Sequence record: OP902294.1
Reading direction: 5' to 3' (one strand)
Length of the DNA: 64,000 nucleotides
Origin: Staphylococcus phage BSwM-KMM1
Part shown: piece by piece, positions 1-64,000 of the stretch
Numbering within the stretch: the first letter of the stretch is position 1
Layout of the letters: each line of letters starts with the position of its first letter
The notes under the pieces: generated by a model
Told to the model about the DNA's origin: nothing
What the model saw: the letters and a program-made list of their open reading frames with translations, nothing else
Database searches by the model: none
Program-made: the position numbers and the translations under genes

Positions 1-102
1 AGTTAATGGAAATAATTTCTCTAAAACAACCTTGAAAAATGTTAAACAATTAATGAATTGGAAAATGAAAAACTTAACTTAAAAGGAAAGAGGAATTACT
101 AA

Positions 103-939
103 ATGGCAATAACATCAGTTGATTCATATTTATTATCAGAAATAAAGCCTAGACTGAACACTGTGCTAGAGAATTGTTATATTATAGATGAAGTTTTAAA
201 AGACTTTGATTATCAAACTAGAGAGAGTTTTAAAGAAGCTTTCTGTGGTAAGAATGCACAACATGAAGTAACTGTAGGATTTAACTTCCCAAAATTTAAA
301 AATAACTATGAAGCTCATTACTTGATACAATTAGGTCAAGGACAAGAGACAAAAAACTCTTTAGGGAGTATTCAGTCATCTTACTTTGAGGCAACAGGAG
401 ATACCTTAGTCGAATCTTCTACAGCAGTAAGAGAAGATGATAAGTTAGTTTTTACTGTTTCTAAACCAATAGGAGAGTTAATAAAAGTAGAGGATATAGA
501 GTTTGCCAAGTATGACAATCTTAAAGTAGAAGGTAATAAAATTTATTTTAGATACCAATCTAACGAGGATTATGAAAATTACAATGCAAACATTATATTT
601 ACTGAAAAGAAAAATGATTCTAAAGGTTTAGTAAAAGGGTTTACAGTTGAAGAGCAAGTAACAGTTGTTGGTTTATCATACAATGTAGATGTTGCAAGAT
701 GCTTAGATGCTGTACTAAAAATGATTTTAATATCTATGAGAGATAGTATAGAAGAGCAACAAACCTTCCAATTACAAAACCTCTCTTTTGGTGATATAGC
801 TCCAATCATAGAAGAAGGAGACTCAATGATTTTTGGTAGACCAACAATTATTAGGTACACAAGTTCTTTAGATTTGGATTACACTATTACACAAGATATT
901 AATAAGCTAACTTTTAAAGAAAGAAAGGATTGGAAGTAG
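103..939 (+). CDS. hypothetical virion protein encoded immediately upstream of the tail sheath gene
   Basis: 278-aa ORF with a purine-rich RBS (AAAAGGAAAGAGG) upstream. Its position just 5' of the sheath gene is conserved in Twort-like structural modules. No recognisable catalytic motifs. Confidence 0.45.
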   Translation: MAITSVDSYLLSEIKPRLNTVLENCYIIDEVLKDFDYQTRESFKEAFCGKNAQHEVTVGFNFPKFKNNYEAHYLIQLGQGQETKNSLGSIQSSYFEATGDTLVESSTAVREDDKLVFTVSKPIGELIKVEDIEFAKYDNLKVEGNKIYFRYQSNEDYENYNANIIFTEKKNDSKGLVKGFTVEEQVTVVGLSYNVDVARCLDAVLKMILISMRDSIEEQQTFQLQNLSFGDIAPIIEEGDSMIFGRPTIIRYTSSLDLDYTITQDINKLTFKERKDWK

Positions 940-940
940 G

Positions 941-1153
941 ATGGCTAGAAAAAGACACCTGAAAATAACACTCCTAAATTTAATGGTTATGTTCATATAG
1001 ATACATTCCTTGATACTGCAAAAACCCTTTTAACATGAAGGAGTCACAGGTAGCAGGATTTAAAGCCTATATGGAAGGTAGTCATTATTTGTTTAGTGAG
1101 CAAGAGTTCTTACCTTCATTAGAGAAATACCTAGGTAGGAAATTAGATATATA
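941..1153 (+). CDS. small hypothetical protein; frame is only continuous if two 1-nt indels are assumed
   Basis: ATG at 941 (MARKK...). Coding-like triplet periodicity continues to about 1153 across two frame changes. Weak call. Confidence 0.2.
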
Positions 1154-1180
1154 ATAACATTCAGATAAGGAGAATTAAAT

Positions 1181-2992
1181 ATGGCAGTAGAACCATTCCC
1201 AAGAAGACCTATTACCCGCCCACATACATCTATTGAAGTAGATTCATCAGGTATCGGTGGTTCAGCAGGGTCTAGTGAAAAAGTTTTATGTCTTATCGGA
1301 CAAGCTGAAGGCGGAACACCAAATGAAGTCGTTAAATTACGTAACTATGCACAAGCTAAAAGATATTTCCGTTCAGGAGAATTATTAGATGCAATTGAAT
1401 TAGCATGGGGTTCAAACCCTACTTATACAGCAGGTAAAATTTTAGCTATGCGTATTGAAGATGCTAAACCTGCTTCAGTAGAAGCCGGTGGATTAAAAAT
1501 TACATCTCAAGTACACGGTAACGTTGCTAATAACATCCAAGTAGGACTAGAAAAGAATACACTAAGTGATTCTTTACGTTTAAGACTAGTTTTCCAGGAA
1601 GACCGTGTAAACGAAGTTTATGATAACATCGGTAATATCTTCACAATTAAGTATACAGGTGACCAAGAGAGTGCAACTTTCTCTGTAGAACACGATGAAG
1701 AAACTCAAAAAGCAAGTCGTTTAGTATTAAAAGTAGCAGACCAAGAAGTTAAATCTTATGACTTAACTAGTGGTGCTTATGATTATACTAACGCTATTAT
1801 AACAGATATTAACCAACTACCTGATTTCGAAGCTAAATTATCACCTTTCGGAGATAAAAATTTAGAATCTAATAAATTAGACAAAGTAACAGATGTTGAC
1901 GTTAAAGATAAAGCTGTTTATGTAAAAGCTGTTTTCGGAGACTTACAAAAACAAACAGCATACAATAGTCTTGTAACTTTTGAACAACTTACTACAGAAG
2001 GTCAAGTCCCAAGTGATGTAGTAGTAGAACCTGGGGAAGAATCAGCAGAAGTAACTGCTACTTCACCTATTCAAACTATCGAACCTTTTGAGTTGACAAA
2101 ACTACAAGGTGGTACTAATGGAGAACCACCGGCTTCATGGGCAGATAAATTAGATAAATTTGCTCATGAAGGTGGATACTACATCGTACCATTATCAGCT
2201 AAACAATCAGTTCATGCAGAGGTATCAGCGTTTGTTAAAGAACGTTCAGACTCAGGAGAACCAATGAGAGCTATTGTTGGTGGAGGATTTAATGAGTCTA
2301 AAGAACAGTTGTTTGGTAGACAAGCATCATTATCTAACCCTCGTGTATCATTAGTAGCTAACTCAGGTACATTCGTTATGGACGATGGACGTAAGAACCA
2401 TGTTCCTGCTTATATGGTAGCAGTAGCATTAGGTGGACTTGCAAGTGGTTTAGAGATTGGTGAATCAATTACTTTCAAACCATTACGTGTAAGCTCATTA
2501 GACCAAGTATACGAGTCAATTGATTTAGATGAGTTAAATGAAAATGGTATTATTAGTATCGAGTTTGTTCGTAACCGTACTAATACATTCTTCAGAATTG
2601 TTGATGACGTAACTACATTCAACGATAAGACAGACCCAGTTAAAGCTGAAATGGCTGTCGGAGAAGCTAATGACTTCTTAGTAACTGAGCTTAAAATACA
2701 GCTTGAAGACCAATTTATTGGTACTCGTACTATCAATACAAGTGCTTCAATCATTAAAGACTTTATCCAATCTTACTTGGGTCGTAAGAAACGTGATAAT
2801 GAAATTCAAGACTTCCCTGCTGAAGACGTACAAGTTATTGTTGAAGGTAACGAAGCAAGAATTTCAATGACAGTTTACCCAATCAGAAGCTTCAAGAAAA
2901 TTTCTGTTAGCTTGGTTTACAAGCAACAAACATTAGAAGCCTATCTAGGTTACGGAGTACCTAGATTGGGTACTCCTATTAATATAATTTGA
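1181..2992 (+). CDS. tail sheath protein
   Basis: 603-aa ORF. The N-terminus MAVEPFPRRPITRPHTSIEVDSSGIGG matches my recollection of the Twort-like/phage K and A511 sheath N-terminus. Typical size and position directly upstream of the tail tube gene. RBS AAGGAG. Confidence 0.9.
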   Translation: MAVEPFPRRPITRPHTSIEVDSSGIGGSAGSSEKVLCLIGQAEGGTPNEVVKLRNYAQAKRYFRSGELLDAIELAWGSNPTYTAGKILAMRIEDAKPASVEAGGLKITSQVHGNVANNIQVGLEKNTLSDSLRLRLVFQEDRVNEVYDNIGNIFTIKYTGDQESATFSVEHDEETQKASRLVLKVADQEVKSYDLTSGAYDYTNAIITDINQLPDFEAKLSPFGDKNLESNKLDKVTDVDVKDKAVYVKAVFGDLQKQTAYNSLVTFEQLTTEGQVPSDVVVEPGEESAEVTATSPIQTIEPFELTKLQGGTNGEPPASWADKLDKFAHEGGYYIVPLSAKQSVHAEVSAFVKERSDSGEPMRAIVGGGFNESKEQLFGRQASLSNPRVSLVANSGTFVMDDGRKNHVPAYMVAVALGGLASGLEIGESITFKPLRVSSLDQVYESIDLDELNENGIISIEFVRNRTNTFFRIVDDVTTFNDKTDPVKAEMAVGEANDFLVTELKIQLEDQFIGTRTINTSASIIKDFIQSYLGRKKRDNEIQDFPAEDVQVIVEGNEARISMTVYPIRSFKKISVSLVYKQQTLEAYLGYGVPRLGTPINII

Positions 2993-3015
2993 ATACTTTA
3001 GGAGAGTGAATACAG

Positions 3016-3443
3016 ATGGCATCAGAAGCTAAACAAACCGTCCATACTGGTAATACCGTCTTACTTATGATTAAAGGTAAACCGGTAGGAAGAGCACAAT
3101 CAGCATCAGGTACTCGTGAATACGGTACAACTGGTGTATACGAAATCGGTTCTATCATGCCTCAAGAACACGTATACTTACGTTATGAAGGTACAATTAC
3201 AGTAGAACGTTTACGTATGAAAAAGAAAACTTTGCAGATTTAGGATATGCTTCACTAGGTGAAGAAATTCTTAAGAAAGATATCATTGATATTTTAGTAG
3301 TAGATAACTTAACTAAACAAGTTATCATTAGTTACCACGGATGTAGTGCTAACAATTATAATGAGACTTGGCAGACAAATGAAATCGTAACAGAAGAAAT
3401 TGAGTTTAGTTACTTGACAGCAAGTGACAAAGCACGTACTTAA
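3016..3443 (+). CDS. tail tube protein (reading frame broken by a 1-nt deficit in an A-run near 3222-3228)
   Basis: The N-terminal 75 aa MASEAKQTVHTGNTVLLMIKGKPVG... stop prematurely after ATGAAAAAG. The next frame continues DLGYASLGEEILKKDIIDILVVDNLTKQVIISYHGCSANNYNETWQTNEIVTEEIEFSYLTASDKART to the TAA at 3441-3443. Together this gives a tube protein of about 142 aa. Confidence 0.8.
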
Positions 3444-3450
3444 TATATTA

Positions 3451-3477
3451 GACCAACTAAAAAAGTTGGTCTTTTTT
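3451..3477 (+). terminator. rho-independent terminator
   Basis: Perfect 8-bp stem GACCAACT/AGTTGGTC with an AAAAA loop, followed by TTTTTT. Sits immediately after the tail tube stop. Confidence 0.75.
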
Positions 3478-3478
3478 A

Positions 3479-3507
3479 TTGACAATATGAAAATTAAATG
3501 CTACTAT
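3479..3507 (+). promoter_or_regulatory. sigma-A-like promoter (TTGACA, 17-bp spacer, TACTAT with upstream TGC)
   Basis: TTGACA at 3479-3484 directly abutting the terminator. This is part of the 39-bp cassette repeated at 57488-57526. Confidence 0.5.
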
Positions 3508-3538
3508 AAGAATATCAAATAAAAAGGAGATGTACTAA

Positions 3539-3679
3539 GTGGCAAATAAAAGAAAAACAATAGGTAAAATGAGTAATACCAGGGCAACATGGAATATTAA
3601 CCCTGTAACTAAAGTTAAGAAAGATAAAACTAAATATTCTAGAAAAAATAAGCATAAAGGTATTGACAACTATAATTAA
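3539..3679 (+). CDS. small, very basic 46-aa protein (MANKRKTIGKMSNTRATWNINPVTKVKKDKTKYSRKNKHKGIDNYN)
   Basis: GTG start 8 nt after AGGAGA. Lies between two consensus promoters. Not in the ORF track because it is under 60 aa. Confidence 0.3.
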   Translation: MANKRKTIGKMSNTRATWNINPVTKVKKDKTKYSRKNKHKGIDNYN

Positions 3680-3691
3680 ATACAGTATACT
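3663..3691 (+). promoter_or_regulatory. sigma-A-like promoter TTGACA-N17-TATACT
   Basis: Exact TTGACA (3663-3668), 17-bp spacer, TATACT (3686-3691). About 30 nt upstream of the 3722 ORF, which has RBS AAGGAGGGGG. Confidence 0.6.
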
Positions 3692-3721
3692 AAGAGTATA
3701 ACAAATAAGGAGGGGGATTAT

Positions 3722-4174
3722 ATGACTACATTTTGGTCAAAAAGAAGAACAACTGGTAAACATAGACAAGTAAAGAAACATTATACTCAAATGACTTTAC
3801 AGGAAAAGAAACAATGTGTTAAACTATTACAAGATACAGTTAATACACACAAATATTTAGAACTATCAAGTCATTGTAAAACTAAAATTAAAAATGAAAT
3901 TAATTTCAGTAAGTTAGTAGGATTTATATTCAAGAGTAATAACGCACCATTTAATATTATTGAATATAATATTACAGACTTCCATGGGGAAAAACAAAGA
4001 AGAATAATTTTTAAAAGTCCTACTATTGTAACTATAGAAGGAGTAAGTAGTTATCAGTATTTAGTTATTAACTTAGAAGATGGTACAATAATAACTACAT
4101 ACTATAATGGTATTACAGATACACATAAAACATTAGATTTATATTATTATGATAAAGGCTTGACAATTCAATAA
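3722..4174 (+). CDS. hypothetical protein
   Basis: 150-aa ORF with a strong RBS. No recognisable motifs. Confidence 0.5.
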   Translation: MTTFWSKRRTTGKHRQVKKHYTQMTLQEKKQCVKLLQDTVNTHKYLELSSHCKTKIKNEINFSKLVGFIFKSNNAPFNIIEYNITDFHGEKQRRIIFKSPTIVTIEGVSSYQYLVINLEDGTIITTYYNGITDTHKTLDLYYYDKGLTIQ

Positions 4175-4186
4175 GGAGGAATTATA

Positions 4187-4258
4187 ATGGATAATATTAA
4201 AGGAATAATTGTAACAACAACATGTGCAAACTTTAAAGAGGGGAATTTTAATTATTAA
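4187..4258 (+). CDS. 23-codon small ORF (MDNIKGIIVTTTCANFKEGNFNY)
   Basis: ATG 6 nt after AAGGAGGA, an excellent RBS. Overlaps the start of the 4224 ORF in another frame, so it could be the true N-terminus of that gene if an indel is present. Confidence 0.25.
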   Translation: MDNIKGIIVTTTCANFKEGNFNY

Positions 4259-4427
4259 TAAAGACTCAACTAGTCTCCCTTTAGAGGAAGCTTTAGATAG
4301 AATAGAGATAGGTTTAGAAACTAATAGTAATATTAAATTGCCTCACAGAGACAATAAAGGATACTCAATAATTTTACCTAGTTCTATCGTAGGGTATGAT
4401 GTTCATATAGAAGAGGAGGGGTTATAA
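4224..4427 (+). CDS. hypothetical protein
   Basis: 67-aa ORF. The M in the track is a GTG. Weak. Confidence 0.35.
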   Translation: MQTLKRGILIINKDSTSLPLEEALDRIEIGLETNSNIKLPHRDNKGYSIILPSSIVGYDVHIEEEGL

Positions 4428-4621
4428 TAGGTATTACAGTAGTTAATATATATTTTATTCTATCGAGTATCTTATTTATCGTATTAAGTATATTAAACGG
4501 TAAAGGTACAGTTACTAAGGAATCACTAGCTATGAGTAAAGCTTTAATGGTAATAACAGCAGTTCAATTTTTAGCATTTTTAATTATTAATGGTATTTAT
4601 TACTCATTAAAATATATGTAA
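4421..4621 (+). CDS. candidate small two-TM membrane protein with no canonical start codon in frame
   Basis: Open frame encoding ...GITVVNIYFILSSILFIVLSILNGKGTVTKESLAMSKALMVITAVQFLAFLIINGIYYSLKYM. It follows GGAGGGG at 4414-4420. The only in-frame ATG is at 4543. Confidence 0.2.
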   Translation, partial: VIIGITVVNIYFILSSILFIVLSILNGKGTVTKESLAMSKALMVITAVQFLAFLIINGIYYSLKYM

Positions 4622-4629
4622 TAAAAGTA

Positions 4630-4658
4630 TTGACAAATTAAAACTAATAAATTATAAT
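4630..4658 (+). promoter_or_regulatory. sigma-A-like promoter TTGACA-N17-TATAAT
   Basis: Perfect consensus hexamers (4630-4635 and 4653-4658) upstream of the 4683 ORF. Confidence 0.65.
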
Positions 4659-4682
4659 AAAGGTATAACAAATTAAAGGAGA

Positions 4683-5003
4683 ATGATAATTATGGCACAA
4701 GATAAATTAAGAGCAGTTTACGAAGAGATGAAAGTAGAATTACACAAATTCCCGAAAGAGATTGATGTAACAAGTAAATCAACAGCAATTGCAATCAATC
4801 AGATTTTAGATAAATTCAAAAAATTAACAGAGCAAGCAGGTAAAATTACTAAAAAGTATTTAGAAGGTCAAGAGATTTTAACAATCAACTATGAGTACTA
4901 CGATTCTTTAAATGAATACTACGTTTATTTATTAAGAAATAGTGATAAGATTAAACAAAGTTTAGAGGAGATTTTAACAAGCACAGAGAAATACGTAAAG
5001 TAA
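4683..5003 (+). CDS. hypothetical protein
   Basis: 106-aa ORF with RBS AAGGAGAATG. Predicted helical and charged. Confidence 0.5.
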   Translation: MIIMAQDKLRAVYEEMKVELHKFPKEIDVTSKSTAIAINQILDKFKKLTEQAGKITKKYLEGQEILTINYEYYDSLNEYYVYLLRNSDKIKQSLEEILTSTEKYVK

Positions 5004-5005
5004 TT

Positions 5006-5033
5006 TTGATTTAAAAACAAAATATGCTATACT
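5006..5033 (+). promoter_or_regulatory. sigma-A-like promoter TTGATT-N16-TATACT
   Basis: Lies directly after the 4683 ORF stop and upstream of the 5044-5100 hairpin. Confidence 0.45.
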
Positions 5034-5043
5034 ATATTTAAAG

Positions 5044-5074
5044 TAGTAAGCCTACACTAGTCCGTGTTATATTA
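5044..5074 (+). promoter_or_regulatory. candidate late promoter TAGTAA-N18-TGTTATATTA
   Basis: Member of the recurring motif class (see findings). Embedded in the loop of an imperfect hairpin formed by 5049-5056 AAGCCTAC and 5092-5099 GTAGGCTT. Confidence 0.4.
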
Positions 5075-5209
5075 ATAATGAATCGGATAAGCGTAGGCTT
5101 TATTAATATTTAAAAAGGAAGGTACATCATATTATGGCTGAAGAAATTAAAAAGAACAAGAAGTACAAGAGCAAGAAACTACGAAAGAAGATAAAAAGAT
5201 GTTAGTAAA

Positions 5210-5596
5210 ATGACACCTGAAGAAATAGATGAATTAAAATATCAAGATAGAAAAGAAAAAGAAAAAGTTATTAACAAAGTTATCAAAGGTGTTAATGATA
5301 CTTGGGAAAAAGAGTATAACTTCGAAGAATTAGATTTAAGATTTAAAGTTAAAATTAAATTACCTAATGCACGAGAACAAGGTAACATCTTTGCATTACG
5401 TTCTGCTTACTTAGGTGGTATGGATATGTACCAAACAGACCAAGTAATTAGAGCTTACCAAATGTTAGCTACATTACAAGAGGTAGGTATTGAAGTTCCT
5501 AAAGAATTCCAAGACCCTGACGAAATTTATAACTTATATCCTTTAACTGTTATGTATGAAGATTGGTTAGGTTTCCTAAACTCCTTTCGTTACTAA
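5210..5596 (+). CDS. hypothetical protein; possibly the first of a tail-assembly chaperone pair
   Basis: 128-aa ORF with no good RBS of its own. A well-RBSed ATG at 5134 (AAGGAAGG) opens a 23-codon frame, MAEEIKK.... With one extra A in the run at 5148-5152 this becomes a 26-codon ORF ending in a TGA that overlaps this ATG (ATGA). Confidence 0.4.
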   Translation: MTPEEIDELKYQDRKEKEKVINKVIKGVNDTWEKEYNFEELDLRFKVKIKLPNAREQGNIFALRSAYLGGMDMYQTDQVIRAYQMLATLQEVGIEVPKEFQDPDEIYNLYPLTVMYEDWLGFLNSFRY

Positions 5597-5639
5597 TAGT
5601 ATAGAAACACTAGATAAAGATATAGAACGTTTAGGTGGA

Positions 5640-6176
5640 ATGCAGTCCATTGTTAAACAACCTTTATCTAGGAATCTTTGGGCTATTATGAAAGAGTTTA
5701 ATGTGTTACCTACCGAACAAAGATTTAAGGACTTAGATGACTATCAAATAGAGTTTATAATTGGTAACATGAACAGAGATGTTTATGAGTATAATAAACA
5801 ACTTAAACAAGCTCAAAAAGGTGGAAAATACGACAGTCAATTCGAAGATGATGATAATAGTTGGTGGAATGAATCTCATGAAGACTTTGACCCAGTACCT
5901 GATTTCTTAGACGCAGAGGACTTAGCACAACAGATGGAAGCTAAATTATCTGATAGAGATAAGGAAGAAAGAGCTAAGAGAAATGATGCAGAGTTAAATG
6001 ATGAAACAGAAGGACTTACTACACAACATCTTGCTATGATGGAATACATTAGAAGAAAGCAAGAAGAGTTAGATGATGAAGTAGGAAACGGTAAGACTAG
6101 TGAAGACGATGCTACTATATCACAGGATAGCGTTAATAAAGCATTAGAAGATTTAGATGATGATTGGTATATGTAA
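5640..6176 (+). CDS. acidic protein, putative tail assembly chaperone
   Basis: 178 aa and very acidic (DDDNSWWNESHEDFDPVPDFLDAEDL..., EDLDDDWYM C-terminus). Lies immediately upstream of the tape-measure gene, the canonical chaperone position. Confidence 0.35.
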   Translation: MQSIVKQPLSRNLWAIMKEFNVLPTEQRFKDLDDYQIEFIIGNMNRDVYEYNKQLKQAQKGGKYDSQFEDDDNSWWNESHEDFDPVPDFLDAEDLAQQMEAKLSDRDKEERAKRNDAELNDETEGLTTQHLAMMEYIRRKQEELDDEVGNGKTSEDDATISQDSVNKALEDLDDDWYM

Positions 6177-6226
6177 AGGGTGGTAGGTGATACTACCATC
6201 CTTATTTTTTAAATGGATGGTGAATA

Positions 6227-9200
6227 ATGATGGCAATGAATGACGATTATAGATTGGTCTTATCCGGTGATAGTTCAGATTTAGAGAATAGTCTGAAGGC
6301 TATAGAACTTTATATGGACTCTTTAGAGGCTAAAGATATTGATGCCCCTTTAGATAATTTCTTGAAGAAATTAAAAGTAATTGCTAAAGAAGTTAAAAAT
6401 GTACAGAATGCAATGGATAAACAGGAAGGTAAATCTGTAGTATCTGCTAAAGATATGGATGAGACCATTAAATCTACTCAATCTGCTACGAAACAAATAA
6501 ATGAGTTGCAGAAAGCTTTAGACGACCTTCAAAAAGAAAATATATCTAAAGGTATAGCACCTGACCCTGAAGTTGAAAAAGCATACGCTAAGATGAACAA
6601 AGTTGTTAAAGAGACTAGTGAAAATCTTAGTAATATGTCTAACCAAAAAATAGGTTCGGATGCTAGTATTCAAAATAGAATTAAAGAACAGAAAGTATTA
6701 AATAAAGTAACTGAAGAATACAATAAAATAAGTAAAGACTCTAGTTCTACCCAAGATTATACTAAAAGACTAAGAGCTAATCGTAACATGACTAGAGGGT
6801 ACATGGAACGTTCAGAAGGAACAGGACGTTTAACGTATGACCAAGGAGCAAGAGTTAGAAGTGAATTAGGTAAGGTAGATTCTTATGAAAGTCAAAGAAA
6901 ACAAAACCAACGTAACTTAACACAAGCAAGAGAACAGTATAGTAACTACGGAAATCAACAACAAGATTTGACGAAACGAAGAGCTAATGGTCAAATTAAT
7001 AAAGCCCAATATGAGCAAGAACTAGCTTCTATTAAACAAGAAATGAAAGCTAGAGAAGAACTTATAACTAACTATGAGAAATTAGGGGCTGAACTAGATA
7101 AAACTATTCAGTACTATAAAGGCTCAGTTCAGAAAGATTTTCAAACTAGAGATGTAGACCAACAACGAGGAACATTCGGTAGAATGGTTCAAGAGCGTTT
7201 ACCATCTATTGGTTCTCATGCTATGATGGGTACGACTGCCATGGCTACAGGTTTATATATGAAGGGTGCTTCATTAAGTGAGACAAATAGACCAATGGTT
7301 ACATCATTAGGTCAAAATTCAGACAATATGGATATAGATTCTGTAAGAAATGCATATGGGGACTTGTCAATTGATAACAAGTTAGGTTATAATAGTACTG
7401 ACATGTTGAAAATGGCTACTTCATATGAATCTTCTGTAGGACATAAAAGTGATGCGGAAACGGAAGCAGGAGCTAAACAACTTGCAATAGGGGGTCGTTC
7501 ATTAGGAATACAAGACCAAGAAGCTTACCAAGAGTCTATGGGTCAAATAATGCATACTGGTGGAGTAAATTCCGATAACATGAAGGAGATGCAAGATGCA
7601 TTCCTAGGTGGGATTAAACAATCAGGTATGGTTGGTCGTCAAGATGAACAACTTAAAGCATTAGGTTCTATAGCTGAGCAATCAGGAGAAGGAAGAACTT
7701 TAACTAAAGACCAAATGAGTAATCTTACCGCTATACAATCTACTTTTGCAGAGTCAGGAAGTAAAGGATTACAAGGTGAACAAGGTGCCAATGCTATTAA
7801 TAGTATAGACCAAGGACTTAAAAATGGTATGGATAGTTCTTATGCTCGTATAGCAATGGGATGGGGAACACAATACCAAGGTCTTGAAGGTGGATACGAT
7901 TTACAAAAACGTATGGATGAAGGAATATCTAATCCTGAAAACTTGACAGATATGTCTGATATGGCTACTCAAATGGGTGGCAGTGAAAAAGAACAAAAAT
8001 ACCTATTTAATAGAAGTATGAAAGAGATAGGTGCCAACCTTACTATGGAGCAATCTGATGAAATATTTAAAGATGCTCAATCCGGAAAACTATCTAAAGA
8101 AGAGTTAGCTAAAAAGCTAAGAAAATGGAAGAAGAAGGTAGTAAAGAAGGGAAGATAATGCCACTGATTATAAAGAATCTAAGTCAGGTAAAAATGACCA
8201 AAATAAAGCTAAGACCGATGATAAAGCAGAGGATACTTATGATATAGCCCAACCACTTAGAGATGCTCACAGTGCCCTGGCAGGTTTACCTGCACCTGTA
8301 TATCTAGCAATAGGTGCAATAGGGGCATTTACAGCTTCATTAATTGCATCAGCAGGTCAATTCGGAGCCGGACATCTAATTGGTAAAGGTGCTAAAGGCA
8401 TGAGAAACAAATGGAATGATAGAAAAGGAGGTAACTCAGGAGGCGGGATTGCTCCTGGCGGAGGCTCTCCTAAAGGAGGCGGGTCTCCTAAAGGTGGGGG
8501 AACTCGTTCTACAGGTGGTAAAATTCTCGATGGTGCTAAAGGATTAGGAGGATTCCTAATTGGAGCAGGGGTACTAGAGGAGCTAAAGATACCACTAAAA
8601 AGCTTTTGAAGGTACTAAAAAGTATTTAATAGAGATAATGGTAGAAAAGCTATGGATAAATCTAAAGATATAGCTAAAGGTACTGGTAGCGGGCTTAAAG
8701 ATTTATATAGTGGTAGTATACTAGGTAAAGAAAGAAGACAGAACCTAGGAGAGAAAGCTAAAGGACTATACGGTAAATTTGCTGATAAGTTTGGTGATGG
8801 AAGTAAAAATGGTATTCTATCACAATCACCTAACGCAGGAGGTAGTGGAATAGGTAAGTTAGGAAAACTTGCCGGAGGATTAGGAAAAGGTGCAGGACTC
8901 TTAGGAGTTGGAGCATCCGCACTATCTCTTATACCTGCTCTAGCATCAGGAGACGATAAAGCTATAGGCAAAGGCGTAGGCTCTATGGGTGGCGGAATGG
9001 CAGGTGCATCCGCAGGAGCTTCTATAGGAGCACTATTCGGAGGAGTAGGCGCAGTACCTGGAGCTTTAATAGGAGGAGCTGTCGGTTCTATCGGTGGAGG
9101 AGCTGTCGGTGAAAAAGTCGGAGATATGGCTAAAAGTGCAAACACTAAAGATGGGTGGAAATTATGGTCTAATGGAGACAAAGACGGTAAGAATAAATTC

Positions 9201-10208
9201 CAAGACTCTTTATTAGGTAAACCTATATCTAAAGCATGGAGTGGTGTAACAGGTCTCTTTGATAATGACGCTGAAGCATCTGAAGAAGATAGTAAAGATA
9301 AGAAAAAGGCGTTAAAGGTGTTAAAGGAGATACTAAGAAGAAAGAAAAAATGACAGCAGAACAACTTAGAGAAAAGAATAATCAATCTGAAACTAAGAAC
9401 CTTAAAATCTATAGTGACTTACTTGACAGAGCTCAGAAAATTATTGAGAGTGCTAAAGGTATAAATATAGACGGAGGAACATCTGATGGTGGTTCTGATA
9501 GCGGAGGCTCTGCATCTGATATAGGTGGAGAAGGCGCAGAGAAAATGTATAAGTTCCTAAAAGTAAAGACCTATCTGATAATCAGGTAGGAGCTATTATG
9601 GGTAACTTAAAACAAGAATCTAATTTAGACCCCAAAGCTGTTAACCAATCTAGTGGTGCATTTGGTATAGCCCAATGGATGGGAGATAGAAAAGCAGGGT
9701 TGGATAAATTTGCCAAAGAAAAAGGTAAAAGAATACTGACCTAGATGTACAGTTAGACTATCTATGGAAAGAGATGCAGTCCGACTATGAAAGTAACAAC
9801 CTCAAAAATGCAGGTTGGAGTAAGGACGCAAGCTTAGAGAAGAATACTAATGCATTTGCTACCGGATTTGAGCGTATGGGAGCAAATGAAGCTATGATGA
9901 GCACCCGTGTTAACAATGCTAAAGAATTCAAGAAGAAATACGGAGGCTCTGGTGGCGGAGGAGGTGGAGGAGCTCTATCTTCTACTTACCAAGAAGCTAT
10001 GAGTAACCCTGTATTAACTACCGGTTCTAATTATAAAGGCTCTAATGACGCTTCTAATGCCTCTACAACTAACAGAATAACAGTTAATGTTAACGTTCAA
10101 GGCGGAAATAATCCTGAAGAAACTGGAGACATTATCGGAGGAAGAATTAGAGAAGTTCTAGACAGTAATATGGATATATTTGCAAATGAATATAAGAGAA
10201 GTTATTAA
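6227..10208 (+). CDS. tail tape-measure protein, about 1327 aa, with an internal lysozyme-like domain (frame broken at least 5 times in this sequence)
   Basis: ORF fragments 6227-8158, 8160-8609, 8652-9353, 9350-9589, 9590-9745 and 9740-10208 read as one protein once single A deficits are restored at about 8150, 9345, 9565 and 9745. The 8400 and 8652 segments are in the same frame but separated by stops at 8607-8615, and I could not reconstruct that junction. The protein has a coiled-coil-rich N-terminus, Gly/Ala-rich low-complexity segments (GGGSPKGGGSPKGGG, GGSGGGGGGGA) and the segment GNLKQESNLDPKAVNQSSGAFGIAQWMGDRKAG typical of phage tail lysozyme-like domains. Confidence 0.75.
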
Positions 10209-10218
10209 TAATTTTGTA

Positions 10219-10247
10219 TTGACACAGGAGTAGTATCGTAGTATACT
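10219..10247 (+). promoter_or_regulatory. sigma-A-like promoter TTGACA-N17-TATACT
   Basis: Perfect hexamers (10219-10224 and 10242-10247) upstream of the tail lysin gene, whose RBS is AAAGGAAG. Confidence 0.6.
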
Positions 10248-10281
10248 ACTCTTATACATATAAAAAAATAAAAGGAAGTAT

Positions 10282-12714
10282 GTGTATATGCGTAGAATAA
10301 GAAGACCTAAGGTAAGAATAGAAATCGTTACAGATGATAATACATTTACATTACGCTTTGAAGATACAAGAGACTACAGCGGGGAAGAATTTGGAGCTAA
10401 GCTTTTAGGTTTCCAAACTAAAAACTCAATGGAAGATGATAGTTCTGTTTTCCAAATTAATATGGCAGGAGATACGTATTGGGATAAGTTAGTTATGGCT
10501 AATGACATAATCAGAATATTTATTACACCTAATGATGACCCTAACGATAAAGAAGGAAGACAAGAAAGGTTAATTCAAGTTGGAATGGTTTCACAAGTAT
10601 CAAAAGTAGGTAGCTATGGAAATGACCAAACTCAATTTAGAATAACCGGTCAATCTTTTGTAAAACCATTTATGAAATTTGGGTTAGGTGTTATTCAAGA
10701 GGTTCAAGCTGTACTTCCTGAAGTAGGTTGGCTTATTGACGGTGACGGAGATAATGAAGTTAAATTTACAGGTAGCTCGGCTCATGAAGTTATGACAGGT
10801 ATTATCCGTAGATTTGTCCCTTACATGAAGTATAATTATACTGAAAAGACATATAATACTATTGATAATTATCTTGACTATGATGATTTAAGTAGTTGGG
10901 ATGAGTTTGAAAACTTGACAGAAGTCTCTGCTTTCACTAATTTTGATGGGACGTTAAAACAGTTTATGGATATGGTAACAGCTAGACCTTTCAATGAATT
11001 ATTCTTTAAAAACTCAGAGAAAACACCTGGTAAGGCACAACTTGTTTTAAGAAAAACACCTTTCAACCCTACTGAGTGGAGAGCTCTTGACGTGATTAAA
11101 GTCCCTACAGAGGATTTTATTGAAGAGGATGTAGGTAAAAGTGATGTTGAAACATACTCTATATTTACAGCTACACCTGCAGGTATGTTAAAAGAACTTA
11201 ATGGTGATGTATTTTCTAAACCACAATTTCACCCTGAATTGACTGATAGATATGGGTATACTAAATTTGAAGTAGAAAATATCTATCTTAGTACTAAATC
11301 AGGTTCAGCTACTGAAGACTCAGATTCTTCGGGTGATGATAATGGTACTGAAAGAGGAACTTACTCTAAAATTATGAAAGATTTAAGTAACTATGGAAGA
11401 GATAATGTTTCTAAAGGTATAGATAAGTATACAAGTAAATTATCTTCAAAATATAAAAACTTAAAAAAGCCCAAGCTAAAAAAATTATAGAGAAGTTTGT
11501 CAAAGAAGGAAAAGTAACAGAAAAAGAATACGAGAAGATAACAGGGAATAAAGTAGATGATGAATTAACATCAGATAACAGACCGAAGTTGACAAAAGAT
11601 AAATTAAAGAGTATACTAAAAGAGGAGTTTAAAACACAAGATGATTTTAATAACTCTAAGAAAAAGAAAAAGCTAAGACAGATGCACTTAAAGAATTGAC
11701 AACTAAATATCGTTTTGGTAATAAAACACACGCTACAACTTTGCTAGATGAATATATTAAATACAAAGGAGAACCACCAAATGATGAGGCTTTAGATAAC
11801 TACTTAAAAGCTATTGAAGGTGTAAGTAACATAGCAACGGATACTGGTTCTGACGCAAGTGATAGCCCTTTAGCAATGTTCTCTCGTATGTTATTTAATT
11901 GGTATCATGGTAACCCTAACTTTTACGCAGGGGATATCATTGTACTAGGAGACCCTAAGTATGACCTTGGTAAGAGATTATTTATAGAAGACAAACAACG
12001 AGGAGATACATGGGAATTTTATATCGAATCCGTAGAACATAAGTTTGACTATAAACAAGGTTACTACACAACAGTAGGTGTTACTAGAGGACTAAAAGAT
12101 GCTATCCTTGAAAGTGGTAAAGGTAGTCCTCATAGATTTGCAGGTTTATGGAATCAGTCATCTGACTTCATGGGAGGTCTCATGGGAGAAGATACATCTA
12201 AAGAACTTAAAGAAAAAGGTGTGTCAGAGAAACAACAAAGCGGTGGAGATAAAGATGGTGGTTCTGATAGTGGGGGAGCCCAAGACGGAGGTTCTTTAAG
12301 CTCACTTAAGAAATTTAATGGTAAGCTACCTAAACATAACCCAAACTTTGTTCAACCAAATAACCGACATTACAAGTACCAATGTACTTGGTTTGCCTAT
12401 AATAGAAGAGGAGAGCTTGGTATTCCTGTACCTTTATGGGGGACGCTGCCGACTGGATTGGTGGGGCTAAAGGAGCAGGTTATGGGGTAGGTAGGACACC
12501 TAAACAAGGTGCCTGTGTTATTTGGCAACGAGGAGATAAAGGTGGCTCTAATGCTTATGGTCACGTTGCTTTCGTTGAGAAAGTTTTAGACGGTGGAAAG
12601 AAAATATTTATATCCGAGCATAACTGGGATACACCGAATGGTTATGGAACTAGAACAATAGATATGAGCTCTCAAATTGGTAAAGAAGCCCAATTTATTT
12701 ACGATAAAAAATAA
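10282..12714 (+). CDS. tail-associated cell-wall hydrolase with C-terminal CHAP domain (frame broken about 4 times)
   Basis: Fragments 10282-11490, 11490-11700, 11696-12490 and 12436-12714 join into one protein of about 810 aa when A-run deficits at about 11470 and about 11660 and a G-run deficit at 12428-12432 are corrected. The C-terminus carries a CHAP signature: a conserved Cys in QCTWFAYNRRGELGIPVPLWG and a His in GHVAFVEKV. Confidence 0.75.
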
Positions 12715-12727
12715 AGGAGGATAAGCT

Positions 12728-12871
12728 ATGGCAACAGATAAACAAGTTAAAGATATTATCGAAAAGTTTATAGATAATGTATTTAGTTTTGATGTACTAA
12801 CAATGGAAAAGGTAGCAGAGAAAGACGAAGAAGTCAAAAAATATCTGTTAATGACGTATATAACAAAGTAG
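12728..12871 (+). CDS. small hypothetical protein, or N-terminal part of the next gene if an A is missing at about 12866
   Basis: ATG preceded by AAAGGAGG. 47 codons ending in TAG, which overlaps the GTG of the 12871 ORF. Confidence 0.3.
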   Translation: MATDKQVKDIIEKFIDNVFSFDVLTMEKVAEKDEEVKKYLLMTYITK

Positions 12872-13614
12872 TGTATATTAGACCTTATGTAGGTGTTATA
12901 CAAAGCATGAATACTCAACATATACAATATGAGAACTTTTCAAATAATGGTACAGATGCTGAAGCAGTAGTTACTTTTAGAAAAATAAGTTATCCAATAG
13001 GTAGAGAGTCTATACCAACAGACTCTTTATCTACACTTATTATTAGTTTAGTTGAACGAAATCAAGAATTGCTTATAGATTCATTTGACGAGACGCAGGA
13101 TGTCCTATACGGAGCCTACATGGAAGAAGAATATGTATTTGATGAGGATGTTCCTCTGAGTACAATAATTGCACTAGATTTAAGTGATAATATTAAGTCC
13201 TTATCAAATATAAAATATATGTTTAAAGGAGCCCCTAAAGAGAATCCTTTTGGCACAGACAAAGATGTTTATATAGATACTTATAATTTATTATATTGGT
13301 TATACCTTGGTGAAGGAGAAGAGTTATCTTACCCAATGAATATTAATTACTTCTTTACAGAAGGAAGGTTCTTTACTATATTTGGTAAAGGGCATAAATA
13401 TAAAGTAGATGTAGACCAATTTATAGCGGGAGATATATTATTCTTTGGTAGAAGTGATACTAATATTGGAATATATGTAGGGGACGGGGAATTTATTTCT
13501 ATGATAGGGAAGTTCCCTAAAGATGAAACGTCTATAGGTAAATATAAGCTAGAAGATTATTGGAACGAATTTAACGGAAGAGTCATGAGATTTGATGAAG
13601 AGGTGTATATTTAA
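12871..13614 (+). CDS. baseplate/tail protein (hypothetical)
   Basis: 247-aa ORF. The C-terminal segment AGDILFFGRSDTNIGIYVGDGEF weakly resembles the NlpC/P60 GDxxFF...GIYxG core, but the catalytic His and Cys are not evident. Its stop overlaps the next ATG (TAATG). Confidence 0.45.
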   Translation: MYIRPYVGVIQSMNTQHIQYENFSNNGTDAEAVVTFRKISYPIGRESIPTDSLSTLIISLVERNQELLIDSFDETQDVLYGAYMEEEYVFDEDVPLSTIIALDLSDNIKSLSNIKYMFKGAPKENPFGTDKDVYIDTYNLLYWLYLGEGEELSYPMNINYFFTEGRFFTIFGKGHKYKVDVDQFIAGDILFFGRSDTNIGIYVGDGEFISMIGKFPKDETSIGKYKLEDYWNEFNGRVMRFDEEVYI

Positions 13615-15450
13615 TGGTAGTAAGATTCCAATCTTCCATGGGAAGAAGTTTAAAAAGAGTAGATTCAGACGACTTAAATGTAAAAGGGTTAGTTTTAGCC
13701 ACAATAAGTAAAATCAATTATCAGTATCAGTCAGTAGAAGTTAAAGTTAATAACTTGACACTAGGAAGACATATAGGGGATGATGGTAGTTTATCTGTAC
13801 CTTACCCTAAATCCTTTATAGGTAGAACACCTGAAGGTAGTGTATTTGGAACAAAACCTTTAATTACTGAAGGTTCCGTAGTATTAATTGGGTTTTTAAA
13901 TGATGATATAAATAGTCCTATAATTCTTAATGTTTATGGAGATAATGAGCAAAATAAAATGATTAATACCAATCCTCTTGAAGGAGGTAAATTTGATACA
14001 GATGACACTTACAAGTATAGTAGTGCAATATATGAGATACTACCATCTTTAAATTATAAGTATGAAGATGGAGAAGGTACAAGTATTAAAACTTTCAATG
14101 GTAAATCTTTCTTCTCTATGACATCAGGTGAAGAGGAGAAACCACAAGCTTCAGACTTCTATACTGGTACAGAATATCAAGATTTATTTACTTCATATTA
14201 CGGTAATAAAACATTAATTGAGCCTAGAATACAAAAAGCACCTAACATGTTATTTAAACATCAAGGCGTTTTTATGATGATGGTACACCCGATAACCATA
14301 TAACTACTCTATTCCTTTCTGAACGAGGGGATATTAGAACATCAGTATTAAATACAGAAACACAACAAAGAACAACACAAGAAATGTCGAGTGATGGGTC
14401 TTATAGAGTAATTAAACAAGACGATGACTTAATGTTAGATGAAGCTCAAGTTTGGGTTGAGTATGGAATTAGTGAAGATAATAAATTTTATATTAAAAAT
14501 GATAAACATAAATTTGAATTTACAGATGATGGTATTTATATAGATGAAAAGCCTATGTTAGAAAACTTAGGAGATAGTATTGAAGAATCTATGAAAAACT
14601 TAGAAGAGATACAAAAGAACTTGAAGATATAAATTATCTCTTAGAAGGAGTAGGGAAGGATAATCTAGAGGAACTTATTGCCTCTACTAAAGAGTCTATA
14701 GAAGCATCTAACCAAGCTACTAAAGATGTTCAAACCTTAGGAACAAATATAAATGCTGTAAGTTCTAGAACAGAAGGTATTATAACACAATTCCAAGATT
14801 TTAGAGATAGAACATTCAAAGATTTTTATGATGAGGTAAATGAATACCTAGCAGGAGAGCATGGCTCGGTTGAAACAATTGTTAATACTGATTTACCTGA
14901 AATAAGAAATACTGAACAAAAGTATAGACATACAACGTTTAGAGACATAAAAATACATGCGGATTTACCCTTTAAATTCCAAGACTATGATAGTATAGTA
15001 GCAAATGATAATGTGACGTATTATTTCCCGCAAGGTATTGCCATTAATAACGGTCAAACCTATATTATACATTCAGCTCCTGAGAGCGGTACTAAAAGAC
15101 TAATTGTTATCTATGATGAGTTTTATAAGTATGTTAATATGTTTTACGCAGGAACAACCGGAGGAGAAGGTCTTCATGTAGAAACAGAAGGAACTAAAAC
15201 TTACCTCTATGCTAGAACAAGCAATAATAATATAGGTAAGTTTGATGTAACTAATTCTAGAAATATTGAGGAGAAATCAACGTTACAACCTGTAGAAGAA
15301 TATAATATAAACGCATACATGAATTTCTTTAGAACAGAAAGTGGATGGGGAGTAGAATACAATAACCAAACTAAAGGTGTGTTTTTACAGAGAGATACGG
15401 TAGTATTCTTCAACAAGGATTTCAGTAAAAAACAGGGTACTTATGGATAA
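13614..15450 (+). CDS. baseplate/tail protein of about 612 aa (frame broken twice: T-run at about 14265, A-run at about 14615)
   Basis: ORFs 13614-14303, 14304-14632 and 14640-15450 read continuously after 1-nt corrections. No enzymatic motif found. Confidence 0.5.
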
Positions 15451-15524
15451 ACCCTTCTAATTCTACATTATGGTCAAGTAATTTATTAGAGGGAGTTACA
15501 AACCACTCAGCTAAGAAGCAAGGT

Positions 15525-16507
15525 ATGACACTTATAAATAATACCATCGTACAGACACTAGGAGGTAACTGGAACCCAACTAGAGATATTGAACCACATA
15601 CTTATCATTTACAAGGGGTACAAGAGATAAGCCCTAGTGGAGATATTATGAATGATTATACGTACCATCCTTATGAGTTAAGAGATTACCTAACTAAACA
15701 AGGTAAAGTTGTCGATATGATTGAACATGAAGGTGCGTTCTCTTATAATAATAGACTATTTAGTATTATTGTTTACAAAAGCAGAACTAAATCAGATGCA
15801 AATAAACAAGGTGTACTTATTGTAGAATACAAACCTAAAGAGAAAGAATACACTTTCAATAAGACAGGGAGCCTTTCTTGGCACCTACAGCTAACTATAA
15901 CCCTTATAAAACTAATATTGATGGTAAGCTTTATAATGAATACACAGGAGAAGAAATAACAAATATTAAAGACCTTGTAAGATATATGGTATCAACGTAT
16001 CAAAGTAATATTGTATTCTATTCATCTAAGGTATCTATGTTAGATTATGAAGGAGTAGCTATACCAGGAGGTATACGAGTAGAGTTAGAGAATTTAAATA
16101 ACTACACATTCCATTTACTGTACAGAGGTAATGCTACTAATGAAGTTTATATAATAAATTATACAGCCTCTACAGATAGCTTTAATATAACTTCACAAGA
16201 TTCTGATAACAAATACGATAAACTAGATTTAAGTACTATTAAATATAAGATGACAGGGTACGTAACAAATGCTACAAATACACCTACAAGTACTAGACAT
16301 GGTTATATAGATTCAAGAAGGTATGGCTCTAATTCTAAATTGTTCTTCTCTCCTTATAATAGTTACAGAAACATATATGAACCTAAATCTAGGGGAGTAT
16401 GGCAAGGTTGGGAAAAAACAGGAAGTAACACAGATAACAACAACCCTGTAGTAGTATCTAAAGAAGAACCTGCAGAAGCAGTTATTTGGTTTGAGGTGAC
16501 TGACTAA
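15525..16507 (+). CDS. tail/baseplate protein of about 327 aa (frame change near 15875)
   Basis: ORFs 15525-15959 and 15878-16507 overlap in different frames. The TTG 'start' at 15878 is an artefact of the ORF caller. Composition is fibre-like, rich in N, T and Y. Confidence 0.4.
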
Positions 16508-16698
16508 TGAATAAGTATTTAATAGTTTTGAAAGATAAGAATAACAAAGAGTTTTTAAACGAGTATGATATTCAAAATATAGAAATTTATATGGGAGTAA
16601 TTGTTATTGCTTATATGTTAGAAAGTACAGCAAAAGAATTAGAAACACATTCTAACATAGAGAGTATAGAAAAGATGGAGCAGAGCATGTCGATATAG
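16507..16698 (+). CDS. small hypothetical protein
   Basis: 63-aa ORF. ATGA overlap with the preceding gene. Confidence 0.35.
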   Translation: MNKYLIVLKDKNNKEFLNEYDIQNIEIYMGVIVIAYMLESTAKELETHSNIESIEKMEQSMSI

Positions 16699-16751
16699 AA
16701 GAAGAATCCGATATAAGATATGAGACTTCCACAACAACGTATGCCTTTGAT

Positions 16752-17615
16752 ATGATGGAAATACAGAAATTCCATAAGGAAGGGTATACAGGAAAAGGTT
16801 TTAAGATAGGTTTACTTGACACAGGTGTACAGAAGCATGTAAACTTAAACGTAACAGATGGTATAAATGTTTATGATGGTAATTTACCATGGGATAATAG
16901 TTTAGCTAACTCCCATGGTACTCTAGTAGCAGGGGTTATTAATGCTCAAGGTAGAAACGGAGAGCTTATAGGTATAGCCCCTGACGCAGAGTTATATGCT
17001 ATTAGAATAGATAATGGAAATGGGGCTATTAACTCTACTACATGGAGCTCTCAAATAGCGGGGATGAGTTGGGCTATAGATAATGGAATGGATGCTGTAA
17101 ACTGTTCCTTTTCTAGTAGGATAGAATCTAAAGCTAGAAAAATGGCTTTTAAGATAGCAGAAGAAAACGGTATAGCTATATTTTGTAGTGCAGGAAACAC
17201 ACAACCTAGTAATGATACAACTACAAATACTGCTAAGTATCCTGCAAAATACCCTTTCACTATAGCAAATGCTAATATATATCCTGATAAGAGAAGATAT
17301 CCTACTAGTTGTATAGGTCAAGGTTTGAATTTCTCAAACGGAGGGGTAAAAGTGGTAACAACAACTACAGCTAAAAACTCTACTGCAGTAAGCACAGCCT
17401 ACTCAGGAGGTAGTACAGGAACCTCTCTAGCATCTCCGGCTACACTAGGTATCTATATATTATATAAACAAAAATACAAAGAATCTAAAGATAAAATATT
17501 ACAACGAATGGCAGTTAATGCAGAAAACCTAGGAGACACTTTTTGGTACGGAGCAGGATTACCTAAGTATCCTACAAGTAATTATATAAATATTAATATT
17601 AGGGGTAAGAAGTAA
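16752..17615 (+). CDS. subtilisin-like serine protease (peptidase S8)
   Basis: All four S8 signature blocks are present in order: LLDTGV (Asp), SHGTLVAGVI (His), CSAGN (oxyanion Asn) and GTSLASPA (Ser). 287 aa. Confidence 0.75.
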   Translation: MMEIQKFHKEGYTGKGFKIGLLDTGVQKHVNLNVTDGINVYDGNLPWDNSLANSHGTLVAGVINAQGRNGELIGIAPDAELYAIRIDNGNGAINSTTWSSQIAGMSWAIDNGMDAVNCSFSSRIESKARKMAFKIAEENGIAIFCSAGNTQPSNDTTTNTAKYPAKYPFTIANANIYPDKRRYPTSCIGQGLNFSNGGVKVVTTTTAKNSTAVSTAYSGGSTGTSLASPATLGIYILYKQKYKESKDKILQRMAVNAENLGDTFWYGAGLPKYPTSNYININIRGKK

Positions 17616-17616
17616 T

Positions 17617-18087
17617 ATGCAAATGAAGTATAAAGTAGCCGGGCAATTTGAACATATGTATCCAAAAACGCTCGGAGATAATGTTAATCTAAATAATGGT
17701 CAAACATTAGAGCAATGGAAAAAACAGATAGATGATATTTATAACGATAAAGAAGATTCCGATTTTAACGAAGTATGGAGCGGGGCAGACGTATTAGGAG
17801 GGAATTCAGAATTAACAATACTAAAGCCTTTAAAAGAGTGTAAGAATGGGTGGATACTAGTATTTAAAGAACCTTCAGGAGCATCAGGTAATATTAACTA
17901 TTGTTATGTACCTAGAGTCCATTCCGATTTATATTCTACTTTTGGGGTAAAATTTTTAGTAGGGGTTAGAAGTGGAGGAGTTCGTTCTAAGTTCTTGTTC
18001 ATTACGGACACAACAATAAAAGGACATACTTCCAATGGTACAGGAGGAAATGAAGAAACTACATTAGTTAAAGTTATAAGTTACTAA
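17617..18087 (+). CDS. hypothetical protein
   Basis: 156-aa ORF overlapping the previous stop (TAATATG). Gly-rich C-terminus. Confidence 0.5.
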   Translation: MQMKYKVAGQFEHMYPKTLGDNVNLNNGQTLEQWKKQIDDIYNDKEDSDFNEVWSGADVLGGNSELTILKPLKECKNGWILVFKEPSGASGNINYCYVPRVHSDLYSTFGVKFLVGVRSGGVRSKFLFITDTTIKGHTSNGTGGNEETTLVKVISY

Positions 18088-18100
18088 ATAATAATTAAAA

Positions 18101-18127
18101 GGCTAACTAAAGTTAGTCTTTTTTTAG
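18101..18127 (+). terminator. rho-independent terminator
   Basis: GGCTAAC/GTTAGTC stem including one G-U pair, TAAA loop, then TTTTTTT. Confidence 0.6.
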
Positions 18128-18157
18128 TTGTAATTTAAACTAATTCGTGATATATTA
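18125..18157 (+). promoter_or_regulatory. candidate late promoter TAGTTG-N20-TGATATATTA
   Basis: Motif class shared with 5044, 23574 and 55957. About 45 nt upstream of the 18200 start. Confidence 0.45.
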
Positions 18158-18199
18158 GTAGTATGAGATTTATATACATACTGAAAAGGAGAGGATAAA

Positions 18200-18990
18200 A
18201 TGCCACAATCAGACGGAATAAGTAGCCTTCATAGAATAGCCTTACGTTTCCCTAAAGAGGGCGGTGGTTATGATATGTACAGATTTAAAGTAAACCCGGA
18301 AAACTATACTATAGATGCACCTCAACGTACAACAGCAATTAAAACAAAATCGGATATTGTGATAGAAGATTACGGTAAAGACATAGAAGTTATTAACTTC
18401 TCAGGTACTACTGGATTTAGACCAGTCAGAGAATCAAGTGGTTTGAAAACAGGTAAACAGAAAATGGAAGAACTACAAAGCAGAGTTAAAGAGTATGCAA
18501 TGCAAGGTGGAAGTGGTAACGTAAGCGGTTCTTACTTACAATTTTTAACTTTACAGATGATAGTTACTATAAAGTACATTTAGCACCCCAAGGATTAAAA
18601 ATAACTAGGTCTAAGGATGAGCCTTTACTCTTTAGATATGAGATAACCTTAGTAGTTATTGGTTCATTAACGGAGTCGGATAGAAGTGCTGTAACAACAG
18701 AAGAGTTTGGTAATATTAATCCTAATGCTTCACAGAGAGTTGACGAAGGTATGAAAGAATTAGATAAAAATGCCCGTAAGACTAGAGACAGAAACAATCA
18801 AGAAATATCTAGAAGAGAAAATACAATACCTAAATCTACCGGAGACAACACAAATGAGGGTAATAGACTAAAACAAAGCTTTCCTAGTAGTTCTATATAT
18901 AATCCTAGACAATCTACTAATGGATTAAAAGGGAACATTGATAACATGGCTCTAATAATAGGCTATGGTGATGGAGGTGTATCTAGTTAA
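18200..18990 (+). CDS. baseplate protein of about 263 aa (frame broken at a T-run at about 18545)
   Basis: ORFs 18200-18583 and the continuation ...FFNFTDDSYYKVHLAPQGLKITRSKDEPLLFRYEITLVVIGS... to 18990 join after a 1-nt fix. Size matches the 263-aa baseplate-region ORF of K-like phages. Confidence 0.5.
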
Positions 18991-19513
18991 TGAATAATTT
19001 TATAGCACAACCACAAGGTTTACTTAGATTTTTAAATGCTTTAGATACAGATTTAACTTCTTCTCATATGAATTTACTTGATGAAGAGGTATCATTTGTA
19101 TCTAGATTTTATACCCCACAGCTACAATTAAGTGAATTAGCAAAAACAGTATTGACAAGTATAAAGACAGATGATATACCTGTATTAGAGAGGAATTTAA
19201 TAATAACACTATTATCCATAAAGCAAATGATACATTGTTAAAAGTCCAAGCACCTAGAATGTATATGATTTTACAATCCATTGTACTTGAAGCATATGCT
19301 ATTGTTAATTGCTTTGTAGAAAACCCAAGTTCTTTGAAATATTTAACTGAAGATGATGTTAAAATAACACGAGAAAACTTGAATTATGTAGCAGATTATT
19401 TAGGTAACTATGATGACTACAATAGTGTTGTTCTAGATTTAAGAGATTTAGACTTATGTTTTAGTGCAATAGAATTACAACTACCTCTAATTAAAAAGGA
19501 GGCTAATGTATAA
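18990..19513 (+). CDS. baseplate wedge-like protein of about 174 aa (frame change at about 19238)
   Basis: ORFs 18990-19241 and 19235-19513 read as one protein of about 174 aa. Size and position match the small baseplate wedge subunit of Twort-like phages. ATGA overlap with the previous gene. Confidence 0.45.
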
Positions 19514-20217
19514 TGAGATTTAAGAAACATGTAGTTCAGCATGAAGAGACTATACAAGCAATAGCACAAAGATATTATGGGGATGTAAGTTATTGGATAG
19601 ATTTAGTAGAACATAACAACTTAAAGTATCCATATCTAGTAGAAACTAATGAAGAGAAAATGAAAGACCCTGAAAGGTTAGCTTCTACAGGTGATACACT
19701 TATTATACCTATAGAATCTGATTTAACAGATGTAACAGCAAAGGAAATTAATTCTAGAGATAAAGACGTATTAGTTGAACTAGCCTTAGGGAGAGACTTG
19801 AATATTACATCTGATGAAAAGTATTTTAATGAACATGGTACTAGTGATAACATACTAGCATTTAGTACTGATGGTAACGGAGACTTAGATACTGTAAAAG
19901 GTATAGACAATATGAAACAGCAGTTACAAGCAAGATTATTAACTCCTAGAGGTTCTTTAATGTTACACCCTAATTATGGTTCTGACTTGCATAATTTATT
20001 TGGTCTTAACATACCGGAGCAAGCAACATTAATTGAGATGGAAGTCTTAAGAACCTTAACATCAGATAATAGAGTAAAATCTGCTAACTTAATTGATTGG
20101 AAGATACAAGGAAACATTTATTCAGGTCAATTCTCAGTAGAAATAAAATCTGTTGAGGAATCTATAGAATTTGTTTTAGGGCAAGATGAAGAAGGCATTT
20201 TTGCTTTATTTGAATAG
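19513..20217 (+). CDS. baseplate protein (234 aa)
   Basis: Intact ORF translationally coupled to the previous gene (TAATG). Size and context match K-like baseplate proteins. Confidence 0.55.
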   Translation: MRFKKHVVQHEETIQAIAQRYYGDVSYWIDLVEHNNLKYPYLVETNEEKMKDPERLASTGDTLIIPIESDLTDVTAKEINSRDKDVLVELALGRDLNITSDEKYFNEHGTSDNILAFSTDGNGDLDTVKGIDNMKQQLQARLLTPRGSLMLHPNYGSDLHNLFGLNIPEQATLIEMEVLRTLTSDNRVKSANLIDWKIQGNIYSGQFSVEIKSVEESIEFVLGQDEEGIFALFE

Positions 20218-20231
20218 GAAAGGATTAAATT

Positions 20232-21278
20232 ATGAAAACTAGAAAATTAACCAATATACTATCGAAGTTAATAGATAAGACAATGACAGGTACAAGTAAG
20301 ATAACAGATTTTACACCAGGGTCAGCTTCTCGTTCATTATTAGAAGCTGTATCACTAGAGATAGAGCAATTTTATATACTAACAAAAGAGAATATTAATT
20401 GGGGTATTCAAGAAGGTATTATTGAGGCTTTTGATTTTCAAAAGAGACAATCTAAAAGAGCGTATGGTGATGTAACCATTCAATTTTATCAACCCTTAGA
20501 TATGCGGATGTATATACCTGCAGGAACAACTTTTACCTCAACACGTCAAGAGTACCCGCAACAGTTTGAAACATTAGTTGATTATTATGCAGAACCTGAT
20601 TCCACTGAGATTGTAGTAGAGGTATATTGTAAAGAAACAGGGGTTGCAGGGAATGTACCTGAGGGAACAATTAATACAATAGCATCAGGCTCTAGTTTAA
20701 TTAGAAGTGTTAATAACGATTTATCTTTTAATACAGGTACTAAAGAAGAAAGCCAAGAAGATTTTAAACGTAGATTCCATTCTTTCGTAGAATCTAGAGG
20801 AAGAGCAACTAATAAATCAGTACGATATGGTGCCCTACAAATACCTGACGTTGAAGGTGTTTACGTTTATGAAGAAATAGGTCATATCACTGTATACGCC
20901 CATGATAGAAACGGTAACTTATCAGATACTTTAAAAGAAGATGTAACTAATGCTTTACAAGACTATAGACCTAGTGGTATAATGTTAGATGTTACAGGAG
21001 TAGAAAAAGAAGAAGTTAATGTTTCTGCTACAGTAACAATATCTAATAAATCTAGAATTGGTGATACATTACGTAGACATATTGAAGGCGTAATTAGAAG
21101 TTACTTAAATAATTTAAAAACATCCGATGACTTAATTATTACAGACCTTATACAGGCAATAATGAATATTGATGATGTATTAATTTATGATGTGGCATTT
21201 GATAACTTAGATGAAAACATTATAGTACCACCACAAGGAATTATTAGAGCAGGAGAAATACAAGTAGAATTGAAGTAA
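20232..21278 (+). CDS. baseplate J-like protein (348 aa)
   Basis: Intact 348-aa ORF. Size and position match the T4 gp6/J family in Twort-like baseplate modules. RBS AGGAAAGGA. Confidence 0.55.
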   Translation: MKTRKLTNILSKLIDKTMTGTSKITDFTPGSASRSLLEAVSLEIEQFYILTKENINWGIQEGIIEAFDFQKRQSKRAYGDVTIQFYQPLDMRMYIPAGTTFTSTRQEYPQQFETLVDYYAEPDSTEIVVEVYCKETGVAGNVPEGTINTIASGSSLIRSVNNDLSFNTGTKEESQEDFKRRFHSFVESRGRATNKSVRYGALQIPDVEGVYVYEEIGHITVYAHDRNGNLSDTLKEDVTNALQDYRPSGIMLDVTGVEKEEVNVSATVTISNKSRIGDTLRRHIEGVIRSYLNNLKTSDDLIITDLIQAIMNIDDVLIYDVAFDNLDENIIVPPQGIIRAGEIQVELK

Positions 21279-21401
21279 AGAGAGGTGAGACTTAAGTCGT
21301 GGCTAATTTTTAAAAAATCTTCATCCATTATTAAGAAGAAATAGAAATAAAAAGATAATCAAGACCCTAACTTTGCCTTAATTGATACTCTTAATGAGGA
21401 A

Positions 21402-23515
21402 ATGAATCAGGTAGAGAGGGATGCAATAGAAAGTAAATTACAGTCATCTTTAAAGACAGCAACAAGTGAGTACCTAGATAAATTCGGGGATTGGTTTGGT
21501 GTCTATAGAAAGACAGATGAGAATGATGATGACTATAGAGCAAGGATTATAAAATATTTACTCTTGAAAAGAGGAACTAATAATGCTATAATTGAGGCTA
21601 TAAAAGATTATTTAGGTAAAGATGACATTGATGTTAGTGTATATGAACCCTTTACAAATATCTTTTATACTAATAAATCACATTTAAATGGTGAAGACTA
21701 CTTAATGGGGTACTACTATAGATTTGCTGTTATTAACGTTTCTATAGGTGATTACTTCCCTGTAGAGATTATAGATGTAATTAATGAGTTCAAACCTGCA
21801 GGTGTAACATTGTATGTTACTTATGATGGGGCTTCTACTATTAGAGGTGGGTCAATCATTAAATGGTTGGATGGACTACCTAAAATAGAAACATACCAAG
21901 AATACGAAAGATTTATAGGATATGATGATACTTTTTATGGTCACATTAATATGAATGAGAGTAAAGATAGTGATAATAGCTCCTCAGACATATTTAAAAC
22001 GAACCATAGCTTAATAAATAGTTCAGATGTTCTAGCAGGCTCTTCTAGTATAGGTAGGCAGTATGTTAACTATGGTTATACAACTTCTTATACCTACAAT
22101 CCGGATATGACATCATCAGTAAACCAAATAAGTGCTAGTACAAACGGAAGAGGTCAGGAAGTACCATATGACTACTATATGTACACTGGTGTACGAAATA
22201 ACAACACCGTAGAACTTGAGATGCAGACATCATCAGGTGTATCTTACTTGTATAATAACTTTAATTTTAGGGACTATATGAGTAAATATAGACCTCAAGT
22301 AGATATACAATCAGATGAGTCAAGAAAGATAGTATCAGATTATATTAAAGAATTAAGTATTGATTACTATCTTAGTGCCGTAATACCTCCCGATGAAAGT
22401 ATAGAAATTAAATTACAAGTTTATGATTTCTCTATTGATAGATGGCTTACAGTATCAATTAATAATCTATCTTTCTATGAGGAAAATATAGGCAGTAATA
22501 TTGGTTATGTAAAAGATTACTTAAACAATGAACTAAATATGTTTACTAGACTAGAAATTAATGCAGGTAGAAGAGATTCCGTAGATATTAAAGTTAACTA
22601 TTTAGATTTAATGTTTTATTACTATGAAAGAAATGTTTATACAATAAAACCGTATAAGGCAATAGTAGAAAATTATTTAGATATAACTAGAGAGGCTTAT
22701 GTAGAAGCATTTAAAATAGCTTCCTTGAATAACGGAGATATTATATCTAAATCAGGGTTCCAACCTATCGGGTATTTAAGAGTATCGGGAGATATTGATA
22801 ACTTCAGTAATCATATAGAAATTATTACCACAGACAATAATACGGATAGTATCTCAAGCATTATTTTAAAAGACGACCTTAATAGTTTTATATTATCATA
22901 TGGTAACGTAAAAACTAATATACACAATTTTGTATTAAATAGTGACACTTTAATTTCGAATATTAAATTTGAATATTCTTATTATGGTGATTCCTGGGAA
23001 GAACTGACAAAATTAACTGAAATCCCTGAGGGTGAAACTATAATACCTAATATATTAATAGATTTATATGGATTACAAACAGTAGATTATTCTAATATAA
23101 ACCCAATGTCAAATATATCGTTACGTTCTATTTGGGATGTTAAATTAGGGAACTTAATAATAAAGAAGGCTCTTTATCAAATATGTCTAACAACTATTTT
23201 AATGCTGTATGGCAAGATATAGATAAGTTAACAGACATAAATTTTAGTTCTATGAAAATAGTTAAAGATACTGAGGGTGGAGTATTCGATGGTGCTACTG
23301 GGGAAGTTATTAGAGCTACAGTCTTAAATGCAGATACCTATACTGACTTAGATAAATTGTCTTATACTCTAAATAAATATATTGAACCATTGACTTTAGG
23401 TTCTAGTAGGTTAATAAGTGAGCTGAAAGATGAGTTACTAACAACAGAGTCCCTCAATATAGATAACAGAATTAAAGTAGTAGATACCGATACAGAAATT
23501 ACAATTAATGAATAA
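21402..23515 (+). CDS. large tail/baseplate morphogenetic protein of about 704 aa (frame change at about 23190; true start uncertain)
   Basis: ORFs 21402-23222 and 23183-23515 join after a 1-nt fix. The frame is open from 21351 with no start codon, so the 5' end or upstream region may also carry an indel. Confidence 0.5.
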
Positions 23516-23535
23516 ATAAATAAATAAATAAATAA
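23513..23535. repeat. (AAAT)5 microsatellite
   Basis: TAAATAAATAAATAAATAAATAA begins in the stop codon of the preceding gene. Confidence 0.8.
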
Positions 23536-23559
23536 GTTGACAGAAAGTTAATAATATGG
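23531..23559 (+). promoter_or_regulatory. sigma-A-like promoter TTGACA-N17-TATACT
   Basis: Perfect hexamers. Followed by a 9-bp inverted repeat (ATGGTATAC ... GTATACCAT, 23552-23593) and a late-type motif TGTTATATTAATAA at 23594. Confidence 0.6.
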
Positions 23560-23573
23560 TATACTTAAAAAGT

Positions 23574-23603
23574 AATATTTAGTGGGTATACCATGTTATA
23601 TTA
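23574..23603 (+). promoter_or_regulatory. candidate late promoter TAGTGG-N17-TGTTATATTA
   Basis: Same bipartite motif as at 5044, 18125 and 55957. 35 nt upstream of the 23639 ATG. Confidence 0.45.
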
Positions 23604-23623
23604 ATAAAGAAAACAACAGATGA

Positions 23624-24159
<536 letters not shown>

Positions 24160-24179
24160 GGAAAGGAAGATAATTCTAA

Positions 24180-27100
24180 ATGGCAATTAATTTTAAAGGT
24201 TCACCTTATTTAGATAGATTTGACCCATCTAAAGATAGAACAAAAGTATTATTTAATCCTGATAGACCTCTACAACAGGCAGAATTAAATGAAATGCAGT
24301 CTATAGACCAATATTATTTAAAAAATCTAGGAGACGCTATCTTTAAAGATGGAGATAAACAATCAGGACTTGGATTTACATTATCTCAAGACAATGTAGT
24401 AACAATAAACCCTGGTTATGTATATATTAACGGTAAAATACGATATTATGATAATGATGACTCAGTTAAAATAACTGGAGTAGGTAAAGAAACAATAGGT
24501 ATTAAGTTAACAGAACGTATTATAACACCTGATGAGGATGCTAGTTTACTAGACCAAACTAGTGGAGTACCAAGTTACTTTTCTAAAGGTGCAGATAGAC
24601 TAGAAGAAAAGATGACATTAACAGTTAACGACCCTACCTCAGCAACTATATATACCTTTATGGATGGAGACTTATACATCCAATCAACTAACGCTGAAAT
24701 GGAGAAAATCAATAAAGTGTTAGCTGAACGTACTTATGATGAGTCAGGTTCATATAAAGTAAGTGGCTTTGAGTTATTCTCAGAAGGCAATGCTGAATCT
24801 GATGACCATGTGTCTGTAGTTGTAGATGCAGGTAAAGCGTATGTAAAAGGTTTTAAAGTAGATAAACCAGTATCAACAAGAATTAGTGTGCCAAAATCTT
24901 ATGACTTAGGTACAGCAGAAAATGAAAGTACAATATTTAATAAATCTAATGACTCTATTAGTTTAGCTAATAGCCCAGTAAAAGAAATAAAACGTGTTAC
25001 AGGGCAAGTACTTGTTGAGAAAGAACGTGTTACGAGAGGTTCAACAGGGGATAGTCAAGACTACTTATCTAATAACACAGCATTTGAAATTGTAAAAGTT
25101 TGGACGGAAACAAGTCCAGGACAAACAACAAAAGAATATAAACAAGGGGAAGACTTTAGACTAACAGATGGTCAAACAATTGATTGGTCTCCTCAAGGAC
25201 AAGAACCTAGTGGAGGTACTTCATACTATGTATCATATAAATACAATAAACGTATGGAAGTTGGAACGGACTATGAAGTAACAACTCAAGGTGAAGGTTT
25301 AGGTAAGAGATGGTATATTAATTTTACCACTTCAAACGGAGTTAAACCTATTGACCAAACAGTAGTATTAGTAGATTATACCTACTATTTAGCTCGTAAA
25401 GATGCTGTATTTATTAACCAATACGGTGACATTGCAGTATTACCAGGTGAACCGAATATTATGAGATTGGTTACTCCACCTCTTAATAATGACCCTGAGA
25501 ACCTGCAGTTAGGTACAGTTACAATATTACCCGATTCAGATGAAGCAGTTTGTATTTCATTTGCAGTCACTAGATTATCTATGGAAGACTTACAGAAAGT
25601 TAAAACAAGAGTAGATAACTTAGAATACAATGAGGCAGTTAACGCTCTTGATGACGGGGCTATGGAAGGGCAAAACCCATTACACTTACGTTCAGTATTT
25701 AGTGAAGGTTTCATTAGTCTTGATAAATCAGATATTACACATCCTGACTTTGGTGTTGTATTTAGTTTCGAAGATGCAGAAGCTACTCTAGCGTATACAG
25801 AAGCAGTAAATCAACCTAAGATTATACCGGGAGATACAACAGCTCATGTTTGGGGTAGATTAATATCTGCACCATTTACAGAAGAGCGTACTATTTATCA
25901 AGGTCAAGCGTCAGAAGCATTAAACGTTAACCCTTATAATATCCCTAATAAACAAGGTGTATTGAAACTAACACCTAGTGAGGATAACTGGATTGATACA
26001 GAAAATGTAACAATAACAGAACAAAAAACTAAGAAAGTAACAATGAAACGATTTTGGAGACATAACGAAAGTTACTTTGGTGAAACAGAGCAAATGCTCT
26101 ATAATAACTTACAGTTAGATGCCGGACAAAAATGGGGTAACATGCAATCCAATGCAGGTGAAGCCTATCGTTATGATACAAAATATGGAAGAACAGGAAC
26201 AATGCTTACTTCAGGAGGACAACGTACTTTAGAAGAAATGATTGAATTTATTAGAATTCGAGACGTATCCTTTGAAGTTAAAGGTTTAAACCCTAATGAT
26301 AATAACTTATACCTATTATTTGATGGTGTAAGATGTCCTATTACACCTGCAACTGGTTATAGAAAAGGTTCTGAAGATGGAACTATTATGACAGATGCTA
26401 AAGGTACAGCTAAGGGTACATTTACTATTCCTGCAGGTATCCGTTGCGGTAACCGAGAAGTTACACTTAAAAATGCTAACTCTACAAGTGCTACAACTTA
26501 TACAGCCCAAGGACGTAAAAAATCGTTCAAGATATTATTATTAGAACTCGTGTAACAGTAAACTTAGTAGACCCATTAGCACAGTCATTCCAGTATGATG
26601 AAAACAGAACTATCTCATCATTAGGTTTATATTTTGCTTCTAAAGGAGATAAACAATCTAACGTTGTTATCCAAATTAGAGGTATGGGTGACCAAGGTTA
26701 CCCTAATAAAACAATCTATGCAGAGACAGTAATGAATGCGGATGATATTAAGGTATCTAACAATGCTAGTGCTGAAACTAGAGTATACTTTGATGACCCT
26801 ATGATGGCTGAAGGCGGTAAGGAATACGCTATTGTTATTATCACTGAGAACAGTGATTACACAATGTGGGTAGGTACTAGAACTAAGCCTAAGATTGATA
26901 AGCCTAATGAAGTAATTTCCGGTAACCCATATCTACAAGGTGTACTATTCAGTTCATCAAACGCATCAACATGGACTCCTCATCAAAACTCAGACCTTAA
27001 ATTTGGTATTTATACTTCTAAATTTAATGAAACAGCTACAATTGAGTTTGAACCAATTAAAGATGTGTCTGCAGATAGAATAGTTCTTATGTCTACGTAC

Positions 27101-27655
27101 TTAACACCTGAAAGAACAGGATGTACTTGGGAAATGAAAATAATTTTAGATGATATGGCATCATCTACAACATTTGACCAATTGAACTGGCAACCTGTTG
27201 GTAACTACCAAGACTTAGATGTTTTAGGTTTAGCAAGACAAGTTAAATTAAGAGCAACATTTGAATCAAATAGATATATCTCACCATTAATGAGTTCTAG
27301 TGATTTAACATTCACTACATTCTTAACAGAGCTTACAGGTTCTTATATAGGAAGAGCTATTGATATGACTGAAGCACCTTATAACACAATAAGATTTAGT
27401 TATGAAGCTTTCTTACCTAGAGGTACTAAGGTAGTTCCTAAATACTCTACAGATGATGGTAAAACTTGGAATACATTTACTAAACCTGCTACAACTACTA
27501 AAGCTAACAATGAATTTACACGATACACTATTGATGAAAAAGTAAAAGAATCAGGTACAAATACTAAATTACAAGTAAGATTAGATTTATCAACTGAAAA
27601 TAGCTTTTTACGTCCTCGTGTTCGTAGACTTATGGTTACTACTAGGGATGAATAA
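24180..27655 (+). CDS. large adsorption-associated tail protein of about 1158 aa (A-run frame change at about 26525)
   Basis: ORFs 24180-26555 and 26684-27655 are bridged by open frame 26556-26683 after a 1-nt correction. Length matches the roughly 1150-aa adsorption-associated tail protein of K-like phages. Confidence 0.6.
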
Positions 27656-27658
27656 ACT

Positions 27659-27686
27659 AGAGGGGTTGATTGACCCCTCTTTATTT
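27659..27686 (+). terminator. rho-independent terminator
   Basis: AGAGGGG/CCCCTCT stem with an 8-nt loop, then TTATTT. Confidence 0.7.
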
Positions 27687-27703
27687 AATAAGGAGAGATT
27701 TAT

Positions 27704-27862
27704 ATGCCTAGAGAAGTTAGAGACCCTTACTCTCAAGCTAAATTATTTATACCTACAGTTGAAGAGAAATCAATTAAGGAATTAGAAAAAACATACAAAG
27801 AAAAGATTAATGAAGTTGATAGACTTCTTAATGAATTAAAGAAAGAGAGAGGAGACAAATAG
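27704..27862 (+). CDS. small 52-aa protein
   Basis: ATG after AAGGAGAG. Encodes MPREVRDPYSQAKLFIPTVEEKSIKELEKTYKEKINEVDRLLNELKKERGDK. Its stop overlaps the next ATG. Confidence 0.4.
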   Translation: MPREVRDPYSQAKLFIPTVEEKSIKELEKTYKEKINEVDRLLNELKKERGDK

Positions 27863-29775
27863 ATGGCATTTGAATATACGCCTCTTACTGAATCACAAAA
27901 GTTAAAAGATATGTACCCTAAGGTTAATGATATAGGTAACTTTTTAAAGACAAAGGTTAACCTAAGTAATATAACGACTATAAGTGGTGCTGACTTTAAT
28001 AACATCTTATCATCTATCCCTGATAGCGGTAATTACTATGTTACTACTTCTAAAAACCAACCACCGGAAGAGAGTTGGAATGGGTTCGTTAGACTTGATA
28101 AACGAAGTGAAACTTATTACAAAATATACTATTCACCTTTTAACAGTAATAATATGTATGTTAAGACCTATGCTAATGGTACTGTATACAATTGGGTTAG
28201 GTTTAAATTAGATGAAGGTAGCTTATATGAAGAAGGTAATACACTTAATGTAAAAGAGCTTTCTGAATCTACAACACAATATGCAACTTTATTAAACCCA
28301 CCGAAAGAAGACTTAAATACAGGTTGGGTTAGCTATAAAGAAAGTAAAAATAGTATTTCATCTTTAGTAGAATTTAACCCTGTTAACTCTACCTCAACTT
28401 TCAAGATGATAAGAAGACTACCAGTACAAGAACAAAATCCTAACTTACTGAGAGATAGCTTATTTGAGGAAACACAATACAATCTAAAATCATACGAAGA
28501 TAGAGTAAGTAATTGGTATTGGGATACAATATATTCATCTGATACCTCAATTACAAACGATATAAGTTTCGAAGGGTATAAAACAGCTAAAGTAACTAAT
28601 AATGGGACTGCAAAATACCCTATTATGAGAAGTAGAGGACTGGAAATAGGTAAGGATGTGCAACCAGGAGAAGAATTAACATTCTCTACTTATTTGTATG
28701 TACCTAGTTTAGAAGCAATGAAAGAGAATGCATTTTACATTCAAATAGATAAATACACTGATGATTTGCTAGATGTTAATACTTCCATCCGAAGTTCTAA
28801 TTATTATAAAGCAGATTTAAAAGAAAAAGAATGGCAGAAAATAACAGTAACAGCTACAGTACCTCCTGTAACAGAAGCTAAATATATAGCATGTGCTATG
28901 CGTATTACTACTGTTAACTCAGGAATAGGGACAGATATGACAGGTTACTATGCTTTACCTAAATTAGAAAAAGGCAATAAAGCTACACCTTTCATAACAC
29001 ATAAGGATGATAAAGTACAATATGACGAAATTTGGTCTAATTGGATAGAGAATGTCGATGAACAATCAATCTTAAATAATTATACTTCAGATATAAATAC
29101 AAATAACTACTTTAAGTATGCATGGTTTAAAGATGAAGTAGGGGACTTAACACTTAAAGACTTAATTATGACAGTACCACAGGGATTCCACACTTTTTAT
29201 TGTCAAGGTAGTATTGAAGGTACACCGAGAAACCGTTCTATAAGAGGTACGATACAAGTAGACTATGACAAAGGAGACCCAAATAGTACTAATAGATTTA
29301 TTAATGTACAGTTTACAGATAGTCAAGGTCTAAACTACACCCTCTATTATGGAGGTCACAATCAAGGATGGAAACCTATAAGACAGCAAAAAGTAGCTAC
29401 ACATTTATGGGAAGGTACATTCGATTACAATAGTAAAGAGACATTAACTCTATCAGACTCTATTTTAAACTATGATATTTTAGAAATAACTTACTTAACT
29501 CAATCAGCAGGTCATTATAAAGTAGCAGAGTTAGATATGAGACCCCTAACAACTCCGTTCTTATATCTCAGAGATTTTAACCTATCTAATTCGGCTACAG
29601 GCTCAGGAGTAGACTTTTTGAAGGGTACTTAACATTCCCTACTAATACTACTGCCAAAGCAGGAATGGTTAAAATGGTATCCCTAGATGGAACTACGAAT
29701 ACGACATCAGTACGTTCTTGGAACGCTGATAATGTAATAACAATATATAGAATAATAGGAATTAATACATTATAA
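27863..29775 (+). CDS. tail fibre / receptor-binding protein candidate of about 637 aa (T-run frame change at about 29620)
   Basis: 589-aa ORF plus a C-terminal extension to the TAA at 29773-29775 after a 1-nt fix. N, T, Y and S-rich fibre-like composition. Position matches the roughly 640-aa RBP of K-like phages. Confidence 0.5.
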
Positions 29776-29788
29776 GGAGACATAAAAC

Positions 29789-30153
29789 ATGGTAGTAAAA
29801 TACGATATAGGTGAAGATGAATTAGTTTTACACTTAAGATATGGTAAATATATAACAGGGTTTACTGTCTACGGAGGTTACTCAGAAGAAAACGGACAAG
29901 TTAAAGTAAAGAGAGATTTTACCTCCTTACTTTTTTGATGACTTTGCTGTCAGTAAGTACCTATACTACGAAAAACCGGAAGAAGTTATAGAAAATAAAG
30001 ATTATACTCCCCTAATTACGGTAGTGTAGAAGATGAGACAAGTAACCCTCCAGTTGAAGAAACAGTATCTAAAGAAGAATACGATAAGTTAAAAGAAGAA
30101 ATGGATGAAATTAAAAAACTTCTAGAACAATTAATGAAACAAAAGGGGTAATA
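29789..30153 (+). CDS. small hypothetical protein of about 120 aa (two frame changes)
   Basis: MVVKYDIGEDELVLHLRYGK... continues through two 1-nt shifts to ...EEMDEIKKLLEQLMKQKG. Confidence 0.3.
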
Positions 30154-30157
30154 GCCA

Positions 30158-31534
30158 ATGGCATTAAATTTCACTACAATAACTGACAACAATGTTATTA
30201 AGGATTTGACAGTTCAAGTAAATAACATTGGGGAAGAATTAACAAAAGAAAGAAATATATTTGACATTACAGATGACTTAGTATATAATTTTAATAAGTC
30301 ACAGAGAGTTAAGTTAACAGATGACAAAGGACTAGCTAAAGCCTATGGAAATATAACTACTCTTAAGGACATAAAAGAGCCAGGTTACTATTATATTAAT
30401 GCAAGAGCCTTTGCAATGTTAACAGATAAACCTGATATAGAATCTATTGATGTAGTACTTCAGGTACTACCTTTAGAATCTTCTAACCGAGTAGTACAAC
30501 ACTTATATACTTTGTCTACTAATAATAGTCAAATTAAGACTATATATAGATATGTTTCAGGAAATTCAAGTTCAGAGTGGCAGTTTATTCAAGGACTACC
30601 AAGTAATAAAAATTCTGTTATATCAGGTTCTAACTTAGAAGATTTAACTTCCCCTGGAGTATACTTTGTAACAGGTATGACAGGCGGTATGCCTGATGGA
30701 GTTAGCTCAGGGTTCTTAGAATTAAATATAGATGCTAATGATAATAGATTAGCTAAGGTAACTGATATTGAAACAGGTAAACAATATACTAACATTAAAA
30801 AATCTGCCGGTGTTTATATAGGATGGGTAAAAGAGTTTGAACCTAAGGATATGGAAAAATACTTTATAAGTAGTATAAGAGAAGATGGTAATGCTTCTTT
30901 TCCTCTGCTAGTATACGCTAGTGATAACGTCACTTTCCAACAAGCTGTTTTAAATCATGTAGATAAAACAGGGCAAACAACGTTCACTTTCTATGTTCAG
31001 GGAGGCGTTGCAGGCTCTCCTATGACAAACAGTTGTAGAGGTATATTCATGTCAGATACCCCTGCCACTTCTAGTTTCCATGGTGTTTACAATGCAATAG
31101 GTACAGATGGTAGAAATGTTACAGGGTCTGTAAGTAGTGGAAACTGGACAACACCTAAAGCTTCTCCTTCCTATAAAGAATTATGGACTGGGGCACAATC
31201 ATTTTCCTCTATTGGAACTTCCAAGAAGTTAGAAGACGATATAAGTAATTATTCATATGTAGAGGTTTATACTAAACATAAAACTGTAGAGAAAACTAAG
31301 GGAAATGATGATACAGGAACTATTTGCCATAAGTTTTATTTAGATGGTAGTAAAACTTATGTTTGTTCAGGAACTTTTGTTTCAGGAGAAAAAACAGACA
31401 AAACAGTACCTGTTACAGAATTTTATAGAGTAGGTATTAATTTTTCAGGAACAACTTGGAAAGTAGTAGATAGTGCAGTACAAAATAATAAAACTCAATA
31501 CGTCACAAGAATTATAGGTATTAATATGCCATAG
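30158..31534 (+). CDS. tail fibre / receptor-binding protein (458 aa)
   Basis: Intact ORF. Size and position match the 458-aa RBP/fibre ORF of K-like phages. Followed by a terminator. Confidence 0.55.
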   Translation: MALNFTTITDNNVIKDLTVQVNNIGEELTKERNIFDITDDLVYNFNKSQRVKLTDDKGLAKAYGNITTLKDIKEPGYYYINARAFAMLTDKPDIESIDVVLQVLPLESSNRVVQHLYTLSTNNSQIKTIYRYVSGNSSSEWQFIQGLPSNKNSVISGSNLEDLTSPGVYFVTGMTGGMPDGVSSGFLELNIDANDNRLAKVTDIETGKQYTNIKKSAGVYIGWVKEFEPKDMEKYFISSIREDGNASFPLLVYASDNVTFQQAVLNHVDKTGQTTFTFYVQGGVAGSPMTNSCRGIFMSDTPATSSFHGVYNAIGTDGRNVTGSVSSGNWTTPKASPSYKELWTGAQSFSSIGTSKKLEDDISNYSYVEVYTKHKTVEKTKGNDDTGTICHKFYLDGSKTYVCSGTFVSGEKTDKTVPVTEFYRVGINFSGTTWKVVDSAVQNNKTQYVTRIIGINMP

Positions 31535-31560
31535 ACTAGGATAAACTCCTAGTCTTTTTT
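31534..31560 (+). terminator. rho-independent terminator closing the tail module
   Basis: GACTAGGA/TCCTAGTC stem, TAAAC loop, then TTTTTT. Confidence 0.75.
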
Positions 31561-31561
31561 C

Positions 31562-31590
31562 TTGACTTAATAAGCATTCTGTGCTATACT
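31562..31590 (+). promoter_or_regulatory. sigma-A-like promoter TTGACT-N17-TATACT
   Basis: Immediately downstream of the terminator. Drives the replication module. Confidence 0.6.
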
Positions 31591-31621
31591 ATAACTCGTG
31601 TAAGGATATAAGGAGATTAAA

Positions 31622-33366
31622 ATGAAATTACGAATTAAGAACTTATATACCTATGTAGAATTTGAGGAGGATGATAAATACTTAAAAGATATATTTTTAA
31701 AGAGAGTCCATACTACAATCGGGGCAAGACAGGAAGGGTTTCAATACAGCCCTGCATACAAGAGAGGTAGTTGGGATGGTTACGTAGACTTTTATGTTTA
31801 TGAGGAAGATAAATTCCCTACTGGACTTTTATTTAAGATTGAGTTATTATTAGGAGAGTTACAATCAAGATATAACTTCCAGTTTGAAACGATTGATGAA
31901 CGTGATGAAAGTTTCTTATCAGAAGAGGATATTGATGATGAAATAACTTTACTAGATAATAATATCGGTCAGATAACTTTAAGAGACTATCAGTATGAGG
32001 CAGTATATAATAGTTTAACATTCTATAATGGTATTGCTCATTTAGCAACCAACGGAGGTAAAACAGAGGTTGCTAGTGGTATTATAGACCAATTACTTCC
32101 TCAGCTAGAGAGAGGAGAAAGAGTAGCTTTCTTCACAGGCTCTACAGAAATTTTTCATCAGTCTGCAGATAGGTTAAAAGAAAGATTAAATATCCCTATC
32201 GGTAAAGTAGGAGCAGGTAAGTTTGATGTTAAACAAGTTACAGTTGTAATGATACCTACATTAAACGCTAACCTTAAAGACCCAACACAAGGGGTTAAAG
32301 TTACACCTAAGCAGAATATTAGTAAAAAGATTGCACAAGAAATACTCCCTAAATTTGAAGGAGGTACTAACCAAAAGAAATTACTTAAAGTACTACTAGA
32401 AAATACAACACCAAAAACAAAGGTAGAGCAAAATGTATTAAATGTTTTAGAGTTAATTTATCAAAACAGTAAAACAGATGCAGAGGTCTTACTAAATCTA
32501 AAGAAACACAATGCTCACTTTCAAAAAGTTGTTAGAGAAAAGAATGAAAAGAAATATGATAAGTATCAAGATATGAGAGATTTTTAGACTCAGTGACTGT
32601 TATGATAGTTGATGAAGCTCATCACTCTAAATCAGACTCATGGTACAATAACCTAATGACTTGTGAGAAAGCACTTTATAGGATTGCACTAACAGGTTCT
32701 ATAGATAAGAAAGATGAATTACTGTGGATGAGACTACAAGCCTTGTTTGGTAATGTTATAGCTAGAACTACTAATAAGTTCTTAATTGATGAAGGACATT
32801 CAGCTAGACCTACAATAAATATTATACCTGTAGCTAATCCTAATGATATAGACAGAATTGATGATTATAGGGAAGCTTACGACAAAGGTATAACAAATAA
32901 TGATTTTAGGAATAAACTTATTGCAAAACTAACAGAAAAGTGGTATAATCAAGATAAAGGTACATTAATCATTGTAAACTTCATAGAGCACGGAGATACA
33001 CTATCTGAGATGTTAAATGACTTAGACGTAGAACACTACTTCTTACATGGAGAAATAGACTCTGAAACTAGGAGAGAAAAATTAAATGATATGAGAAGTG
33101 GTAAACTAAAAGTAATGATAGCTACATCTCTTATTGATGAGGGTGTAGATATATCCGGAATTAACGCATTAATATTAGGAGCCGGAGGTAAGTCACTAAG
33201 ACAAACCTTACAGCGTATTGGTCGTGCATTACGTAAGAAAAAGATGATAATACCACACAAATATTTGATTTTAATGATATGACTAACAGATTTTTATACA
33301 CGCATTCTAACGAACGTAGAAAAATCTATGAAGAAGAGGATTTTGAAATAAAAGACTTAGGAAAAT
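31622..33366 (+). CDS. SF2 DEAD/DEAH-box DNA helicase of about 581 aa (T-run frame change at about 32585, A-run at about 33245)
   Basis: Motif I LATNGGKT, motif II VMIVDEAHH and motif VI LRQTLQRIGRALR. ORFs 31622-32587, 32593-33282 and the tail to 33366 join after 1-nt fixes. Confidence 0.8.
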
Positions 33367-33379
33367 AGGAGGGTAAGAG

Positions 33380-34992
33380 ATGGCAACAAAAACACAAAGA
33401 AAGCTATACCAATATCTAGAGCAAAATGCTATAGAAAATAAATTTCATATTTCTACTAAGAAAGAACTAGCAGATTCTCTAGATGTTTCCATCTCTGCTT
33501 TATCCAATAACCTTAAAAAGTTAGAAGAAGAAAATAAAATTGTTACTGTATCTAAAAGAGGCAAAAACGGTGGTGTAGTAATAACTCTAGTAAGAGATTA
33601 CAATACCGAAGAGTTAAAAGAGTTTAATGAGTCTAAGGATAATATTATTACGTCAGATTTACAATATGCTAAAGAGCTTAGAGAAAAACATTTCCCTTCA
33701 TATAGATATGAAAGAAAAGAACAACGAAGACGTACAAAATTAGAAATGGCTCAGTATAACGCTATTAAAGATGAGAAGAGAAGAATTATAGCCGATATGA
33801 ATTTTCATTCAGAAGGTCTCCCTTATCCTTCTAAGGAAGTATTTAACATGTCTTACGACCCTGAAGGTTTTTATAAAGCCTATATACTTTGTAAGCTTTA
33901 TGACCAGTATGCTATCTCACACATGGATGCTAAGCATACTAGTCATCTTAAAGCAATGAGTAAAGCAAAAACTAAAGATGAGTATGACTACCACCAACAT
34001 ATGTCTGAATACTATAGAAATAAAATGATTCAGAACTTACCTAGAAATAGTGTAAGTGATAATTTCTTCGGTAGTAAAACATTTAATACATTTTATAATT
34101 TTTATCTAAAAGTAAAAGATAAAAATATTAACGTTTTTAAGTATATGCAGAATGTATTTAAGAATGTAACATTTTATTATGAGAATGGTATGCAACCAAA
34201 TCCTATACCTTCTCCTAACTTCTTTAGTTCAGATAAGTATTTTAAAAACTATAATAATTATATTAAAGGAATAAAAAAGGTATTAATAATACCAATAGAC
34301 ATCTTGGGGATACAGATAGTGCTATCAATTCTTCAGACTATGTAAAGAACCCTGCTGTTTTACATTTACATCAGTTGTACACTACAGGATTGAATTCTAC
34401 TTTACATGATATTGATACTATGTTTGAGCAAGCATTAGATTTAGAGAATGCTTCTTATGGATTATTTGGAGATATGAAACATATTGTATTACTACAATAT
34501 AATTCTATGATTGAAGAAGAAGTTAAGAACTTACCTGAAGAAGAAAGAGGTATTATTAATAAATATGTAAAACAATGTATAATTAACGAATATTCACCTA
34601 CAAGTATCTCACCTTCTGCAAGATTATCTATGTTTACTATGCAGAAAGAACATATAGTTTCTAGTAAACAGTTAAACGGAGGTATTAGTAGAGAGGACTT
34701 ATTACCACTGAGTCTAGGAGGTATAGTGAATAAAGATTCATTAAGAAGTATGGATATACAAAACTTAGAACAGAATGGTAATGAGTACCTTTATATGAGA
34801 CAATTCACTTCTACTTATTATATACTAAGAATGTTTGGGGATTACCTAGGATATGAAGTAAACTTAAGGGAAGTAAAATACATTGTAGAGAAATATAATT
34901 TAATTGATAAAATACCATTGACAAAAGAGGGTATGTTGGATTATAATAAACTTATACATTTAGTAGAGGAAGAGGTTAATAACTATGAGTAA
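33380..34992 (+). CDS. replication initiation-associated (Rep-like) protein of about 537 aa (A-run frame change at about 34288)
   Basis: ORFs 33380-34345 and 34375-34992 are bridged by an open frame after correction. Size and position match the 537-aa rep protein of K-like phages. An N-terminal HTH is likely (LADSLDVSISALSNNLKKLEEENKI). Confidence 0.5.
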
Positions 34993-36427
34993 GAAAATAA
35001 AGGAGCTTATTCTTCATAAATCAATGAAGGATATACATTTTGCAAGAGAAGTACTAGACAATTTACCTAAGAACCTATTCTCAGCAGAGTCTGAGGATAT
35101 GGGTTACTTATTTACAGCTATAAAAAGAACAGCCCATATTTCAGATAAGATGTCAAATGAGGCATTAGCAATTAAAATAGAACAACTTATGGGTAACAAC
35201 AAGGAAGATGAAGAGAAGGTAACTAAAACTCTAACTTACTTGGAAGACTTATATAAAGTAGACGTTAATGAGAAAGACGAGTCTGTTAACTATGAAATAG
35301 AAAAATACATTAAGACAGAAATGTCTAAAGAAGTATTAGTTAAGTTTATTGCAGAAAATAAACAGGAGGACTCAGACAACTTACATGAGCTTGTAGATAA
35401 GCTAAAACAAATAGAAGTAAGTGATATTTCAGGAGGCAATGGGGAATTTATCGACTTCTTCGAAGACACTGAAAAGAAACAAGAATTATTAAGTAATTTA
35501 GCTACAAATAAATTCTCTACAGGCTTTAATTCTATTGATAATCATATTGAAGGTGGAATAGCACGAGGAGAGGTTGGATTGATTATAGCTCCGACAGGTA
35601 GAGGTAAATCATTAATGGCATCTAACTTAGCTAAAAACTATGTGAAGAGTGGATTAAGTGTATTATATATTGCATTAGAGGAAAAAATGGATAGAATGGT
35701 TTTACGTGCAGAGCAACAAATGGCAGGCGTAGAGAAAAACCAACTTGTAAACCAAGACATGTCTTTAAATAGTAAAGTTTATGGTGCCTTACAAAATCAC
35801 TATCAAAAAAATAGAAAGTTATTAGGTGACTTCTATATTTCTAAACACATGCCAGGTGAAGTTACACCAAACCAATTAGAACAAATTATTGTTAACACTA
35901 CAATTAAGAAAGATAAGAATATTGATGTTGTTATTATTGACTACCCACACTTAATGAGAAATCCTTATGCTAAGTACCATTCAGAATCAGATGCAGGAGG
36001 AAAACTGTTTGAAGATATTCGTAGATTATCTCAACAATACGGATTTGTTTGTTGGACGTTAGCACAAACTAACCGTGGAGCATATGGTTCAGATGTTATT
36101 ACAAGTGAACATGTTGAGGGTTCTCGTAAGATTGTCAACGCAGTGGAAGTATCCTTAGCAGTAAACCAAAAAGACGAAGAATTCAAGAGCGGTTTCTTAA
36201 GATTGTACTTAGATAAAATCCGTAACAGCTCTAACACAGGAGAAAGATTTGTTAATCTTAAAGTAGAACCAACTAAGATGATTGTAAGAGATGAAACACC
36301 TGAAGAGAAACAAGAACATATTCAACTCTTATCAGATAATGGAAAAGAAGATACAAGTAAGTTCCAAAATAAAGATAATAAGATAGAAGCTATAAATAAC
36401 ACATTCGGAGGTTTACCTGGAGTTTAA
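34985..36427 (+). CDS. DnaB-like replicative DNA helicase (480 aa)
   Basis: Walker A GLIIAPTGRGKSLMA, Walker B VVIIDYPHL and a RecA-fold C-terminal domain. Intact ORF. Confidence 0.75.
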   Translation: MSKKIKELILHKSMKDIHFAREVLDNLPKNLFSAESEDMGYLFTAIKRTAHISDKMSNEALAIKIEQLMGNNKEDEEKVTKTLTYLEDLYKVDVNEKDESVNYEIEKYIKTEMSKEVLVKFIAENKQEDSDNLHELVDKLKQIEVSDISGGNGEFIDFFEDTEKKQELLSNLATNKFSTGFNSIDNHIEGGIARGEVGLIIAPTGRGKSLMASNLAKNYVKSGLSVLYIALEEKMDRMVLRAEQQMAGVEKNQLVNQDMSLNSKVYGALQNHYQKNRKLLGDFYISKHMPGEVTPNQLEQIIVNTTIKKDKNIDVVIIDYPHLMRNPYAKYHSESDAGGKLFEDIRRLSQQYGFVCWTLAQTNRGAYGSDVITSEHVEGSRKIVNAVEVSLAVNQKDEEFKSGFLRLYLDKIRNSSNTGERFVNLKVEPTKMIVRDETPEEKQEHIQLLSDNGKEDTSKFQNKDNKIEAINNTFGGLPGV

Positions 36428-36445
36428 ATTTTTAATTAATACCAC

Positions 36446-36474
36446 TTGACATTTTATATGTTAGGTGGTATAAT
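36446..36474 (+). promoter_or_regulatory. sigma-A-like promoter TTGACA-N17-TATAAT
   Basis: Perfect consensus upstream of the sbcD-like gene. Confidence 0.65.
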
Positions 36475-36505
36475 TATTTTATAAAGAAAAAAAGGAGAGG
36501 TTATT

Positions 36506-37531
36506 ATGAAGTTTGTATTTTTTACAGATAGTCATTTTCACTTATTTACAAACTATGCAAAACCTGATGATGAATTTGTAAATGATAGATTTAAAGAGCA
36601 AATAGAAGCATTACAGAAAGTTTTTGATATTGCTAGGAAGGAAAAAGCTGATGTTATTTTTGGTGGGGATTTATTCCATAAGAGAAATAGTGTAGATACT
36701 AGAGTATATAACAAGGTCTTTGAAGTACTTGCTAGAAATAGAGATATTGATGTTTATATGTTAAGAGGTAACCATGATTCAGTAACTAATTCTTTATATA
36801 CAAGTTCTAGTATTGAGCCTATTGGTTACTTACCTAATGTTCATATCTTTTCAAGTACTGATACATTTAGCTTTACTGATGTAAATTTAGTATTTGAACC
36901 TTATGGAGATGAAACAGAAGAGATTAAAGAACATATTAAAGGGTCTTATGATGAAAATAAAATTAATATTTTAGTAGCACACTTAGGTGTTGAAGGGTCT
37001 TTAACCGGTAAAGGTTCCCATAGATTAGAAGGTGCATTTGGTTATCAAGACTTATTACCTGATAACTATGCTTTTATTCTATTAGGTCACTACCACAGAA
37101 GACAATACTTCCAAAACCCAAATCATTTTTATGGTGGCTCACTTATGCAACAATCATTTTCAGATGAGCAAGATTCTAATGGTGTACACTTAATAGATAC
37201 AGAAAAAATGACTACAGAGTTTATTCCTATTAATACTAGGAGATTTATTACTATCCAAGGAGAAGATATACCTGAGAACTTTGACCAACTTATAGAAGAA
37301 GATAACTTTATTAGAGTTATTGGTACCGCAAACCATGCTAAGGTTTTAGAAATGGATGAGAGTATGAAAGATAAAAATGTTGAAGTTCAGATTAAGAAAG
37401 AGTATACTGTAGAAAAACGTATAGATAGTGATGTATCCGATGACCCTTTAACAATTGCTAGTACTTATGCTAAGCAATATTCACCCGAATCAGAGAATGA
37501 AATACTTGAATGTTTGAAGGAGGTTCTATAG
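36506..37531 (+). CDS. sbcD: SbcD/Mre11-like recombination exonuclease
   Basis: Calcineurin-fold motifs FFTDSHFH, GGDLFH, RGNHD and GHYH. 341 aa. Confidence 0.8.
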   Translation: MKFVFFTDSHFHLFTNYAKPDDEFVNDRFKEQIEALQKVFDIARKEKADVIFGGDLFHKRNSVDTRVYNKVFEVLARNRDIDVYMLRGNHDSVTNSLYTSSSIEPIGYLPNVHIFSSTDTFSFTDVNLVFEPYGDETEEIKEHIKGSYDENKINILVAHLGVEGSLTGKGSHRLEGAFGYQDLLPDNYAFILLGHYHRRQYFQNPNHFYGGSLMQQSFSDEQDSNGVHLIDTEKMTTEFIPINTRRFITIQGEDIPENFDQLIEEDNFIRVIGTANHAKVLEMDESMKDKNVEVQIKKEYTVEKRIDSDVSDDPLTIASTYAKQYSPESENEILECLKEVL

Positions 37532-37908
37532 TGAGAGGATACAGAAGATACTTAGATAAAACTGATGAAGAGAACTTAGCAGAAGACTGGGAGAAAGTAG
37601 CAGATGATTTATGGAAAGTTTTTGAAAATATGGAGCCTAAGATTAACAAACTAGATATTAGTAATATTGAGGACAAAGATTTAGATACAAAGAAACCTAT
37701 TTTACAATTTCAAGACTCGGATGGGGTAATAGAGAACATTTGTAATGTTGAAGGTTTAGAAAATGGTTTATCTAAAATGAAAAAGATTTTTGACGACAGT
37801 AATTTTGAAAAACATTATTATAATAGAATTGTAGAACAGGATGAATACTATTGGATTGACTATGGTTCTCATCATTGTTTCTTTAGGGTTACGAAAGGGG
37901 ATAAGTAA
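37510..37908 (+). CDS. hypothetical protein
   Basis: 132-aa ORF overlapping the sbcD end. The track's M is a GTG; an in-frame ATG at 37617 (MEPKINKL...) is equally plausible. Its stop overlaps the sbcC ATG. Confidence 0.45.
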   Translation: MFEGGSIVRGYRRYLDKTDEENLAEDWEKVADDLWKVFENMEPKINKLDISNIEDKDLDTKKPILQFQDSDGVIENICNVEGLENGLSKMKKIFDDSNFEKHYYNRIVEQDEYYWIDYGSHHCFFRVTKGDK

Positions 37909-39822
37909 TGGTTGTATTTAAACAAGTAGAAGTTAATAATTTTTTAGCTATTAAAGAGGCTAAACTGGAGTTAGATAGTAGAGGTCTTATTCTCATTGAA
38001 GGGGAGAATAAATCTAATGAGTCCTTCCATTCTAATGGTGCAGGTAAATCAACTCTAATATCTGCCATTACTTACGCTTTATATGGTAAAACTGAGAAAG
38101 GATTAAAAGCAGATGATGTAGTTAATAATATTGAGAAGAAAAACACATTTGTTAAACTACAGTTTGATATTGGAGAAGATAGTTATTTAATTGAACGTTA
38201 CCGTAAAGATAAGGAAAATAAAAATAAAGTAAAATTATTTGTTAATGATAAAGAGATTACAGGTTCAACAAATGATGTTACTGATAAGCAAATACAAGAT
38301 TTATTCGGTATTGAGTTTAATACCTACGTCAATGCTATTATGTATGGTCAAGGAGACATTCCTATGTTCTCTCAAGCTACAGACAAAGGTAAAAGGAAAT
38401 ATTGGAATCTATCACTAAAACCGATGTGTATAAACAAGCACAAGATGTAGCAAAGAGAAAGTTAAAGAAGTAGAAGAAGAGCAGAATAAACTAAACCAAG
38501 AAATATATAAAATAGATTATCAATTATCTACCAAAGATGAGTATTTTCAAAAGAGGTAGAACAATATAATCAGTATAAGGAACAGTTACTTCAGATTGAG
38601 AACAACAATAAAGAAAAAGATAAAATGAGGGAACAAGAGGAGAAGCAAATAGAGGCTCAAATAGAGCAATTAACAGCTCAGATACCAACAATACCTAATG
38701 AACAATTTATGCACTCAGAAGAGTACAATAAAGCCTCTCAGAGCTTAGATTTACTTTCTAATAAATTAACTGAGTTAAATCAAGTATATGCAGATTATAA
38801 TACTAAAGAACAAGTACTAAAGTCTGAAATAGTAACGTTAAACAATAGTTTAAATCAGTTGGATACAAACGACCATTGCCCTGTTTGCGGTTCTCCAATA
38901 GATAACTCTCATAAACTTAAGGAACAAGAAAACATCAATACTCAGATAGAGAATAAAAACAAGAAGTTAGTAGTGTAGAGAATATGAAAACTACTTATAA
39001 AGAAGCTATTGACAAAGTAAATGATAAATCACAAGAAATTAAAGATAGAATGGTACAGGAAGACCAACAAGAGAGAGAGCACAATAATAAAATCAATAAT
39101 ATTATACAAGAAGCTTCTAAAATTAAGTCAGACATTAGCTCACTAGAGAATAATAAGACTTATTTAAAGGTAAAATATCAACATCAATCTATACAAGGTT
39201 TAGAGAGAGAAGAACCAAGTAAAGAAAAACATGAAGAAGAGAAAAAGAATTACAAAATACTATTGACAAACATGAGGATTATATAGTACACTTAGAAAGT
39301 AAGAAAGGTAAGTATCAACAAGCAGTAGATGCTTTTAGTAATAAAGGAATACGTTCAGTAGTATTGGACTTTATTACACCATTCTTAAATGAGAAAGCTA
39401 ATGAGTACCTTCAAACACTATCAGGTTCAGATATTGAAATAGAATTCCAAACACAAGTTAAGAATACTAAAGGTGAACTAAAAGATAAGTTTGATGTTAT
39501 TGTTAAGAACAGTAAAGGTGGAGGTTCATATAAATCAAACTCTGCAGGAGAACAAAAACGTATTGATTTAGCAATCAGTTTTGCAATACAAGATTTAATT
39601 ATGAGTAAAGACGAGATATCTACAAATATTGCCCTTTATGATGAGTGTTTTGATGGGTTAGATACTATAGGATGTGAGAATGTAATTAGATTATTAAAAG
39701 ACAGACTCAATACAGTAGGTACTATATTTGTAATTACACATAACCAAAGTTTAGCTCCCTTATTTGAGCAAACAATTAAAATAATAAAGGAAAACGGAAT
39801 ATCAAAATTGGAGGAAAAATAA
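37908..39822 (+). CDS. sbcC: SbcC/Rad50-like ATPase of about 638 aa (frame broken at least 4 times between 38400 and 39360)
   Basis: Walker A SNGAGKSTLISAI at the N-terminus. Coiled-coil middle carrying a CPVCG zinc hook (38878-38892). ABC signature SAGEQKRIDLA and Walker B LYDECFDGLD at the C-terminus. Fragments 37908-38450, 38625-38978, 38984-39286 and 39364-39822 plus bridging frames. Confidence 0.75.
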
Positions 39823-40421
39823 TGAAATTAAAGATTTTAGATAAAGATAACGGAACACTTAATGTGTTTCATCGTAACAAGGAATACAAGACAATAGACA
39901 ATGTACCAACTGCTAATCTAATAGATTGGTACCCTTTAAGTAATGCTTATGAATATAAACTAAGCAGAAACGGTGAATACTTAGAACTGAAAAGGTTACG
40001 TTCAACACTACCTACTTCATACGGGTTGGAAACTAATAATCAGAGTATTATTAGAGACAATAATCATAGATGTAAGATAGGGTATTGGTATAATCCTGCT
40101 GTAAGGAAAGATAATTTAAAAATTATTGACAAAGCTAAACAATATGGGTTACCTATTATTACAGAGGAATATGATTCCGATATTGTAGAGCAAGGATTTA
40201 GAGACATTGGTGTAATATTCCAAAGTCTTAAAACAATAGTAGTTACTAGGTACTTAGAAGGTAAAACAGAAGAAGAACTAAGAATTTTTAATATGAAATC
40301 TGAAGAATCACAGCTTAATGAAGCACTTAAAGAGAGTGATTTTTCCGTAGACTTAACATATAGTGACTTAGGTCAAATTTATAATATGTTACTACTAATG
40401 AAGAAAATCAGTAAACAGTAA
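39822..40421 (+). CDS. hypothetical protein (annotated as putative anti-sigma factor in K-like genomes)
   Basis: 199 aa, ATGA-coupled to sbcC. No motif I can verify. Confidence 0.4.
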   Translation: MKLKILDKDNGTLNVFHRNKEYKTIDNVPTANLIDWYPLSNAYEYKLSRNGEYLELKRLRSTLPTSYGLETNNQSIIRDNNHRCKIGYWYNPAVRKDNLKIIDKAKQYGLPIITEEYDSDIVEQGFRDIGVIFQSLKTIVVTRYLEGKTEEELRIFNMKSEESQLNEALKESDFSVDLTYSDLGQIYNMLLLMKKISKQ

Positions 40422-40432
40422 GGAAGGATAAT

Positions 40433-41493
40433 ATGAGGTTTGAAGACTTTTTGACACAGGAATTAGGAGAACCAAAAGAGAATACTATAGGTGAGTTAAG
40501 ATATTGTTGTCCGTTTTGTGGAGAAAAAGTTATAAGTTCTATGTTAAACAAGCGTTAGATTCTAGTAATGGTCAGTACCACTGTAAAAAGTGTGATGAGT
40601 CAGGTAATCCTATAACGTTTATGAAAACTTATTATAACATCACAGGTAAACAAGCTTTTGATTTACTAGAATCTAAAAACATAGATATAGAGAAAGCCTC
40701 TGTACTTACATCAAACAATAAGGATTTAACAGAGTCAGAGAAACTTATACTAATGCTTAGAGGAGTACACCAAGAGAATAAGAACTCAATAAAACCACCT
40801 AAGTTACCTGTTGGTTTTAAATTGATAAAAGATAATTTGAATAACAAAGAGATAATACCTTTTTAAAGTATCTAAAGGGAAGAGGAATAACATTAAACCA
40901 AATTATTAATAATAATATAGGTTATGTCATTAATGGATACTTTTATAAATCTGATGGGGAGACCAAAGCACCTCTTAGAAATAGTATTATATTTTTCACA
41001 TATGATAATGAAGGAAAGTATCAATACTGGAATACTAGAAGTATAGATAAGAATCCCTATATAAAATCTATTAACGCTCCTGCTAAACAAGATGAAGTAG
41101 GTAGAAAAGATATTATATTTAATTTAAATATAGCAAGAAAGAAAAAATTCTTAGTTATAACTGAAGGTGTATTTGATGCTTTAACTTTCCATGAATATGG
41201 AGTAGCAACATTAGGAAAACAAGTAACAGACAATCAGGTACAGAAGATATTGGATAGTGTAGATAAAGATACTTCTATCTATATTATGTTAGATACAGAT
41301 GCATTAGACAATAACATAGATTTAGCATATAGATTAAAAACACATTTTAATAAGGTATACTTTGTACCTCACGGTGACGAAGATGCTAATGATATGGGAA
41401 CAAAAAAGCATTTGAGCTTTTACAAAGTAATAGGGTATTAGTAACACCTGAAAGTATACAGAGTTACAAAATACAACAAAAACTTAAACTTTA
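40433..41493 (+). CDS. DNA primase of about 353 aa (frame broken at about 40527, about 40868 and about 41405)
   Basis: N-terminal zinc ribbon CCPFCG...HCKKCDESG. TOPRIM-like acidic motifs VITEGVFDALTF, IMLDTDALDN and PHGDEDAND. Fragments join after 1-nt homopolymer fixes. Confidence 0.7.
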
Positions 41494-41496
41494 AGC

Positions 41497-41525
41497 TTGA
41501 CCTTTTAATCATTTTATGTTATACT
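41497..41525 (+). promoter_or_regulatory. sigma-A-like promoter TTGACC-N17-TATACT
   Basis: Starts 3 nt after the primase stop. Confidence 0.55.
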
Positions 41526-41559
41526 AGTAATTAAGAAATCAATAAAGGAGATAAATTTA

Positions 41560-42349
41560 ATGGCAGATAATAAAAAGATATTTTAGAATTTGTAGATGAG
41601 TACATTACAGCTATGAGGGTTGGTAATGAGCAAAGACAGCACCAACTAGAAGAATTAGGTAAGGAAGAGACAGCAACGTTAACTGATGTAGCTTTAGCTA
41701 TTACTAACCTTATGATAGGTGTAAATAGTCAAATGATTGCGTTAGAAAATAATACAGAATTAAACTTAAATATTTTAATTGATGCTTTATACAAAGCAGA
41801 ACTTATTAATGATGATGTCCTAGACCACATTCAAGACTCAATTGATAAATCAGAAGAAGAAGAAAAAATAAAACAGAAGAAAAAGGAGAACAAGAATAAT
41901 GGAAAAAATATTAGCACACACACAAAAGGTATTAGTCAAGAAGATATGGCAACATGGGTTGAAGCAATCACTGAAGGTACAGTAGAGGGTAAAGAGATTG
42001 ATAAAGAAACAGCTAAGAAATTAGACCGAATCGGTTCTAGAAGTGTTTCCTTAGAAGAAGCAACTCGTATTGCAAAAGTTATTAATGCTGTATCAGCACA
42101 AGAAACAACTTCAGCTTTTAATGAAGCCTTTAATTTAATTGACCTTCTAATGATTATCTTAGAAGATGAAGTAGGGGTAACAGAAGAGCAAGTATCAAGA
42201 GCACAAAAAACGTTGAAGGAAAAAGAGAAGCTTATCTAAAAGATAAACAAGAAGAGTTACGTCAAAAACAACAAGAAGAAACAAAAGAAGAAACTGAGTC
42301 TGACAGCAATGAAAAAGTAATTCAGTTGAAGAAAAATGACGAACAGTAA
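41560..42349 (+). CDS. hypothetical acidic protein of about 262 aa (A-run frame changes at about 41578 and about 42240)
   Basis: MADNKK(D)ILEFVDEYITAMRVGNEQ... joins ORF 41613-42239 and continues to the TAA at 42347. Overlaps the next ATG. Confidence 0.4.
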
Positions 42350-42788
42350 GAAAAAAGGGGATACATTCGAAAGAAAGATAGCTAAAGAATTGACTGCTTG
42401 GTGGGGATACCAGTTTAATAGGTCTCCTCAATCAGGTGGTGCTTCATGGGGTAAAGATAATAATGCTGTCGGAGATATAGTAGTACCTCAGGAAGCTAAT
42501 TTTCCTTTAGTAGTAGAATGTAAACATAGAGAAGAATGGACGATTGATAATGTCCTACTTAACAATAGAGAGCCTCACACTTGGTGGGAGCAAGTAATTA
42601 ATGATAGTAGCAAGGTGGATAAAACACCTTGCTTAATATTTACTAGAAATAGAGCTCAGAGTTACGTTGCCTTACCTTATGATGAAAAAGTATATGAGGA
42701 CTTAAGAGATAATGAATATCCTGTTATGAGAACAGATTTTATTATTGATAACATACGAAAAGATAAATTTTTTATGATGTCCTTATAA
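42336..42788 (+). CDS. Holliday junction resolvase (Hjc/PD-(D/E)xK family)
   Basis: GDTFERKIAKEL ... SGG ... GDIVVP ... VVECKHRE matches the Hjc-type motif order G-x-E-R / D / E-x-K. Confidence 0.6.
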   Translation: MTNSKKKGDTFERKIAKELTAWWGYQFNRSPQSGGASWGKDNNAVGDIVVPQEANFPLVVECKHREEWTIDNVLLNNREPHTWWEQVINDSSKVDKTPCLIFTRNRAQSYVALPYDEKVYEDLRDNEYPVMRTDFIIDNIRKDKFFMMSL

Positions 42789-42958
42789 CTACCATGAGTG
42801 GGTTGACCTCATTTACACCTTCTTATATTATATCTTGCTACGACAAAAAGATATAAAACCGTACAAGAAGGTCGAGTCTAATTTATCTGAGGTAAGTAAG
42901 CATGAAGATGAATTGATTGATGACCTTCTTAATGATATATAAGGAAGGTAAGATAGGT

Positions 42959-43351
42959 ATGACAAGTAAAGAAAGACCATTAATTGTGTATTTTTCAGGG
43001 ACAGGACAAACAGAAAGACTAGTAAACAAGATTAACATTAATAACTCTTTTGAAACCTTTAGAGTTAAAAATGGAAAAGAGAAAGTAGACAAACCTTTTA
43101 TATTAATAACACCAACATATATGAAAGGTGCAATACCTAAACAAATAGAAAGATTTTTAGAAATTAATGGGAGCCCTAAAGAAGTTATTGGTACAGGAAA
43201 TAAACAATGGGGCTCTAATTTCTGTGGAGCAAGTAAGAAGATTTCAGAGATGTTTAAGATTCCTTTAATTGCTAAAGTAGAGCAATCAGGACACTTTAAC
43301 GAAATACAACCAATATTAGAACACTTTAGTAATAAATACAAAGTAGCGTAA
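42959..43351 (+). CDS. nrdI: NrdI flavodoxin-like ribonucleotide reductase stimulatory protein
   Basis: The LIVYFSGTGQTERL signature follows an ATG at 42959 preceded by AAGGAAGG. The track's upstream ATG at 42917 lacks an RBS. Confidence 0.75.
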   Translation: MTSKERPLIVYFSGTGQTERLVNKININNSFETFRVKNGKEKVDKPFILITPTYMKGAIPKQIERFLEINGSPKEVIGTGNKQWGSNFCGASKKISEMFKIPLIAKVEQSGHFNEIQPILEHFSNKYKVA

Positions 43352-43365
43352 AGGATGAGAGATAT

Positions 43366-45479
43366 ATGGCAACATATGGTAAATGGATTGAGTTAAATAA
43401 TGAGATAACTCAATTAGATGACAATGGAAAAAATAAACTCTATAAAGACCAAGAAGCTTTAGATGAGTATTTAAAATATATTGAAGATAACACAAGAGAA
43501 TTTAATAGTACAGTAGAAAGAATTAGATTATTGACAAAAGAAGGGACTTATGATAAGATATTTGATAGTGTTCCTGATACTATTATTGATGAAATGACTA
43601 AGTTAGCTTACAGTTTTAACTTTAAGTTCCCTAGTTTTATGGCAGGTCAAAAGTTCTATGAATCTTATGCTTCAAAACAATACGATAAAAATGATAAACC
43701 TGTATTTGTTGAAGACTATGAGCAACATAATGTTAGAGTAGCTTTATATCTATTCCAAAACGATTATGTAAAAGCTAGAGAATTATTGATTCAACTTATG
43801 GAACAGACATTCCAACCATCTACACCAACTTATAACAACTCAGGACAAGCTAACAGAGGTGAATTAAGTTCATGTTACTTGTTTGTAGTAGATGATTCAA
43901 TTGAGTCTCTAAACTTTGTTGAAGATAGTGTAGCTAATGCTAGTTCTAATGGTGGGGAGTTGCTATTGATTTAACTAGAATAAGACCTAAAGGTGCTCCA
44001 GTACGTAATAGACCTAATTCAAGTAAAGGTGTTATTGCTTTTGCTAAAGCTATTGAGCATAAAGTAAGTATCTATGACCAAGGTGGAGTTAGACAGGGAA
44101 GTGGAGCAGTTTACTTAAACATATTCCACAACGATATTTTGGATTTATTAAGTTCTAAGAAAATTAATGCTAGTGAATCAGTAAGACTAGATAAATTATC
44201 TATAGGGGTTACAATACCTAATAAATTTATGGAATTAGTTAAAGAAGGTAAACCTTTCTATACTTTTGATACTTATGACATTAATAAAGTGTACGGTAAG
44301 TACCTAGATGAATTAAATATTGATGAATGGTATGAAGAGTTACTAAACAATGATAAGATTAATAAAGTAAAACATGATGCTAGAGAAGTTATGACAGATA
44401 TTGCTAAAACACAACTAGAATCAGGATACCCTTACGTATTCTATATTGACAATGCTAATGATAATCACCCACTTAAAAACTTAGGTAAAGTTAAAATGAG
44501 TAACTTATGTACAGAAATTTCTCAATTACAAGAAGTATCAGAGATACACCCTTATGCATATAGTGATAAGAATATTATTAACAGAGATGTTGTTTGTACA
44601 TTAGGTTCCCTTAACTTAGTTAATGTGGTTGAAAAAGGTTTATTAAATGAGTCTGTAGACATTGGTACAAGAGCATTAACAAAAGTTACTGATATTATGG
44701 ATTTACCATACCTACCTAGTGTTCAAAAAGCAAATGATGATATTAGAGCTATTGGTTTAGGTTCAATGAATTTACATGGGCTTTTAGCTAAGAACATGAT
44801 TAGTTATGGTTCTAGAGAAGCATTAGACCTGGTAAATAGTCTATATAGTGCTATTAACTTCCAGTCTATTAAAACTTCTATGTTAATGGCTAAAGAAACA
44901 GGTAAACCTTTTGCAGGCTTTGAGAAATCAGATTATGCTACTGGTGAATACTTTGTACGCTATATTAGAGAGTCTAACCAACCTAAAACAGAAAAAGCTA
45001 AGAAAGTATTAAGTAAAATTTATATCCCAACTCAAGATGACTGGGATAAGTTAGCAAAAGAAGTTAAAGTTCACGGATTATACAATGGATATAGAAAAGC
45101 TGAGGCACCTACTCAATCTATATCATATGTACAGAACGCTACAAGTTCTATTATGCCAGTACCTAGTGCTATTGAGAACAGACAATATGGAGATATGGAA
45201 ACATATTACCCAATGCCTTATTTAAGCCCTATAACTCAGTTCTTCTATGAAGGAGAAACAGCTTATAAGATTGATAATAAACGTATTATTAATACAAGTG
45301 CGGTAGTTCAGAAACACACAGACCAAGCAGTATCTACTATTCTTTATGTAGAATCAGAAATACCAACTAATAAATTAGTATCGTTATATTACTATGCTTG
45401 GGAGCAAGGATTAAAATCATTATATTACACACGTTCACGTAAACTTTCTGTTATTGAATGTGAAACATGTTCGGTTTAG
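43366..45479 (+). CDS. nrdE: ribonucleotide reductase class Ib large subunit NrdE (704 aa; G-run frame change at about 43955)
   Basis: ORFs 43366-43974 and the frame continuing ...GGVAIDLTRIRPKGAPVRNRPNSSKGVIAFAKAIEH... into 44139-45479 make one 704-aa protein. C-terminal catalytic-site motifs are present (NLCTEI, the YYTRS segment). No intron. Confidence 0.85.
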
Positions 45480-45492
45480 GAAGGAAATAGAT

Positions 45493-46541
45493 ATGGATAT
45501 TACACAAAAAGTAAAACAACATAATAAAAATGCAGTATTAAAAGCAACAAATTGGAATATTGAAGATGACGGTATGTCTGATATTTATTGGGAGCAAGGA
45601 ATCTCCCAATTTTGGACTCCTGAGGAGTTTGATGTATCTAGAGACTTAAGTTCATGGAACAGTTTATCAGAGAGTGAAAAGAACACTTATAAGAAAGTCC
45701 TTGCAGGGCTCACAGGGCTCGATACGAAGCAAGGAGGGGAAGGTATGAACTTAGTATCCTACCATGAACCAAGACCTAAATACCAGGCTATATTTGCGTT
45801 TATGGGTGGTATGGAGGAGATACATGCTAAATCTTACAGTCATATCTTCACAACATTATTAAGTAACAAAGAAACAAGTTATCTATTAGATACCTGGGTT
45901 GAAGAAAATGATTTCTTAACTGTTAAAGCTCAATTTATTGGATACTACTATGACCAATTACTAAAACCTAACCCTACAGTATTCGATAGATATATGGCTA
46001 AAGTAGCTAGTGCATTCCTAGAAAGTGCATTATTCTACTCGGATTTTATTATCCGTTATTACTTGCAGGCAGAGGTCAAATGACTCAATCAGGAGCTATC
46101 ATTTATAAGATAACTCAAGATGAATCTTATCATGGTTCAGCAGTAGGATTAACAGCTCAATATGATTACAACTCATTAACTGAAGAAGATAAAGTAAGAG
46201 CAGACAAAGAAACTTATGAGTTACTGAACATTCTATATGCAAATGAAGTAGCGTATACACACAGTCTATATGACCCATTAGACTTAAGTGAAGATGTAAT
46301 CAACTATGTACAGTATAACTTTAATAGAGCACTTCAAAACTTAGGTAAAGAAGACTACTTTAATCCTGAACCTTATAACCCTATTGTAGAGAACCAAACC
46401 AATGTAGATAGATTACGAAATGTAGATTTCTTCAGTGGTAAAGCAGATTATGAAAAATCTACAAACATTAAGGATATTAAAGATGAGGATTTCTCATTCT
46501 TAGACAGTAAAGAATATGATACTGCTAAAGAATTCCTATAA
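45493..46541 (+). CDS. nrdF: ribonucleotide reductase small subunit NrdF (349 aa; 1-nt frame change at about 46070)
   Basis: ATG at 45493 after AGGAAGG. Ferritin-like di-iron ligands (EEIHAKSY ... RDESYHG). ORFs 45454-46083 and 46080-46541 join after a 1-nt fix. Confidence 0.8.
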
Positions 46542-46558
46542 AAAGGAGAAAAGATATT

Positions 46559-46888
46559 ATGGATAGAAATGAAGCAATGGATTTATTAAGCAAAACAGAG
46601 ATACTATTTAAAAAACATGATGAGTTTTCATGTGTAAGTGACATAAATGACCCTATCAAGTTATTTAGTAACTCACAAGATGTTAAAGCAGACGATATGT
46701 CTAAGTCATTTCAGTTAGAGTTTATGCATGACATGACCATGTATACTCTATCTTATGGCTCAGGACAGCTAAAGCTTATTGACTTAGCAGAAGGCTATGA
46801 AGCACAGAAAGCAACAGTAGTTAACTCATTTCCCGAAATTATTAAAACATTAGAAAAGGATGATTCAGAAGATGGAAAACATGAATAG
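46559..46888 (+). CDS. hypothetical protein (109 aa)
   Basis: Intact ORF with RBS AAAGGAGAAAAG. Lies in the nrd operon context. Confidence 0.45.
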   Translation: MDRNEAMDLLSKTEILFKKHDEFSCVSDINDPIKLFSNSQDVKADDMSKSFQLEFMHDMTMYTLSYGSGQLKLIDLAEGYEAQKATVVNSFPEIIKTLEKDDSEDGKHE

Positions 46889-47192
46889 TTTAGTAGATTT
46901 AAATACAGCAATTAGACAAAAGAAAGATGTTATTGTAATGATTACACAGGATAACTGTGGTAAATGTGAAATTTTAAAAAGTGTAATTCCGATGTTCCAA
47001 GAGTCAGGGGATATTAATAAACCTATCTTGACACTTAATTTAGATGCAGAAGATGTAGATAGAGAGAAAGCAGTTAAGTTATTTGATATTATGAGTACAC
47101 CAGTACTTTTAGGTTATAAAGATGGAGAACAAGTTAAGAAATACGAAGACCAAGTTACACCAATGCAATTACAAGAATTAGAGTCACTTTAA
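46872..47192 (+). CDS. thioredoxin/glutaredoxin-like protein (106 aa)
   Basis: CGKC active-site motif in VIVMITQDNCGKCEILKSV. Size typical of a thioredoxin fold. Conventionally paired with NrdEF. Confidence 0.65.
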   Translation: MENMNSLVDLNTAIRQKKDVIVMITQDNCGKCEILKSVIPMFQESGDINKPILTLNLDAEDVDREKAVKLFDIMSTPVLLGYKDGEQVKKYEDQVTPMQLQELESL

Positions 47193-47193
47193 T

Positions 47194-47222
47194 TTGGAAT
47201 TTCCTACTATCTGTGCTATACT
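47194..47222 (+). promoter_or_regulatory. sigma-A-like promoter TTGGAA-N17-TATACT overlapping a hairpin
   Basis: Hexamers at 47194-47199 and 47217-47222. CCTACTAT (47203-47210) pairs with GTAGTAGG (47237-47244) and is followed by ATTTTTTT, so the -10 element sits inside a potential stem-loop/terminator. Confidence 0.45.
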
Positions 47223-47399
47223 ATAATAGTACAAGGTAGTAGGATTTTTTTAATGAAAGGAAGATGACATATCGCAAAGAATAAAACATTAACGATATAT
47301 AATAGTGATAGGTATTTTAATATACACACAAAAGATAAGGATAAGATTAATGAAGCAATTAAAGTAACACACGGTAATGAGGAAGAAATTGAAAAAGAT

Positions 47400-47996
47400 A
47401 TGGATGAATTAATATCTAAATCTAAAAGATACATTATGAGAGATGACAAGCACTACATGCTATTCAACGAGAAATACAATAATGACAGATTGATTGAAAA
47501 AGTATGTAAACATGGTGGTAAAATTACATACTATACAGACTCAGTATTACCCTATTATGTATTAAAGGATTTATCCAGTCACCCTGACTCAGAAGTTGTT
47601 TATCGAATGCGTAATGGTTTTACCTCTAAAGAGGTAGATAATATTGCTTTATCATTCATGGGAACAAAAGTAATTATTGATATTTCTGTAGTATTCCCTT
47701 ACGTTAATCCTTATGATATTATTAGAAGTTTACATGATATCAAAACAAATGTAGATGAGGTTCATTTATCATTCCCTCGTATATTAGAAGTAGATGAGAA
47801 ACAAGAAAAGTTTTATTTCTTTGATGGTGAAGCTTATGATGTAAAACCTGAATATAAAGTAGACTTTGCTGACAAAGTTAGAGTATCTCTATCGGTATGG
47901 AAAATGTATATCTATATCTTAACAAGTAGTCATGATTTTGAAGATGTAGATGCAGTTATTACAAAATTAAAACAACAAAGAAAGATTAAGATATAA
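47400..47996 (+). CDS. hypothetical protein (N-terminus probably extends to ATG 47264 across a 1-nt frame change)
   Basis: 198-aa ORF. The frame is open from 47268, and ATG 47264 (MTYRK) lies one frame off. Confidence 0.45.
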   Translation: MDELISKSKRYIMRDDKHYMLFNEKYNNDRLIEKVCKHGGKITYYTDSVLPYYVLKDLSSHPDSEVVYRMRNGFTSKEVDNIALSFMGTKVIIDISVVFPYVNPYDIIRSLHDIKTNVDEVHLSFPRILEVDEKQEKFYFFDGEAYDVKPEYKVDFADKVRVSLSVWKMYIYILTSSHDFEDVDAVITKLKQQRKIKI

Positions 47997-48005
47997 GGTG
48001 ATTAT

Positions 48006-48311
48006 ATGAGTACAGCAAACAGAAGAGACATAGCAAGGAAGATATCAGAGAATACCGGGTATTATATACAGGATGTAGAAGAGATACTAAGTGCAGAAAC
48101 TGATGCTATCTCTACTTTACTAGAAGAAGGGTACACTAAAGTAAAGAACCATAAATTTATGCAAATAGAAGTTATAGAGAGGAAAGGTAAGAAAGCATGG
48201 GATGGTCTTAATAAAGAATACTTCCACTTACCTAATAGAAAAGCTATAAAATTTAAACCTTTAAAGGAATTAGAGGAAGTTATAGAACGACTTAACGAAG
48301 AAGAGAAATAA
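48006..48311 (+). CDS. HU/IHF-like DNA-binding protein
   Basis: 101 aa. The pattern RRDIARKISENTG...VEEIL...G..V....F...EV..R.....NP.T.E....P....IKFKP.K matches the bacterial histone-like (HU/IHF) fold signature. Confidence 0.6.
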   Translation: MSTANRRDIARKISENTGYYIQDVEEILSAETDAISTLLEEGYTKVKNHKFMQIEVIERKGKKAWDGLNKEYFHLPNRKAIKFKPLKELEEVIERLNEEEK

Positions 48312-48325
48312 ATCTCTTCTTTTTT
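48300..48325 (+). terminator. rho-independent terminator overlapping the HU-like gene stop
   Basis: GAAGAGA/TCTCTTC stem, 6-nt loop containing the TAA stop, then TTTTTT. Confidence 0.65.
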
Positions 48326-48326
48326 A

Positions 48327-48355
48327 TTGACAAGGATTAAAATGTATGGTATAGT
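48327..48355 (+). promoter_or_regulatory. sigma-A-like promoter TTGACA-N17-TATAGT
   Basis: Directly after the terminator and upstream of polA, whose RBS is AAAAGGAGAGGG. Confidence 0.6.
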
Positions 48356-48384
48356 ATTATTAAGTTAAAAAGGAGAGGGATTTA

Positions 48385-51300
48385 ATGAAAGTATTAATTT
48401 TATTCGACCACATTAGAGAAGAACACTTTTCAGTAAGTAAAGATGGGAGTGTGAAGTCTAACGTATTAAATACACCAAACGGAAAAACACTTAAGAAATT
48501 ACTTGAGAAGTGTTCTAATTTAAAACGAGATAAATCAAACAGAGATTATGATATTGATTTTCTCTATAATGCAGTACCTACACCGATTAGAAATGATTAT
48601 GGTAAAATTATTAAGTATCAAGATATTAAACAAGCAGAGGTTAAACCTTACTATGAGAGAATGAATAACCTTATTATTGATAATGCTTACGATATGATTA
48701 TTCCTTTAGGTAAACTAGGTGTTAAGTATTTGTTAAACGTTAGTGCTATTAGTAAAGTAAGAGGGGTACCTAGTAAAGTAACTATTGAGAGTGAAACATC
48801 TTCTCACGATGTATGGGTACTACCTACATACAGCATTGAGTACACTAATGTAAATAAAAATAGTGAACGTCACGTTGTATCAGATTTACAAACTGTAGGT
48901 AAATTTGTAGAACAAGGAGAAGAAGCATTCAGACCTAAAGAGGTATCCTACGAGCTAGTAGATACTATTGAGAGAGTAAGAGAAGTATTTAACAAAGAAG
49001 TAAAAAATGATAATTATGATGGTGTAGATATCACTGCATGGGACTTAGAGACTAACTCTTTGAAACCTGATAAAGAAGGAAGTAAACCTTTAGTACTATC
49101 TCTATCATGGAGAAATGGTCAAGGTGTAACTATACCTTTATACAAATCAGACTTTAATTGGAAAAATGGTCAAGATGATATTAACGAGGTATTAGAATTA
49201 TTAAAGAATTGGTTAGCCAGTAAAGAAGATATTAAGGTAGCACACAACGGTAAGTATGATATCAAGTTCTTAATGAGCACTGAAGACTTTAGAGACTTTG
49301 AAAGTATTCAGGATACTAAAGTAGGGTGGTACTTAGCTGTAACACAAGAAGTTAAAGAATCATTAAGATTATCTGATTTAGCCTATGAAGTAACAGATGT
49401 AGGTGGATATGATAAACCGCTAGAGGATTTTAAAATGTGGTTTGTTACTAAGTTATTGAGATTCTTCTCAGATAAAGTTAAAGAAATACAAAAAGAGAAT
49501 AAAAAGATTGCTAAAAAAGAATATGATATTAAAGCTCCTGAGTATAAAGAATGGTTAGATAATAAGTTAGAAGAAATGACAGGGGAGAGTGAGTTAGAAA
49601 ACAAATATACTCAGTTAGGATTAACACCTGAGGTTGTTAACATGAATTATACTATGGAAGATGACTTTAAGGCTATTGCAGAACAATCACCTGAATATAT
49701 GGGATTATCTAATGAAGCTAAGTCATATACCTTAAATACCGCAATTGATTTAATTAACAAGTATAGAGATGCAAAAGATGTAGTTAATGATATTGATGGA
49801 GGTAACTTTAACTATGATTGGTTCCCTATCGAGTTAATGCATCCATATGCATCAGGAGATACAGATGTATGTAGAAGAATTCACTGTGATGTAGTTAAGA
49901 AATTAGAAGAACAAGATAGACCTAAGTCAATGCATTTATTAGAAGTTAACTATCCTAGATTAACTAAATCATTAGCTAGAATTGAATCAAATGGTTTGTA
50001 TTGTGACTTAGATTACATGAAAGAGAATGATGAGTCATACGAGTCTGAGATGGCTAAGAACCACGCTACTATGAGAGAGCATTGGGCTGTTAAAGAGTTT
50101 GAAGAGTATCAGTATAACCTTTATCAAATGGCTTTAGAAGAGCACGAGAAGAAACCTAAGGATAGAGATAAGGATATTCATCAATATAGAGATAAATTTA
50201 AAGACGGTAAATGGATGTTTTCACCTAGTTCAGGAGACCATAAGGGTAGAGTTATTTACGATATACTAGGTATTCAATTACCTTATGATAAAGAGTATGT
50301 TAAAGATAAACCTTTTAATGCTAATGTTAAAGAAGCAGACCTTACTTGGCAGGACTACAAAACAGATAAAAAGCTATTGGGTATGCATTAGATAACTTAG
50401 ATTTAAAAGATGATGTTAAAGAGCTTCTTGAGTTGCTTAAATACCATGCTAGTATGCAAACAAAACGTAACTCATTTACTAAGAAATTACCTAATATGAT
50501 TAATAAACAAAAACGAACATTACATGGTTCTTTCTCTGAGACAGGTACAGAGACATCAAGACTAAGTAGTAGTAATCCTAACTTACAGAACTTACCTGCT
50601 CACACATCAGACGTAAACAAATTTGACTATAAGCACCCTATTAAACGTTCATTTGTTTCTAGATTTGAAAATGGAGTACTACTAGGAGCCGACTATAGTG
50701 CCTTAGAGATGCGTATTATTGGATTATTTACTAAAGACCCTGATATGCTACAATCATTCCTAAATGGTGAAGATATTCATAAGGCTACTGCAAGTATTGT
50801 TTATAACAAACCAGTAGAAGAAGTAACTAAAGAAGAAAGACAAGCAACTAAAGCAGTTAACTTCGGATTAGCCTTCGGTGAATCACCATTCTCATTTGCA
50901 GGTAAAAACAATATGTCAGTAGAAGAAGCAGAAGAGATATTTGAAAAGTACTTCCAAACTAAACCTAGTGTAAAAACTTCTATTGACAATGTACATGAGT
51001 TTGTGCAACAATATGGTTATGTTGATACGATGCATGGTCATAGACGCTTCATCCGTTCAGCTCAATCAGGAGAAAAGAAAATAAGAAATGAAGGGTTAAG
51101 ACAATCATTTAATACTATCATTCAAGGTTCAGGTAGTTTCTTAACAAATATGTCTTTAACTTACTTAGATGACTTTATTCAATCTCGTAACTTGAAATCA
51201 AAAGTTATTGCCACAGTACACGATAGTATTTTAATTGACTGTCCTCCTGAGGAAGCTAAGTTAATGGCTAAGGTAACAATCCATGTTATGGAGAACTTAC

Positions 51301-51569
51301 CATTTGATTTCTTAAAAGCTGAAATTGGTGGTAGAGAAGTACAATACCCTATTGAAGCAGATATGGAAATTGGTTTAAATTATAATGATATGGTAGATTA
51401 CGATGAGGAAGAAATTGAGACATTTAATTCTTACCAAGGTTATATTAAATATATGATGAATTTACAAACATTAGAAGATTACAAAGAGTCAGGTAAATTA
51501 ACTGATGAGCAATTTGAAAAAGCTACTAATGTAGTTAAAGGTGAGAAATCTATCTATCAAGAAATTTAA
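48385..51569 (+). CDS. polA: DNA polymerase A family with 3'-5' exonuclease domain (about 1061 aa; A-run frame change at about 50375)
   Basis: Exo I motif ITAWDLETNSL. Polymerase motif A LGADYSALEMRI, motif B ATKAVNFGLAFG and motif C VHDSILID. ORFs 48385-50391 and 50433-51569 are joined by the open frame ...DKKAIGYALDNLDLKDDVKELLELLKYHASMQTK... after restoring one A. No intron or intein. Confidence 0.85.
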
Positions 51570-51576
51570 AAAAGTA

Positions 51577-51604
51577 TTGACAAAAGGATAACTTATGTTA
51601 TACT
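51577..51604 (+). promoter_or_regulatory. sigma-A-like promoter TTGACA-N16-TATACT
   Basis: Lies 8 nt after the polA stop. Confidence 0.55.
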
Positions 51605-51636
51605 AGTTAAGTAATAAGTATAAGGAGGAAAAAGCA

Positions 51637-51879
51637 ATGAATACCGGAGAAATTAGATTTAATAAATCTATGGATGAGTGGGTTATAACAAGCATGTACC
51701 AAGATAACTTAGGTGAAATGAATATTGTTATTACATTCTATAGTAGAGAAGAAAATAAACATGGTTCTATGGTTTTACCTGCTGAGTCATCTACTGGAGA
51801 AGTAGCAGAAGAGTTAGAAAATATTGAGCATGAATATCCTTTAGCTTTACCTTTAGGCAATATTACTGTGAACATTTAG
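51637..51879 (+). CDS. hypothetical protein
   Basis: 80-aa ORF with RBS AAGGAGGAAAAAG. Confidence 0.45.
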   Translation: MNTGEIRFNKSMDEWVITSMYQDNLGEMNIVITFYSREENKHGSMVLPAESSTGEVAEELENIEHEYPLALPLGNITVNI

Positions 51880-51892
51880 GAGGAACTGATAA

Positions 51893-52374
51893 ATGGAGAT
51901 ACACATTGATTCATTAGACTTTACAAATTTTACGATTAAAGATAGAAATGGTAACTCACAAGATTTTGATATTACAGATGAATTAAAGATTACAGAGTAT
52001 ACAATACAAGAAGACTTTATGCAACAGTCAGCTAAATATGCTTTTGGGCTTCTATATTAGAGAAGGTAAGAGCTTATTCTGAAATGGAACAAAGAAACTT
52101 AGAAACAATTGGTAGTAAGTTAAATCTTACTATTAGACAAGAATACGAACAGCAAGGCAAGAAACCTACAAAAGATATGATTGAGTCTAGTGTATATATT
52201 CATGACTCTTATCAACAACAGCTTAAAGTTGTTGAGGCTTGGAATTATAAAGTTAAACAACTCCAATATGTTGTAAAAGCTTTTGAGACTAGGAGAGATA
52301 TGATGATACAACTAGGTGCAGAGTTAAGACAGACAAATAAAAATGGTGGAATTACGAACCCATTTTCACATTAA
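51893..52374 (+). CDS. hypothetical protein of about 160 aa (T-run frame change at about 52042)
   Basis: MEIHIDSLDFTNF... joins ORF 52084-52374 through ...AKYAF(W)ASILEKVRAYSEMEQRN.... Confidence 0.4.
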
Positions 52375-52394
52375 AAAATAATTTAAAAATATAG

Positions 52395-52423
52395 TTGACA
52401 AACATACGGAAGTATGATACAAT
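52395..52423 (+). promoter_or_regulatory. sigma-A-like promoter TTGACA-N17-TACAAT
   Basis: Upstream of the 52460 ORF, whose RBS is AAAGGAGAAAAG. Confidence 0.55.
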
Positions 52424-52459
52424 AAATAAGTAAATTAATTAAAAGGAGAAAAGATAACT

Positions 52460-53638
52460 ATGGATTTCAATCAATTTATTAACAATGAGGCAAGCAAATT
52501 AGAAAGTGGAAACAGTACTTTTAACAATAACAGTGGTGAAAGTTATAAACCTAAGAACCCTGTATTACGATTAGGTAACGTTAGAGATGCAAATGGAAAA
52601 AAATCAGTTAAAGAGAATGCTCTTGTACGAGTATTACCACCTGCACAAGGAACAAATGTTTTCTTTAAAGAATTTAGAGCAACAGGTATTAACTACACTA
52701 AGAAAGACGGTTCTCAAGGGTTCACAGGATTAACATTACCTGCAGAACAAGGTTCATCGGTACTTGACCCTTATATTGATAATTGGATAGCAAATAGTGT
52801 TCAATTCAGTAAATTCCCTAATAAACCTGCAGTACGTTATTACATTCACGTTATTGAATACTTTAATAATAACGGACAAATTCAACCTAAAACAGATTCA
52901 CAAGGTAATATTATGGTACAACCTATGGAATTATCTAATACAGGTTACAAAGAGTTATTAGCAAACCTTAAGGATACTATGTTAAAACCGTCACCTAATG
53001 CACCTCATAGCTTTATTTCAGCAAATGAAGCATTCTTAGTTAATATTGCTAAAGCTAAGAAAGGTGAAATGTCATGGAAAGTAAGTGTTTATCCTAATGC
53101 TCCGCTAGGTGCTTTACCTCAAGGTTGGGAACAACAATTATCTGACTTAGAGAAATTAGCAAAACCAACAGAAGAACAAAACCCTAACTTTGTTAACTTC
53201 TTAATTAATAACGTTAATAACACAGAATTAAGTCATGATAACTTTAAATTCAATCGTGAGTCTAATGTGTTAGGTGAAGAGCCTTCAGCACCTAAGCAAG
53301 AGCCTACACAACAAGATATAGATAGTCAGATTCCAAATAATATTGGTGGACAACAACAGGCTCCTGTGCAGTCACAGCAACCACAACAACAACAAGGTAA
53401 TGTTGATTGGAATAACCTAGCTCAACAACAATCACAACCTGACTCAAACCCTTTCAATGACTTTGATGTAAATAGTATTGATGATGTACAAGTACCTTTT
53501 GATACTCAACCTCAAAATACACAACAAGCACCTGAACCACAACCTGAACCACAACAAGCTACTCAAGAACCACCAAAACAAAATAAAACACAAAGCATTG
53601 ACGATGTATTAGGTAGTTTAGATTTAGATAACCTATAA
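52460..53638 (+). CDS. hypothetical protein, possibly a single-stranded DNA-binding protein
   Basis: 392 aa. Globular N-terminal 270 aa, then a Q/P-rich low-complexity linker (QQQAPVQSQQPQQQQ...PEPQPEPQQ) and an acidic C-terminal tail DDVLGSLDLDNL. This architecture is typical of SSBs. It sits between the polymerase and the recombinase. Confidence 0.35.
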   Translation: MDFNQFINNEASKLESGNSTFNNNSGESYKPKNPVLRLGNVRDANGKKSVKENALVRVLPPAQGTNVFFKEFRATGINYTKKDGSQGFTGLTLPAEQGSSVLDPYIDNWIANSVQFSKFPNKPAVRYYIHVIEYFNNNGQIQPKTDSQGNIMVQPMELSNTGYKELLANLKDTMLKPSPNAPHSFISANEAFLVNIAKAKKGEMSWKVSVYPNAPLGALPQGWEQQLSDLEKLAKPTEEQNPNFVNFLINNVNNTELSHDNFKFNRESNVLGEEPSAPKQEPTQQDIDSQIPNNIGGQQQAPVQSQQPQQQQGNVDWNNLAQQQSQPDSNPFNDFDVNSIDDVQVPFDTQPQNTQQAPEPQPEPQQATQEPPKQNKTQSIDDVLGSLDLDNL

Positions 53639-53643
53639 GATAT

Positions 53644-53670
53644 AGAGTGCCTGAGAGCACTCTTTTATTT
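53644..53670 (+). terminator. rho-independent terminator
   Basis: AGAGTGC/GCACTCT stem, 6-nt loop, then TTTTATTT. Confidence 0.7.
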
Positions 53671-53697
53671 AAGATACAATTATTAGGAGGACATTAA

Positions 53698-54956
53698 ATG
53701 GCAAGAGCAAAAAAGGTAAAGAAGTAGATTTAACAGATTTAAATACAATTGATTTAGGTAAAGAGTTAGGGTTAACATTATTATCTGATAGTAATAGAGC
53801 AGATATTAAAAATGTTATACCTACAATGATTCCTCAGTACGATTATATCTTAGGTGGAGGTATTCCATTAGGTAGATTGACAGAGGTTTATGGTTTGACT
53901 GGTAGTGGTAAATCTACTTTTGCAGTTCATTTATCTAGAATTGCAACACAGCTAGGCGTTATTACTATTTGGATTGATATTGAAGGAACCGCAGATAATA
54001 ACCGTATGGAGCAATTGGGAGTAGATGTAACTAAACTATTTGCTATTCAAGCAGGAGAAGATAGACTTAAAAATGTAACAGAGTTATCTGTAGAGGCTGT
54101 AGGTAAAGAATTAGAACATTGGATTGACACCTTTAATGAGAAGGTTCCAGGAATACCTATTATCTTTATTTGGGACTCATTAGGAGCTACAAGAACTCAG
54201 AAAGAGATTGATGGCGGTATTGATGAGAAACAAATGGGACTTAAAGCATCTGCTACTCAGAAAGTTATTAATGCAGTAACACCTAAATTAAATGATACAA
54301 ACACAGGATTAATTGTTATTAACCAAGCTCGTGACGATATGAATGCAGGTATGTATGGTGACCCTATTAAGTCTACCGGAGGAAGAGCATTTGAACATAG
54401 TGCTAGCTTACGTATTAAAGTTCATAAAGCTTCACAATTAAAACAGCAAAGTGAATTGACAGGTAAAGACGAATATCACGGTCATATTATGCGTATTGAG
54501 ACTAAGAAATCCAAATTGTCTAGACCAGGACAAAAAGCAGAAGCAGACTTACTTTCAGGATATGTAGTAGGTAGTAAAGATGACCCTATAGAATTAAATG
54601 GTATTGACTTAGAGCATATTATTTACAGTGAAGCAGTAGCACGAGGTTTAATTACTAAAGGAGCATGGAGAAACTATGTAACACTTAACGGAGAAGAAAT
54701 TAAACTTAGAGATGCTGAATGGGTACCTAGACTTAAAGATGATAGAGGGCTTTATTTAGAATTAGTTAGTAGAGTATATGAAAGTTTATTCCCTAATGGG
54801 TACTCACCACTAGACAATACTAAAGTAGACCTATTACAACTAGAAGAGTATCAAGCACTAGAAAAACATTACGCTGAGTTAGAAGAAGAAAATAATAAAC
54901 AAGAAGAACAAGAGGAAGAAATAAAAGGAGAATCTCAAGAAAAGGATTCTGAATAA
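53698..54956 (+). CDS. RecA/UvsX-like recombinase of about 419 aa (A-run frame change at about 53715)
   Basis: ATG 53698 after AGGAGG. MARAKK(G)KEVDLTDLNTIDLGKELG... joins ORF 53826-54956. Walker A GLTGSGKST, Walker B IIFIWDSLGA, acidic C-terminus. Confidence 0.8.
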
Positions 54957-54959
54957 TAG

Positions 54960-55139
54960 ATGGATAATTTAATAGATAAAAATATGAACCAGGTAAGAGA
55001 ATCTTTGGGGAATGCAAATTCCTCAGATGTTCTTCCTTTACCTTATAAAGATATAGCAAAGAAATTTGAAGAAGTAAAAGAAAAGGTGAATCAATTATCA
55101 TTGAAGAAGGTGGATTCCCTTACACAGATTCTACAGTAA
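54960..55139 (+). CDS. small 59-aa protein
   Basis: MDNLIDKNMNQVRESLGNANSSDVLPLPYKDIAKKFEEVKEKVNQLSLKKVDSLTQILQ. Its stop overlaps the next ATG (TAATG). Confidence 0.3.
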   Translation: MDNLIDKNMNQVRESLGNANSSDVLPLPYKDIAKKFEEVKEKVNQLSLKKVDSLTQILQ

Positions 55140-55915
55140 TGTATATTGAACATGTAACTGATAGATGGGCGGGAGGATACTCCTTAATCAGACATGAAGG
55201 TGAAGAAGTTAAGGTACCTAAAACTATTCATTTCTCTGATATATATGTTAAGGATAAGTCACATAAAGTAAGAATAATCTTCGAGGGGCTAATCCTTATG
55301 AAGAAAGCTAGTAATGGTAATAGATACGTAGTAGATGTAGACGGTATCCCTGCTGATTTTGAAAGGGACTTAGATAGCCTACTTAACAGATATAAAAACC
55401 TTCGATGGGCATTATACCATAAGTATGCAGGGATATTATCGAACGATTTTGAAAGACAAGAGTTAAGAGAATACATTGATGAGCAATTTATTAAATTAGT
55501 TAAAGAATATAATATTAGAAGTAAAGTAGATTTCCCTGGATATATTAAAGCTAAACTAACTTTAAGAGTTCAAAATAGTTACGTTAAAAAGAATGAGAAG
55601 TATAAGCGTACTGAAATAATAGGTAAAAAGGATTATACAGTAGAATCACTAACAGAAGACTTAAATGAAGATTTTGAAGATAGTCAAATTATGAGTTATG
55701 TATTTGATGATATTGAATTTACAGAAATTCAAAGTGAGCTACTGAAAGAGTTACTTATTAACCCTGAAAGAGAAGACGATGCTTTTATAGTTTCTCAGGT
55801 AGCAGAGAAATTTGATATGAAGAGAAAAGAAGTAGCAAGTGAATTGACAGAGCTAAGAGATTATGTTAGATTTAAAATAAATGCATACCATGAGTACTAT
55901 GCTAAAAAGAATTAA
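55139..55915 (+). CDS. sigma-70-family-like transcription factor (candidate late sigma factor)
   Basis: 258-aa ORF. The middle segment FIKLVKEYNIRSKVDFPGYIKAKLTLRVQN resembles sigma region 2.2-2.4. The C-terminal IVSQVAEKFDMKRKEVASELTELRDYVRF resembles a region 4 HTH. Position after the RecA-like gene matches K-like phages. Confidence 0.5.
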   Translation: MYIEHVTDRWAGGYSLIRHEGEEVKVPKTIHFSDIYVKDKSHKVRIIFEGLILMKKASNGNRYVVDVDGIPADFERDLDSLLNRYKNLRWALYHKYAGILSNDFERQELREYIDEQFIKLVKEYNIRSKVDFPGYIKAKLTLRVQNSYVKKNEKYKRTEIIGKKDYTVESLTEDLNEDFEDSQIMSYVFDDIEFTEIQSELLKELLINPEREDDAFIVSQVAEKFDMKRKEVASELTELRDYVRFKINAYHEYYAKKN

Positions 55916-55956
55916 ATAACCATAAAGTTAATACTGAAAATCATATTTGGGAAAAC

Positions 55957-55986
55957 TAGTTACAGTGCCTTCCTTGTGTTATATTA
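55957..55986 (+). promoter_or_regulatory. candidate late promoter TAGTTA-N17-TGTTATATTA inside a long hairpin
   Basis: The motif class plus flanking stem TGCCTTCC (55966-55973) / GGAAGGC (56024-56030) followed by TTTTTCT. Upstream of structural gene 56086. Confidence 0.45.
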
Positions 55987-56085
55987 TTATCGAGAATTCA
56001 ATAATAAAGCATAGGGAAGGCTTTTTCTATGTCTTATAGAATGCTTTAAAATAGATTACTAAAATAAAGATTGGAGATTAAGCTT

Positions 56086-56718
56086 ATGGCTAAAAAGAAT
56101 GTTAATGATGTATTACAGCAAGAATCTGTTACAGTAGCAGATAAATATTTACAAGTTAAAGTTAACCGTGACGGTTATACTCGTACACATGAAGGACAAT
56201 ATGCGTACAAAGTAGTTTCAGAGGGAGAAGAGTTATTCTTATACCCTGTACAAACAGACGGTAAAGGTGTATTAAATATTATGAAGAAATCACCTATTGC
56301 TTACACTGATGGAGATAACATCCACTTTGTAGTAAATACAGTAGTAGACCCTTATAATCACTCATTTATCCGTACTGAAGATATTAAAGGTTTAGATAAA
56401 GGTAAACAACTTATTCAAGCTTTCTTAGCTTTCGTTGAAGACCGTTTCAAATTTGGTGTATATAACGTATTTGTTGCAAATAACAAAGAAGATGTCTTAT
56501 CTATTGTAGACCCTACAGATAATGATGCAGATGAAGTTAAAGATAGCCTGAAACACGCACATGAAGATGTAATTGCGGATTTCCCTGCTAGTCCTGCTCG
56601 TAAAGATGTTAAAGGTGTAGATTCAGGAGAAGGTCAAGGAGATACTTCAGAACCTTCAGTACCTGAAAATGTAACAGTAGAACCAACAGAAGACGGAGCA
56701 GACGTAACAGCAGAATAA
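56086..56718 (+). CDS. virion structural protein candidate
   Basis: ATG 56086 after GGAGATTAAG. About 210 aa with an acidic C-terminus TVEPTEDGADVTAE. Confidence 0.45.
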   Translation: MAKKNVNDVLQQESVTVADKYLQVKVNRDGYTRTHEGQYAYKVVSEGEELFLYPVQTDGKGVLNIMKKSPIAYTDGDNIHFVVNTVVDPYNHSFIRTEDIKGLDKGKQLIQAFLAFVEDRFKFGVYNVFVANNKEDVLSIVDPTDNDADEVKDSLKHAHEDVIADFPASPARKDVKGVDSGEGQGDTSEPSVPENVTVEPTEDGADVTAE

Positions 56719-56729
56719 TATAGTAAAGG

Positions 56730-57251
56730 ATGGTAAATTTGGCTAAGTTAAATTTATACAAAGGTAATGAGTTAGTAGACAGCGTAGAAAAAACAGAAGA
56801 AAAAACAACTATTACTATTGAAGGATTAGAGGCTAATACAGATTACCCTAAAGGTACTTATCAAGTATCATTCTCTAATGACTCAGGAGAGTCAGCAAAA
56901 GTAGATGTACCTCAGTTCAAGACAGATGCTATTGGTGTTGCTTCAGTTACCCTTGACGTTGAAAGTTTAGACTTAACAATCGGAGATACACATCAGTTAC
57001 AAGCTACAGTAGCCCCAAGTAATGCTTCTAATAGTAATGTATCTTTTAGTTCTGATGCAGAAGCTGTTGCTACTGTATCAGCTAGTGGGTTAGTTGAAGC
57101 AGTTACAGCAGGTACAGCTAATATTACAGTAACTACTGAAGATGGTAGTCATACAGATGCTGTTGCTGTAACAGTTAAGGAACCTATTCCTGATGCACCT
57201 ACAGATGTAACAGTAGACCCCGGTGAAAATACTGCAGATATTACTGCATAG
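56730..57251 (+). CDS. Ig-like (Big_2-type) domain protein, probable virion decoration/tail protein
   Basis: An N-terminal module of about 60 aa (KGNELVDSVEKTEEKTTITIEGLEANTDYPKGTYQVSFSNDSGESAKVDVPQF) followed by a Big_2-like segment VASVTLDVESLDLTIGDTHQLQATVAPSNASNSNVSFSSDAEAVATVSASGLVEAVTAGTANITVTTEDGSHTDAVAVTV. Confidence 0.55.
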   Translation: MVNLAKLNLYKGNELVDSVEKTEEKTTITIEGLEANTDYPKGTYQVSFSNDSGESAKVDVPQFKTDAIGVASVTLDVESLDLTIGDTHQLQATVAPSNASNSNVSFSSDAEAVATVSASGLVEAVTAGTANITVTTEDGSHTDAVAVTVKEPIPDAPTDVTVDPGENTADITA

Positions 57252-57265
57252 GAGGACACTAAAGA

Positions 57266-57499
57266 ATGGAAAAAACATTAAAAGTATATCAGAATGGTGA
57301 AGTTGTAGGCTCACAAGTAGCTAATGAAGATGGAGCTACAACAGTAACTATTACAGGTTTAGAAGCAGGAACAACATATGCTAAAGGAGACTTTAAAGTA
57401 GCCTTTGCTAATGATTCAGGTGAGTCAGAAAAAGCAGATGTACCTGAATTCACTACTACAGCCCCGGCAGAAGAACCTGAACCTGATACAGAAGCATAA
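57266..57499 (+). CDS. paralogue of the N-terminal module of the preceding protein
   Basis: 77 aa. GEVVGSQVANEDGATTVTITGLEAGTTYAKGDFKVAFANDSGESEKADVPEF aligns with the 56730 N-terminal module (same TITGLEA, NDSGES and VP.F blocks). Confidence 0.45.
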   Translation: MEKTLKVYQNGEVVGSQVANEDGATTVTITGLEAGTTYAKGDFKVAFANDSGESEKADVPEFTTTAPAEEPEPDTEA

Positions 57500-57514
57500 A
57501 GATTAAGACCAACT
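57488..57514 (+). terminator. rho-independent terminator (copy 2 of the cassette at 3451)
   Basis: Identical GACCAACT-AAAAA-AGTTGGTC-TTTTTT. Confidence 0.75.
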
Positions 57515-57515
57515 A

Positions 57516-57550
57516 AAAAAGTTGGTCTTTTTTATTGACAATATATAATA
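57516..57550 (+). promoter_or_regulatory. sigma-A-like promoter (TTGACA...TGGTACACT) following the cassette
   Basis: TTGACAATAT is identical to the 3479 copy. The downstream sequence diverges but both copies end in TATAAGAAT. Confidence 0.45.
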
Positions 57551-57593
57551 TCTATGGTACACTGTATAAGAATTAAGAAAAGGAGGGAAAGTA

Positions 57594-57853
57594 ATGGATA
57601 TTCCAACAATATTATTTAGAAATCCATATGATTACACAAAAGTAAAAAATTAATGGAAAGCAAAGAGCAGTACATTGTAGTAAAGTTTGATTCAGTTTCT
57701 GTTCATAACTTAAATGTTCAAGGTATGATGAACGTCATTCAAGATTACCTACACATTTATGGTTACAGAGTTAAAGAGTATGGTCAAGAAAATGCTTCTA
57801 AAGATGATGAAAGAGACGTTAAAGGTTACTTATACGAAAGAGTAGGTGACTAA
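57594..57853 (+). CDS. hypothetical protein of about 86 aa (A-run frame change at about 57645)
   Basis: ATG 57594 after AAAAGGAGGG. MDIPTILFRNPYDYTKVK(K)L then joins ORF 57653-57853. Confidence 0.4.
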
Positions 57854-57856
57854 GTT

Positions 57857-58297
57857 ATGCAAGTTATAGTAAATGCTAACCATGTCCAATCAAATACTAT
57901 TAGCGGTACCGAAGAATTTTTTAATATTATACAAGTAGATACTTTTAGAGAAGGATTACTGCAGATAGAGGATGAACCAACTGTACTAGCAGGATTTATA
58001 TATGATGATAAAATATTTAAAGATGCTGTAATTCAAGACCCTAGTATTCTGATGAACATTGAAGATAACGATATCCTATATGTATCAGATGTTGGTGTAT
58101 TACCAAATCCATTTGTTACTGTAGAAGAAGATAAAAAGTATTATTCACTATTACAACAAATTGTAGAATTAAGTAATGAAGACATACCTGAATCTATAGT
58201 AAGAGATTCAAAAGATTTAACTAGGTATTATAACTTTCAAGATTTTGAAGATGTATTCGATTTAAATAGAATTTATAAAAAGAAGTTGACACAGTAA
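57857..58297 (+). CDS. hypothetical protein
   Basis: 146-aa ORF. Acidic. Confidence 0.45.
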   Translation: MQVIVNANHVQSNTISGTEEFFNIIQVDTFREGLLQIEDEPTVLAGFIYDDKIFKDAVIQDPSILMNIEDNDILYVSDVGVLPNPFVTVEEDKKYYSLLQQIVELSNEDIPESIVRDSKDLTRYYNFQDFEDVFDLNRIYKKKLTQ

Positions 58298-58314
58298 AAG
58301 AAAAGTGCTATACT
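58286..58314 (+). promoter_or_regulatory. sigma-A-like promoter TTGACA-N17-TATACT
   Basis: Overlaps the 3' end of the 57857 ORF. Confidence 0.55.
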
Positions 58315-58610
58315 AATGGTAATGTATATTTATTATATGAAGTTCTGCCGGACTATAAACTACCTCTAGCCTATAGGTTACTTGAAGATAAGGAACATGG
58401 TATTGTTATTATAGGTTCACAGACACGTTCTAATAATGATATACTAACTTTTATGTTAAAGGTATGGATACTAAGTCAATAGCAAGTATGTTCGGGGTAG
58501 AGCATTACTCTAATTCTAATATATTTCATACATTCATAAATAGTCACATTAACATTTTAGGAAATCAAATAACTAATTTTATAAGAGAGAAAGGAAGCAG
58601 TTATGAGTAA
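58315..58610 (+). CDS. candidate small HTH DNA-binding protein (frame changes at about 58335 and about 58470)
   Basis: Three overlapping frame pieces read MVMY...EVLPDYKLPLAYRLLEDKEHGIVIIGSQTRSNNDILTFMLKGMDTKSIASMFGVEHYSNSNIFHTFINSHINILGNQITNFIREKGSSYE. The MDTKSIASMFGVEHYSNSNIFHTF segment has helix-turn-helix character. The stop overlaps the phosphoesterase ATG. Confidence 0.25.
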
Positions 58611-59853
58611 ATATAAAACAATAGAAGAAGTACAAGCAGTTATTATCGGGGTATTATTTAAAGATGAAGGAAAAATTGTAACATCTAAATTTAATAAGAT
58701 TACACGAGAATTTGGATTAGATAGAATAGGTAAAGATGACCTTAAAGAAATTGTAGAAGATATCAGGAAAGATGAATATCTAAATGAACTTAAGAATAAA
58801 GCAATTAAAGGTAAGGTAACCTTAGGAGACCTTAAAGATGTTGCAGATAACCAAGTATTTGAAGGTAATAACTACCATGAAGAAGTATCTACTTATGTAG
58901 TAGCTAAAGAGAAAGAGTTATCCCATTTAAGAGAACAACGTAAGCATAATAGACATACAGCTTACCCTCAAATTATGTTTGATGAGTTAAAAGAACATAT
59001 GGTAAAAGAATTACAAGGAGAGACATTAGTAGAGCATCATAGAAGCAAAGCTACTATTGATGATACAGAATTAATTGTATTACTATCAGACTTTCATATT
59101 GGTTCTATTGTGTCGGATATGACTAATGGTAAATATGATTTTGAGGTACTTAAGTCACGATTGAACCACTTTATTGATACTACAGTTAAGGAAATTGAAG
59201 ATAGAGAAATTTCTAATGTAACTGTTTATTTTGTTGGTGACTTAGTAGAACATATTAACATGAGAGATGTTAACCAGGCATTTGAAACAGAATTTACTTT
59301 AGCAGAACAAATTTCTAAGGGAACAAGATTACTTATTGATATTCTAAATGTACTATCTGATGTAGTTACAGGTGAACTAAGATTTGGTATTATCGGAGGT
59401 AACCATGACCGTATGCAAGGTAATAAGAATCAAAAGATTTACAATGATAACGTTGCTTATGTAGTACTAGATTCTTTATTACTATTCCAAGAGCAAGGGT
59501 TACTGAAAGGTATTAATATTATTGATAATAGAGAAGATATCTATACTATCAGAGATAACTTCGGAGGTAAATCTATTATTATTAACCATGGAGATGGTTT
59601 AAAAGGTAAAGGAAACCATATTAATAAGTTCATCTTAGATAGTCATATTGATTTACTTATTACAGGTCATGTGCACCATTTCTCAGTTAAACAAGAAGAC
59701 TTTAACAGAATGCATATTGTAGCTTCATCACCAATGGGCTATAATAACTATGCTAAAGAGTTACACCTATCAAAAACTAAACCATCACAGCAATTGTTAT
59801 TTGTGAATAAAGAAAATAAAGATATTGATATTAAAACAGTATTTTTAGATTAA
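58603..59853 (+). CDS. calcineurin-like metallophosphoesterase
   Basis: Ordered motifs LLSDFHIG (D-x-H), YFVGDLVEH (GD), GGNHDRM (GNHD), INHGDG and ITGHVHH (GH-x-H). 416 aa. Confidence 0.7.
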   Translation: MSKYKTIEEVQAVIIGVLFKDEGKIVTSKFNKITREFGLDRIGKDDLKEIVEDIRKDEYLNELKNKAIKGKVTLGDLKDVADNQVFEGNNYHEEVSTYVVAKEKELSHLREQRKHNRHTAYPQIMFDELKEHMVKELQGETLVEHHRSKATIDDTELIVLLSDFHIGSIVSDMTNGKYDFEVLKSRLNHFIDTTVKEIEDREISNVTVYFVGDLVEHINMRDVNQAFETEFTLAEQISKGTRLLIDILNVLSDVVTGELRFGIIGGNHDRMQGNKNQKIYNDNVAYVVLDSLLLFQEQGLLKGINIIDNREDIYTIRDNFGGKSIIINHGDGLKGKGNHINKFILDSHIDLLITGHVHHFSVKQEDFNRMHIVASSPMGYNNYAKELHLSKTKPSQQLLFVNKENKDIDIKTVFLD

Positions 59854-59866
59854 GGATGATTAACAA

Positions 59867-60235
59867 ATGGATACAATATTTATTATAAGTGTAGCATTTA
59901 TTACCTTTGCTACTTTTAACATAATTTTTAGATTGTTTGATTTATGGACTACCGAGAAGAAAATGGTAAGCCAAGGACAACCACCACTAAGTAACTTTGA
60001 GTACTATCATGTGATAGTACCCTACTTAGTAGGAGTATTTGTTATTCTACTAAGTATTATCCTTAGAGATTCTCTATACTCAGCCCAATCAGGGTTCGGA
60101 ATTATTATTACAAGTTTTATTTATATGCTAGTTTATGTTATAATTGGTCTTGCAGGGTCATTTATACTTACAATATTCCAAGCTAGGAAAGCTAGACAGT
60201 ATCAAACGCAGGAGGATAATAATGAAGTTCAATGA
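59867..60235 (+). CDS. small integral membrane protein
   Basis: 122 aa with 3-4 predicted hydrophobic helices (IFIISVAFITFATFNIIF, VPYLVGVFVILLSIIL, IIITSFIYMLVYVIIGLAGSFILTIF). Confidence 0.5.
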   Translation: MDTIFIISVAFITFATFNIIFRLFDLWTTEKKMVSQGQPPLSNFEYYHVIVPYLVGVFVILLSIILRDSLYSAQSGFGIIITSFIYMLVYVIIGLAGSFILTIFQARKARQYQTQEDNNEVQ

Positions 60236-60533
60236 TATTTATGAGCAACTGATTAAGAATGATACAGTACAGAATGTACATGAGTCTCAAGACGATAAAG
60301 GAAATATATATACCGTTCAATTTGATAAAGGTAATGATAAATACCTATTTAACATTATTAATGATGGTTTCCTAAAAGAAATGACGAACGGTATGATAGA
60401 CCATCCGGAAGGGCAACCATACTCAGTAAGTTTAATTAATAAAGAAACACCTAGTATGTCGGTGAAACAATATTTAACAGATGTAGAAGATATTGTACCT
60501 ACTATTAGAAAAATGGAAAAGGATTTCTTATAG
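60222..60533 (+). CDS. hypothetical protein
   Basis: ATG 60222 after AGGAGGATAATA. 103 aa. The track's earlier 60144 start has no RBS. Confidence 0.45.
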   Translation: MKFNDIYEQLIKNDTVQNVHESQDDKGNIYTVQFDKGNDKYLFNIINDGFLKEMTNGMIDHPEGQPYSVSLINKETPSMSVKQYLTDVEDIVPTIRKMEKDFL

Positions 60534-60559
60534 AGTCAAGTCTTTACTTGACTCTTTTT
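60533..60559 (+). terminator. rho-independent terminator whose 3' arm doubles as a -35 box
   Basis: GAGTCAAG/CTTGACTC stem, TCTTTA loop, then TTTTT. TTGACT (60548-60553) sits 17 bp upstream of TGGTATATTAATA at 60568-60580. Confidence 0.65.
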
Positions 60560-60596
60560 ACTATATATGGTATATTAATATAGAGGTGAATTAAAA

Positions 60597-61001
60597 ATGG
60601 ATTTTAATTTTAGTGCTTTTGATGATAGTTCATTAGCAATGAGAGTAAGTGAAGGTGTATACTACTTTAATGATGTACCTTACTACTTTATCGAGCATGT
60701 TGAAGAAGAGTTATCAGAGTATGTTATTGTATATGATATACATGACAAGGATGAAAAAGATAACCCACAAAAGAAATATAGAATTGAACCTTACCAAAAA
60801 ACGATACCTGGAGGGACTCCTCTTAGTAATTTAATTAAGAGTATGATGCCTCAGCGTAAATACCCTAAGAAGGTCGTAGAAGACCCTATATTTGTAGCTA
60901 ACATTATTCCTTTAGGTACAGATACGATAACAGGTAAGGTCGGTAAAGGGTTTTTGAAAGAGATAAAGACAGACCGCAGTATTCAGAAAAAGAACCTATG
61001 A
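60597..61001 (+). CDS. hypothetical protein
   Basis: 134-aa ORF with RBS AGAGGTGAATTAAAAATG. Confidence 0.45.
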   Translation: MDFNFSAFDDSSLAMRVSEGVYYFNDVPYYFIEHVEEELSEYVIVYDIHDKDEKDNPQKKYRIEPYQKTIPGGTPLSNLIKSMMPQRKYPKKVVEDPIFVANIIPLGTDTITGKVGKGFLKEIKTDRSIQKKNL

Positions 61002-61124
61002 AAATTATTCATGGTCAATACACAGGTATCTTTATAGGTTTAACCAGTGTTAAATGGAATAGGACTTATACTCCTTTAGAGAGTGTTGTAGAGTACTGTA
61101 GGAGAGTAAAAGGAGATAGATTGA

Positions 61125-61892
61125 ATGTCTAACGATGTAGTTAAGTTCTATGAAAAGGATATTAAAGACCTTATAAGAACTAAAAAGCATATGTTTAAAG
61201 ATGATGAAATCACTAGTGATATAAATGATATACGTATATTTAATGAGAAAGTTATTTGCCAGGGTAAATGTAGAACAGATTGTTTAGTATTAGACCGTAA
61301 TGGTACTGTAATGGGTATAGAAATAAAGACTGAGAGGGATTCTACTCAACGGTTAAACAACCAACTAAAGTATTATAGCTTAGTCTGTAAATATGTTTAT
61401 GTAATGTGCCATGATAAGCATGTACCTAAAGTAGAGCAAATACTAAAACGATATAAACATACACATGTAGGTATCATGAGCTATATCAACTTTAAAGGTA
61501 AACCTGTTGTAGGTAAGTATAAGGATGCTACACCATCTCCACACAGAAGCCCATATCACACAATGAATATCTTATGGAAGACAAACCTTATGACAATACT
61601 TAGATTGATTAGAGACCCTCATACGTACAGAACAGGGTATAGTTATAATGCTAGTGGTAGATATAGTGGAGGTGAAGGTAACTTCTCTCAAACAACACAA
61701 AGTAAAAGAATGAAGAAACCTGCTATTATTAATCAGATAATCCATTATGTAGGCGTAGATAATACCTATAAACTATTTACAAGAGGGGTTATTTATGGTT
61801 ATAATAATAGGTGGGAGGTAATAGAAGAAGATTTCTTTAATACTATGAAGAATGGGGTAAGGGTAATCAATGAGCAAAGACAAACCAAATAG
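61125..61892 (+). CDS. hypothetical protein
   Basis: 255-aa ORF. Cys/His-rich middle segment (CQGKCRTDC...CKYVYVMCHDKH). No confident family assignment. Confidence 0.45.
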   Translation: MSNDVVKFYEKDIKDLIRTKKHMFKDDEITSDINDIRIFNEKVICQGKCRTDCLVLDRNGTVMGIEIKTERDSTQRLNNQLKYYSLVCKYVYVMCHDKHVPKVEQILKRYKHTHVGIMSYINFKGKPVVGKYKDATPSPHRSPYHTMNILWKTNLMTILRLIRDPHTYRTGYSYNASGRYSGGEGNFSQTTQSKRMKKPAIINQIIHYVGVDNTYKLFTRGVIYGYNNRWEVIEEDFFNTMKNGVRVINEQRQTK

Positions 61893-62315
61893 ACGTAAAG
61901 AGATTCAACACCAACCTGTTAACTTTGCCCCTACAAATACATTAACTGGAGCTAATAATAGCTTTTTACTAAGAAACCTGCAGAACCTAAAGATACAACT
62001 TCAGTTATAGAGTATAGAATACTCTTTATTAAGAGGTTTGATAATGTTACTAGTACTGATGTTAAGCTACAGAAAAAGTATGCATTAAATCTTATTAGTG
62101 AAGCACTAGATGTTAAAGAGACCTATTTATCTCTTAAACAGAAAGGTAAGAAAACAGAGTCTATACTCCATACCGATAGGGTATACTACGTTCATAGAGG
62201 TAAGAAGCTTATTGGTAAATGTAGTATTAGAGAGCAAAGAACTTTTAGAGGTAAGCACTTGATATTTATATTCAAGACAAGACATAGAGTTAAAGCAGAA
62301 AGGAAAGATAAATAA
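61870..62315 (+). CDS. hypothetical protein of about 148 aa (frame change at about 61985)
   Basis: MSKDKPNRRKEIQ... continues after a 1-nt shift as ...KKPAEPKDTTSVIEYRILFIKRFDNV...RVKAERKDK to the TAA at 62313. Confidence 0.35.
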
Positions 62316-62610
62316 TGTTAAAAGGATTTTCACAACATACAGATAAGAAAACAAATGTAAATCACCTATACAAATTATTAACTAGTGGTAAGGTAGAGTT
62401 ACTAGGTGTAGCTTATGAGAGTGATTACTTCCTTCAGGAGTGACCGTACAGGCTTACATTGAAGATATAGGTAATGAAGATAAAGGATTACAATTTGTTA
62501 ATAAGGTAAATGTAGTAGAGTCAATGAAACAAGCAGTAGTGGGAATGAACAATCAATTAGGTTCTTCAGGACTAGGCTATGTTAGAACAGAACAACTTAA
62601 AAAGAATTAG
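62315..62610 (+). CDS. hypothetical protein of about 98 aa (frame change at about 62445)
   Basis: TAATG coupling. MLKGFSQHTDKK... shifts to ...VTVQAYIEDIGNEDKGLQFVNKVNVVESMKQAVVGMNNQLGSSGLGYVRTEQLKKN. Confidence 0.3.
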
Positions 62611-62624
62611 AAGAAACAGGATTA

Positions 62625-63175
62625 ATGACAGACTTACTATCAAGAGGTACAAATTTAACTTCTACAAAGCAAGTAGATATTGTAAGTACGTTCATAGAAC
62701 CTATTGTAACTTACCAAGATATTACAATAGCTAAAGATATTAAATTACGTTTATACCGATTAGAAGAAGAATCACCCTTAAATGGTTATAATCATATTGT
62801 TTACCTTCTTACTACAGAAAAGATTTATGATGGTCAAACACTATTTGGTATGCTTTCTAAGAAAGATAAACTATCTAAATCAGATACAGAGAAGTTACTA
62901 GCATTCTTCAGAAACAATAGTTTAATAAGTAAAAGTGTTTTTCTGCTAAACTAATTAGTAAGGATTATTATTTTAGCCTCTATAATACACACGAGACAGG
63001 AATATTCTTCTTAGAAGATACTGATGTCATTACCATTGCCTGTGGTCAATCATATGTTAAAGTTAATACTAAGGATATTAAATCTAGTTATGTTAAAATA
63101 GAAGATAAAACTCAGAAATTAACTGAACTAGTAATCAACCTAAAAGGTGAAGACACCTTAACTATTTTATTATAA
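62625..63175 (+). CDS. hypothetical protein of about 183 aa (T-run frame change at about 62940)
   Basis: ORF 62625-62954 continues after a 1-nt fix as ...SAKLISKDYYFSLYNTHETGIFFLEDTDVITIACGQSYVKVNTKD...GEDTLTILL. Confidence 0.4.
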
Positions 63176-63394
63176 ATATACGTTAATTAAGTATAAATAT
63201 ACGTTATAAAAGAAGTTTTCATACTGTTTTTAATACAGAAACTAGTTGAGTTTTTTCCACTTACTCTAGTTTCTGTGAAATTATATTTATGAAAAGTTAA
63301 AATATCTTTTAGGTAAAGGCTTTATAAACAGTTACAAAATATATTAAAATTACACACAAAGTAGTTAATAAAATTATATTGCATTTATATATTA

Positions 63395-63423
63395 TGAAAT
63401 AATAACAGAAATTGTGATATATT
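63395..63423 (+). promoter_or_regulatory. late-type -10 motif TGATATATTA in a 355-bp non-coding region
   Basis: TGATATATTATATAG at 63415-63429, without a clear TAGT box. Followed by a perfect 9-bp hairpin at 63476-63496. Confidence 0.3.
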
Positions 63424-63532
63424 ATATAGTGTAACCTTGAAACAGTTGATGTTGTAGGGTTTGTTTATGTTCGTTCCACTGGTTTCAGAAACCAGTTACC
63501 ATAAATAAAAGACAGTTAAGGAGAGCTATATA

Positions 63533-64000
63533 ATGGCTAGAAAAAGAATTTAAGAAATAAAAACAATGATATAAAAGTCGTTCCGGATAAAGAAAAAGAA
63601 AGTATACTATCGAAGTTATACCATAATAAGTTACTACGCTCAAAAGTAGATAATGCATTAGATGAAGACATGAGCTATGATGATATTATAGAGTTATGTA
63701 AAGAATATGATTTAGAGTTGTCTAAATCAGCTATCACAAGATATAAGAGTAAGAGAAAAGAAGCTATTGAAAATGGATGGGATTTAGGAGAACTTATTGA
63801 TAAACGTAAAAAACAAGTGTAAAAGATATAAAAGAAAAAGAAACTCCTATATTAGAAGAAGAGCAACTTTCTCCATTTGAGCAATCAAAACATCATACAC
63901 AGACGATTTATGATGATATACAAGTACTAGATATGATTATATCTAAAGGTGCAAAAGGATTAGAGTTTGTGGAAACATTAGACCCTGCTTTAATGATACG
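63533..64000 (+). CDS. hypothetical protein, 3'-truncated by the window end (two A-run frame changes at about 63548 and about 63818)
   Basis: MARK(K)NLRNKNNDIKVVPDKEKESILSKLYHNKLLRSKVDNALDEDMSYDDIIELCKEYDLELSKSAITRYKSKRKEAIENGWDLGELIDKRKK(T)SVKDIKEKETPILEEEQLSPFEQSKHHTQTIYDDIQVLDMIISKGAKGLEFVETLDPALMI. RBS AAGGAGAG. Continues beyond the window. Confidence 0.35.

Follow-up and report, generated by a model that had tools for sequence, protein, structure and literature searches.

Homopolymer under-calling as the probable source of widespread frameshifts in a 64-kb window of Staphylococcus phage BSwM-KMM1

Introduction

The signal of a nanopore reflects about 5-6 nt at once, the current stays constant inside a longer run, and run length is inferred from dwell time, which is biased low. 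Because this length bias is systematic, consensus errors survive high coverage. Homopolymer indels in nanopore consensus sequences are a well-documented cause of fragmented gene calls, also in phage genomes, and unpolished R9-type assemblies of bacteria and phage carry one-base deletions mainly in runs of at least 5-6 nt that persist in the consensus, with fragmented gene calls and good substitution accuracy (PMC9262707, PMC10438801). Assemblies from 454 or Ion Torrent data likewise show run-length-dependent frameshifts, mostly deletions, and false pseudogenes. Frame changes at A or T runs are also seen in transcriptional slippage and programmed frameshifting; in some AT-rich endosymbionts, slippage during transcription reportedly rescues genes that carry frameshifts. 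The DNA described here is a 64,000-nt stretch of Staphylococcus phage BSwM-KMM1 (OP902294.1; the window).

Results

The window belongs to a staphylococcal myophage of the Twortvirinae (Herelleviridae) and all of its genes are on the + strand. It was compared to four relatives, PG-2021_19, vB_SauM_EW36 (EW36), vB_SurM-PSU5 (PSU5) and CF7, that are 89-98% identical at the nucleotide level, have all their genes intact, are collinear with it across all 64 kb and share its gene order from the tail sheath to the replication and recombination module. The window is nevertheless a distinct genome (best identity 95-98.5%) with mosaic divergent patches in the middle of the tape-measure gene (8400-9950), at the receptor-binding region (28-30 kb) and in part of SbcD (36.8 kb), and without three small insertions of PSU5. 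The relatives were sequenced on accurate platforms, Illumina or PacBio (PMC8629997) and Illumina (PMC8290860). GenBank lists PG-2021_19 and EW36 as UNVERIFIED, with no annotation.

Using the uninterrupted ORFs of PG-2021_19 as tblastn queries against the window, frame changes were found in 32 of 65 genes with 45 visible changes, bearing out the initial annotation, which had described genes split by homopolymer frameshifts. That annotation had counted about 45 split genes, a number that corresponds to the visible frame changes; the genes affected are about 37 of about 64. Its statement that almost every long gene is broken holds for all genes of at least 500 aa, but several mid-sized genes are intact (a 480-aa helicase, a 458-aa protein, a 416-aa metallophosphoesterase, SbcD and baseplate J). 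About 80 sites were located, roughly one per 0.8 kb when the 15-17 intergenic sites are counted and not one per 1.4 kb as first estimated, and the first is already at 949, upstream of the proposed start of the affected range at 3016 (Table 1). The high density, about 1.25 sites per kb, reflects a genomic G+C content of about 32% and an abundance of A/T runs.

The UNVERIFIED status of two references would fit a situation in which the references over-called their runs and the window is correct. However, the four independent genomes come from three laboratories and mutually agree, and at least three are from Illumina or PacBio data. Mapping the annotated PSU5 proteins with the same tblastn pipeline gave no real frame changes in PG-2021_19, the PSU5 and CF7 annotations show full-length genes, and domain-complete proteins result from the longer runs only. 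Over-called references are effectively refuted by this ORF integrity and the idea is vanishingly improbable.

Table 1. Sites at which the window differs in run length from its relatives (window vs relatives; fractions give references longer, site by site).
Positions	Strand	Feature	Support or repair
1..64000	+	Tail, baseplate and replication gene module, Twortvirinae staphylococcal myophage	About 80 probable homopolymer under-calls across whole window
949..953	+	A5, one A short, 71-aa gene, first site	4/4
2942..2943	+	One A lost from TAA stop of tail sheath gene, ORF 603 aa, not 587	CCTAATC (PG-2021_19, PSU5) vs CCTATC (window)
3220..3224	+	A5, one A short, splits tail tube gene	4/4; repaired protein 100% identical to PSU5, 125 aa
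3472..3477	+	T6 vs T8, intergenic terminator-like T run just 5' of TTGAC	3/3
4240..4243	+	G4 vs G6 or AG5, 2 nt short, splits 80-aa gene	Comparison with relatives
5112..5197	+	A5 (5112, 5149, 5193), one A short each: one just upstream of tail assembly chaperone gene, two near its 5' end	4/4, 3/3, 3/3
6205..6210	+	T6 vs T8, intergenic	4/4
8111..8151	+	Tape-measure gene: A5 (8111-8115), G3 (8149-8151), one short each	3/3, 4/4
9303..9730	+	Tape-measure gene: A5 (9303-9307), A3 (9565-9567), A4 (9727-9730); divergent region, incompletely repaired	
10262..10268	+	A7 vs A8 or A9, intergenic	3/4
11463..11671	+	CHAP tail lysin gene: A6 (11463-11468), A5 (11667-11671), one short each	
12438..12442	+	G5 vs G6, CHAP tail lysin gene	PG-2021_19 and PSU5
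12836..12841	+	One base lost after A run, splits 295-aa tail protein gene	Repair restores 295 aa
14269..16395	+	965-aa GDPD-like gene: T5 (14269), A4 (14613), A6 (15427), G3 (15867), G4 (16392)	
16670..17605	+	367-aa gene: A4 (16670), G4 (17602), one short each	
18542..18546	+	T5 vs T6, 263-aa structural gene	3/3
19192..19193	+	GG vs GGG or GAG, 174-aa gene	3/3
21307..23150	+	Large structural gene downstream of baseplate J: T5 (21307), A5 (21349), G3 (23148), one short each	
23804..23808	+	A5 vs A6, 173-aa baseplate gene	3/3
26517..26522	+	A6 vs A7, splits adsorption-associated tail protein gene	3/3; repair gives 1158 aa
29615..29619	+	T5 vs T6, 637-aa carbohydrate-binding structural gene	2/2
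29909..30012	+	121-aa gene: GA repeat 2 nt short (29909-29917), C4 vs C5 (30009-30012)	
31555..31560	+	T6 vs T7 or T8, intergenic terminator-like run	3/4
32581..33242	+	582-aa helicase gene: T5 (32581), A5 (33238), one short each	ResIII domain continuous after repair
34273..34278	+	A6 vs A7, Rep gene (537 aa)	3/3
38391..39246	+	SbcC-like gene: A4 (38391), A3 (38452), A4 (38549), A5 (38955), A5 (39242)	Repair gives 639 aa
40524..41407	+	Primase gene: A5 (40524), T5 (40860), A6 (41402)	354 aa after repair, zinc-ribbon and Toprim domains present
41572..42224	+	Two small genes: A5 (41572), A6 (41903), A5 (42220)	3/3, 4/4, 3/3
42768..42849	+	Resolvase gene: T6 (42768), A5 (42845)	3/3 each
43954..43957	+	G4 vs G5, splits nrdE	Repaired RNR barrel domain, profile positions 1-523 of 523
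46040..46041	+	One base lost, CTC-GG vs CTCCGG or CTCAGG, splits nrdF	
48320..48325	+	T6 vs T7, intergenic terminator-like run immediately 5' of ATTGACA	4/4
50368..50372	+	A5 vs A6, polA split into 668-aa and 378-aa ORFs	3/3; repaired to 1061 aa, 98.9% identity to PSU5
51568..51585	+	A6 (51568), A4 (51582), one short each: polA 3' end and just past it	3/3 each
52042..52045	+	T4 vs T5, 160-aa gene	4/4
53709..53714	+	A6 vs A7, codons 4-6 of RecA/UvsX-like gene, start codon cut off from rest	4/4; repair gives 419 aa
55081..55288	+	117-aa gene: A4 (55081), G4 (55285), one short each	4/4 each
55904..55908	+	A5 vs A6, sigma factor gene	3/3
57528..57533	+	T6 vs T7, intergenic run ahead of ATTGACA	4/4
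57644..58452	+	A6 (57644) in 86-aa gene; A5 (58277) and T4 (58449) in 251-aa gene	4/4, 4/4, 1/1
60951..61967	+	T5 (60951) in 178-aa gene; T5 (61963) in 148-aa gene	2/2, 1/1
62431..62942	+	287-aa gene: CC vs CCC (62431), A5 (62599), T5 (62938)	4/4, 3/3, 3/3
63541..63813	+	Last, partial gene: A5 (63541), A6 (63808), one short each	4/4 each

The ten runs initially singled out were all found within a few bases of the positions given and the window was one base shorter than its relatives at each: A5 at 3220-3224 and 50368-50372, A6 at 26517-26522, T5 at 14269-14273, 18542-18546, 32581-32585 and 62938-62942, T4 at 52042-52045, G5 at 12438-12442 and G4 at 43954-43957. One missing base in a long run, the proposed rule, held at most sites. 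The exceptions are four sites with 2-nt deficits (3472, 4240, 6205 and 10262) and several whose runs span just 2-3 nt (19192, 46040, 62431 and, within the stop codon of the sheath gene, 2943). Homopolymer compression explains these very short runs less naturally.

Alignment to the intact relatives and scoring of each indel for homopolymer location, the check proposed at the outset, gave the predicted outcome. Among clean 1-2 nt indels the window was shorter at 78 and longer at 4 against PG-2021_19, its closest relative (sign test p=7.6e-19), with corresponding counts of 80 and 2 against EW36, 70 and 0 against PSU5, and 73 and 2 against CF7. Reference pairs at similar divergence differed in both directions (4/4, 6/5, 6/5, 7/7, 4/9 and 6/8). 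Runs of at least 4 nt make up 7% of the window and held 61 of 84 one-base deletions (p=2e-51). Shortening rose steeply to saturation with the length of the run in PG-2021_19, from 1/2121 (0%) at 3 nt and 2/563 (0.4%) at 4 nt to 11/169 (6.5%) at 5 nt, 29/58 (50%) at 6 nt, 13/14 (93%) at 7 nt and 5/5 (100%) at 8 nt, and 2-nt deficits were first seen at 8-9 nt. No run of 8 nt or more was present in the window as compared to 3-5 in the relatives. Among the 78 scored run sites, 11 were not unanimous across the references; at eight of these, seven of them intergenic, just 1 of 2-4 informative references was longer, and these could be natural length polymorphisms. The G4 deficit at 16392 in the GDPD-like gene may offset a +1 at 16366, and this self-compensating pair may be real.

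Location and selection were assessed in the same alignments. Runs of at least 6 nt were shortened at 35 of 58 coding and 12 of 19 intergenic positions (Fisher p=1.0), demonstrating that shortening passed through no selective filter. In the frame of the orthologue dN/dS was 0.119 past the frameshifts (7276 codons), compared to 0.121 in the remaining 12566 codons; purifying selection is undiminished 3' of the frameshifts. The window had no real in-frame stops, the two apparent ones being alignment artefacts, and no large deletions, and neither substitutions overall nor non-synonymous ones were in excess (N/S of window-specific substitutions 0.31, compared to 0.17-0.32 in the references).

These data bear on whether the frameshifts are real, that is, whether the window derives from a decaying, non-viable phage, a prophage remnant or a mutator lineage with a tendency to -1 slippage. 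Homopolymers are indeed favoured sites of slippage during replication and long-run contractions are common real mutations, but true slippage would yield expansions as well as contractions, as seen between the reference pairs, and here nearly all runs of at least 7 nt are short by exactly one base, and the nucleotide divergence from an intact relative is only 2-5%. About 37 genes would have to have broken at once, including the sheath stop, tube, tape measure, helicases, primase, PolA, NrdEF and recombinase, in a genome with no nonsense codons, large deletions or non-synonymous excess and with dN/dS still at 0.12 beyond the shifts. Real lesions are therefore very unlikely.

The immediate context of the runs also mattered. 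A6/T6 runs followed by G (or, in reverse complement, preceded by C) were shortened at 24 of 29 positions compared to 8 of 35 otherwise (p=3e-6), and all 10 shortened A5/T5 runs had this flank (10/76 with it, 0/116 without). G and C runs were shortened as well, at 10 sites. Neither a heptamer nor a downstream signal is common to the sites, leaving the run itself as the sole shared feature. If the frameshifts were real but bypassed by recoding, through transcriptional slippage on A/T runs or programmed ribosomal frameshifting, full-length proteins would still be made, and the preponderance of A and T runs among the sites is in keeping with this. However, the defining features of recoding are missing: the runs are just 2-7 nt, G and C runs are included, the intergenic sites are shortened at an equal rate, and the relatives need no frame change to encode the same proteins, making recoding exceedingly improbable.

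Repair of the window with 81 small insertions produced 64 ORFs, 37 of which carry repairs. As the initial annotation had anticipated, the fragments rejoined into full-length orthologues when bases were added, except for the tape-measure gene and the 3' end of the GDPD-like gene, which were not fully restored. Most repaired genes align with their PSU5 orthologues over the full length, for example PolA (1061 aa), NrdE (704 aa), the adsorption protein (1158 aa), SbcC (639 aa), primase (354 aa) and the tail tube, and Pfam domains run uninterrupted across the repaired sites.

Discussion

Indel direction and location, the dependence on run length, the undiminished selection, the lack of real nonsense codons, the N/S ratio and the success of repair support systematic homopolymer under-calling by the sequencing platform, and not gene decay, as the explanation of the frameshifts, as first proposed. 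We put the probability that they are a technical artefact, with the window an unpolished consensus from a technology that systematically under-calls homopolymers, at about 97%.

A flow-based platform (Ion Torrent or 454 pyrosequencing), in which the per-flow signal saturates in long runs, could have made the same artefact, and unidirectional under-calls dependent on run length together with normal substitution accuracy are typical of flow chemistry too. However, a flow-based consensus at reasonable coverage usually shows fewer homopolymer errors than seen here, with half of 6-mers and 93% of 7-mers wrong, and the flanking-base dependence is unexpected if run length alone sets the signal. Such a flanking effect and near-total failure at 7 nt or more in a consensus are less typical of 454 or Ion Torrent, and a flow-based origin is unlikely. 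Flanking-base dependence fits a signal or k-mer based caller and favours nanopore-type sequencing over flow chemistry.

Within the artefact reading, the most likely source would be Oxford Nanopore sequencing of an early generation (R9-type), assembled with no polishing by short reads, a platform that we infer from the error pattern. The window resembles such assemblies in its one-base deletions, fragmented gene calls and good substitution accuracy and differs from them in having a few sites in 2-3 nt runs. Judging from the relatives, the true molecule would carry the longer runs and the real phage would be a viable Twortvirinae myophage with its genes intact. Together these data strongly indicate that the apparent broken genes are an artefact of data quality and not biology.

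Genome identity, gene content and references

The window had a G+C content of ~32% with every substantial ORF on the + strand, and in megablast searches against phage records it matched hundreds of genomes of staphylococcal Herelleviridae/Twortvirinae phages. Staphylococcus phage PG-2021_19 (MZ417322) was nearest, with 95.5% identity in positions 1-25000 and 98.5% in 39001-64000. None of the records searched was identical to the window, and a 49-mer spanning the short polA run had no exact match among viral, genome and metagenome contigs. Gene content was read from two annotated relatives, vB_SurM-PSU5 (PSU5; OP913463) and CF7 (PP034388). The gene order begins with tail sheath, tail tube, tape measure, CHAP tail lysin, baseplate, adsorption and receptor-binding proteins, continues with two helicases, Rep, SbcD/SbcC, primase, resolvase, NrdI/E/F and PolA, and ends with a RecA/UvsX-like recombinase, a sigma factor and then more structural genes. 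Collinear nucleotides and gene content common to classified members place the phage in the Twortvirinae (Herelleviridae). Scans of the window for tRNAs, Rfam families and tandem repeats returned nothing of relevance.

The window was aligned to PG-2021_19 and PSU5 first, and EW36 (vB_SauM_EW36; MT080593) and CF7 were added later. PG-2021_19 and EW36, two of the closest public genomes, carry an UNVERIFIED flag and no annotation. The PG-2021 phages were sequenced using Illumina MiSeq or PacBio (PMC8629997) and the EW phages using Illumina NextSeq (PMC8290860). Despite the flag, the orthologues of PSU5 genes in PG-2021_19 were unbroken throughout the 64-kb region.

Direction and distribution of the indels

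The check proposed in the initial annotation, alignment to intact relatives with indels scored for homopolymer runs, gave 84 one-base deletions in the window versus 11 insertions when compared to PG-2021_19, and 61 of the 84 deletions lay in window runs of at least 4 nt, a class that covers 7% of the sequence (p=2e-51). Clean 1-2 nt indels with strict flanks were tallied for the window against each reference and for pairs of references. The reference pairs were of comparable divergence (89-94% identity) and differed by 4-9 indels each way. As these equally divergent pairs were nevertheless near-symmetric, ~70 indel events belong to the window alone and run in one direction (sign test on indel direction, p=7.6e-19). 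Deletions this overwhelmingly one-directional against accurate relatives are what under-calling of runs would produce.

Clean 1-2 nt indels in the window and in pairs of references
First genome	Second genome	First shorter	First longer
Window	PG-2021_19	78	4
Window	EW36	80	2
Window	PSU5	70	0
Window	CF7	73	2
PG-2021_19	PSU5	4	4
EW36	PG-2021_19	6	5
EW36	PSU5	6	5
CF7	PG-2021_19	7	7
CF7	EW36	4	9
CF7	PSU5	6	8

The same asymmetry would arise if the window were right and the references had over-called their runs. However, the references agree with each other, the genes are uninterrupted in PG-2021_19 (by mapping) and full-length in PSU5 and CF7 (by annotation), and at least three of the references derive from Illumina or PacBio data, and reference error was rejected on these grounds.

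Across the four references, 78 runs had at least one reference longer than the window (63 in 35 genes and 15 intergenic), and the total came to ~80 once sites with imperfect flanks were added. The references were unanimous at 67 of the 78 runs, 57 of which had at least two informative references. At 8 of the 11 non-unanimous sites one of 2-4 informative references was longer, and 7 of these 8 were intergenic; the non-unanimous sites may be natural polymorphisms. Very few window runs exceeded those of relatives in length, and two such A runs are probably natural variation (see table of coordinates).

All ten runs named in the initial annotation were present on alignment to relatives, each within a few bases of where it had been placed. 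Its rate of 1 per 1.4 kb was too low and became ~1 per 0.8 kb because intergenic sites and several sites per gene were counted, and the affected region, which it had begun at 3016, starts earlier. The loss of a single base per run held for most sites, but four deficits were of 2 nt, and some sites fell in runs of 2-3 nt, shorter than the A5-A7 and similar runs that had been described.

Coordinates of run deficits and other features of the window
Position	Feature	Detail
949	First deficit site	
3220-3224	A5 run, named initially	Tail tube gene
26517-26522	A6 run, named initially	Adsorption protein gene
50368-50372	A5 run, named initially	polA
14269, 18542, 32581, 52042, 62938	T runs, named initially	
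12438, 43954	G runs, named initially	
3472, 4240, 6205, 10262	Deficits of 2 nt	
2943, 19192, 46040, 62431	Sites in 2-3 nt runs	
36487-36493	Longer run in window	A7 versus A6 in PG-2021_19 and EW36; intergenic, immediately 5' of the SbcD ribosome-binding site
3521-3525	Longer run in window	A5 versus A4, in PG-2021_19 only; intergenic
31141, 36499, 36829	Compensated indels	In divergent stretches; left out of repair
8400-10200	Tape-measure middle	Not fully repaired
16366	Extra A (+1)	GDPD-like gene, 25 nt upstream of the following -1
16392-16395	-1 (G4 versus G5)	GDPD-like gene
3472-3485, 4623-4634, 48320-48333, 51568-51581, 57528-57541	T (or A) run, then directly (A/G)TATTGAC(A)	Intergenic
23503-23535	(AATA)n tandem repeat, ~8 copies	Intergenic, downstream of a large structural gene
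8400-9950	Mosaic patch	Tape-measure middle
28000-30150	Mosaic patch	Carbohydrate-binding/receptor-binding protein (53% aa identity to PSU5)
36800-36970	Mosaic patch	Part of SbcD
~3390-3548	Extra genes in PSU5	311-aa and 52-aa pair after tail tube
~36430-36500	Extra gene in PSU5	93-aa, before SbcD
~52375	Extra gene in PSU5	132-aa, after 160-aa gene
13614-17609	GDPD region	965-aa GDPD-like protein, then 367-aa protein, in window and PG-2021_19; two GDPD genes of ~640 aa in PSU5 and CF7

Run-length and flanking-base dependence

When PG-2021_19 runs were binned by length, the share that was shorter in the window rose from 0.0% at 3 nt (1/2121) and 0.4% at 4 nt (2/563) to 6.5% at 5 nt (11/169), 50% at 6 nt (29/58), 93% at 7 nt (13/14) and 100% at 8 nt (5/5), with deficits of two bases beginning at n=8-9. 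The curve obtained from PSU5 was the same, and an error rate climbing this steeply with run length is expected of under-calling. The longest runs in the window were seven of 7 nt, with none of at least 8 nt, as compared to 19-21 of 7 nt and 3-5 longer runs in relatives. G and C runs failed at shorter lengths: G5 was shortened in 4/4 cases, and there were also contractions of G4 to G3 and of C5 to C4. A6/T6 runs with a 3' G (on the opposite strand, a 5' C) were shortened in 24/29 cases versus 8/35 with other flanks (p=3e-6), and A5/T5 runs in 10/76 versus 0/116, all 10 shortened runs carrying this flank. Error was set by k-mer context together with run length, a profile that is suggestive of nanopore sequencing rather than diagnostic.

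Phase-variable contingency loci were considered and rejected. Such loci are expected to have long tracts in few genes and to change in both directions, in contrast to the contractions of short runs at ~80 sites in ~37 genes and intergenic DNA found here.

Gene fragmentation and repair

Searching the window with PG-2021_19 ORFs using tblastn gave frame changes in 32 of 65 genes, with 45 visible changes, while the control, PSU5 proteins against PG-2021_19 in the same pipeline, gave 0 (two apparent hits were paralogue cross-matches). In addition to these, the genes for the tail assembly chaperone, RecA-like protein and tail sheath were missing no more than their first few codons or their stop codon. 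For repair, the reference base or bases were added to the window at 81 sites; three compensated indels were left out, as repair there would break ORFs that the window already has intact. Repair reduced the greedy + strand ORF set from 86 to 64, and 37 of the 64 held at least one repair. The initial count of about 45 split genes corresponds to visible frame changes, with ~37 of ~64 genes affected, and its warning that face-value annotation would report dozens of false pseudogenes was borne out (~37 false pseudogenes or ~86 fragment ORFs).

Repaired genes mostly matched their PSU5 orthologues end to end: adsorption protein (1158 aa, 97.4%), helicase (582 aa, 99.3%), Rep (537 aa, 98.1%), SbcC (639 aa, 94.4%), primase (354 aa, 97.5%), NrdE (704 aa, 97.3%) and PolA (1061 aa, 98.9%), with the tail tube (142 aa) at 100% over 125 aa and the RecA-like protein (419 aa, 415 in PSU5) at 74.5%. 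Pfam domains were unbroken over the repaired junctions: profile matches covered positions 1-523 of 523 in the NrdE barrel and 5-281 of 281 in the NrdF domain, and the ResIII domain of the helicase extended over the 32581 site. Restoring the runs gave full-length, domain-complete orthologues, as under-calling predicts, and the proposal that fragments rejoin on adding bases held for most genes; it fell short for the tape-measure gene and for the 965-aa GDPD-like gene at its 3' end. The tape-measure middle was not fully repaired because it is too divergent from every reference, and a +1/-1 pair at 16366/16392 leaves the GDPD-like 3' end ambiguous. The two changes cancel in the raw window, no second reference aligns there, and the pair may be genuine and compensated or may consist of two errors. 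In the surrounding baseplate-associated hydrolase region, gene architecture differs between PSU5/CF7 and window/PG-2021_19.

Selection on the shortened runs and the affected genes

Runs of at least 6 nt were shortened in 35/58 coding and 12/19 intergenic cases (p=1.0), and rates this alike indicate that shortening was unfiltered by selection. Measured in the orthologue's frame, dN/dS was 0.119 downstream of uncompensated frameshifts (7276 codons) and 0.121 in in-frame codons (12566 codons); to judge from these ratios, purifying selection acted in full on the regions seemingly out of frame. There were no true in-frame stops in the window, and the only two apparent ones were alignment artefacts, one at a divergent 3' end beside an (AATA)n repeat and the other within a divergent stretch of SbcD, a gene with an intact ORF in the window. 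Substitutions unique to the window, counted at codons on which all four references agreed, had a non-synonymous/synonymous ratio (N/S) of 47/154 = 0.31; for the unique changes of the references themselves, the ratio was 0.17-0.32. Window-unique substitutions pointed neither to substitution errors nor to relaxed constraint, and run lengths alone were affected. A function-blind rate with unchanged constraint is as expected of under-calling.

We therefore rejected real decay, pseudogenisation or a mutator lineage. Relaxed selection would move dN/dS towards 1, but downstream of the shifts it was still 0.12; true nonsense codons were absent and the window-unique N/S resembled that of the references. 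Indels went one way instead of as a mix of insertions and deletions, and nearly all runs of at least 7 nt were contracted by exactly -1 at only 2-5% divergence from an intact relative. A plaque-forming myophage without tube, tape measure, primase, helicase and polymerase together is also impossible.

If instead the short runs were real, ~37 frameshifted, mostly essential genes would have to be expressed by pervasive polymerase or ribosome slippage at 4-7 nt A/T/G runs, amounting to genome-wide recoding in a virus. We consider this vanishingly improbable: the runs are only 2-7 nt with no long A/T tract, 10 G/C runs were also hit, 15 sites are intergenic and runs there were shortened at a rate equal to that in coding DNA, so that the effect is not coding-restricted, and the relatives are single-frame (PG-2021_19 by PSU5-protein mapping, PSU5 and CF7 by annotation). 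Programmed ribosomal frameshifting and transcriptional slippage were rejected as well, with no two-frame organisation in these relatives and no slippery motif or long A/T tract confined to coding DNA.

Other sequence features

The run followed by (A/G)TATTGAC(A) at five intergenic locations looks like a terminator T-tract adjoining a -35-like TTGACA box. As T-tracts are among the under-called runs, terminator-promoter spacing would also be wrong in the record. The (AATA)n repeat was 16 nt shorter in PSU5, and PG-2021_19 was divergent there; the length difference looks like true polymorphism and not like an error in a homopolymer. Three mosaic patches were far more divergent from all four relatives than their surroundings, which suggests recombination or host-range diversification. 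The extra genes of PSU5 were absent from both the window and PG-2021_19 and may be insertions of mobile elements, for example homing endonucleases.

Source of the frameshifts and consequences for the record

Together these comparisons suggest, with a probability of about 97%, that the frameshifts are technical, from sequencing and consensus calling, and not real biology. Their source would be systematic homopolymer under-calling in a consensus sequence, which fits changes that are one-way, run-length-saturating, context-dependent and function-blind and that spare substitutions. The initial annotation had likewise blamed the platform and not decay, and the one-way indels, the run-length curve, the intact constraint and the repair all argue for that cause. 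A nanopore senses ~5-6 nt at once, and the position of the inflection (5-6 nt), like the flanking-base effect, would fit such a pore. The platform was probably nanopore; a flow-based chemistry is unlikely, and the remaining probability goes to a platform of neither kind.

In nanopore assemblies homopolymer indels survive into the consensus and fragment gene calls (PMC9262707), and in one phage genome a DNA polymerase gene was cut into three by two homopolymer errors (PMC10438801); the window shares the pattern exactly as described there. This class of artefact is already well known and there is no new biology in the frameshifts of the window, so that the importance of the result is limited to curation of this record and its value is practical. 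The absence of runs of at least 8 nt, 50% failure at 6-mers and a strong 3' G effect provide a fingerprint for spotting such records. Given the site list and the reference-guided repair, the record is rescuable by short-read polishing or reference-based frameshift correction. Annotated at face value, it would split the polA, nrdE, nrdF, primase, helicase, tape-measure and receptor-binding genes, and the false fragments would pollute protein databases and comparative and host-range analyses.

Follow-up and report, generated by a model that had tools for sequence, protein, structure and literature searches.

Probable Late Promoters of the Phage K Type in Staphylococcus Phage BSwM-KMM1

The 10-nt box TGTTATATTA that recurs in the DNA of Staphylococcus phage BSwM-KMM1 is the promoter of late genes that has previously been published for phage K-like viruses. 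With a probability of about 0.85, its exact copies at positions 175, 5065, 55977, and probably 23594 of the window (the entire stretch of 64,000 nt from record OP902294.1 that was analysed) represent known Kayvirus late promoters read by a phage sigma factor. An earlier sequence-only reading of this DNA had proposed a candidate late class that a phage sigma could recognize. The finding adds nothing new to the promoter class, because the class was set by RNA-seq in 2020–2022 and has included Listeria phages since 2025. According to an identity check, the window derives from a Kayvirus-like staphylococcal myophage. It has an A+T content of 68% and is collinear with phage vB_SauM-515A1 (515A1) at ~87% identity. 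Nothing essential differs between the late promoters of the two phages; the introns of 515A1 are missing from BSwM-KMM1, and therefore pL154 is missing as well. From relatives at this distance (~87% identity) we infer promoter activity in BSwM-KMM1 itself. Loci for comparison were retrieved by single-protein searches (3–12 each), and more distant relatives were taken from a phage collection. An Rfam scan of the whole window returned no RNA families.

The late class consists of a 10-nt box of the extended −10 type without a −35 element, and transcription begins at a G located 6 nt further downstream. In the proposed mechanism, these boxes would be read by the host core RNA polymerase carrying the phage two-domain, gp34-like sigma factor (55298–55915), and the small protein encoded just 5' of sigma may assist, like gp33 in SPO1. 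[quoted passage not shown]

The published late-promoter class

RNA-seq of 515A1 (Kornienko et al., 2020; PMC7698491) revealed 12 late promoters with the consensus TGTTATATTA, which have a long −10 box, no −35 box, and a start G 6 nt downstream, and which are silent at 5–15 min while sigma-A promoters are active. A matching late class was found by RNA-seq of phage K (Finstrlova et al., 2022; PMC9241854), and ONT-cappable-seq of the Listeria P100-like phage CKA15 detected TGCTATATTA at late promoters, again without a −35 box (PMC12282133). All three studies credit the class to a phage gp34-like sigma by inference only. When the same box is combined with a −35 box in 515A1, the result is an early or middle promoter (p33, p116, p166, and p175; PMC7698491). 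A 2024 study of phage K reported that host rpoC mutations block late expression, and stated that the functioning of the late promoters is still not understood (PMC11598898).

Occurrence of the box and assignment of individual sites

The letters quoted in the sequence-only reading for six copies of the box are present at all six positions. The relaxed form TGNTATATTA occurs eight times in the window, always on the plus strand (175, 5065, 18148, 23594, 25311, 55977, 60568, and 63415), and a search of the minus strand of the window found no copy. Shuffled versions of the whole window contain 3.2 copies on average, and one of 100 shuffles reaches eight. Within intergenic plus-strand DNA, six copies of TGNTATATTA were observed where 0.18 are expected (Poisson P ~5e-8), and three exact copies of TGTTATATTA against an expectation of 0.055 (P ~3e-5). 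Of the nine specified positions of the extended −10 consensus for sigma-A, the core TGnTATATT shares eight, a near-perfect match (TGnTATAtT). Exact late boxes of the TG(T/C)TATATTA type, all on the plus strand, are the following:

175–184, plus strand: late box TGTTATATTA within the neck-protein gene; orthologue of pL102
5065–5074, plus strand: late box TGTTATATTA; orthologue of pL110 (515A1) and of promoter 46 (phage K, late)
23594–23603, plus strand: late box TGTTATATTA (probable promoter), 36 nt 5' of a baseplate gene (bmpC homologue); consensus site
55977–55986, plus strand: late box TGTTATATTA; orthologue of pL158 (515A1) and of promoter 61 (phage K, late)

The 30-nt context at 175 (GCTAGAGAAT TGTTATATTA TAGATGAAGT) is identical to that of pL102 in Table S2 of PMC7698491. 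The context at 55977 is likewise identical to pL158, and one base differs between the context at 5065 and pL110. All four boxes are followed by a G at +6, which places the predicted starts of two of them at 5080 (box 5065) and 55992 (box 55977). The best matches to a sigma-A −35 hexamer at 16–18 bp score 4/6 (175), 3/6 (5065), 1/6 (23594), and 3/6 (55977), all inside the random range, and none of the four copies shows the combination of a −35 box, a spacing of 17 ± 1 bp, and TGn that characterizes a sigma-A extended −10 promoter. The claim that tail, baseplate, and structural genes lie downstream holds: the operon behind 5065 comprises a tail assembly chaperone (phrog_1038) and the tape-measure gene, and 55977 is followed by genes for an Ig-domain structural protein and the major tail protein. 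The site at 23594 adjoins a sigma-A promoter (p121, 23537–23565), just downstream of which it is located. Its box is kept in a diverged lineage (L021), and the site "before the gene bmpC" in 515A1 matches the consensus perfectly and shows no expression step (PMC7698491). An inverted repeat at this site (ATGGTATAC/GTATACCAT) was rejected as an RNA hairpin, since the −10 box of p121 extends into its 5' arm, which would not be transcribed from this promoter.

The other four copies have different characteristics:

18128–18157, plus strand: sigma-A promoter TTGTAA-N17-TATATT with TGA extension (box at 18148); orthologue of p116 and of phage K promoter 49
60548–60576, plus strand: sigma-A promoter TTGACT-N17-TATATT with TGG extension (box at 60568); orthologue of p166 and of phage K promoter 63 (middle)
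63415–63424, plus strand: TGATATATTA, 110 nt 5' of a structural-protein gene, with no good −35 box
25311–25320, plus strand: TGGTATATTA, deep in a coding region

At 18148 and 60568, the copies belong to sigma-A promoters whose extended −10 element happens to read TATATTA. Pooling them with the late boxes under a common TG(N) motif therefore does not hold, as both carry a sigma-A −35 box at 17 bp and are of the early/middle type. At 18148 this box (TTGTAA) matches at 4/6 positions, and the site was kept out of the late class because both RNA-seq tables assign it to sigma-A; its orthologues p116 and promoter 49 are early or middle promoters (PMC7698491; PMC9241854). A terminator (18097–18122) precedes this promoter, and other genera have a late box and a sigma-A promoter as two separate elements at the same position. 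The −35 box at 60568 (TTGACT, 5/6), an element that the late class by definition does not have, sits within the 3' arm of a terminator (60532–60555). Thus, of the proposed dichotomy between early and late promoters, the existence of a TGTTATATTA late class that lacks a −35 box and is distinct from sigma-A promoters stands, whereas some of the copies cited for it belong on the sigma-A side. The box at 63415 is kept in 515A1 and absent from the promoter lists of both RNA-seq studies, and its class is unassigned; the leader 3' of it does not fold convincingly better than shuffled sequences (z −1.9). The copy at 25311 most likely is a chance match.

The sigma factor gene and its neighbourhood

Two genes located immediately upstream of the box at 55977 are relevant for its interpretation:

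54960–55311, plus strand: small gene (phrog_1089, homologue of 515A1 gp156), overlapping the start of the sigma gene
55298–55915, plus strand: phage sigma gene, gp34-like (phrog_1025), with a C-terminus truncated by a 1-nt deletion

The sigma-like reading frame had previously been placed at 55139–55915. The true start is at 55298, and the start at 55139 arises artificially from 1-nt homopolymer deletions. The small gene is broken by two 1-nt homopolymer deletions. Comparison with 515A1 shows that the intact sigma reading would end at the TAG codon at 55957–55959; homologues are 218–220 aa long. Sequence searches of the sigma protein against Pfam, NCBIfam, and the PDB gave no significant match, and it was identified only by PHROGs, by fold search, and by remote BLASTP similarity to SPO1-type gp34 (a 197-aa SPO1L4 protein, to which the N-terminal 80 aa are 39% identical at E 5e-13). 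Its tblastn matches are annotated as "sigma GP34 factor". The structural model, of moderate confidence (pLDDT 68.5), comprises two helical domains with a sigma-4-like C-terminal one. The best 50 PDB fold matches listed for it are all sigma factors, and those to ECF, FliA, and SigB sigmas cover 165–245 columns. The order of the small gene and sigma is kept in Listeria, Enterococcus, and Bacillus relatives. The small gene has the same position as SPO1 gene 33, and its similarity to an SPO1-type 101-aa protein is not significant (E 0.4).

The box is found directly 3' of the sigma gene in Kayvirus, Silviavirus, Sepunavirus-like, Twort, Baoshanvirus, Listeria, Enterococcus, and Bacillus phages, where the Listeria, Enterococcus, and Bacillus relatives have the form TGCTATATTA. 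It is invariant or near-invariant across the nine lineages compared; in six further records, it was exact in four, had one mismatch in one, and was missing in one. It is plausible that the gp34-like sigma of the phage reads the box.

Alternative explanations

The sequence-only reading had described the box as one half of a bipartite promoter, in which TAGT(A/T)(A/G) about 17–20 bp upstream serves as a −35-like element for the TG-extended TATATT. TAGT is present 5' of all four chosen copies (at 5044, 18125, 23580, and 55957), at sites 5065 and 55977 exactly in the place of a −35 hexamer (spacers of 18 and 17), and the sigma-4-like domain in the sigma model would make a −35-type contact structurally conceivable. 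A 4-mer common to four random intergenic sites in the same offset range arose in 0.8% of trials, which is nominally unusual, but the sites, the word, and the range were all picked post hoc. The measured distances from the end of TAGT to TG, however, are 17, 19, 10, and 16 nt. The third copy reads TAGTGG, breaking the pattern, and its TAGT lies 6 nt behind the reported start at 23574. A strict search for TAGT-N17-22-TGNTATATTA retrieved two matches only. TAGT occurs in the −35 region of 2 of the 12 published late promoters (~0.8 expected by chance), and is missing in the other 10, in the pL158 orthologues of eight lineages outside Kayvirus, all of which retain the box, and in the pL110 orthologue of lineage L018. 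None of the 4- and 5-mers, CTAG, or the SPO1-like CGTTAGA was enriched between −40 and −1, and neither the 13 late sites nor the nine orthologous sites share a conserved upstream position or k-mer. A −35 element is likewise absent from the late promoters described in three independent transcriptome studies (PMC7698491; PMC9241854; PMC12282133). At 55977, the intact sigma reading stops at the TAG of TAGT, a codon that is TAA in other Twortvirinae lineages; at 5065, TAGTAA (5044) closes a terminator stem at its base by pairing with the T-rich tail; and at 18148, TAGT overlaps the sigma-A −35 box (TAGTTGTAA). TAGT thus is incidental sequence and no genuine promoter element, and the bipartite architecture, already largely refuted, is very improbable.

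That the boxes are extended −10 elements of sigma-A, with late timing imposed by a modified holoenzyme, an activator, or coupling to replication, is unlikely. The resemblance to the extended −10 consensus noted above would fit, as would the early/middle activity of p33, p116, p166, and p175, which combine the box with a −35 element. The assignment of sigma to the box is putative, and the arrest of late expression by rpoC mutations would fit any factor that docks to beta-prime (PMC11598898). Against this stands that positions 3 (T/C) and 10 (A) of the box, which are outside the sigma-A consensus, are conserved in the late class and even across subfamilies, and that late sites are silent at 5–15 min when sigma-A promoters are active. 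Furthermore, box and gp34-like sigma gene occur together throughout the Herelleviridae. SPO1 gp34 is an established late sigma factor. The 68% A+T of the window speaks for chance matches, and the intragenic copy at 25311 looks accidental; as an explanation for the boxes in general, chance has next to no probability and is already refuted by the enrichment, the strand bias, the intergenic placement, and the conservation of the box across genera inside otherwise diverged spacers.

Late boxes nested in terminator hairpins

Two of the probable sigma-dependent late promoters lie within predicted RNA structures:

5044–5106, plus strand: hairpin of an intrinsic terminator (t109 orthologue; Table S3 of PMC7698491) whose 5' strand contains the late box (RNAfold dG −23.8, z −5.6)
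55967–56026, plus strand: hairpin and T-run of an intrinsic terminator (t157 orthologue; Table S3 of PMC7698491), the 5' strand of the hairpin containing the late box (RNAfold dG −25.4, z −5.1)

The 3' arm of the second hairpin contains a Shine-Dalgarno-like GGGAAGG, which precedes a mini-ORF of six codons (56029–56049). The 3' arm doubles as the ribosome binding site of a holin gene in Sepunavirus-like, L010, and Enterococcus phages as well as at the holA promoter of Kayvirus. In 515A1, pL74 is also a box within a hairpin, and the late start is close to the apex at 5065, 55977, and pL74. Hairpins at orthologous post-sigma positions have different stem sequences. Stem positions 5–7 vary among Twortvirinae lineages, and between Schiekvirus and Kochikohdavirus six stem positions differ, all of which are compensated (6/6), while the loop is identical. 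Aligning the hairpins of five lineages with MAFFT left the stems out of register, and covariation was therefore read from individual folds rather than as a formal pair count. In these folds, compensatory substitutions maintain the hairpin across genera.

The overlapping pairs t75/pL74, t109/pL110, and t157/pL158 stand in the published tables (PMC7698491). A word search of the main text of that paper found no discussion of the overlap, and a literature search on promoters inside terminator hairpins yielded nothing relevant. Tentatively, with somewhat less than even confidence, the nested arrangement may be viewed as a compact "late only" lock that acts at two levels on the genes for lysis and the virion. 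RNA from upstream early or middle units would fold the hairpin and stop, whereas RNA initiated at the late promoter would lack the 5' arm and continue through. Where the 3' arm is the holin ribosome binding site, any read-through RNA would also be translationally masked. If functional, such a nested promoter, terminator, and ribosome site would explain how late genes, the holin gene in particular, are insulated from early read-through.

Implications for annotation

The split between early and late promoters can be read from the DNA, which helps in the annotation and engineering of Kayvirus phages for therapy. Scans should use TG(T/C)TATATTA without a −35 box instead of TG(N) plus TAGT, and matches that also bear a −35 box should be annotated as sigma-A promoters. 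In OP902294.1, homopolymer indels distort the sigma ORF.

Comparison with known systems

T4 late promoters have the sequence TATAAATA and depend on gp55, gp33, and the gp45 clamp. They resemble the late boxes of the window, long −10-only promoters that would likewise be served by a phage sigma on the host core polymerase. The box sequence is different, no clamp dependence is known for the phage of the window, and gp55 is a truncated sigma, reduced to a sigma-2-like domain without sigma-4, whereas the sigma of the window is predicted to have two domains. The late promoters of SPO1, read by gp33/gp34, have the consensus CGTTAGA-N18-GATATT. SPO1 shares with the window a homologous sigma, a small overlapping gene before it, and an ATATT-rich −10 element. 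However, its late promoters have a conserved −35 element that the late boxes of the window lack, the C-terminal halves of the two sigmas cannot be aligned, and no similarity was detected between the small proteins encoded upstream. CKA15 carries TDTGCTATATTA at late starts that lack a −35 box, and its genome encodes a gp34-like sigma; it differs by a C instead of T at position 3 and belongs to another subfamily (Jasinkavirinae). The Kayvirus late promoters agree with those of the window in the box itself (TGTTATATTA), the lack of a −35 element, the G 6 nt downstream, and the genes that follow.

Late promoter boxes in the window

The box that recurs in the window is real and functional-looking, and it is the already known late promoter of Kayvirus, not a new element. 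A 3-kb probe from the window matched 292 Staphylococcus phage records (top 98.5%, phages PG-2021_19 and PG-2021_86), and the window is collinear end to end, at ~87% identity, with positions 56400-122618 of vB_SauM-515A1 (Kayvirus, Herelleviridae; hereafter 515A1), with the 515A1 introns missing and nearly every gene on the + strand. From steps in RNA-seq coverage, Kornienko et al. (2020) derived 58 early sigma-A and 12 late promoters in 515A1, the latter having "a long -10 box of TGTTATATTA", a "complete absence of -35 boxes" and, 6 bp beyond the box, a G at which transcription putatively begins (PMC7698491). The late promoters of phage K agree with this class (Finstrlova et al., 2022; PMC9241854).

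The frequency of the box is far above chance. The motif TGNTATATTA occurs eight times, always on the + strand and never on the - strand, compared with 3.2 in dinucleotide shuffles, of which 1 in 100 reached eight. Under a first-order model of intergenic DNA, 0.18 intergenic copies are expected and six observed; for the exact form TGTTATATTA, present four times, the figures are 0.055 and three. All four exact TGT copies carry G at +6.

Copies of the box in the window and published counterparts in 515A1 (pL, late promoters; p, sigma-A promoters) and phage K
175, + strand: pL102, 30-nt context identical; late
5065, + strand: pL110, phage K promoter 46; late
18148, + strand: p116, phage K promoter 49, TTGTAA-N17-TATATT; early or middle, sigma-A
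23594, + strand: consensus site "before bmpC"; expression step absent in 515A1
25311, + strand: inside a gene, no published counterpart; probable chance match
55977, + strand: pL158, phage K promoter 61; late
60568, + strand: p166, phage K promoter 63, TTGACT-N17-TATATT; middle, sigma-A
63415, + strand: conserved in 515A1, in the promoter list of neither RNA-seq study; unclassified

The recurrence described in the sequence-only reading holds for the box; two of the six copies listed there belong to the sigma-A class. Scoring of -35 hexamers (TTGACT, 5/6, at 60548; TTGTAA, 4/6, at 18128) agrees with the published promoter tables, and a promoter scan classes 60548-60576 as sigma-70 type. Position 3 of the box discriminates late from sigma-A promoters: it is T or C in 11 of the 12 late promoters of 515A1, the exception being pL83 with G and an atypical TATAATA, and G or A in 515A1 sigma-A promoters that match TGNTATATTA. 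This criterion is usable but not universal, because the Baoshanvirus site downstream of the sigma gene has A.

In other Twortvirinae genera (loci L024-L028) the tail tube initiator gene is preceded by a terminator, then a late box (TGCTATATTA or TGTTATATTA) and, 35 nt beyond it, a separate sigma-A promoter; Kayvirus has one hybrid element, TTGTAA-N17-TGATATATTA (window 18097-18157). The region 62955-63525, ~570 nt without ORFs, contains TGATATATTA at 63415 and a ~110-nt leader; it is 94% identical to 515A1, against ~87% overall, and according to RNA-seq of phage K a middle start lies near 63290-63318. An Rfam search of this region gave zero matches, and its fold is only weakly better than that of shuffles.

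The upstream TAGT element

A TAGT element 17-20 bp upstream had been proposed as the second half of the promoter. The four copies, at 5044, 18125, 23580 and 55957, lie 17, 19, 10 and 16 nt from the TG, the third reads TAGTGG, and the strict spaced pattern matches two sites in the window. Among the 12 late promoters of 515A1, only pL110 and pL158, both of them the window's own, have TAGT in the -35 region, and zero columns upstream of -4 are conserved. Positions -40 to -1 of 13 late sites show no enrichment of any 4- or 5-mer (lowest raw P 0.003 over 456 tests). At the pL158 position, directly 3' of the sigma gene, nine lineages keep the box, and only that of the window has TAGT.

The three clearest copies have simple alternative origins. 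At 55957, TAG is where the sigma reading frame stops (GAA AAC TAG in 515A1; TAA in the other Twortvirinae lineages); at 5044, TAGTAA is the base of a terminator stem; at 18125, TAGT overlaps the sigma-A -35 box (TAGTTGTAA). Together with the variable spacing, the two of 12 published promoters and the lack of upstream conservation and k-mer enrichment, these origins lead us to reject a bipartite promoter of TAGT and box.

Late promoters nested in terminator hairpins

The boxes at 5065 and 55977 each form part of the 5' strand of a long hairpin with a T-run after it (5044-5106 and 55967-56026; dG -23.8 and -25.4; z -5.6 and -5.1). These hairpins are terminators t109 and t157 (Table S3 of PMC7698491), and a third 515A1 terminator, t75, holds pL74; a word search of the paper's main text turned up no discussion of promoter/terminator overlap. 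Because late transcripts are predicted to start close to the apex, they would not contain the 5' arm and would not be terminated there.

Orthologous hairpins follow the sigma gene in Silviavirus (L006, StAP1, PM93), in the Sepunavirus-like lineage L007, in lineage L010 and in Enterococcus phages of two genera. Their stems differ in sequence between lineages, and compensatory changes preserve the hairpin from genus to genus: the stems of Kochikohdavirus and Schiekvirus differ at six positions, all of them compensated, around an identical loop. A holin gene (phrog_263) has the 3' arm as its Shine-Dalgarno sequence in L007, L010 and the Enterococcus phages; at Kayvirus pL74 the arm precedes holA. 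The window has no holin after the sigma gene; a Shine-Dalgarno-like arm and T-run are followed by only a 6-codon mini-ORF (56029-56049, MSYRML). As related genera carry the holin gene here, the mini-ORF looks like a remnant of a holin that was lost. In Twort an ordinary terminator lies directly 5' of the box, and folding of the corresponding region of Baoshanvirus, Listeria phages and Bacillus phage BSP18 found no strong hairpin. Judged from sequence, terminator, late promoter and ribosome-binding site may form a compact overlap, which would, if true, keep transcription from upstream out of the late genes. Only the nested hairpin might deserve follow-up.

Sigma-A -35 hexamers are often embedded in terminator hairpins too. 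In the window, TTGACT of the promoter extending to 60576 lies within the 3' arm of terminator 60532-60555; at least seven 515A1 terminators carry TTGACA (t48, t60, t69, t129, t194, t198, t204; Table S3, PMC7698491), and t112 and t142 overlap promoters as well. Terminator/promoter overlap seems to be a general trait of these phage genomes. Directly 5' of the pL110 hairpin, a sigma-A-like promoter (5006-5033, TTGATT-N16-TGC-TATACT), absent from the lists of both RNA-seq studies, would if active yield only a short terminated RNA of ~65 nt.

The putative late sigma factor

The sigma-like ORF previously placed at 55139-55915 is a chimera, and the true gene starts at 55298. Relative to 515A1, an A-run and a G-run have each lost 1 nt, which disrupts the small upstream gene (gp156 homologue, phrog_1089) and joins its tail to the sigma frame; a third deletion truncates the sigma C-terminus (homologues have 218-220 aa). 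The genes for the bmpC-homologue baseplate protein (23639-24159), tail tube initiator (18200-19241) and tape measure (6227-9353) also appear split into several ORFs each. For these breaks, as for the homopolymer single-base deletions in 54960-55959, sequencing or assembly errors are the most likely cause.

Sequence searches of Pfam, NCBIfam and PDB found nothing for the sigma protein. PHROGs assigns it as a sigma factor, and over its N-terminal 80 aa it shares 39% identity with the 197-aa gp34-type protein of an SPO1-like phage. AlphaFold models the protein as two helical domains (pLDDT 68.5). Every one of the best 50 PDB fold matches listed is a sigma factor (ECF, FliA, SigB, SigA); probabilities reach 0.99, but the E-values, 0.03-0.5, are weak. 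There are homologues in 746 phage records (hosts Staphylococcus, Bacillus, Enterococcus, Listeria, Lactobacillus and Brochothrix). The gene order recombinase, small gene, sigma, and holin or Ig-like structural gene is conserved. With the box after the sigma gene shared across lineages, gene and box thus co-occur family-wide. This supports, but does not prove, that the late box is read by the putative gp34-like phage sigma factor. In phage K, gp117, a homologue of SPO1 gp34, was named the likely late sigma factor (PMC9241854), and late start sites of Listeria phage CKA15 carry TDTGCTATATTA without a -35 box (2025; PMC12282133).

Follow-up and report, generated by a model that had tools for sequence, protein, structure and literature searches.

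The window analysed here, a stretch of 64,000 nucleotides from Staphylococcus phage BSwM-KMM1 (record OP902294.1), carries on its + strand a gene for a subtilisin-type serine protease, which directly adjoins the gene for a central spike protein on its upstream side and is followed by a gene for a small protein of the receptor-binding type (Table 1). The upstream neighbor is a homologue of the phage 812 central spike protein: its N-terminus (SDDLNVKGLVLA) corresponds to the central spike construct of that phage (PMC13433997), and its C-terminal piece matches phrog_22693, a glycerophosphoryl diester phosphodiesterase. The central spike of phage 812 protrudes by more than 30 nm, and its proposed function is to remove teichoic acid in advance of the peptidoglycan hydrolase (PMC13433997). 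The preliminary description of this DNA had assumed that the protease stands in the place of a glycerophosphodiesterase tail protein; this turned out to be mistaken, since that gene is present immediately upstream. By contrast, the location it gave, i.e., in the baseplate/tail block upstream of a terminator, is borne out by the spike gene on one side and, on the other, by a predicted hairpin, the only terminator-like one predicted on the + strand after position 13033.

Table 1. Features of the protease locus and its surroundings (positions are those of the window).
Feature	Position	Strand	Basis or remark
Central spike/glycerophosphodiesterase tail protein gene	13614..16507	+	Five ORFs in the window; intact 970 codons in PG-2021_19
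1.65-kb cassette	~16418..18068	+	Similarity to vB_Sau_P68 ends at 16417 and restarts at 18069
Conserved C-terminal tail of the spike, 19 residues (VVVSKEEPAEAVIWFEVTD), putative docking hook or tag	16448..16504	+	Comparison of loci
GAGGTG, Shine-Dalgarno sequence of the protease gene	16493..16498	+	Lies in the Glu-Val codons of the tail
Pro-subtilisin gene in its true extent, 367 aa after two bases are restored	16507..17608	+	Alignment to phiSA_BS1, PG-2021_19 and EW36
ORF of the N-terminal fragment (63 aa), with the greater part of the I9-like prodomain	16507..16698	+	Model of homologue, phmmer
A4 run	16670..16673	+	A5 in PG-2021_19 and EW36; AACAA, one base longer, in phiSA_BS1
ORF with the catalytic domain minus ~8 N-terminal residues, artefactual KK end	16752..17615	+	ORF list, Pfam, alignment
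Catalytic Asp23 of this ORF	codon 16818-16820	+	Aligned to subtilisin D32 (DY, NAT alignment)
Catalytic His55 of this ORF	codon 16914-16916	+	Aligned to subtilisin H64 (DY, NAT alignment)
Oxyanion Asn149 of this ORF	codon 17196-17198	+	Aligned to subtilisin N155 (DY, NAT alignment)
Catalytic Ser225 of this ORF	codon 17424-17426	+	Aligned to subtilisin S221 (DY, NAT alignment)
G4 run	17602..17605	+	G5 in PG-2021_19, EW36 and phiSA_BS1
Tip protein of receptor-binding type, 156 aa; N-terminal adaptor (YPKTLGDNVNLNNGQ), helical stalk, beta-sandwich head	17617..18087	+	AF2, Foldseek
Terminator-like hairpin and T-run closing the transcription unit	18097..18122	+	Hairpin prediction

The larger ORF of the protease gene in the window encodes 287 aa and matches the Pfam family Peptidase_S8 (PF00082; cut-off 21.8 bits) with 100.3 bits and E=1.6e-28 over profile positions 1-287 of 288; this is the only significant Pfam match of the protease. 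The same ORF matches PHROG 3677, "protease" (E=1e-68), and its closest solved structures in the PDB are the Bacillus subtilisins DY, Carlsberg, BPN' and NAT (E=1e-36 to 1e-31). The S8 motifs named in the preliminary description (DTG with the Asp, HGT with the His, SAGN with the oxyanion Asn and GTSLASP with the Ser) are real and were rightly assigned, as all four residues coincide with their subtilisin counterparts in the alignment. In an alignment of homologues (43-77% identical to the reference), D105, H137, N231 and S307 in the full-length numbering are invariant in 31 of 31 members together with the blocks NCSFSS and IFCS(A/G)GN, and more distant members of the family likewise retain the four catalytic residues. 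This invariance argues for a selected, active enzyme. Every testable feature of the S8A family is present, namely the match over the whole profile, the Asp-His-Ser order of the triad with the oxyanion Asn, and the alpha/beta fold of subtilisins; on sequence grounds, the gene is a genuine S8A subtilisin-type gene, and its product is predicted to be probably active.

The substrate cleft of this enzyme departs from that of the classical subtilisins: NCSFSS occupies the place of their NMSLGG (SFSS vs. SLGG), three residues are inserted before the Trp equivalent to Tyr104, and the residue corresponding to Asp41 is Asn. The specificity probably differs from the broad one of subtilisins. The family also has a conserved C-terminal extension of ~8-10 residues. 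An attempt to deduce the nature of the S1 pocket did not generalise, as the position of Gly166 is occupied by Lys in the Twort-type clade and is variable across the family.

The ORF in question had been taken for a complete subtilase, but its prodomain has been cut off by a homopolymer error. In the relatives PG-2021_19, EW36 and phiSA_BS1, the protease gene is a single ORF of 367 aa starting at the position of window 16507 (annotated in phiSA_BS1 as a 1104-bp "protease" gene, the start of which overlaps the stop of the preceding gene). The A missing at 16670-16673 detaches the first 82 residues, i.e., the prodomain and ~8 residues of the mature domain, and divides the gene into the ORFs 16507-16698 and 16752-17615. 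The G missing at 17602-17605 turns the end ...IRG* into ...IRGKK* and moves the stop from 17606-17608 to 17613-17615. With both bases restored, the translation is colinear with the 367-aa protein of the relatives. The window is 96.4% identical to PG-2021_19, its nearest relative, and 10 of the 12 indels between them in the region compared (12866-19300) are one-base homopolymer deficits in the window, each disrupting an ORF that is intact in PG-2021_19; four of the breaks fall in the central spike gene. One-base homopolymer deficits that break essential genes point to errors of sequencing or assembly and not to biology, so the truncation of the protease in the window is, by this comparison, such an error. 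It is scarcely credible that the frameshift, present as it is in the window sequence as given, is real and that BSwM-KMM1 harbors a pseudogene with a prodomain-less, unfoldable product: within 6.4 kb, like deficits interrupt further structural genes and, at four points, the essential central spike gene, a pattern typical of read errors, since a phage with such breaks would not be viable. Homopolymer errors can give a truncated gene the appearance of completeness.

The restored N-terminal part has the characteristics of a subtilisin prodomain. The AF2 model, made on a homologue 98% identical to the window protease with 31 family members, has a mean pLDDT of 87 and the topology of a pro-subtilisin. 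Its residues 2-56 form a beta-alpha-beta-beta-alpha-beta domain (pLDDT 84-92), of which MNKYLIVLKDK at the N-terminus is the first strand, and a disordered linker (58-66) connects it to the subtilisin domain; the linker region 58-75 is variable across homologues and modeled with low confidence. The top Foldseek match of the model is the unautoprocessed pro-subtilisin E (3whi), over 376 columns, and mature subtilisins are superimposed with a TM score of 0.92 (normalised to the target) and an rmsd of 1.6-1.7 A. With the full-length query, phmmer aligned the 3whi prodomain from query residue 36 on, and the alignment to mature subtilisin begins at chain residue 3 (query residue 76). The Pfam family Inhibitor_I9 gave no match on the N-terminus even at E up to 10; hence, the prodomain assignment rests on fold and position. 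As judged from the model, the N-terminal domain is an I9-like prodomain, for which autoprocessing and inhibition are predicted. An earlier idea that the protein might act as a chaperone-like intramolecular pro-domain is right only insofar as an intramolecular chaperone of the I9 type is an ordinary part of subtilisins. Inspection of the sequences revealed a hydrophobic leader in none of the 31 homologues, so the pro-subtilisin appears to be made in the cytoplasm, with no signal peptide.

The protease gene is part of a cassette comprising 29 codons at the end of the spike gene, the protease gene itself and the 156-aa gene; vB_Sau_P68 has ~72 bp at this place, and its spike gene, which lacks the conserved tail, is followed directly by the next structural gene. 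Orthologues of the S8 protein were found in only 11 Staphylococcus phage records as compared with 242 records matching the surrounding region, which makes the cassette a rare accessory. The impression that a subtilase is uncommon in phage K-type genomes was, therefore, correct. A tblastn search with the 19-residue tail retrieved exactly the 11 phage records in which the S8 protein was found.

The tail, with the consensus [IV][IV]VS..EP.....[IV]WFEV.., ends the upstream ORF in ~26 distinct loci, i.e., in all those with upstream sequence. The proteins bearing it are surface-directed and of many kinds: central spikes of 895-970 aa (with a phosphodiesterase in the window), a 761-aa collagen-containing protein, fibres of 244-280 aa with BppU_N and collagen, coiled coils of 94-111 aa, and a poly-gamma-glutamate hydrolase of 260 aa. 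The Trp-Phe of the tail is followed by a four-residue end of constant length, the last two residues of which vary (TD, IE, VE, LP, LK). Outside the Glu-Val, the codons of the tail vary at synonymous sites, and the tail is under selection as a peptide. The Glu-Val codons themselves (GAG GTG) constitute a perfect ribosome-binding site, which lies 8-10 nt upstream of the overlapping start of the protease gene; GAGGTG is kept in 25 of the 26 distinct loci and is replaced by GAGGAG in the remaining one. The stop codon of the spike overlaps the ATG of the protease (TAATG, 16505-16509), and a stop/start overlap is present in all 26 loci. At the other end of the protease gene, the Arg-Gly codons form, on inspection, the ribosome-binding site of the tip gene. 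Judging by these overlapping starts and stops and by ribosome-binding sites placed within the preceding genes, the three genes are translationally coupled. The embedded sites also mean that part of the terminal conservation (Glu-Val, Arg-Gly) is due to constraints at the nucleotide level and not to protein contacts. Fusion of carrier and protease by frameshifting was considered for the window and found unlikely, as a TGA occurs in the protease frame two codons before the ATG.

Wherever downstream flank is available, the protease is followed by a protein of 149-167 aa with the N-terminus YPKTL..NV..N.G. In the AF2 model of this tip protein, the N-terminal 30 residues are disordered, residues 31-49 form a helix, and residues 52-155 a confident beta-sandwich. 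Among solved structures, Foldseek placed the monocin side-fibre chain 9j1l_2 first (E=7e-6), with receptor-binding proteins of phage 812 and phage K next. In the viral structure library, the tip matched tail proteins of Gram-positive phages by their C-terminal parts; likewise, the tip matches the C-terminal end of phrog_7389 (tail fiber), and in a profile search (best 150 of 1595 matches), the head of the tip lies at the extreme C-terminus of every multi-domain protein. The tip thereby has the structural hallmarks of the BppL/FtbP type, a helical stalk with a C-terminal beta-sandwich head. The gene adjacency characteristic of that type is absent, since in this subfamily, the protease gene always separates the carrier from the tip.

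Tail, protease and tip occur together in every locus with the relevant flank, including those of Twortvirinae myophages, of siphovirus prophages in Staphylococcus and Mammaliicoccus, and of metagenome contigs (the trio members from the metagenome scan partly overlap loci collected earlier, L036 being identical to L022 and L037 to L009). The protease homologues, mostly metagenomic, fall into 77 clusters; lengths range from 287 to 371 aa, and 67 clusters have 357-371 aa. A scan of one genome per bacterial species yielded no member of the family, which indicates its rarity in representative genomes. In the case of distant tip homologues without the YPKTL adaptor, the immediately preceding gene is that of a BppU-type carrier or of some other protein, and neither an S8 gene nor the tail is present; more distant tips that bear the adaptor follow an S8 gene in all three cases tested, and in one locus (L009), the adaptor is kept and the head is different. 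By this linkage across loci, the tail, the protease and the tip adaptor form a co-inherited triad, and the trio is, from the comparison of loci, a mobile three-part accessory module of the tail. S8 genes of Bacillus, Moorella and other phages and the second S8 gene of phage PSU4 turned out not to be orthologues; their identity is below 32%, and their neighbors are non-structural genes.

In most loci, the tail is borne by unquestionable virion parts (the central spike, fibres with BppU_N), and the module lies inside the baseplate operon. Departures from this layout were also recorded: the trio is outside the tail block in OPT-SC01 and in two prophages, where it comes after the endolysin gene, and two loci have, as the bearer of the tail, a poly-gamma-glutamate hydrolase in which no baseplate anchor is evident.

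The existence of the gene is not new: phiSA_BS1, phiSA_BS2 and Golestan101-M carry it with the annotation "protease" or "extracellular serine protease", and it is represented by a PHROG. A literature search found no study of the protease gene or of the tail-protease-tip trio and no proteomics on the protease in virions.

The most likely role of the enzyme, with a probability of roughly 45%, is that of a protease borne by a spike or a fibre and stripping proteins from the host surface; its assembly into the particle, its presence in the virion and its substrate are the conjectural parts of this proposal. The module adds its conserved tail to the end of the tail protein encoded before it, whichever that may be; in the window, this is the central spike with its glycerophosphodiesterase domain. 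The translation of the protease is coupled to that of the tail-bearing protein, and the enzyme appears to be made late and in a fixed proportion with the carrier and the tip. The three products might then join at the far end of the spike or fibre, with a trimeric tip and with the tail and the tip adaptor serving as docking elements (strands), so that the virion would carry a protease beside its teichoic-acid-cleaving and peptidoglycan-cleaving enzymes. The prodomain would fold the enzyme and hold it inhibited until after assembly or release, whereupon the mature enzyme may remove wall-anchored surface proteins or a proteinaceous matrix shielding the receptor. Two considerations count against a virion-borne enzyme: subtilisins are normally monomers and fibres are trimers, and canonical autoprocessing would release the prodomain.

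The main rival, unlikely in our estimate yet deserving serious consideration, is a protease of assembly or maturation that processes the carrier tail (e.g., after Trp-Phe) or the tip adaptor and is then discarded instead of being packaged. It would account for the strict linkage of the tail, the protease and the tip adaptor and for the position of the protease gene between carrier and tip, and the Val/Ile-Trp-Phe preceding the constant-length end of the tail is a plausible P3-P1 sequence for a subtilisin. However, the last two residues of the tail vary, the Glu-Val is fixed at least in part by the ribosome-binding site, and a full pro-subtilisin seems heavy machinery for a single cleavage. To our knowledge, no fibre needs an S8 protease, and the chaperone-proteases known from fibres are fused S74 domains. 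A Peptidase S74 fibre chaperone was itself rejected for the present gene, the product of which is a separate polypeptide with an Asp-His-Ser triad and without an S74 match in Pfam. Helpers that do not remain in the particle are, for their part, documented: the monocin and other tails use chaperones missing from the final particle (PMC11830787).

Less probable still is an enzyme made late and remaining soluble, either by itself or in a complex with the tail-bearing enzyme and the cell-binding tip, which would be released by lysis and strip surface proteins or biofilm matrix from neighboring cells to the benefit of the progeny. The lack of a signal peptide would leave lysis as the route of release; in two prophages the trio follows the endolysin, in OPT-SC01 it has a place away from the tail block, and the hydrolase partner has no baseplate anchor, all of which speak in the same direction. 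A free poly-gamma-glutamate hydrolase has reportedly been described in the Bacillus phage phiNIT1 and was likened to this possibility. The loci with the hydrolase partner and those with the trio outside the tail block are equally compatible with a soluble complex and a virion-bound one, but the majority of loci, with the module inside the baseplate operon and the tail on certain virion parts, speak against the former.

A long shot is that the tail represents a portable tag read by the subtilase, which would couple any tail-bearing protein (spike, collagen fibre, capsule hydrolase) to the tip. The protease might then be a structural bridge between the tagged protein and the tip; in the extreme form, cleavage after Trp-Phe would unmask a docking end, or else an acyl intermediate would be transferred to the tip in a sortase-like or PatG-like ligation. 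If true, this would amount to a plug-and-play, protease-driven arming of phage tails.

It is very improbable that the enzyme acts inside the cell against defence or regulatory proteins of the host and resides in the tail operon incidentally: its cytoplasmic synthesis without a signal peptide, a generic match to the "subtilase" model of a defence-system library and the position of distant Bacillus phage S8 genes among early, non-structural genes are compatible with this, but those genes are less than 30% identical and not orthologous, and the invariable tail and tip partners and the coupling within a late operon would be left unexplained.

The targets of the phage tail enzymes known to us are sugars, teichoic acids, lipids or peptidoglycan. 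Surface proteins would join these targets if the adsorption apparatus carried a subtilisin or were made together with one, and this would bear on the host range of the broad-host staphylococcal phages used in therapy. Moving between myophages and siphovirus prophages and joining unrelated cargo proteins, the trio offers a compact example of modular tail evolution and may be usable as a tagging system.

As to its kind, the system was rated among the tail-associated surface-degrading enzymes and the modular receptor-binding cassettes. With the Bacillus pro-subtilisins (E, BPN', Carlsberg, DY; MEROPS S8A and I9), the phage protease shares the fold, the order of the triad and the oxyanion Asn at ~27-34% identity in the Foldseek alignments, along with the layout of the prodomain (~57 residues and a linker, beta-alpha-beta-beta-alpha-beta). 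The sizes are close as well, pro-subtilisin E without its signal peptide being 352 aa long compared with the 367 aa of the phage protein. The phage protease differs in the absence of a signal peptide, in the location of its gene inside the tail genes and translational coupling to them, in the cleft (NCSFSS, the insertion, Asn for Asp41), and in the C-terminal extension.

The carrier and the tip, in turn, resemble the pairs BppU/BppL of TP901-1 and FtbN/FtbP of the monocin. In FtbP, a latch at the N-terminus is followed by a stalk of three helices and a beta-sandwich head, and the protein attaches to the hooks of its carrier by beta-sheet complementation (PMC11830787); the phage tip has a stalk of the FtbP type and a beta-sandwich head and is likewise encoded downstream of a trimeric carrier, some carriers having BppU_N. 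The phage trio departs from both pairs in the protease gene intercalated between carrier and tip and in the 19-residue carrier tail and the tip adaptor, which are found only together with the protease. The gene upstream of the protease in the window occupies the same place in the baseplate operon as the central spike gene of phage 812; it has 29 extra C-terminal residues including the tail and is followed by the protease and the tip, an arrangement encountered here and in ~5% of related records.

Peptidase S74 domains (endosialidases, T5 pb1) are likewise proteases associated with fibre genes, and a part in fibre maturation is conceivable for the phage enzyme too; an S74 domain cleaves itself by means of a Ser-Lys dyad and is fused to the C-terminal end of the fibre, whereas the phage enzyme is a separate Asp-His-Ser subtilase with a prodomain of its own. 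Finally, like virion-associated depolymerases, the phage protease would be a surface-polymer enzyme encoded in the adsorption apparatus, provided that it is present in the virion, and it accompanies enzymes directed at teichoic acid and poly-gamma-glutamate. With few exceptions, the virion-associated depolymerases that we are aware of form part of the fibre polypeptide and are hydrolases or lyases acting on glycans or lipids; among them, a subtilisin with its own gene and a prodomain would be unusual.

Comparison with PG-2021_19, the nearest relative, revealed systematic one-base shortfalls in homopolymer runs across positions 12866-19300 of the window. Such one-base deficits break up the central spike gene, coding for the glycerophosphodiesterase tail protein, as well as the structural gene following the cassette. 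Similar homopolymer errors are probably present across the entire window, hence caution is warranted with ORF calls outside this region.

Coordinates of the homopolymer deficits and of the genes compared
Sequence	Position	Feature
Window	14268, 14612, 15426, 15866, 16391, 16669, 17601, 18118, 18541	Examples of one-base homopolymer deficits vs PG-2021_19
Window	18200..18583 + 18751..18990	Broken structural gene after the cassette
Window	12871-13614	Gene 5' of the central spike gene
L019 (Staphylococcus phage OPT-SC01)	3628-6336	Complete trio
L009 (prophage, GCA_003979605.1)	9117-9572	Tip
L015, L017 (IMG/VR phage contigs, 140 kb and 74 kb)	3219-4001	Poly-gamma-glutamate hydrolase gene
L013 (Staphylococcus phage vB_SurM-PSU4, Baoshanvirus)	4962-5999	Second S8 peptidase gene

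In OPT-SC01, the complete trio (a 375-aa collagen protein bearing the C-terminal tail, the protease, and the tip) resides near one genome end amid small genes, i.e., outside the baseplate operon; therefore, the module moves as a unit. The prophage tip retains the conserved N-terminal adaptor joined to an unrelated C-terminal half, as would be expected if receptor-binding proteins swap heads.

In the two IMG/VR contigs, the same C-terminal tail is found on a 260-aa poly-gamma-glutamate hydrolase (PF05908, E=7e-54), whose gene possesses its own ribosome-binding site and lies between those of the central spike and the protease. The tail-protease-tip module here bears a capsule-degrading cargo. 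A tail-like motif, TAPDKPEKNDIWFQT, also occurs near the N-terminus of P0160, a 288-aa fibre protein sharing the head domain of the tip, so related Pro...Ile-Trp-Phe motifs may be used elsewhere in the fibres of Gram-positive phages.

The second S8 peptidase of vB_SurM-PSU4 is unrelated to the S8 protease of the trio (29% identical), and its gene adjoins that of a lipase/acylhydrolase-domain protein in a non-structural region. The gene 5' of the central spike has counterparts annotated as “protease” in vB_Sau_P68 and PSU5; in phiSA_BS1, the annotation reads “tail protein with lysin activity”. This “protease” label should not be mistaken for the S8 gene. By its position, the gene 5' of the central spike corresponds to that of the phage 812 weld protein, in which the clip domain displays a CHAP-like, catalytically inactive fold.
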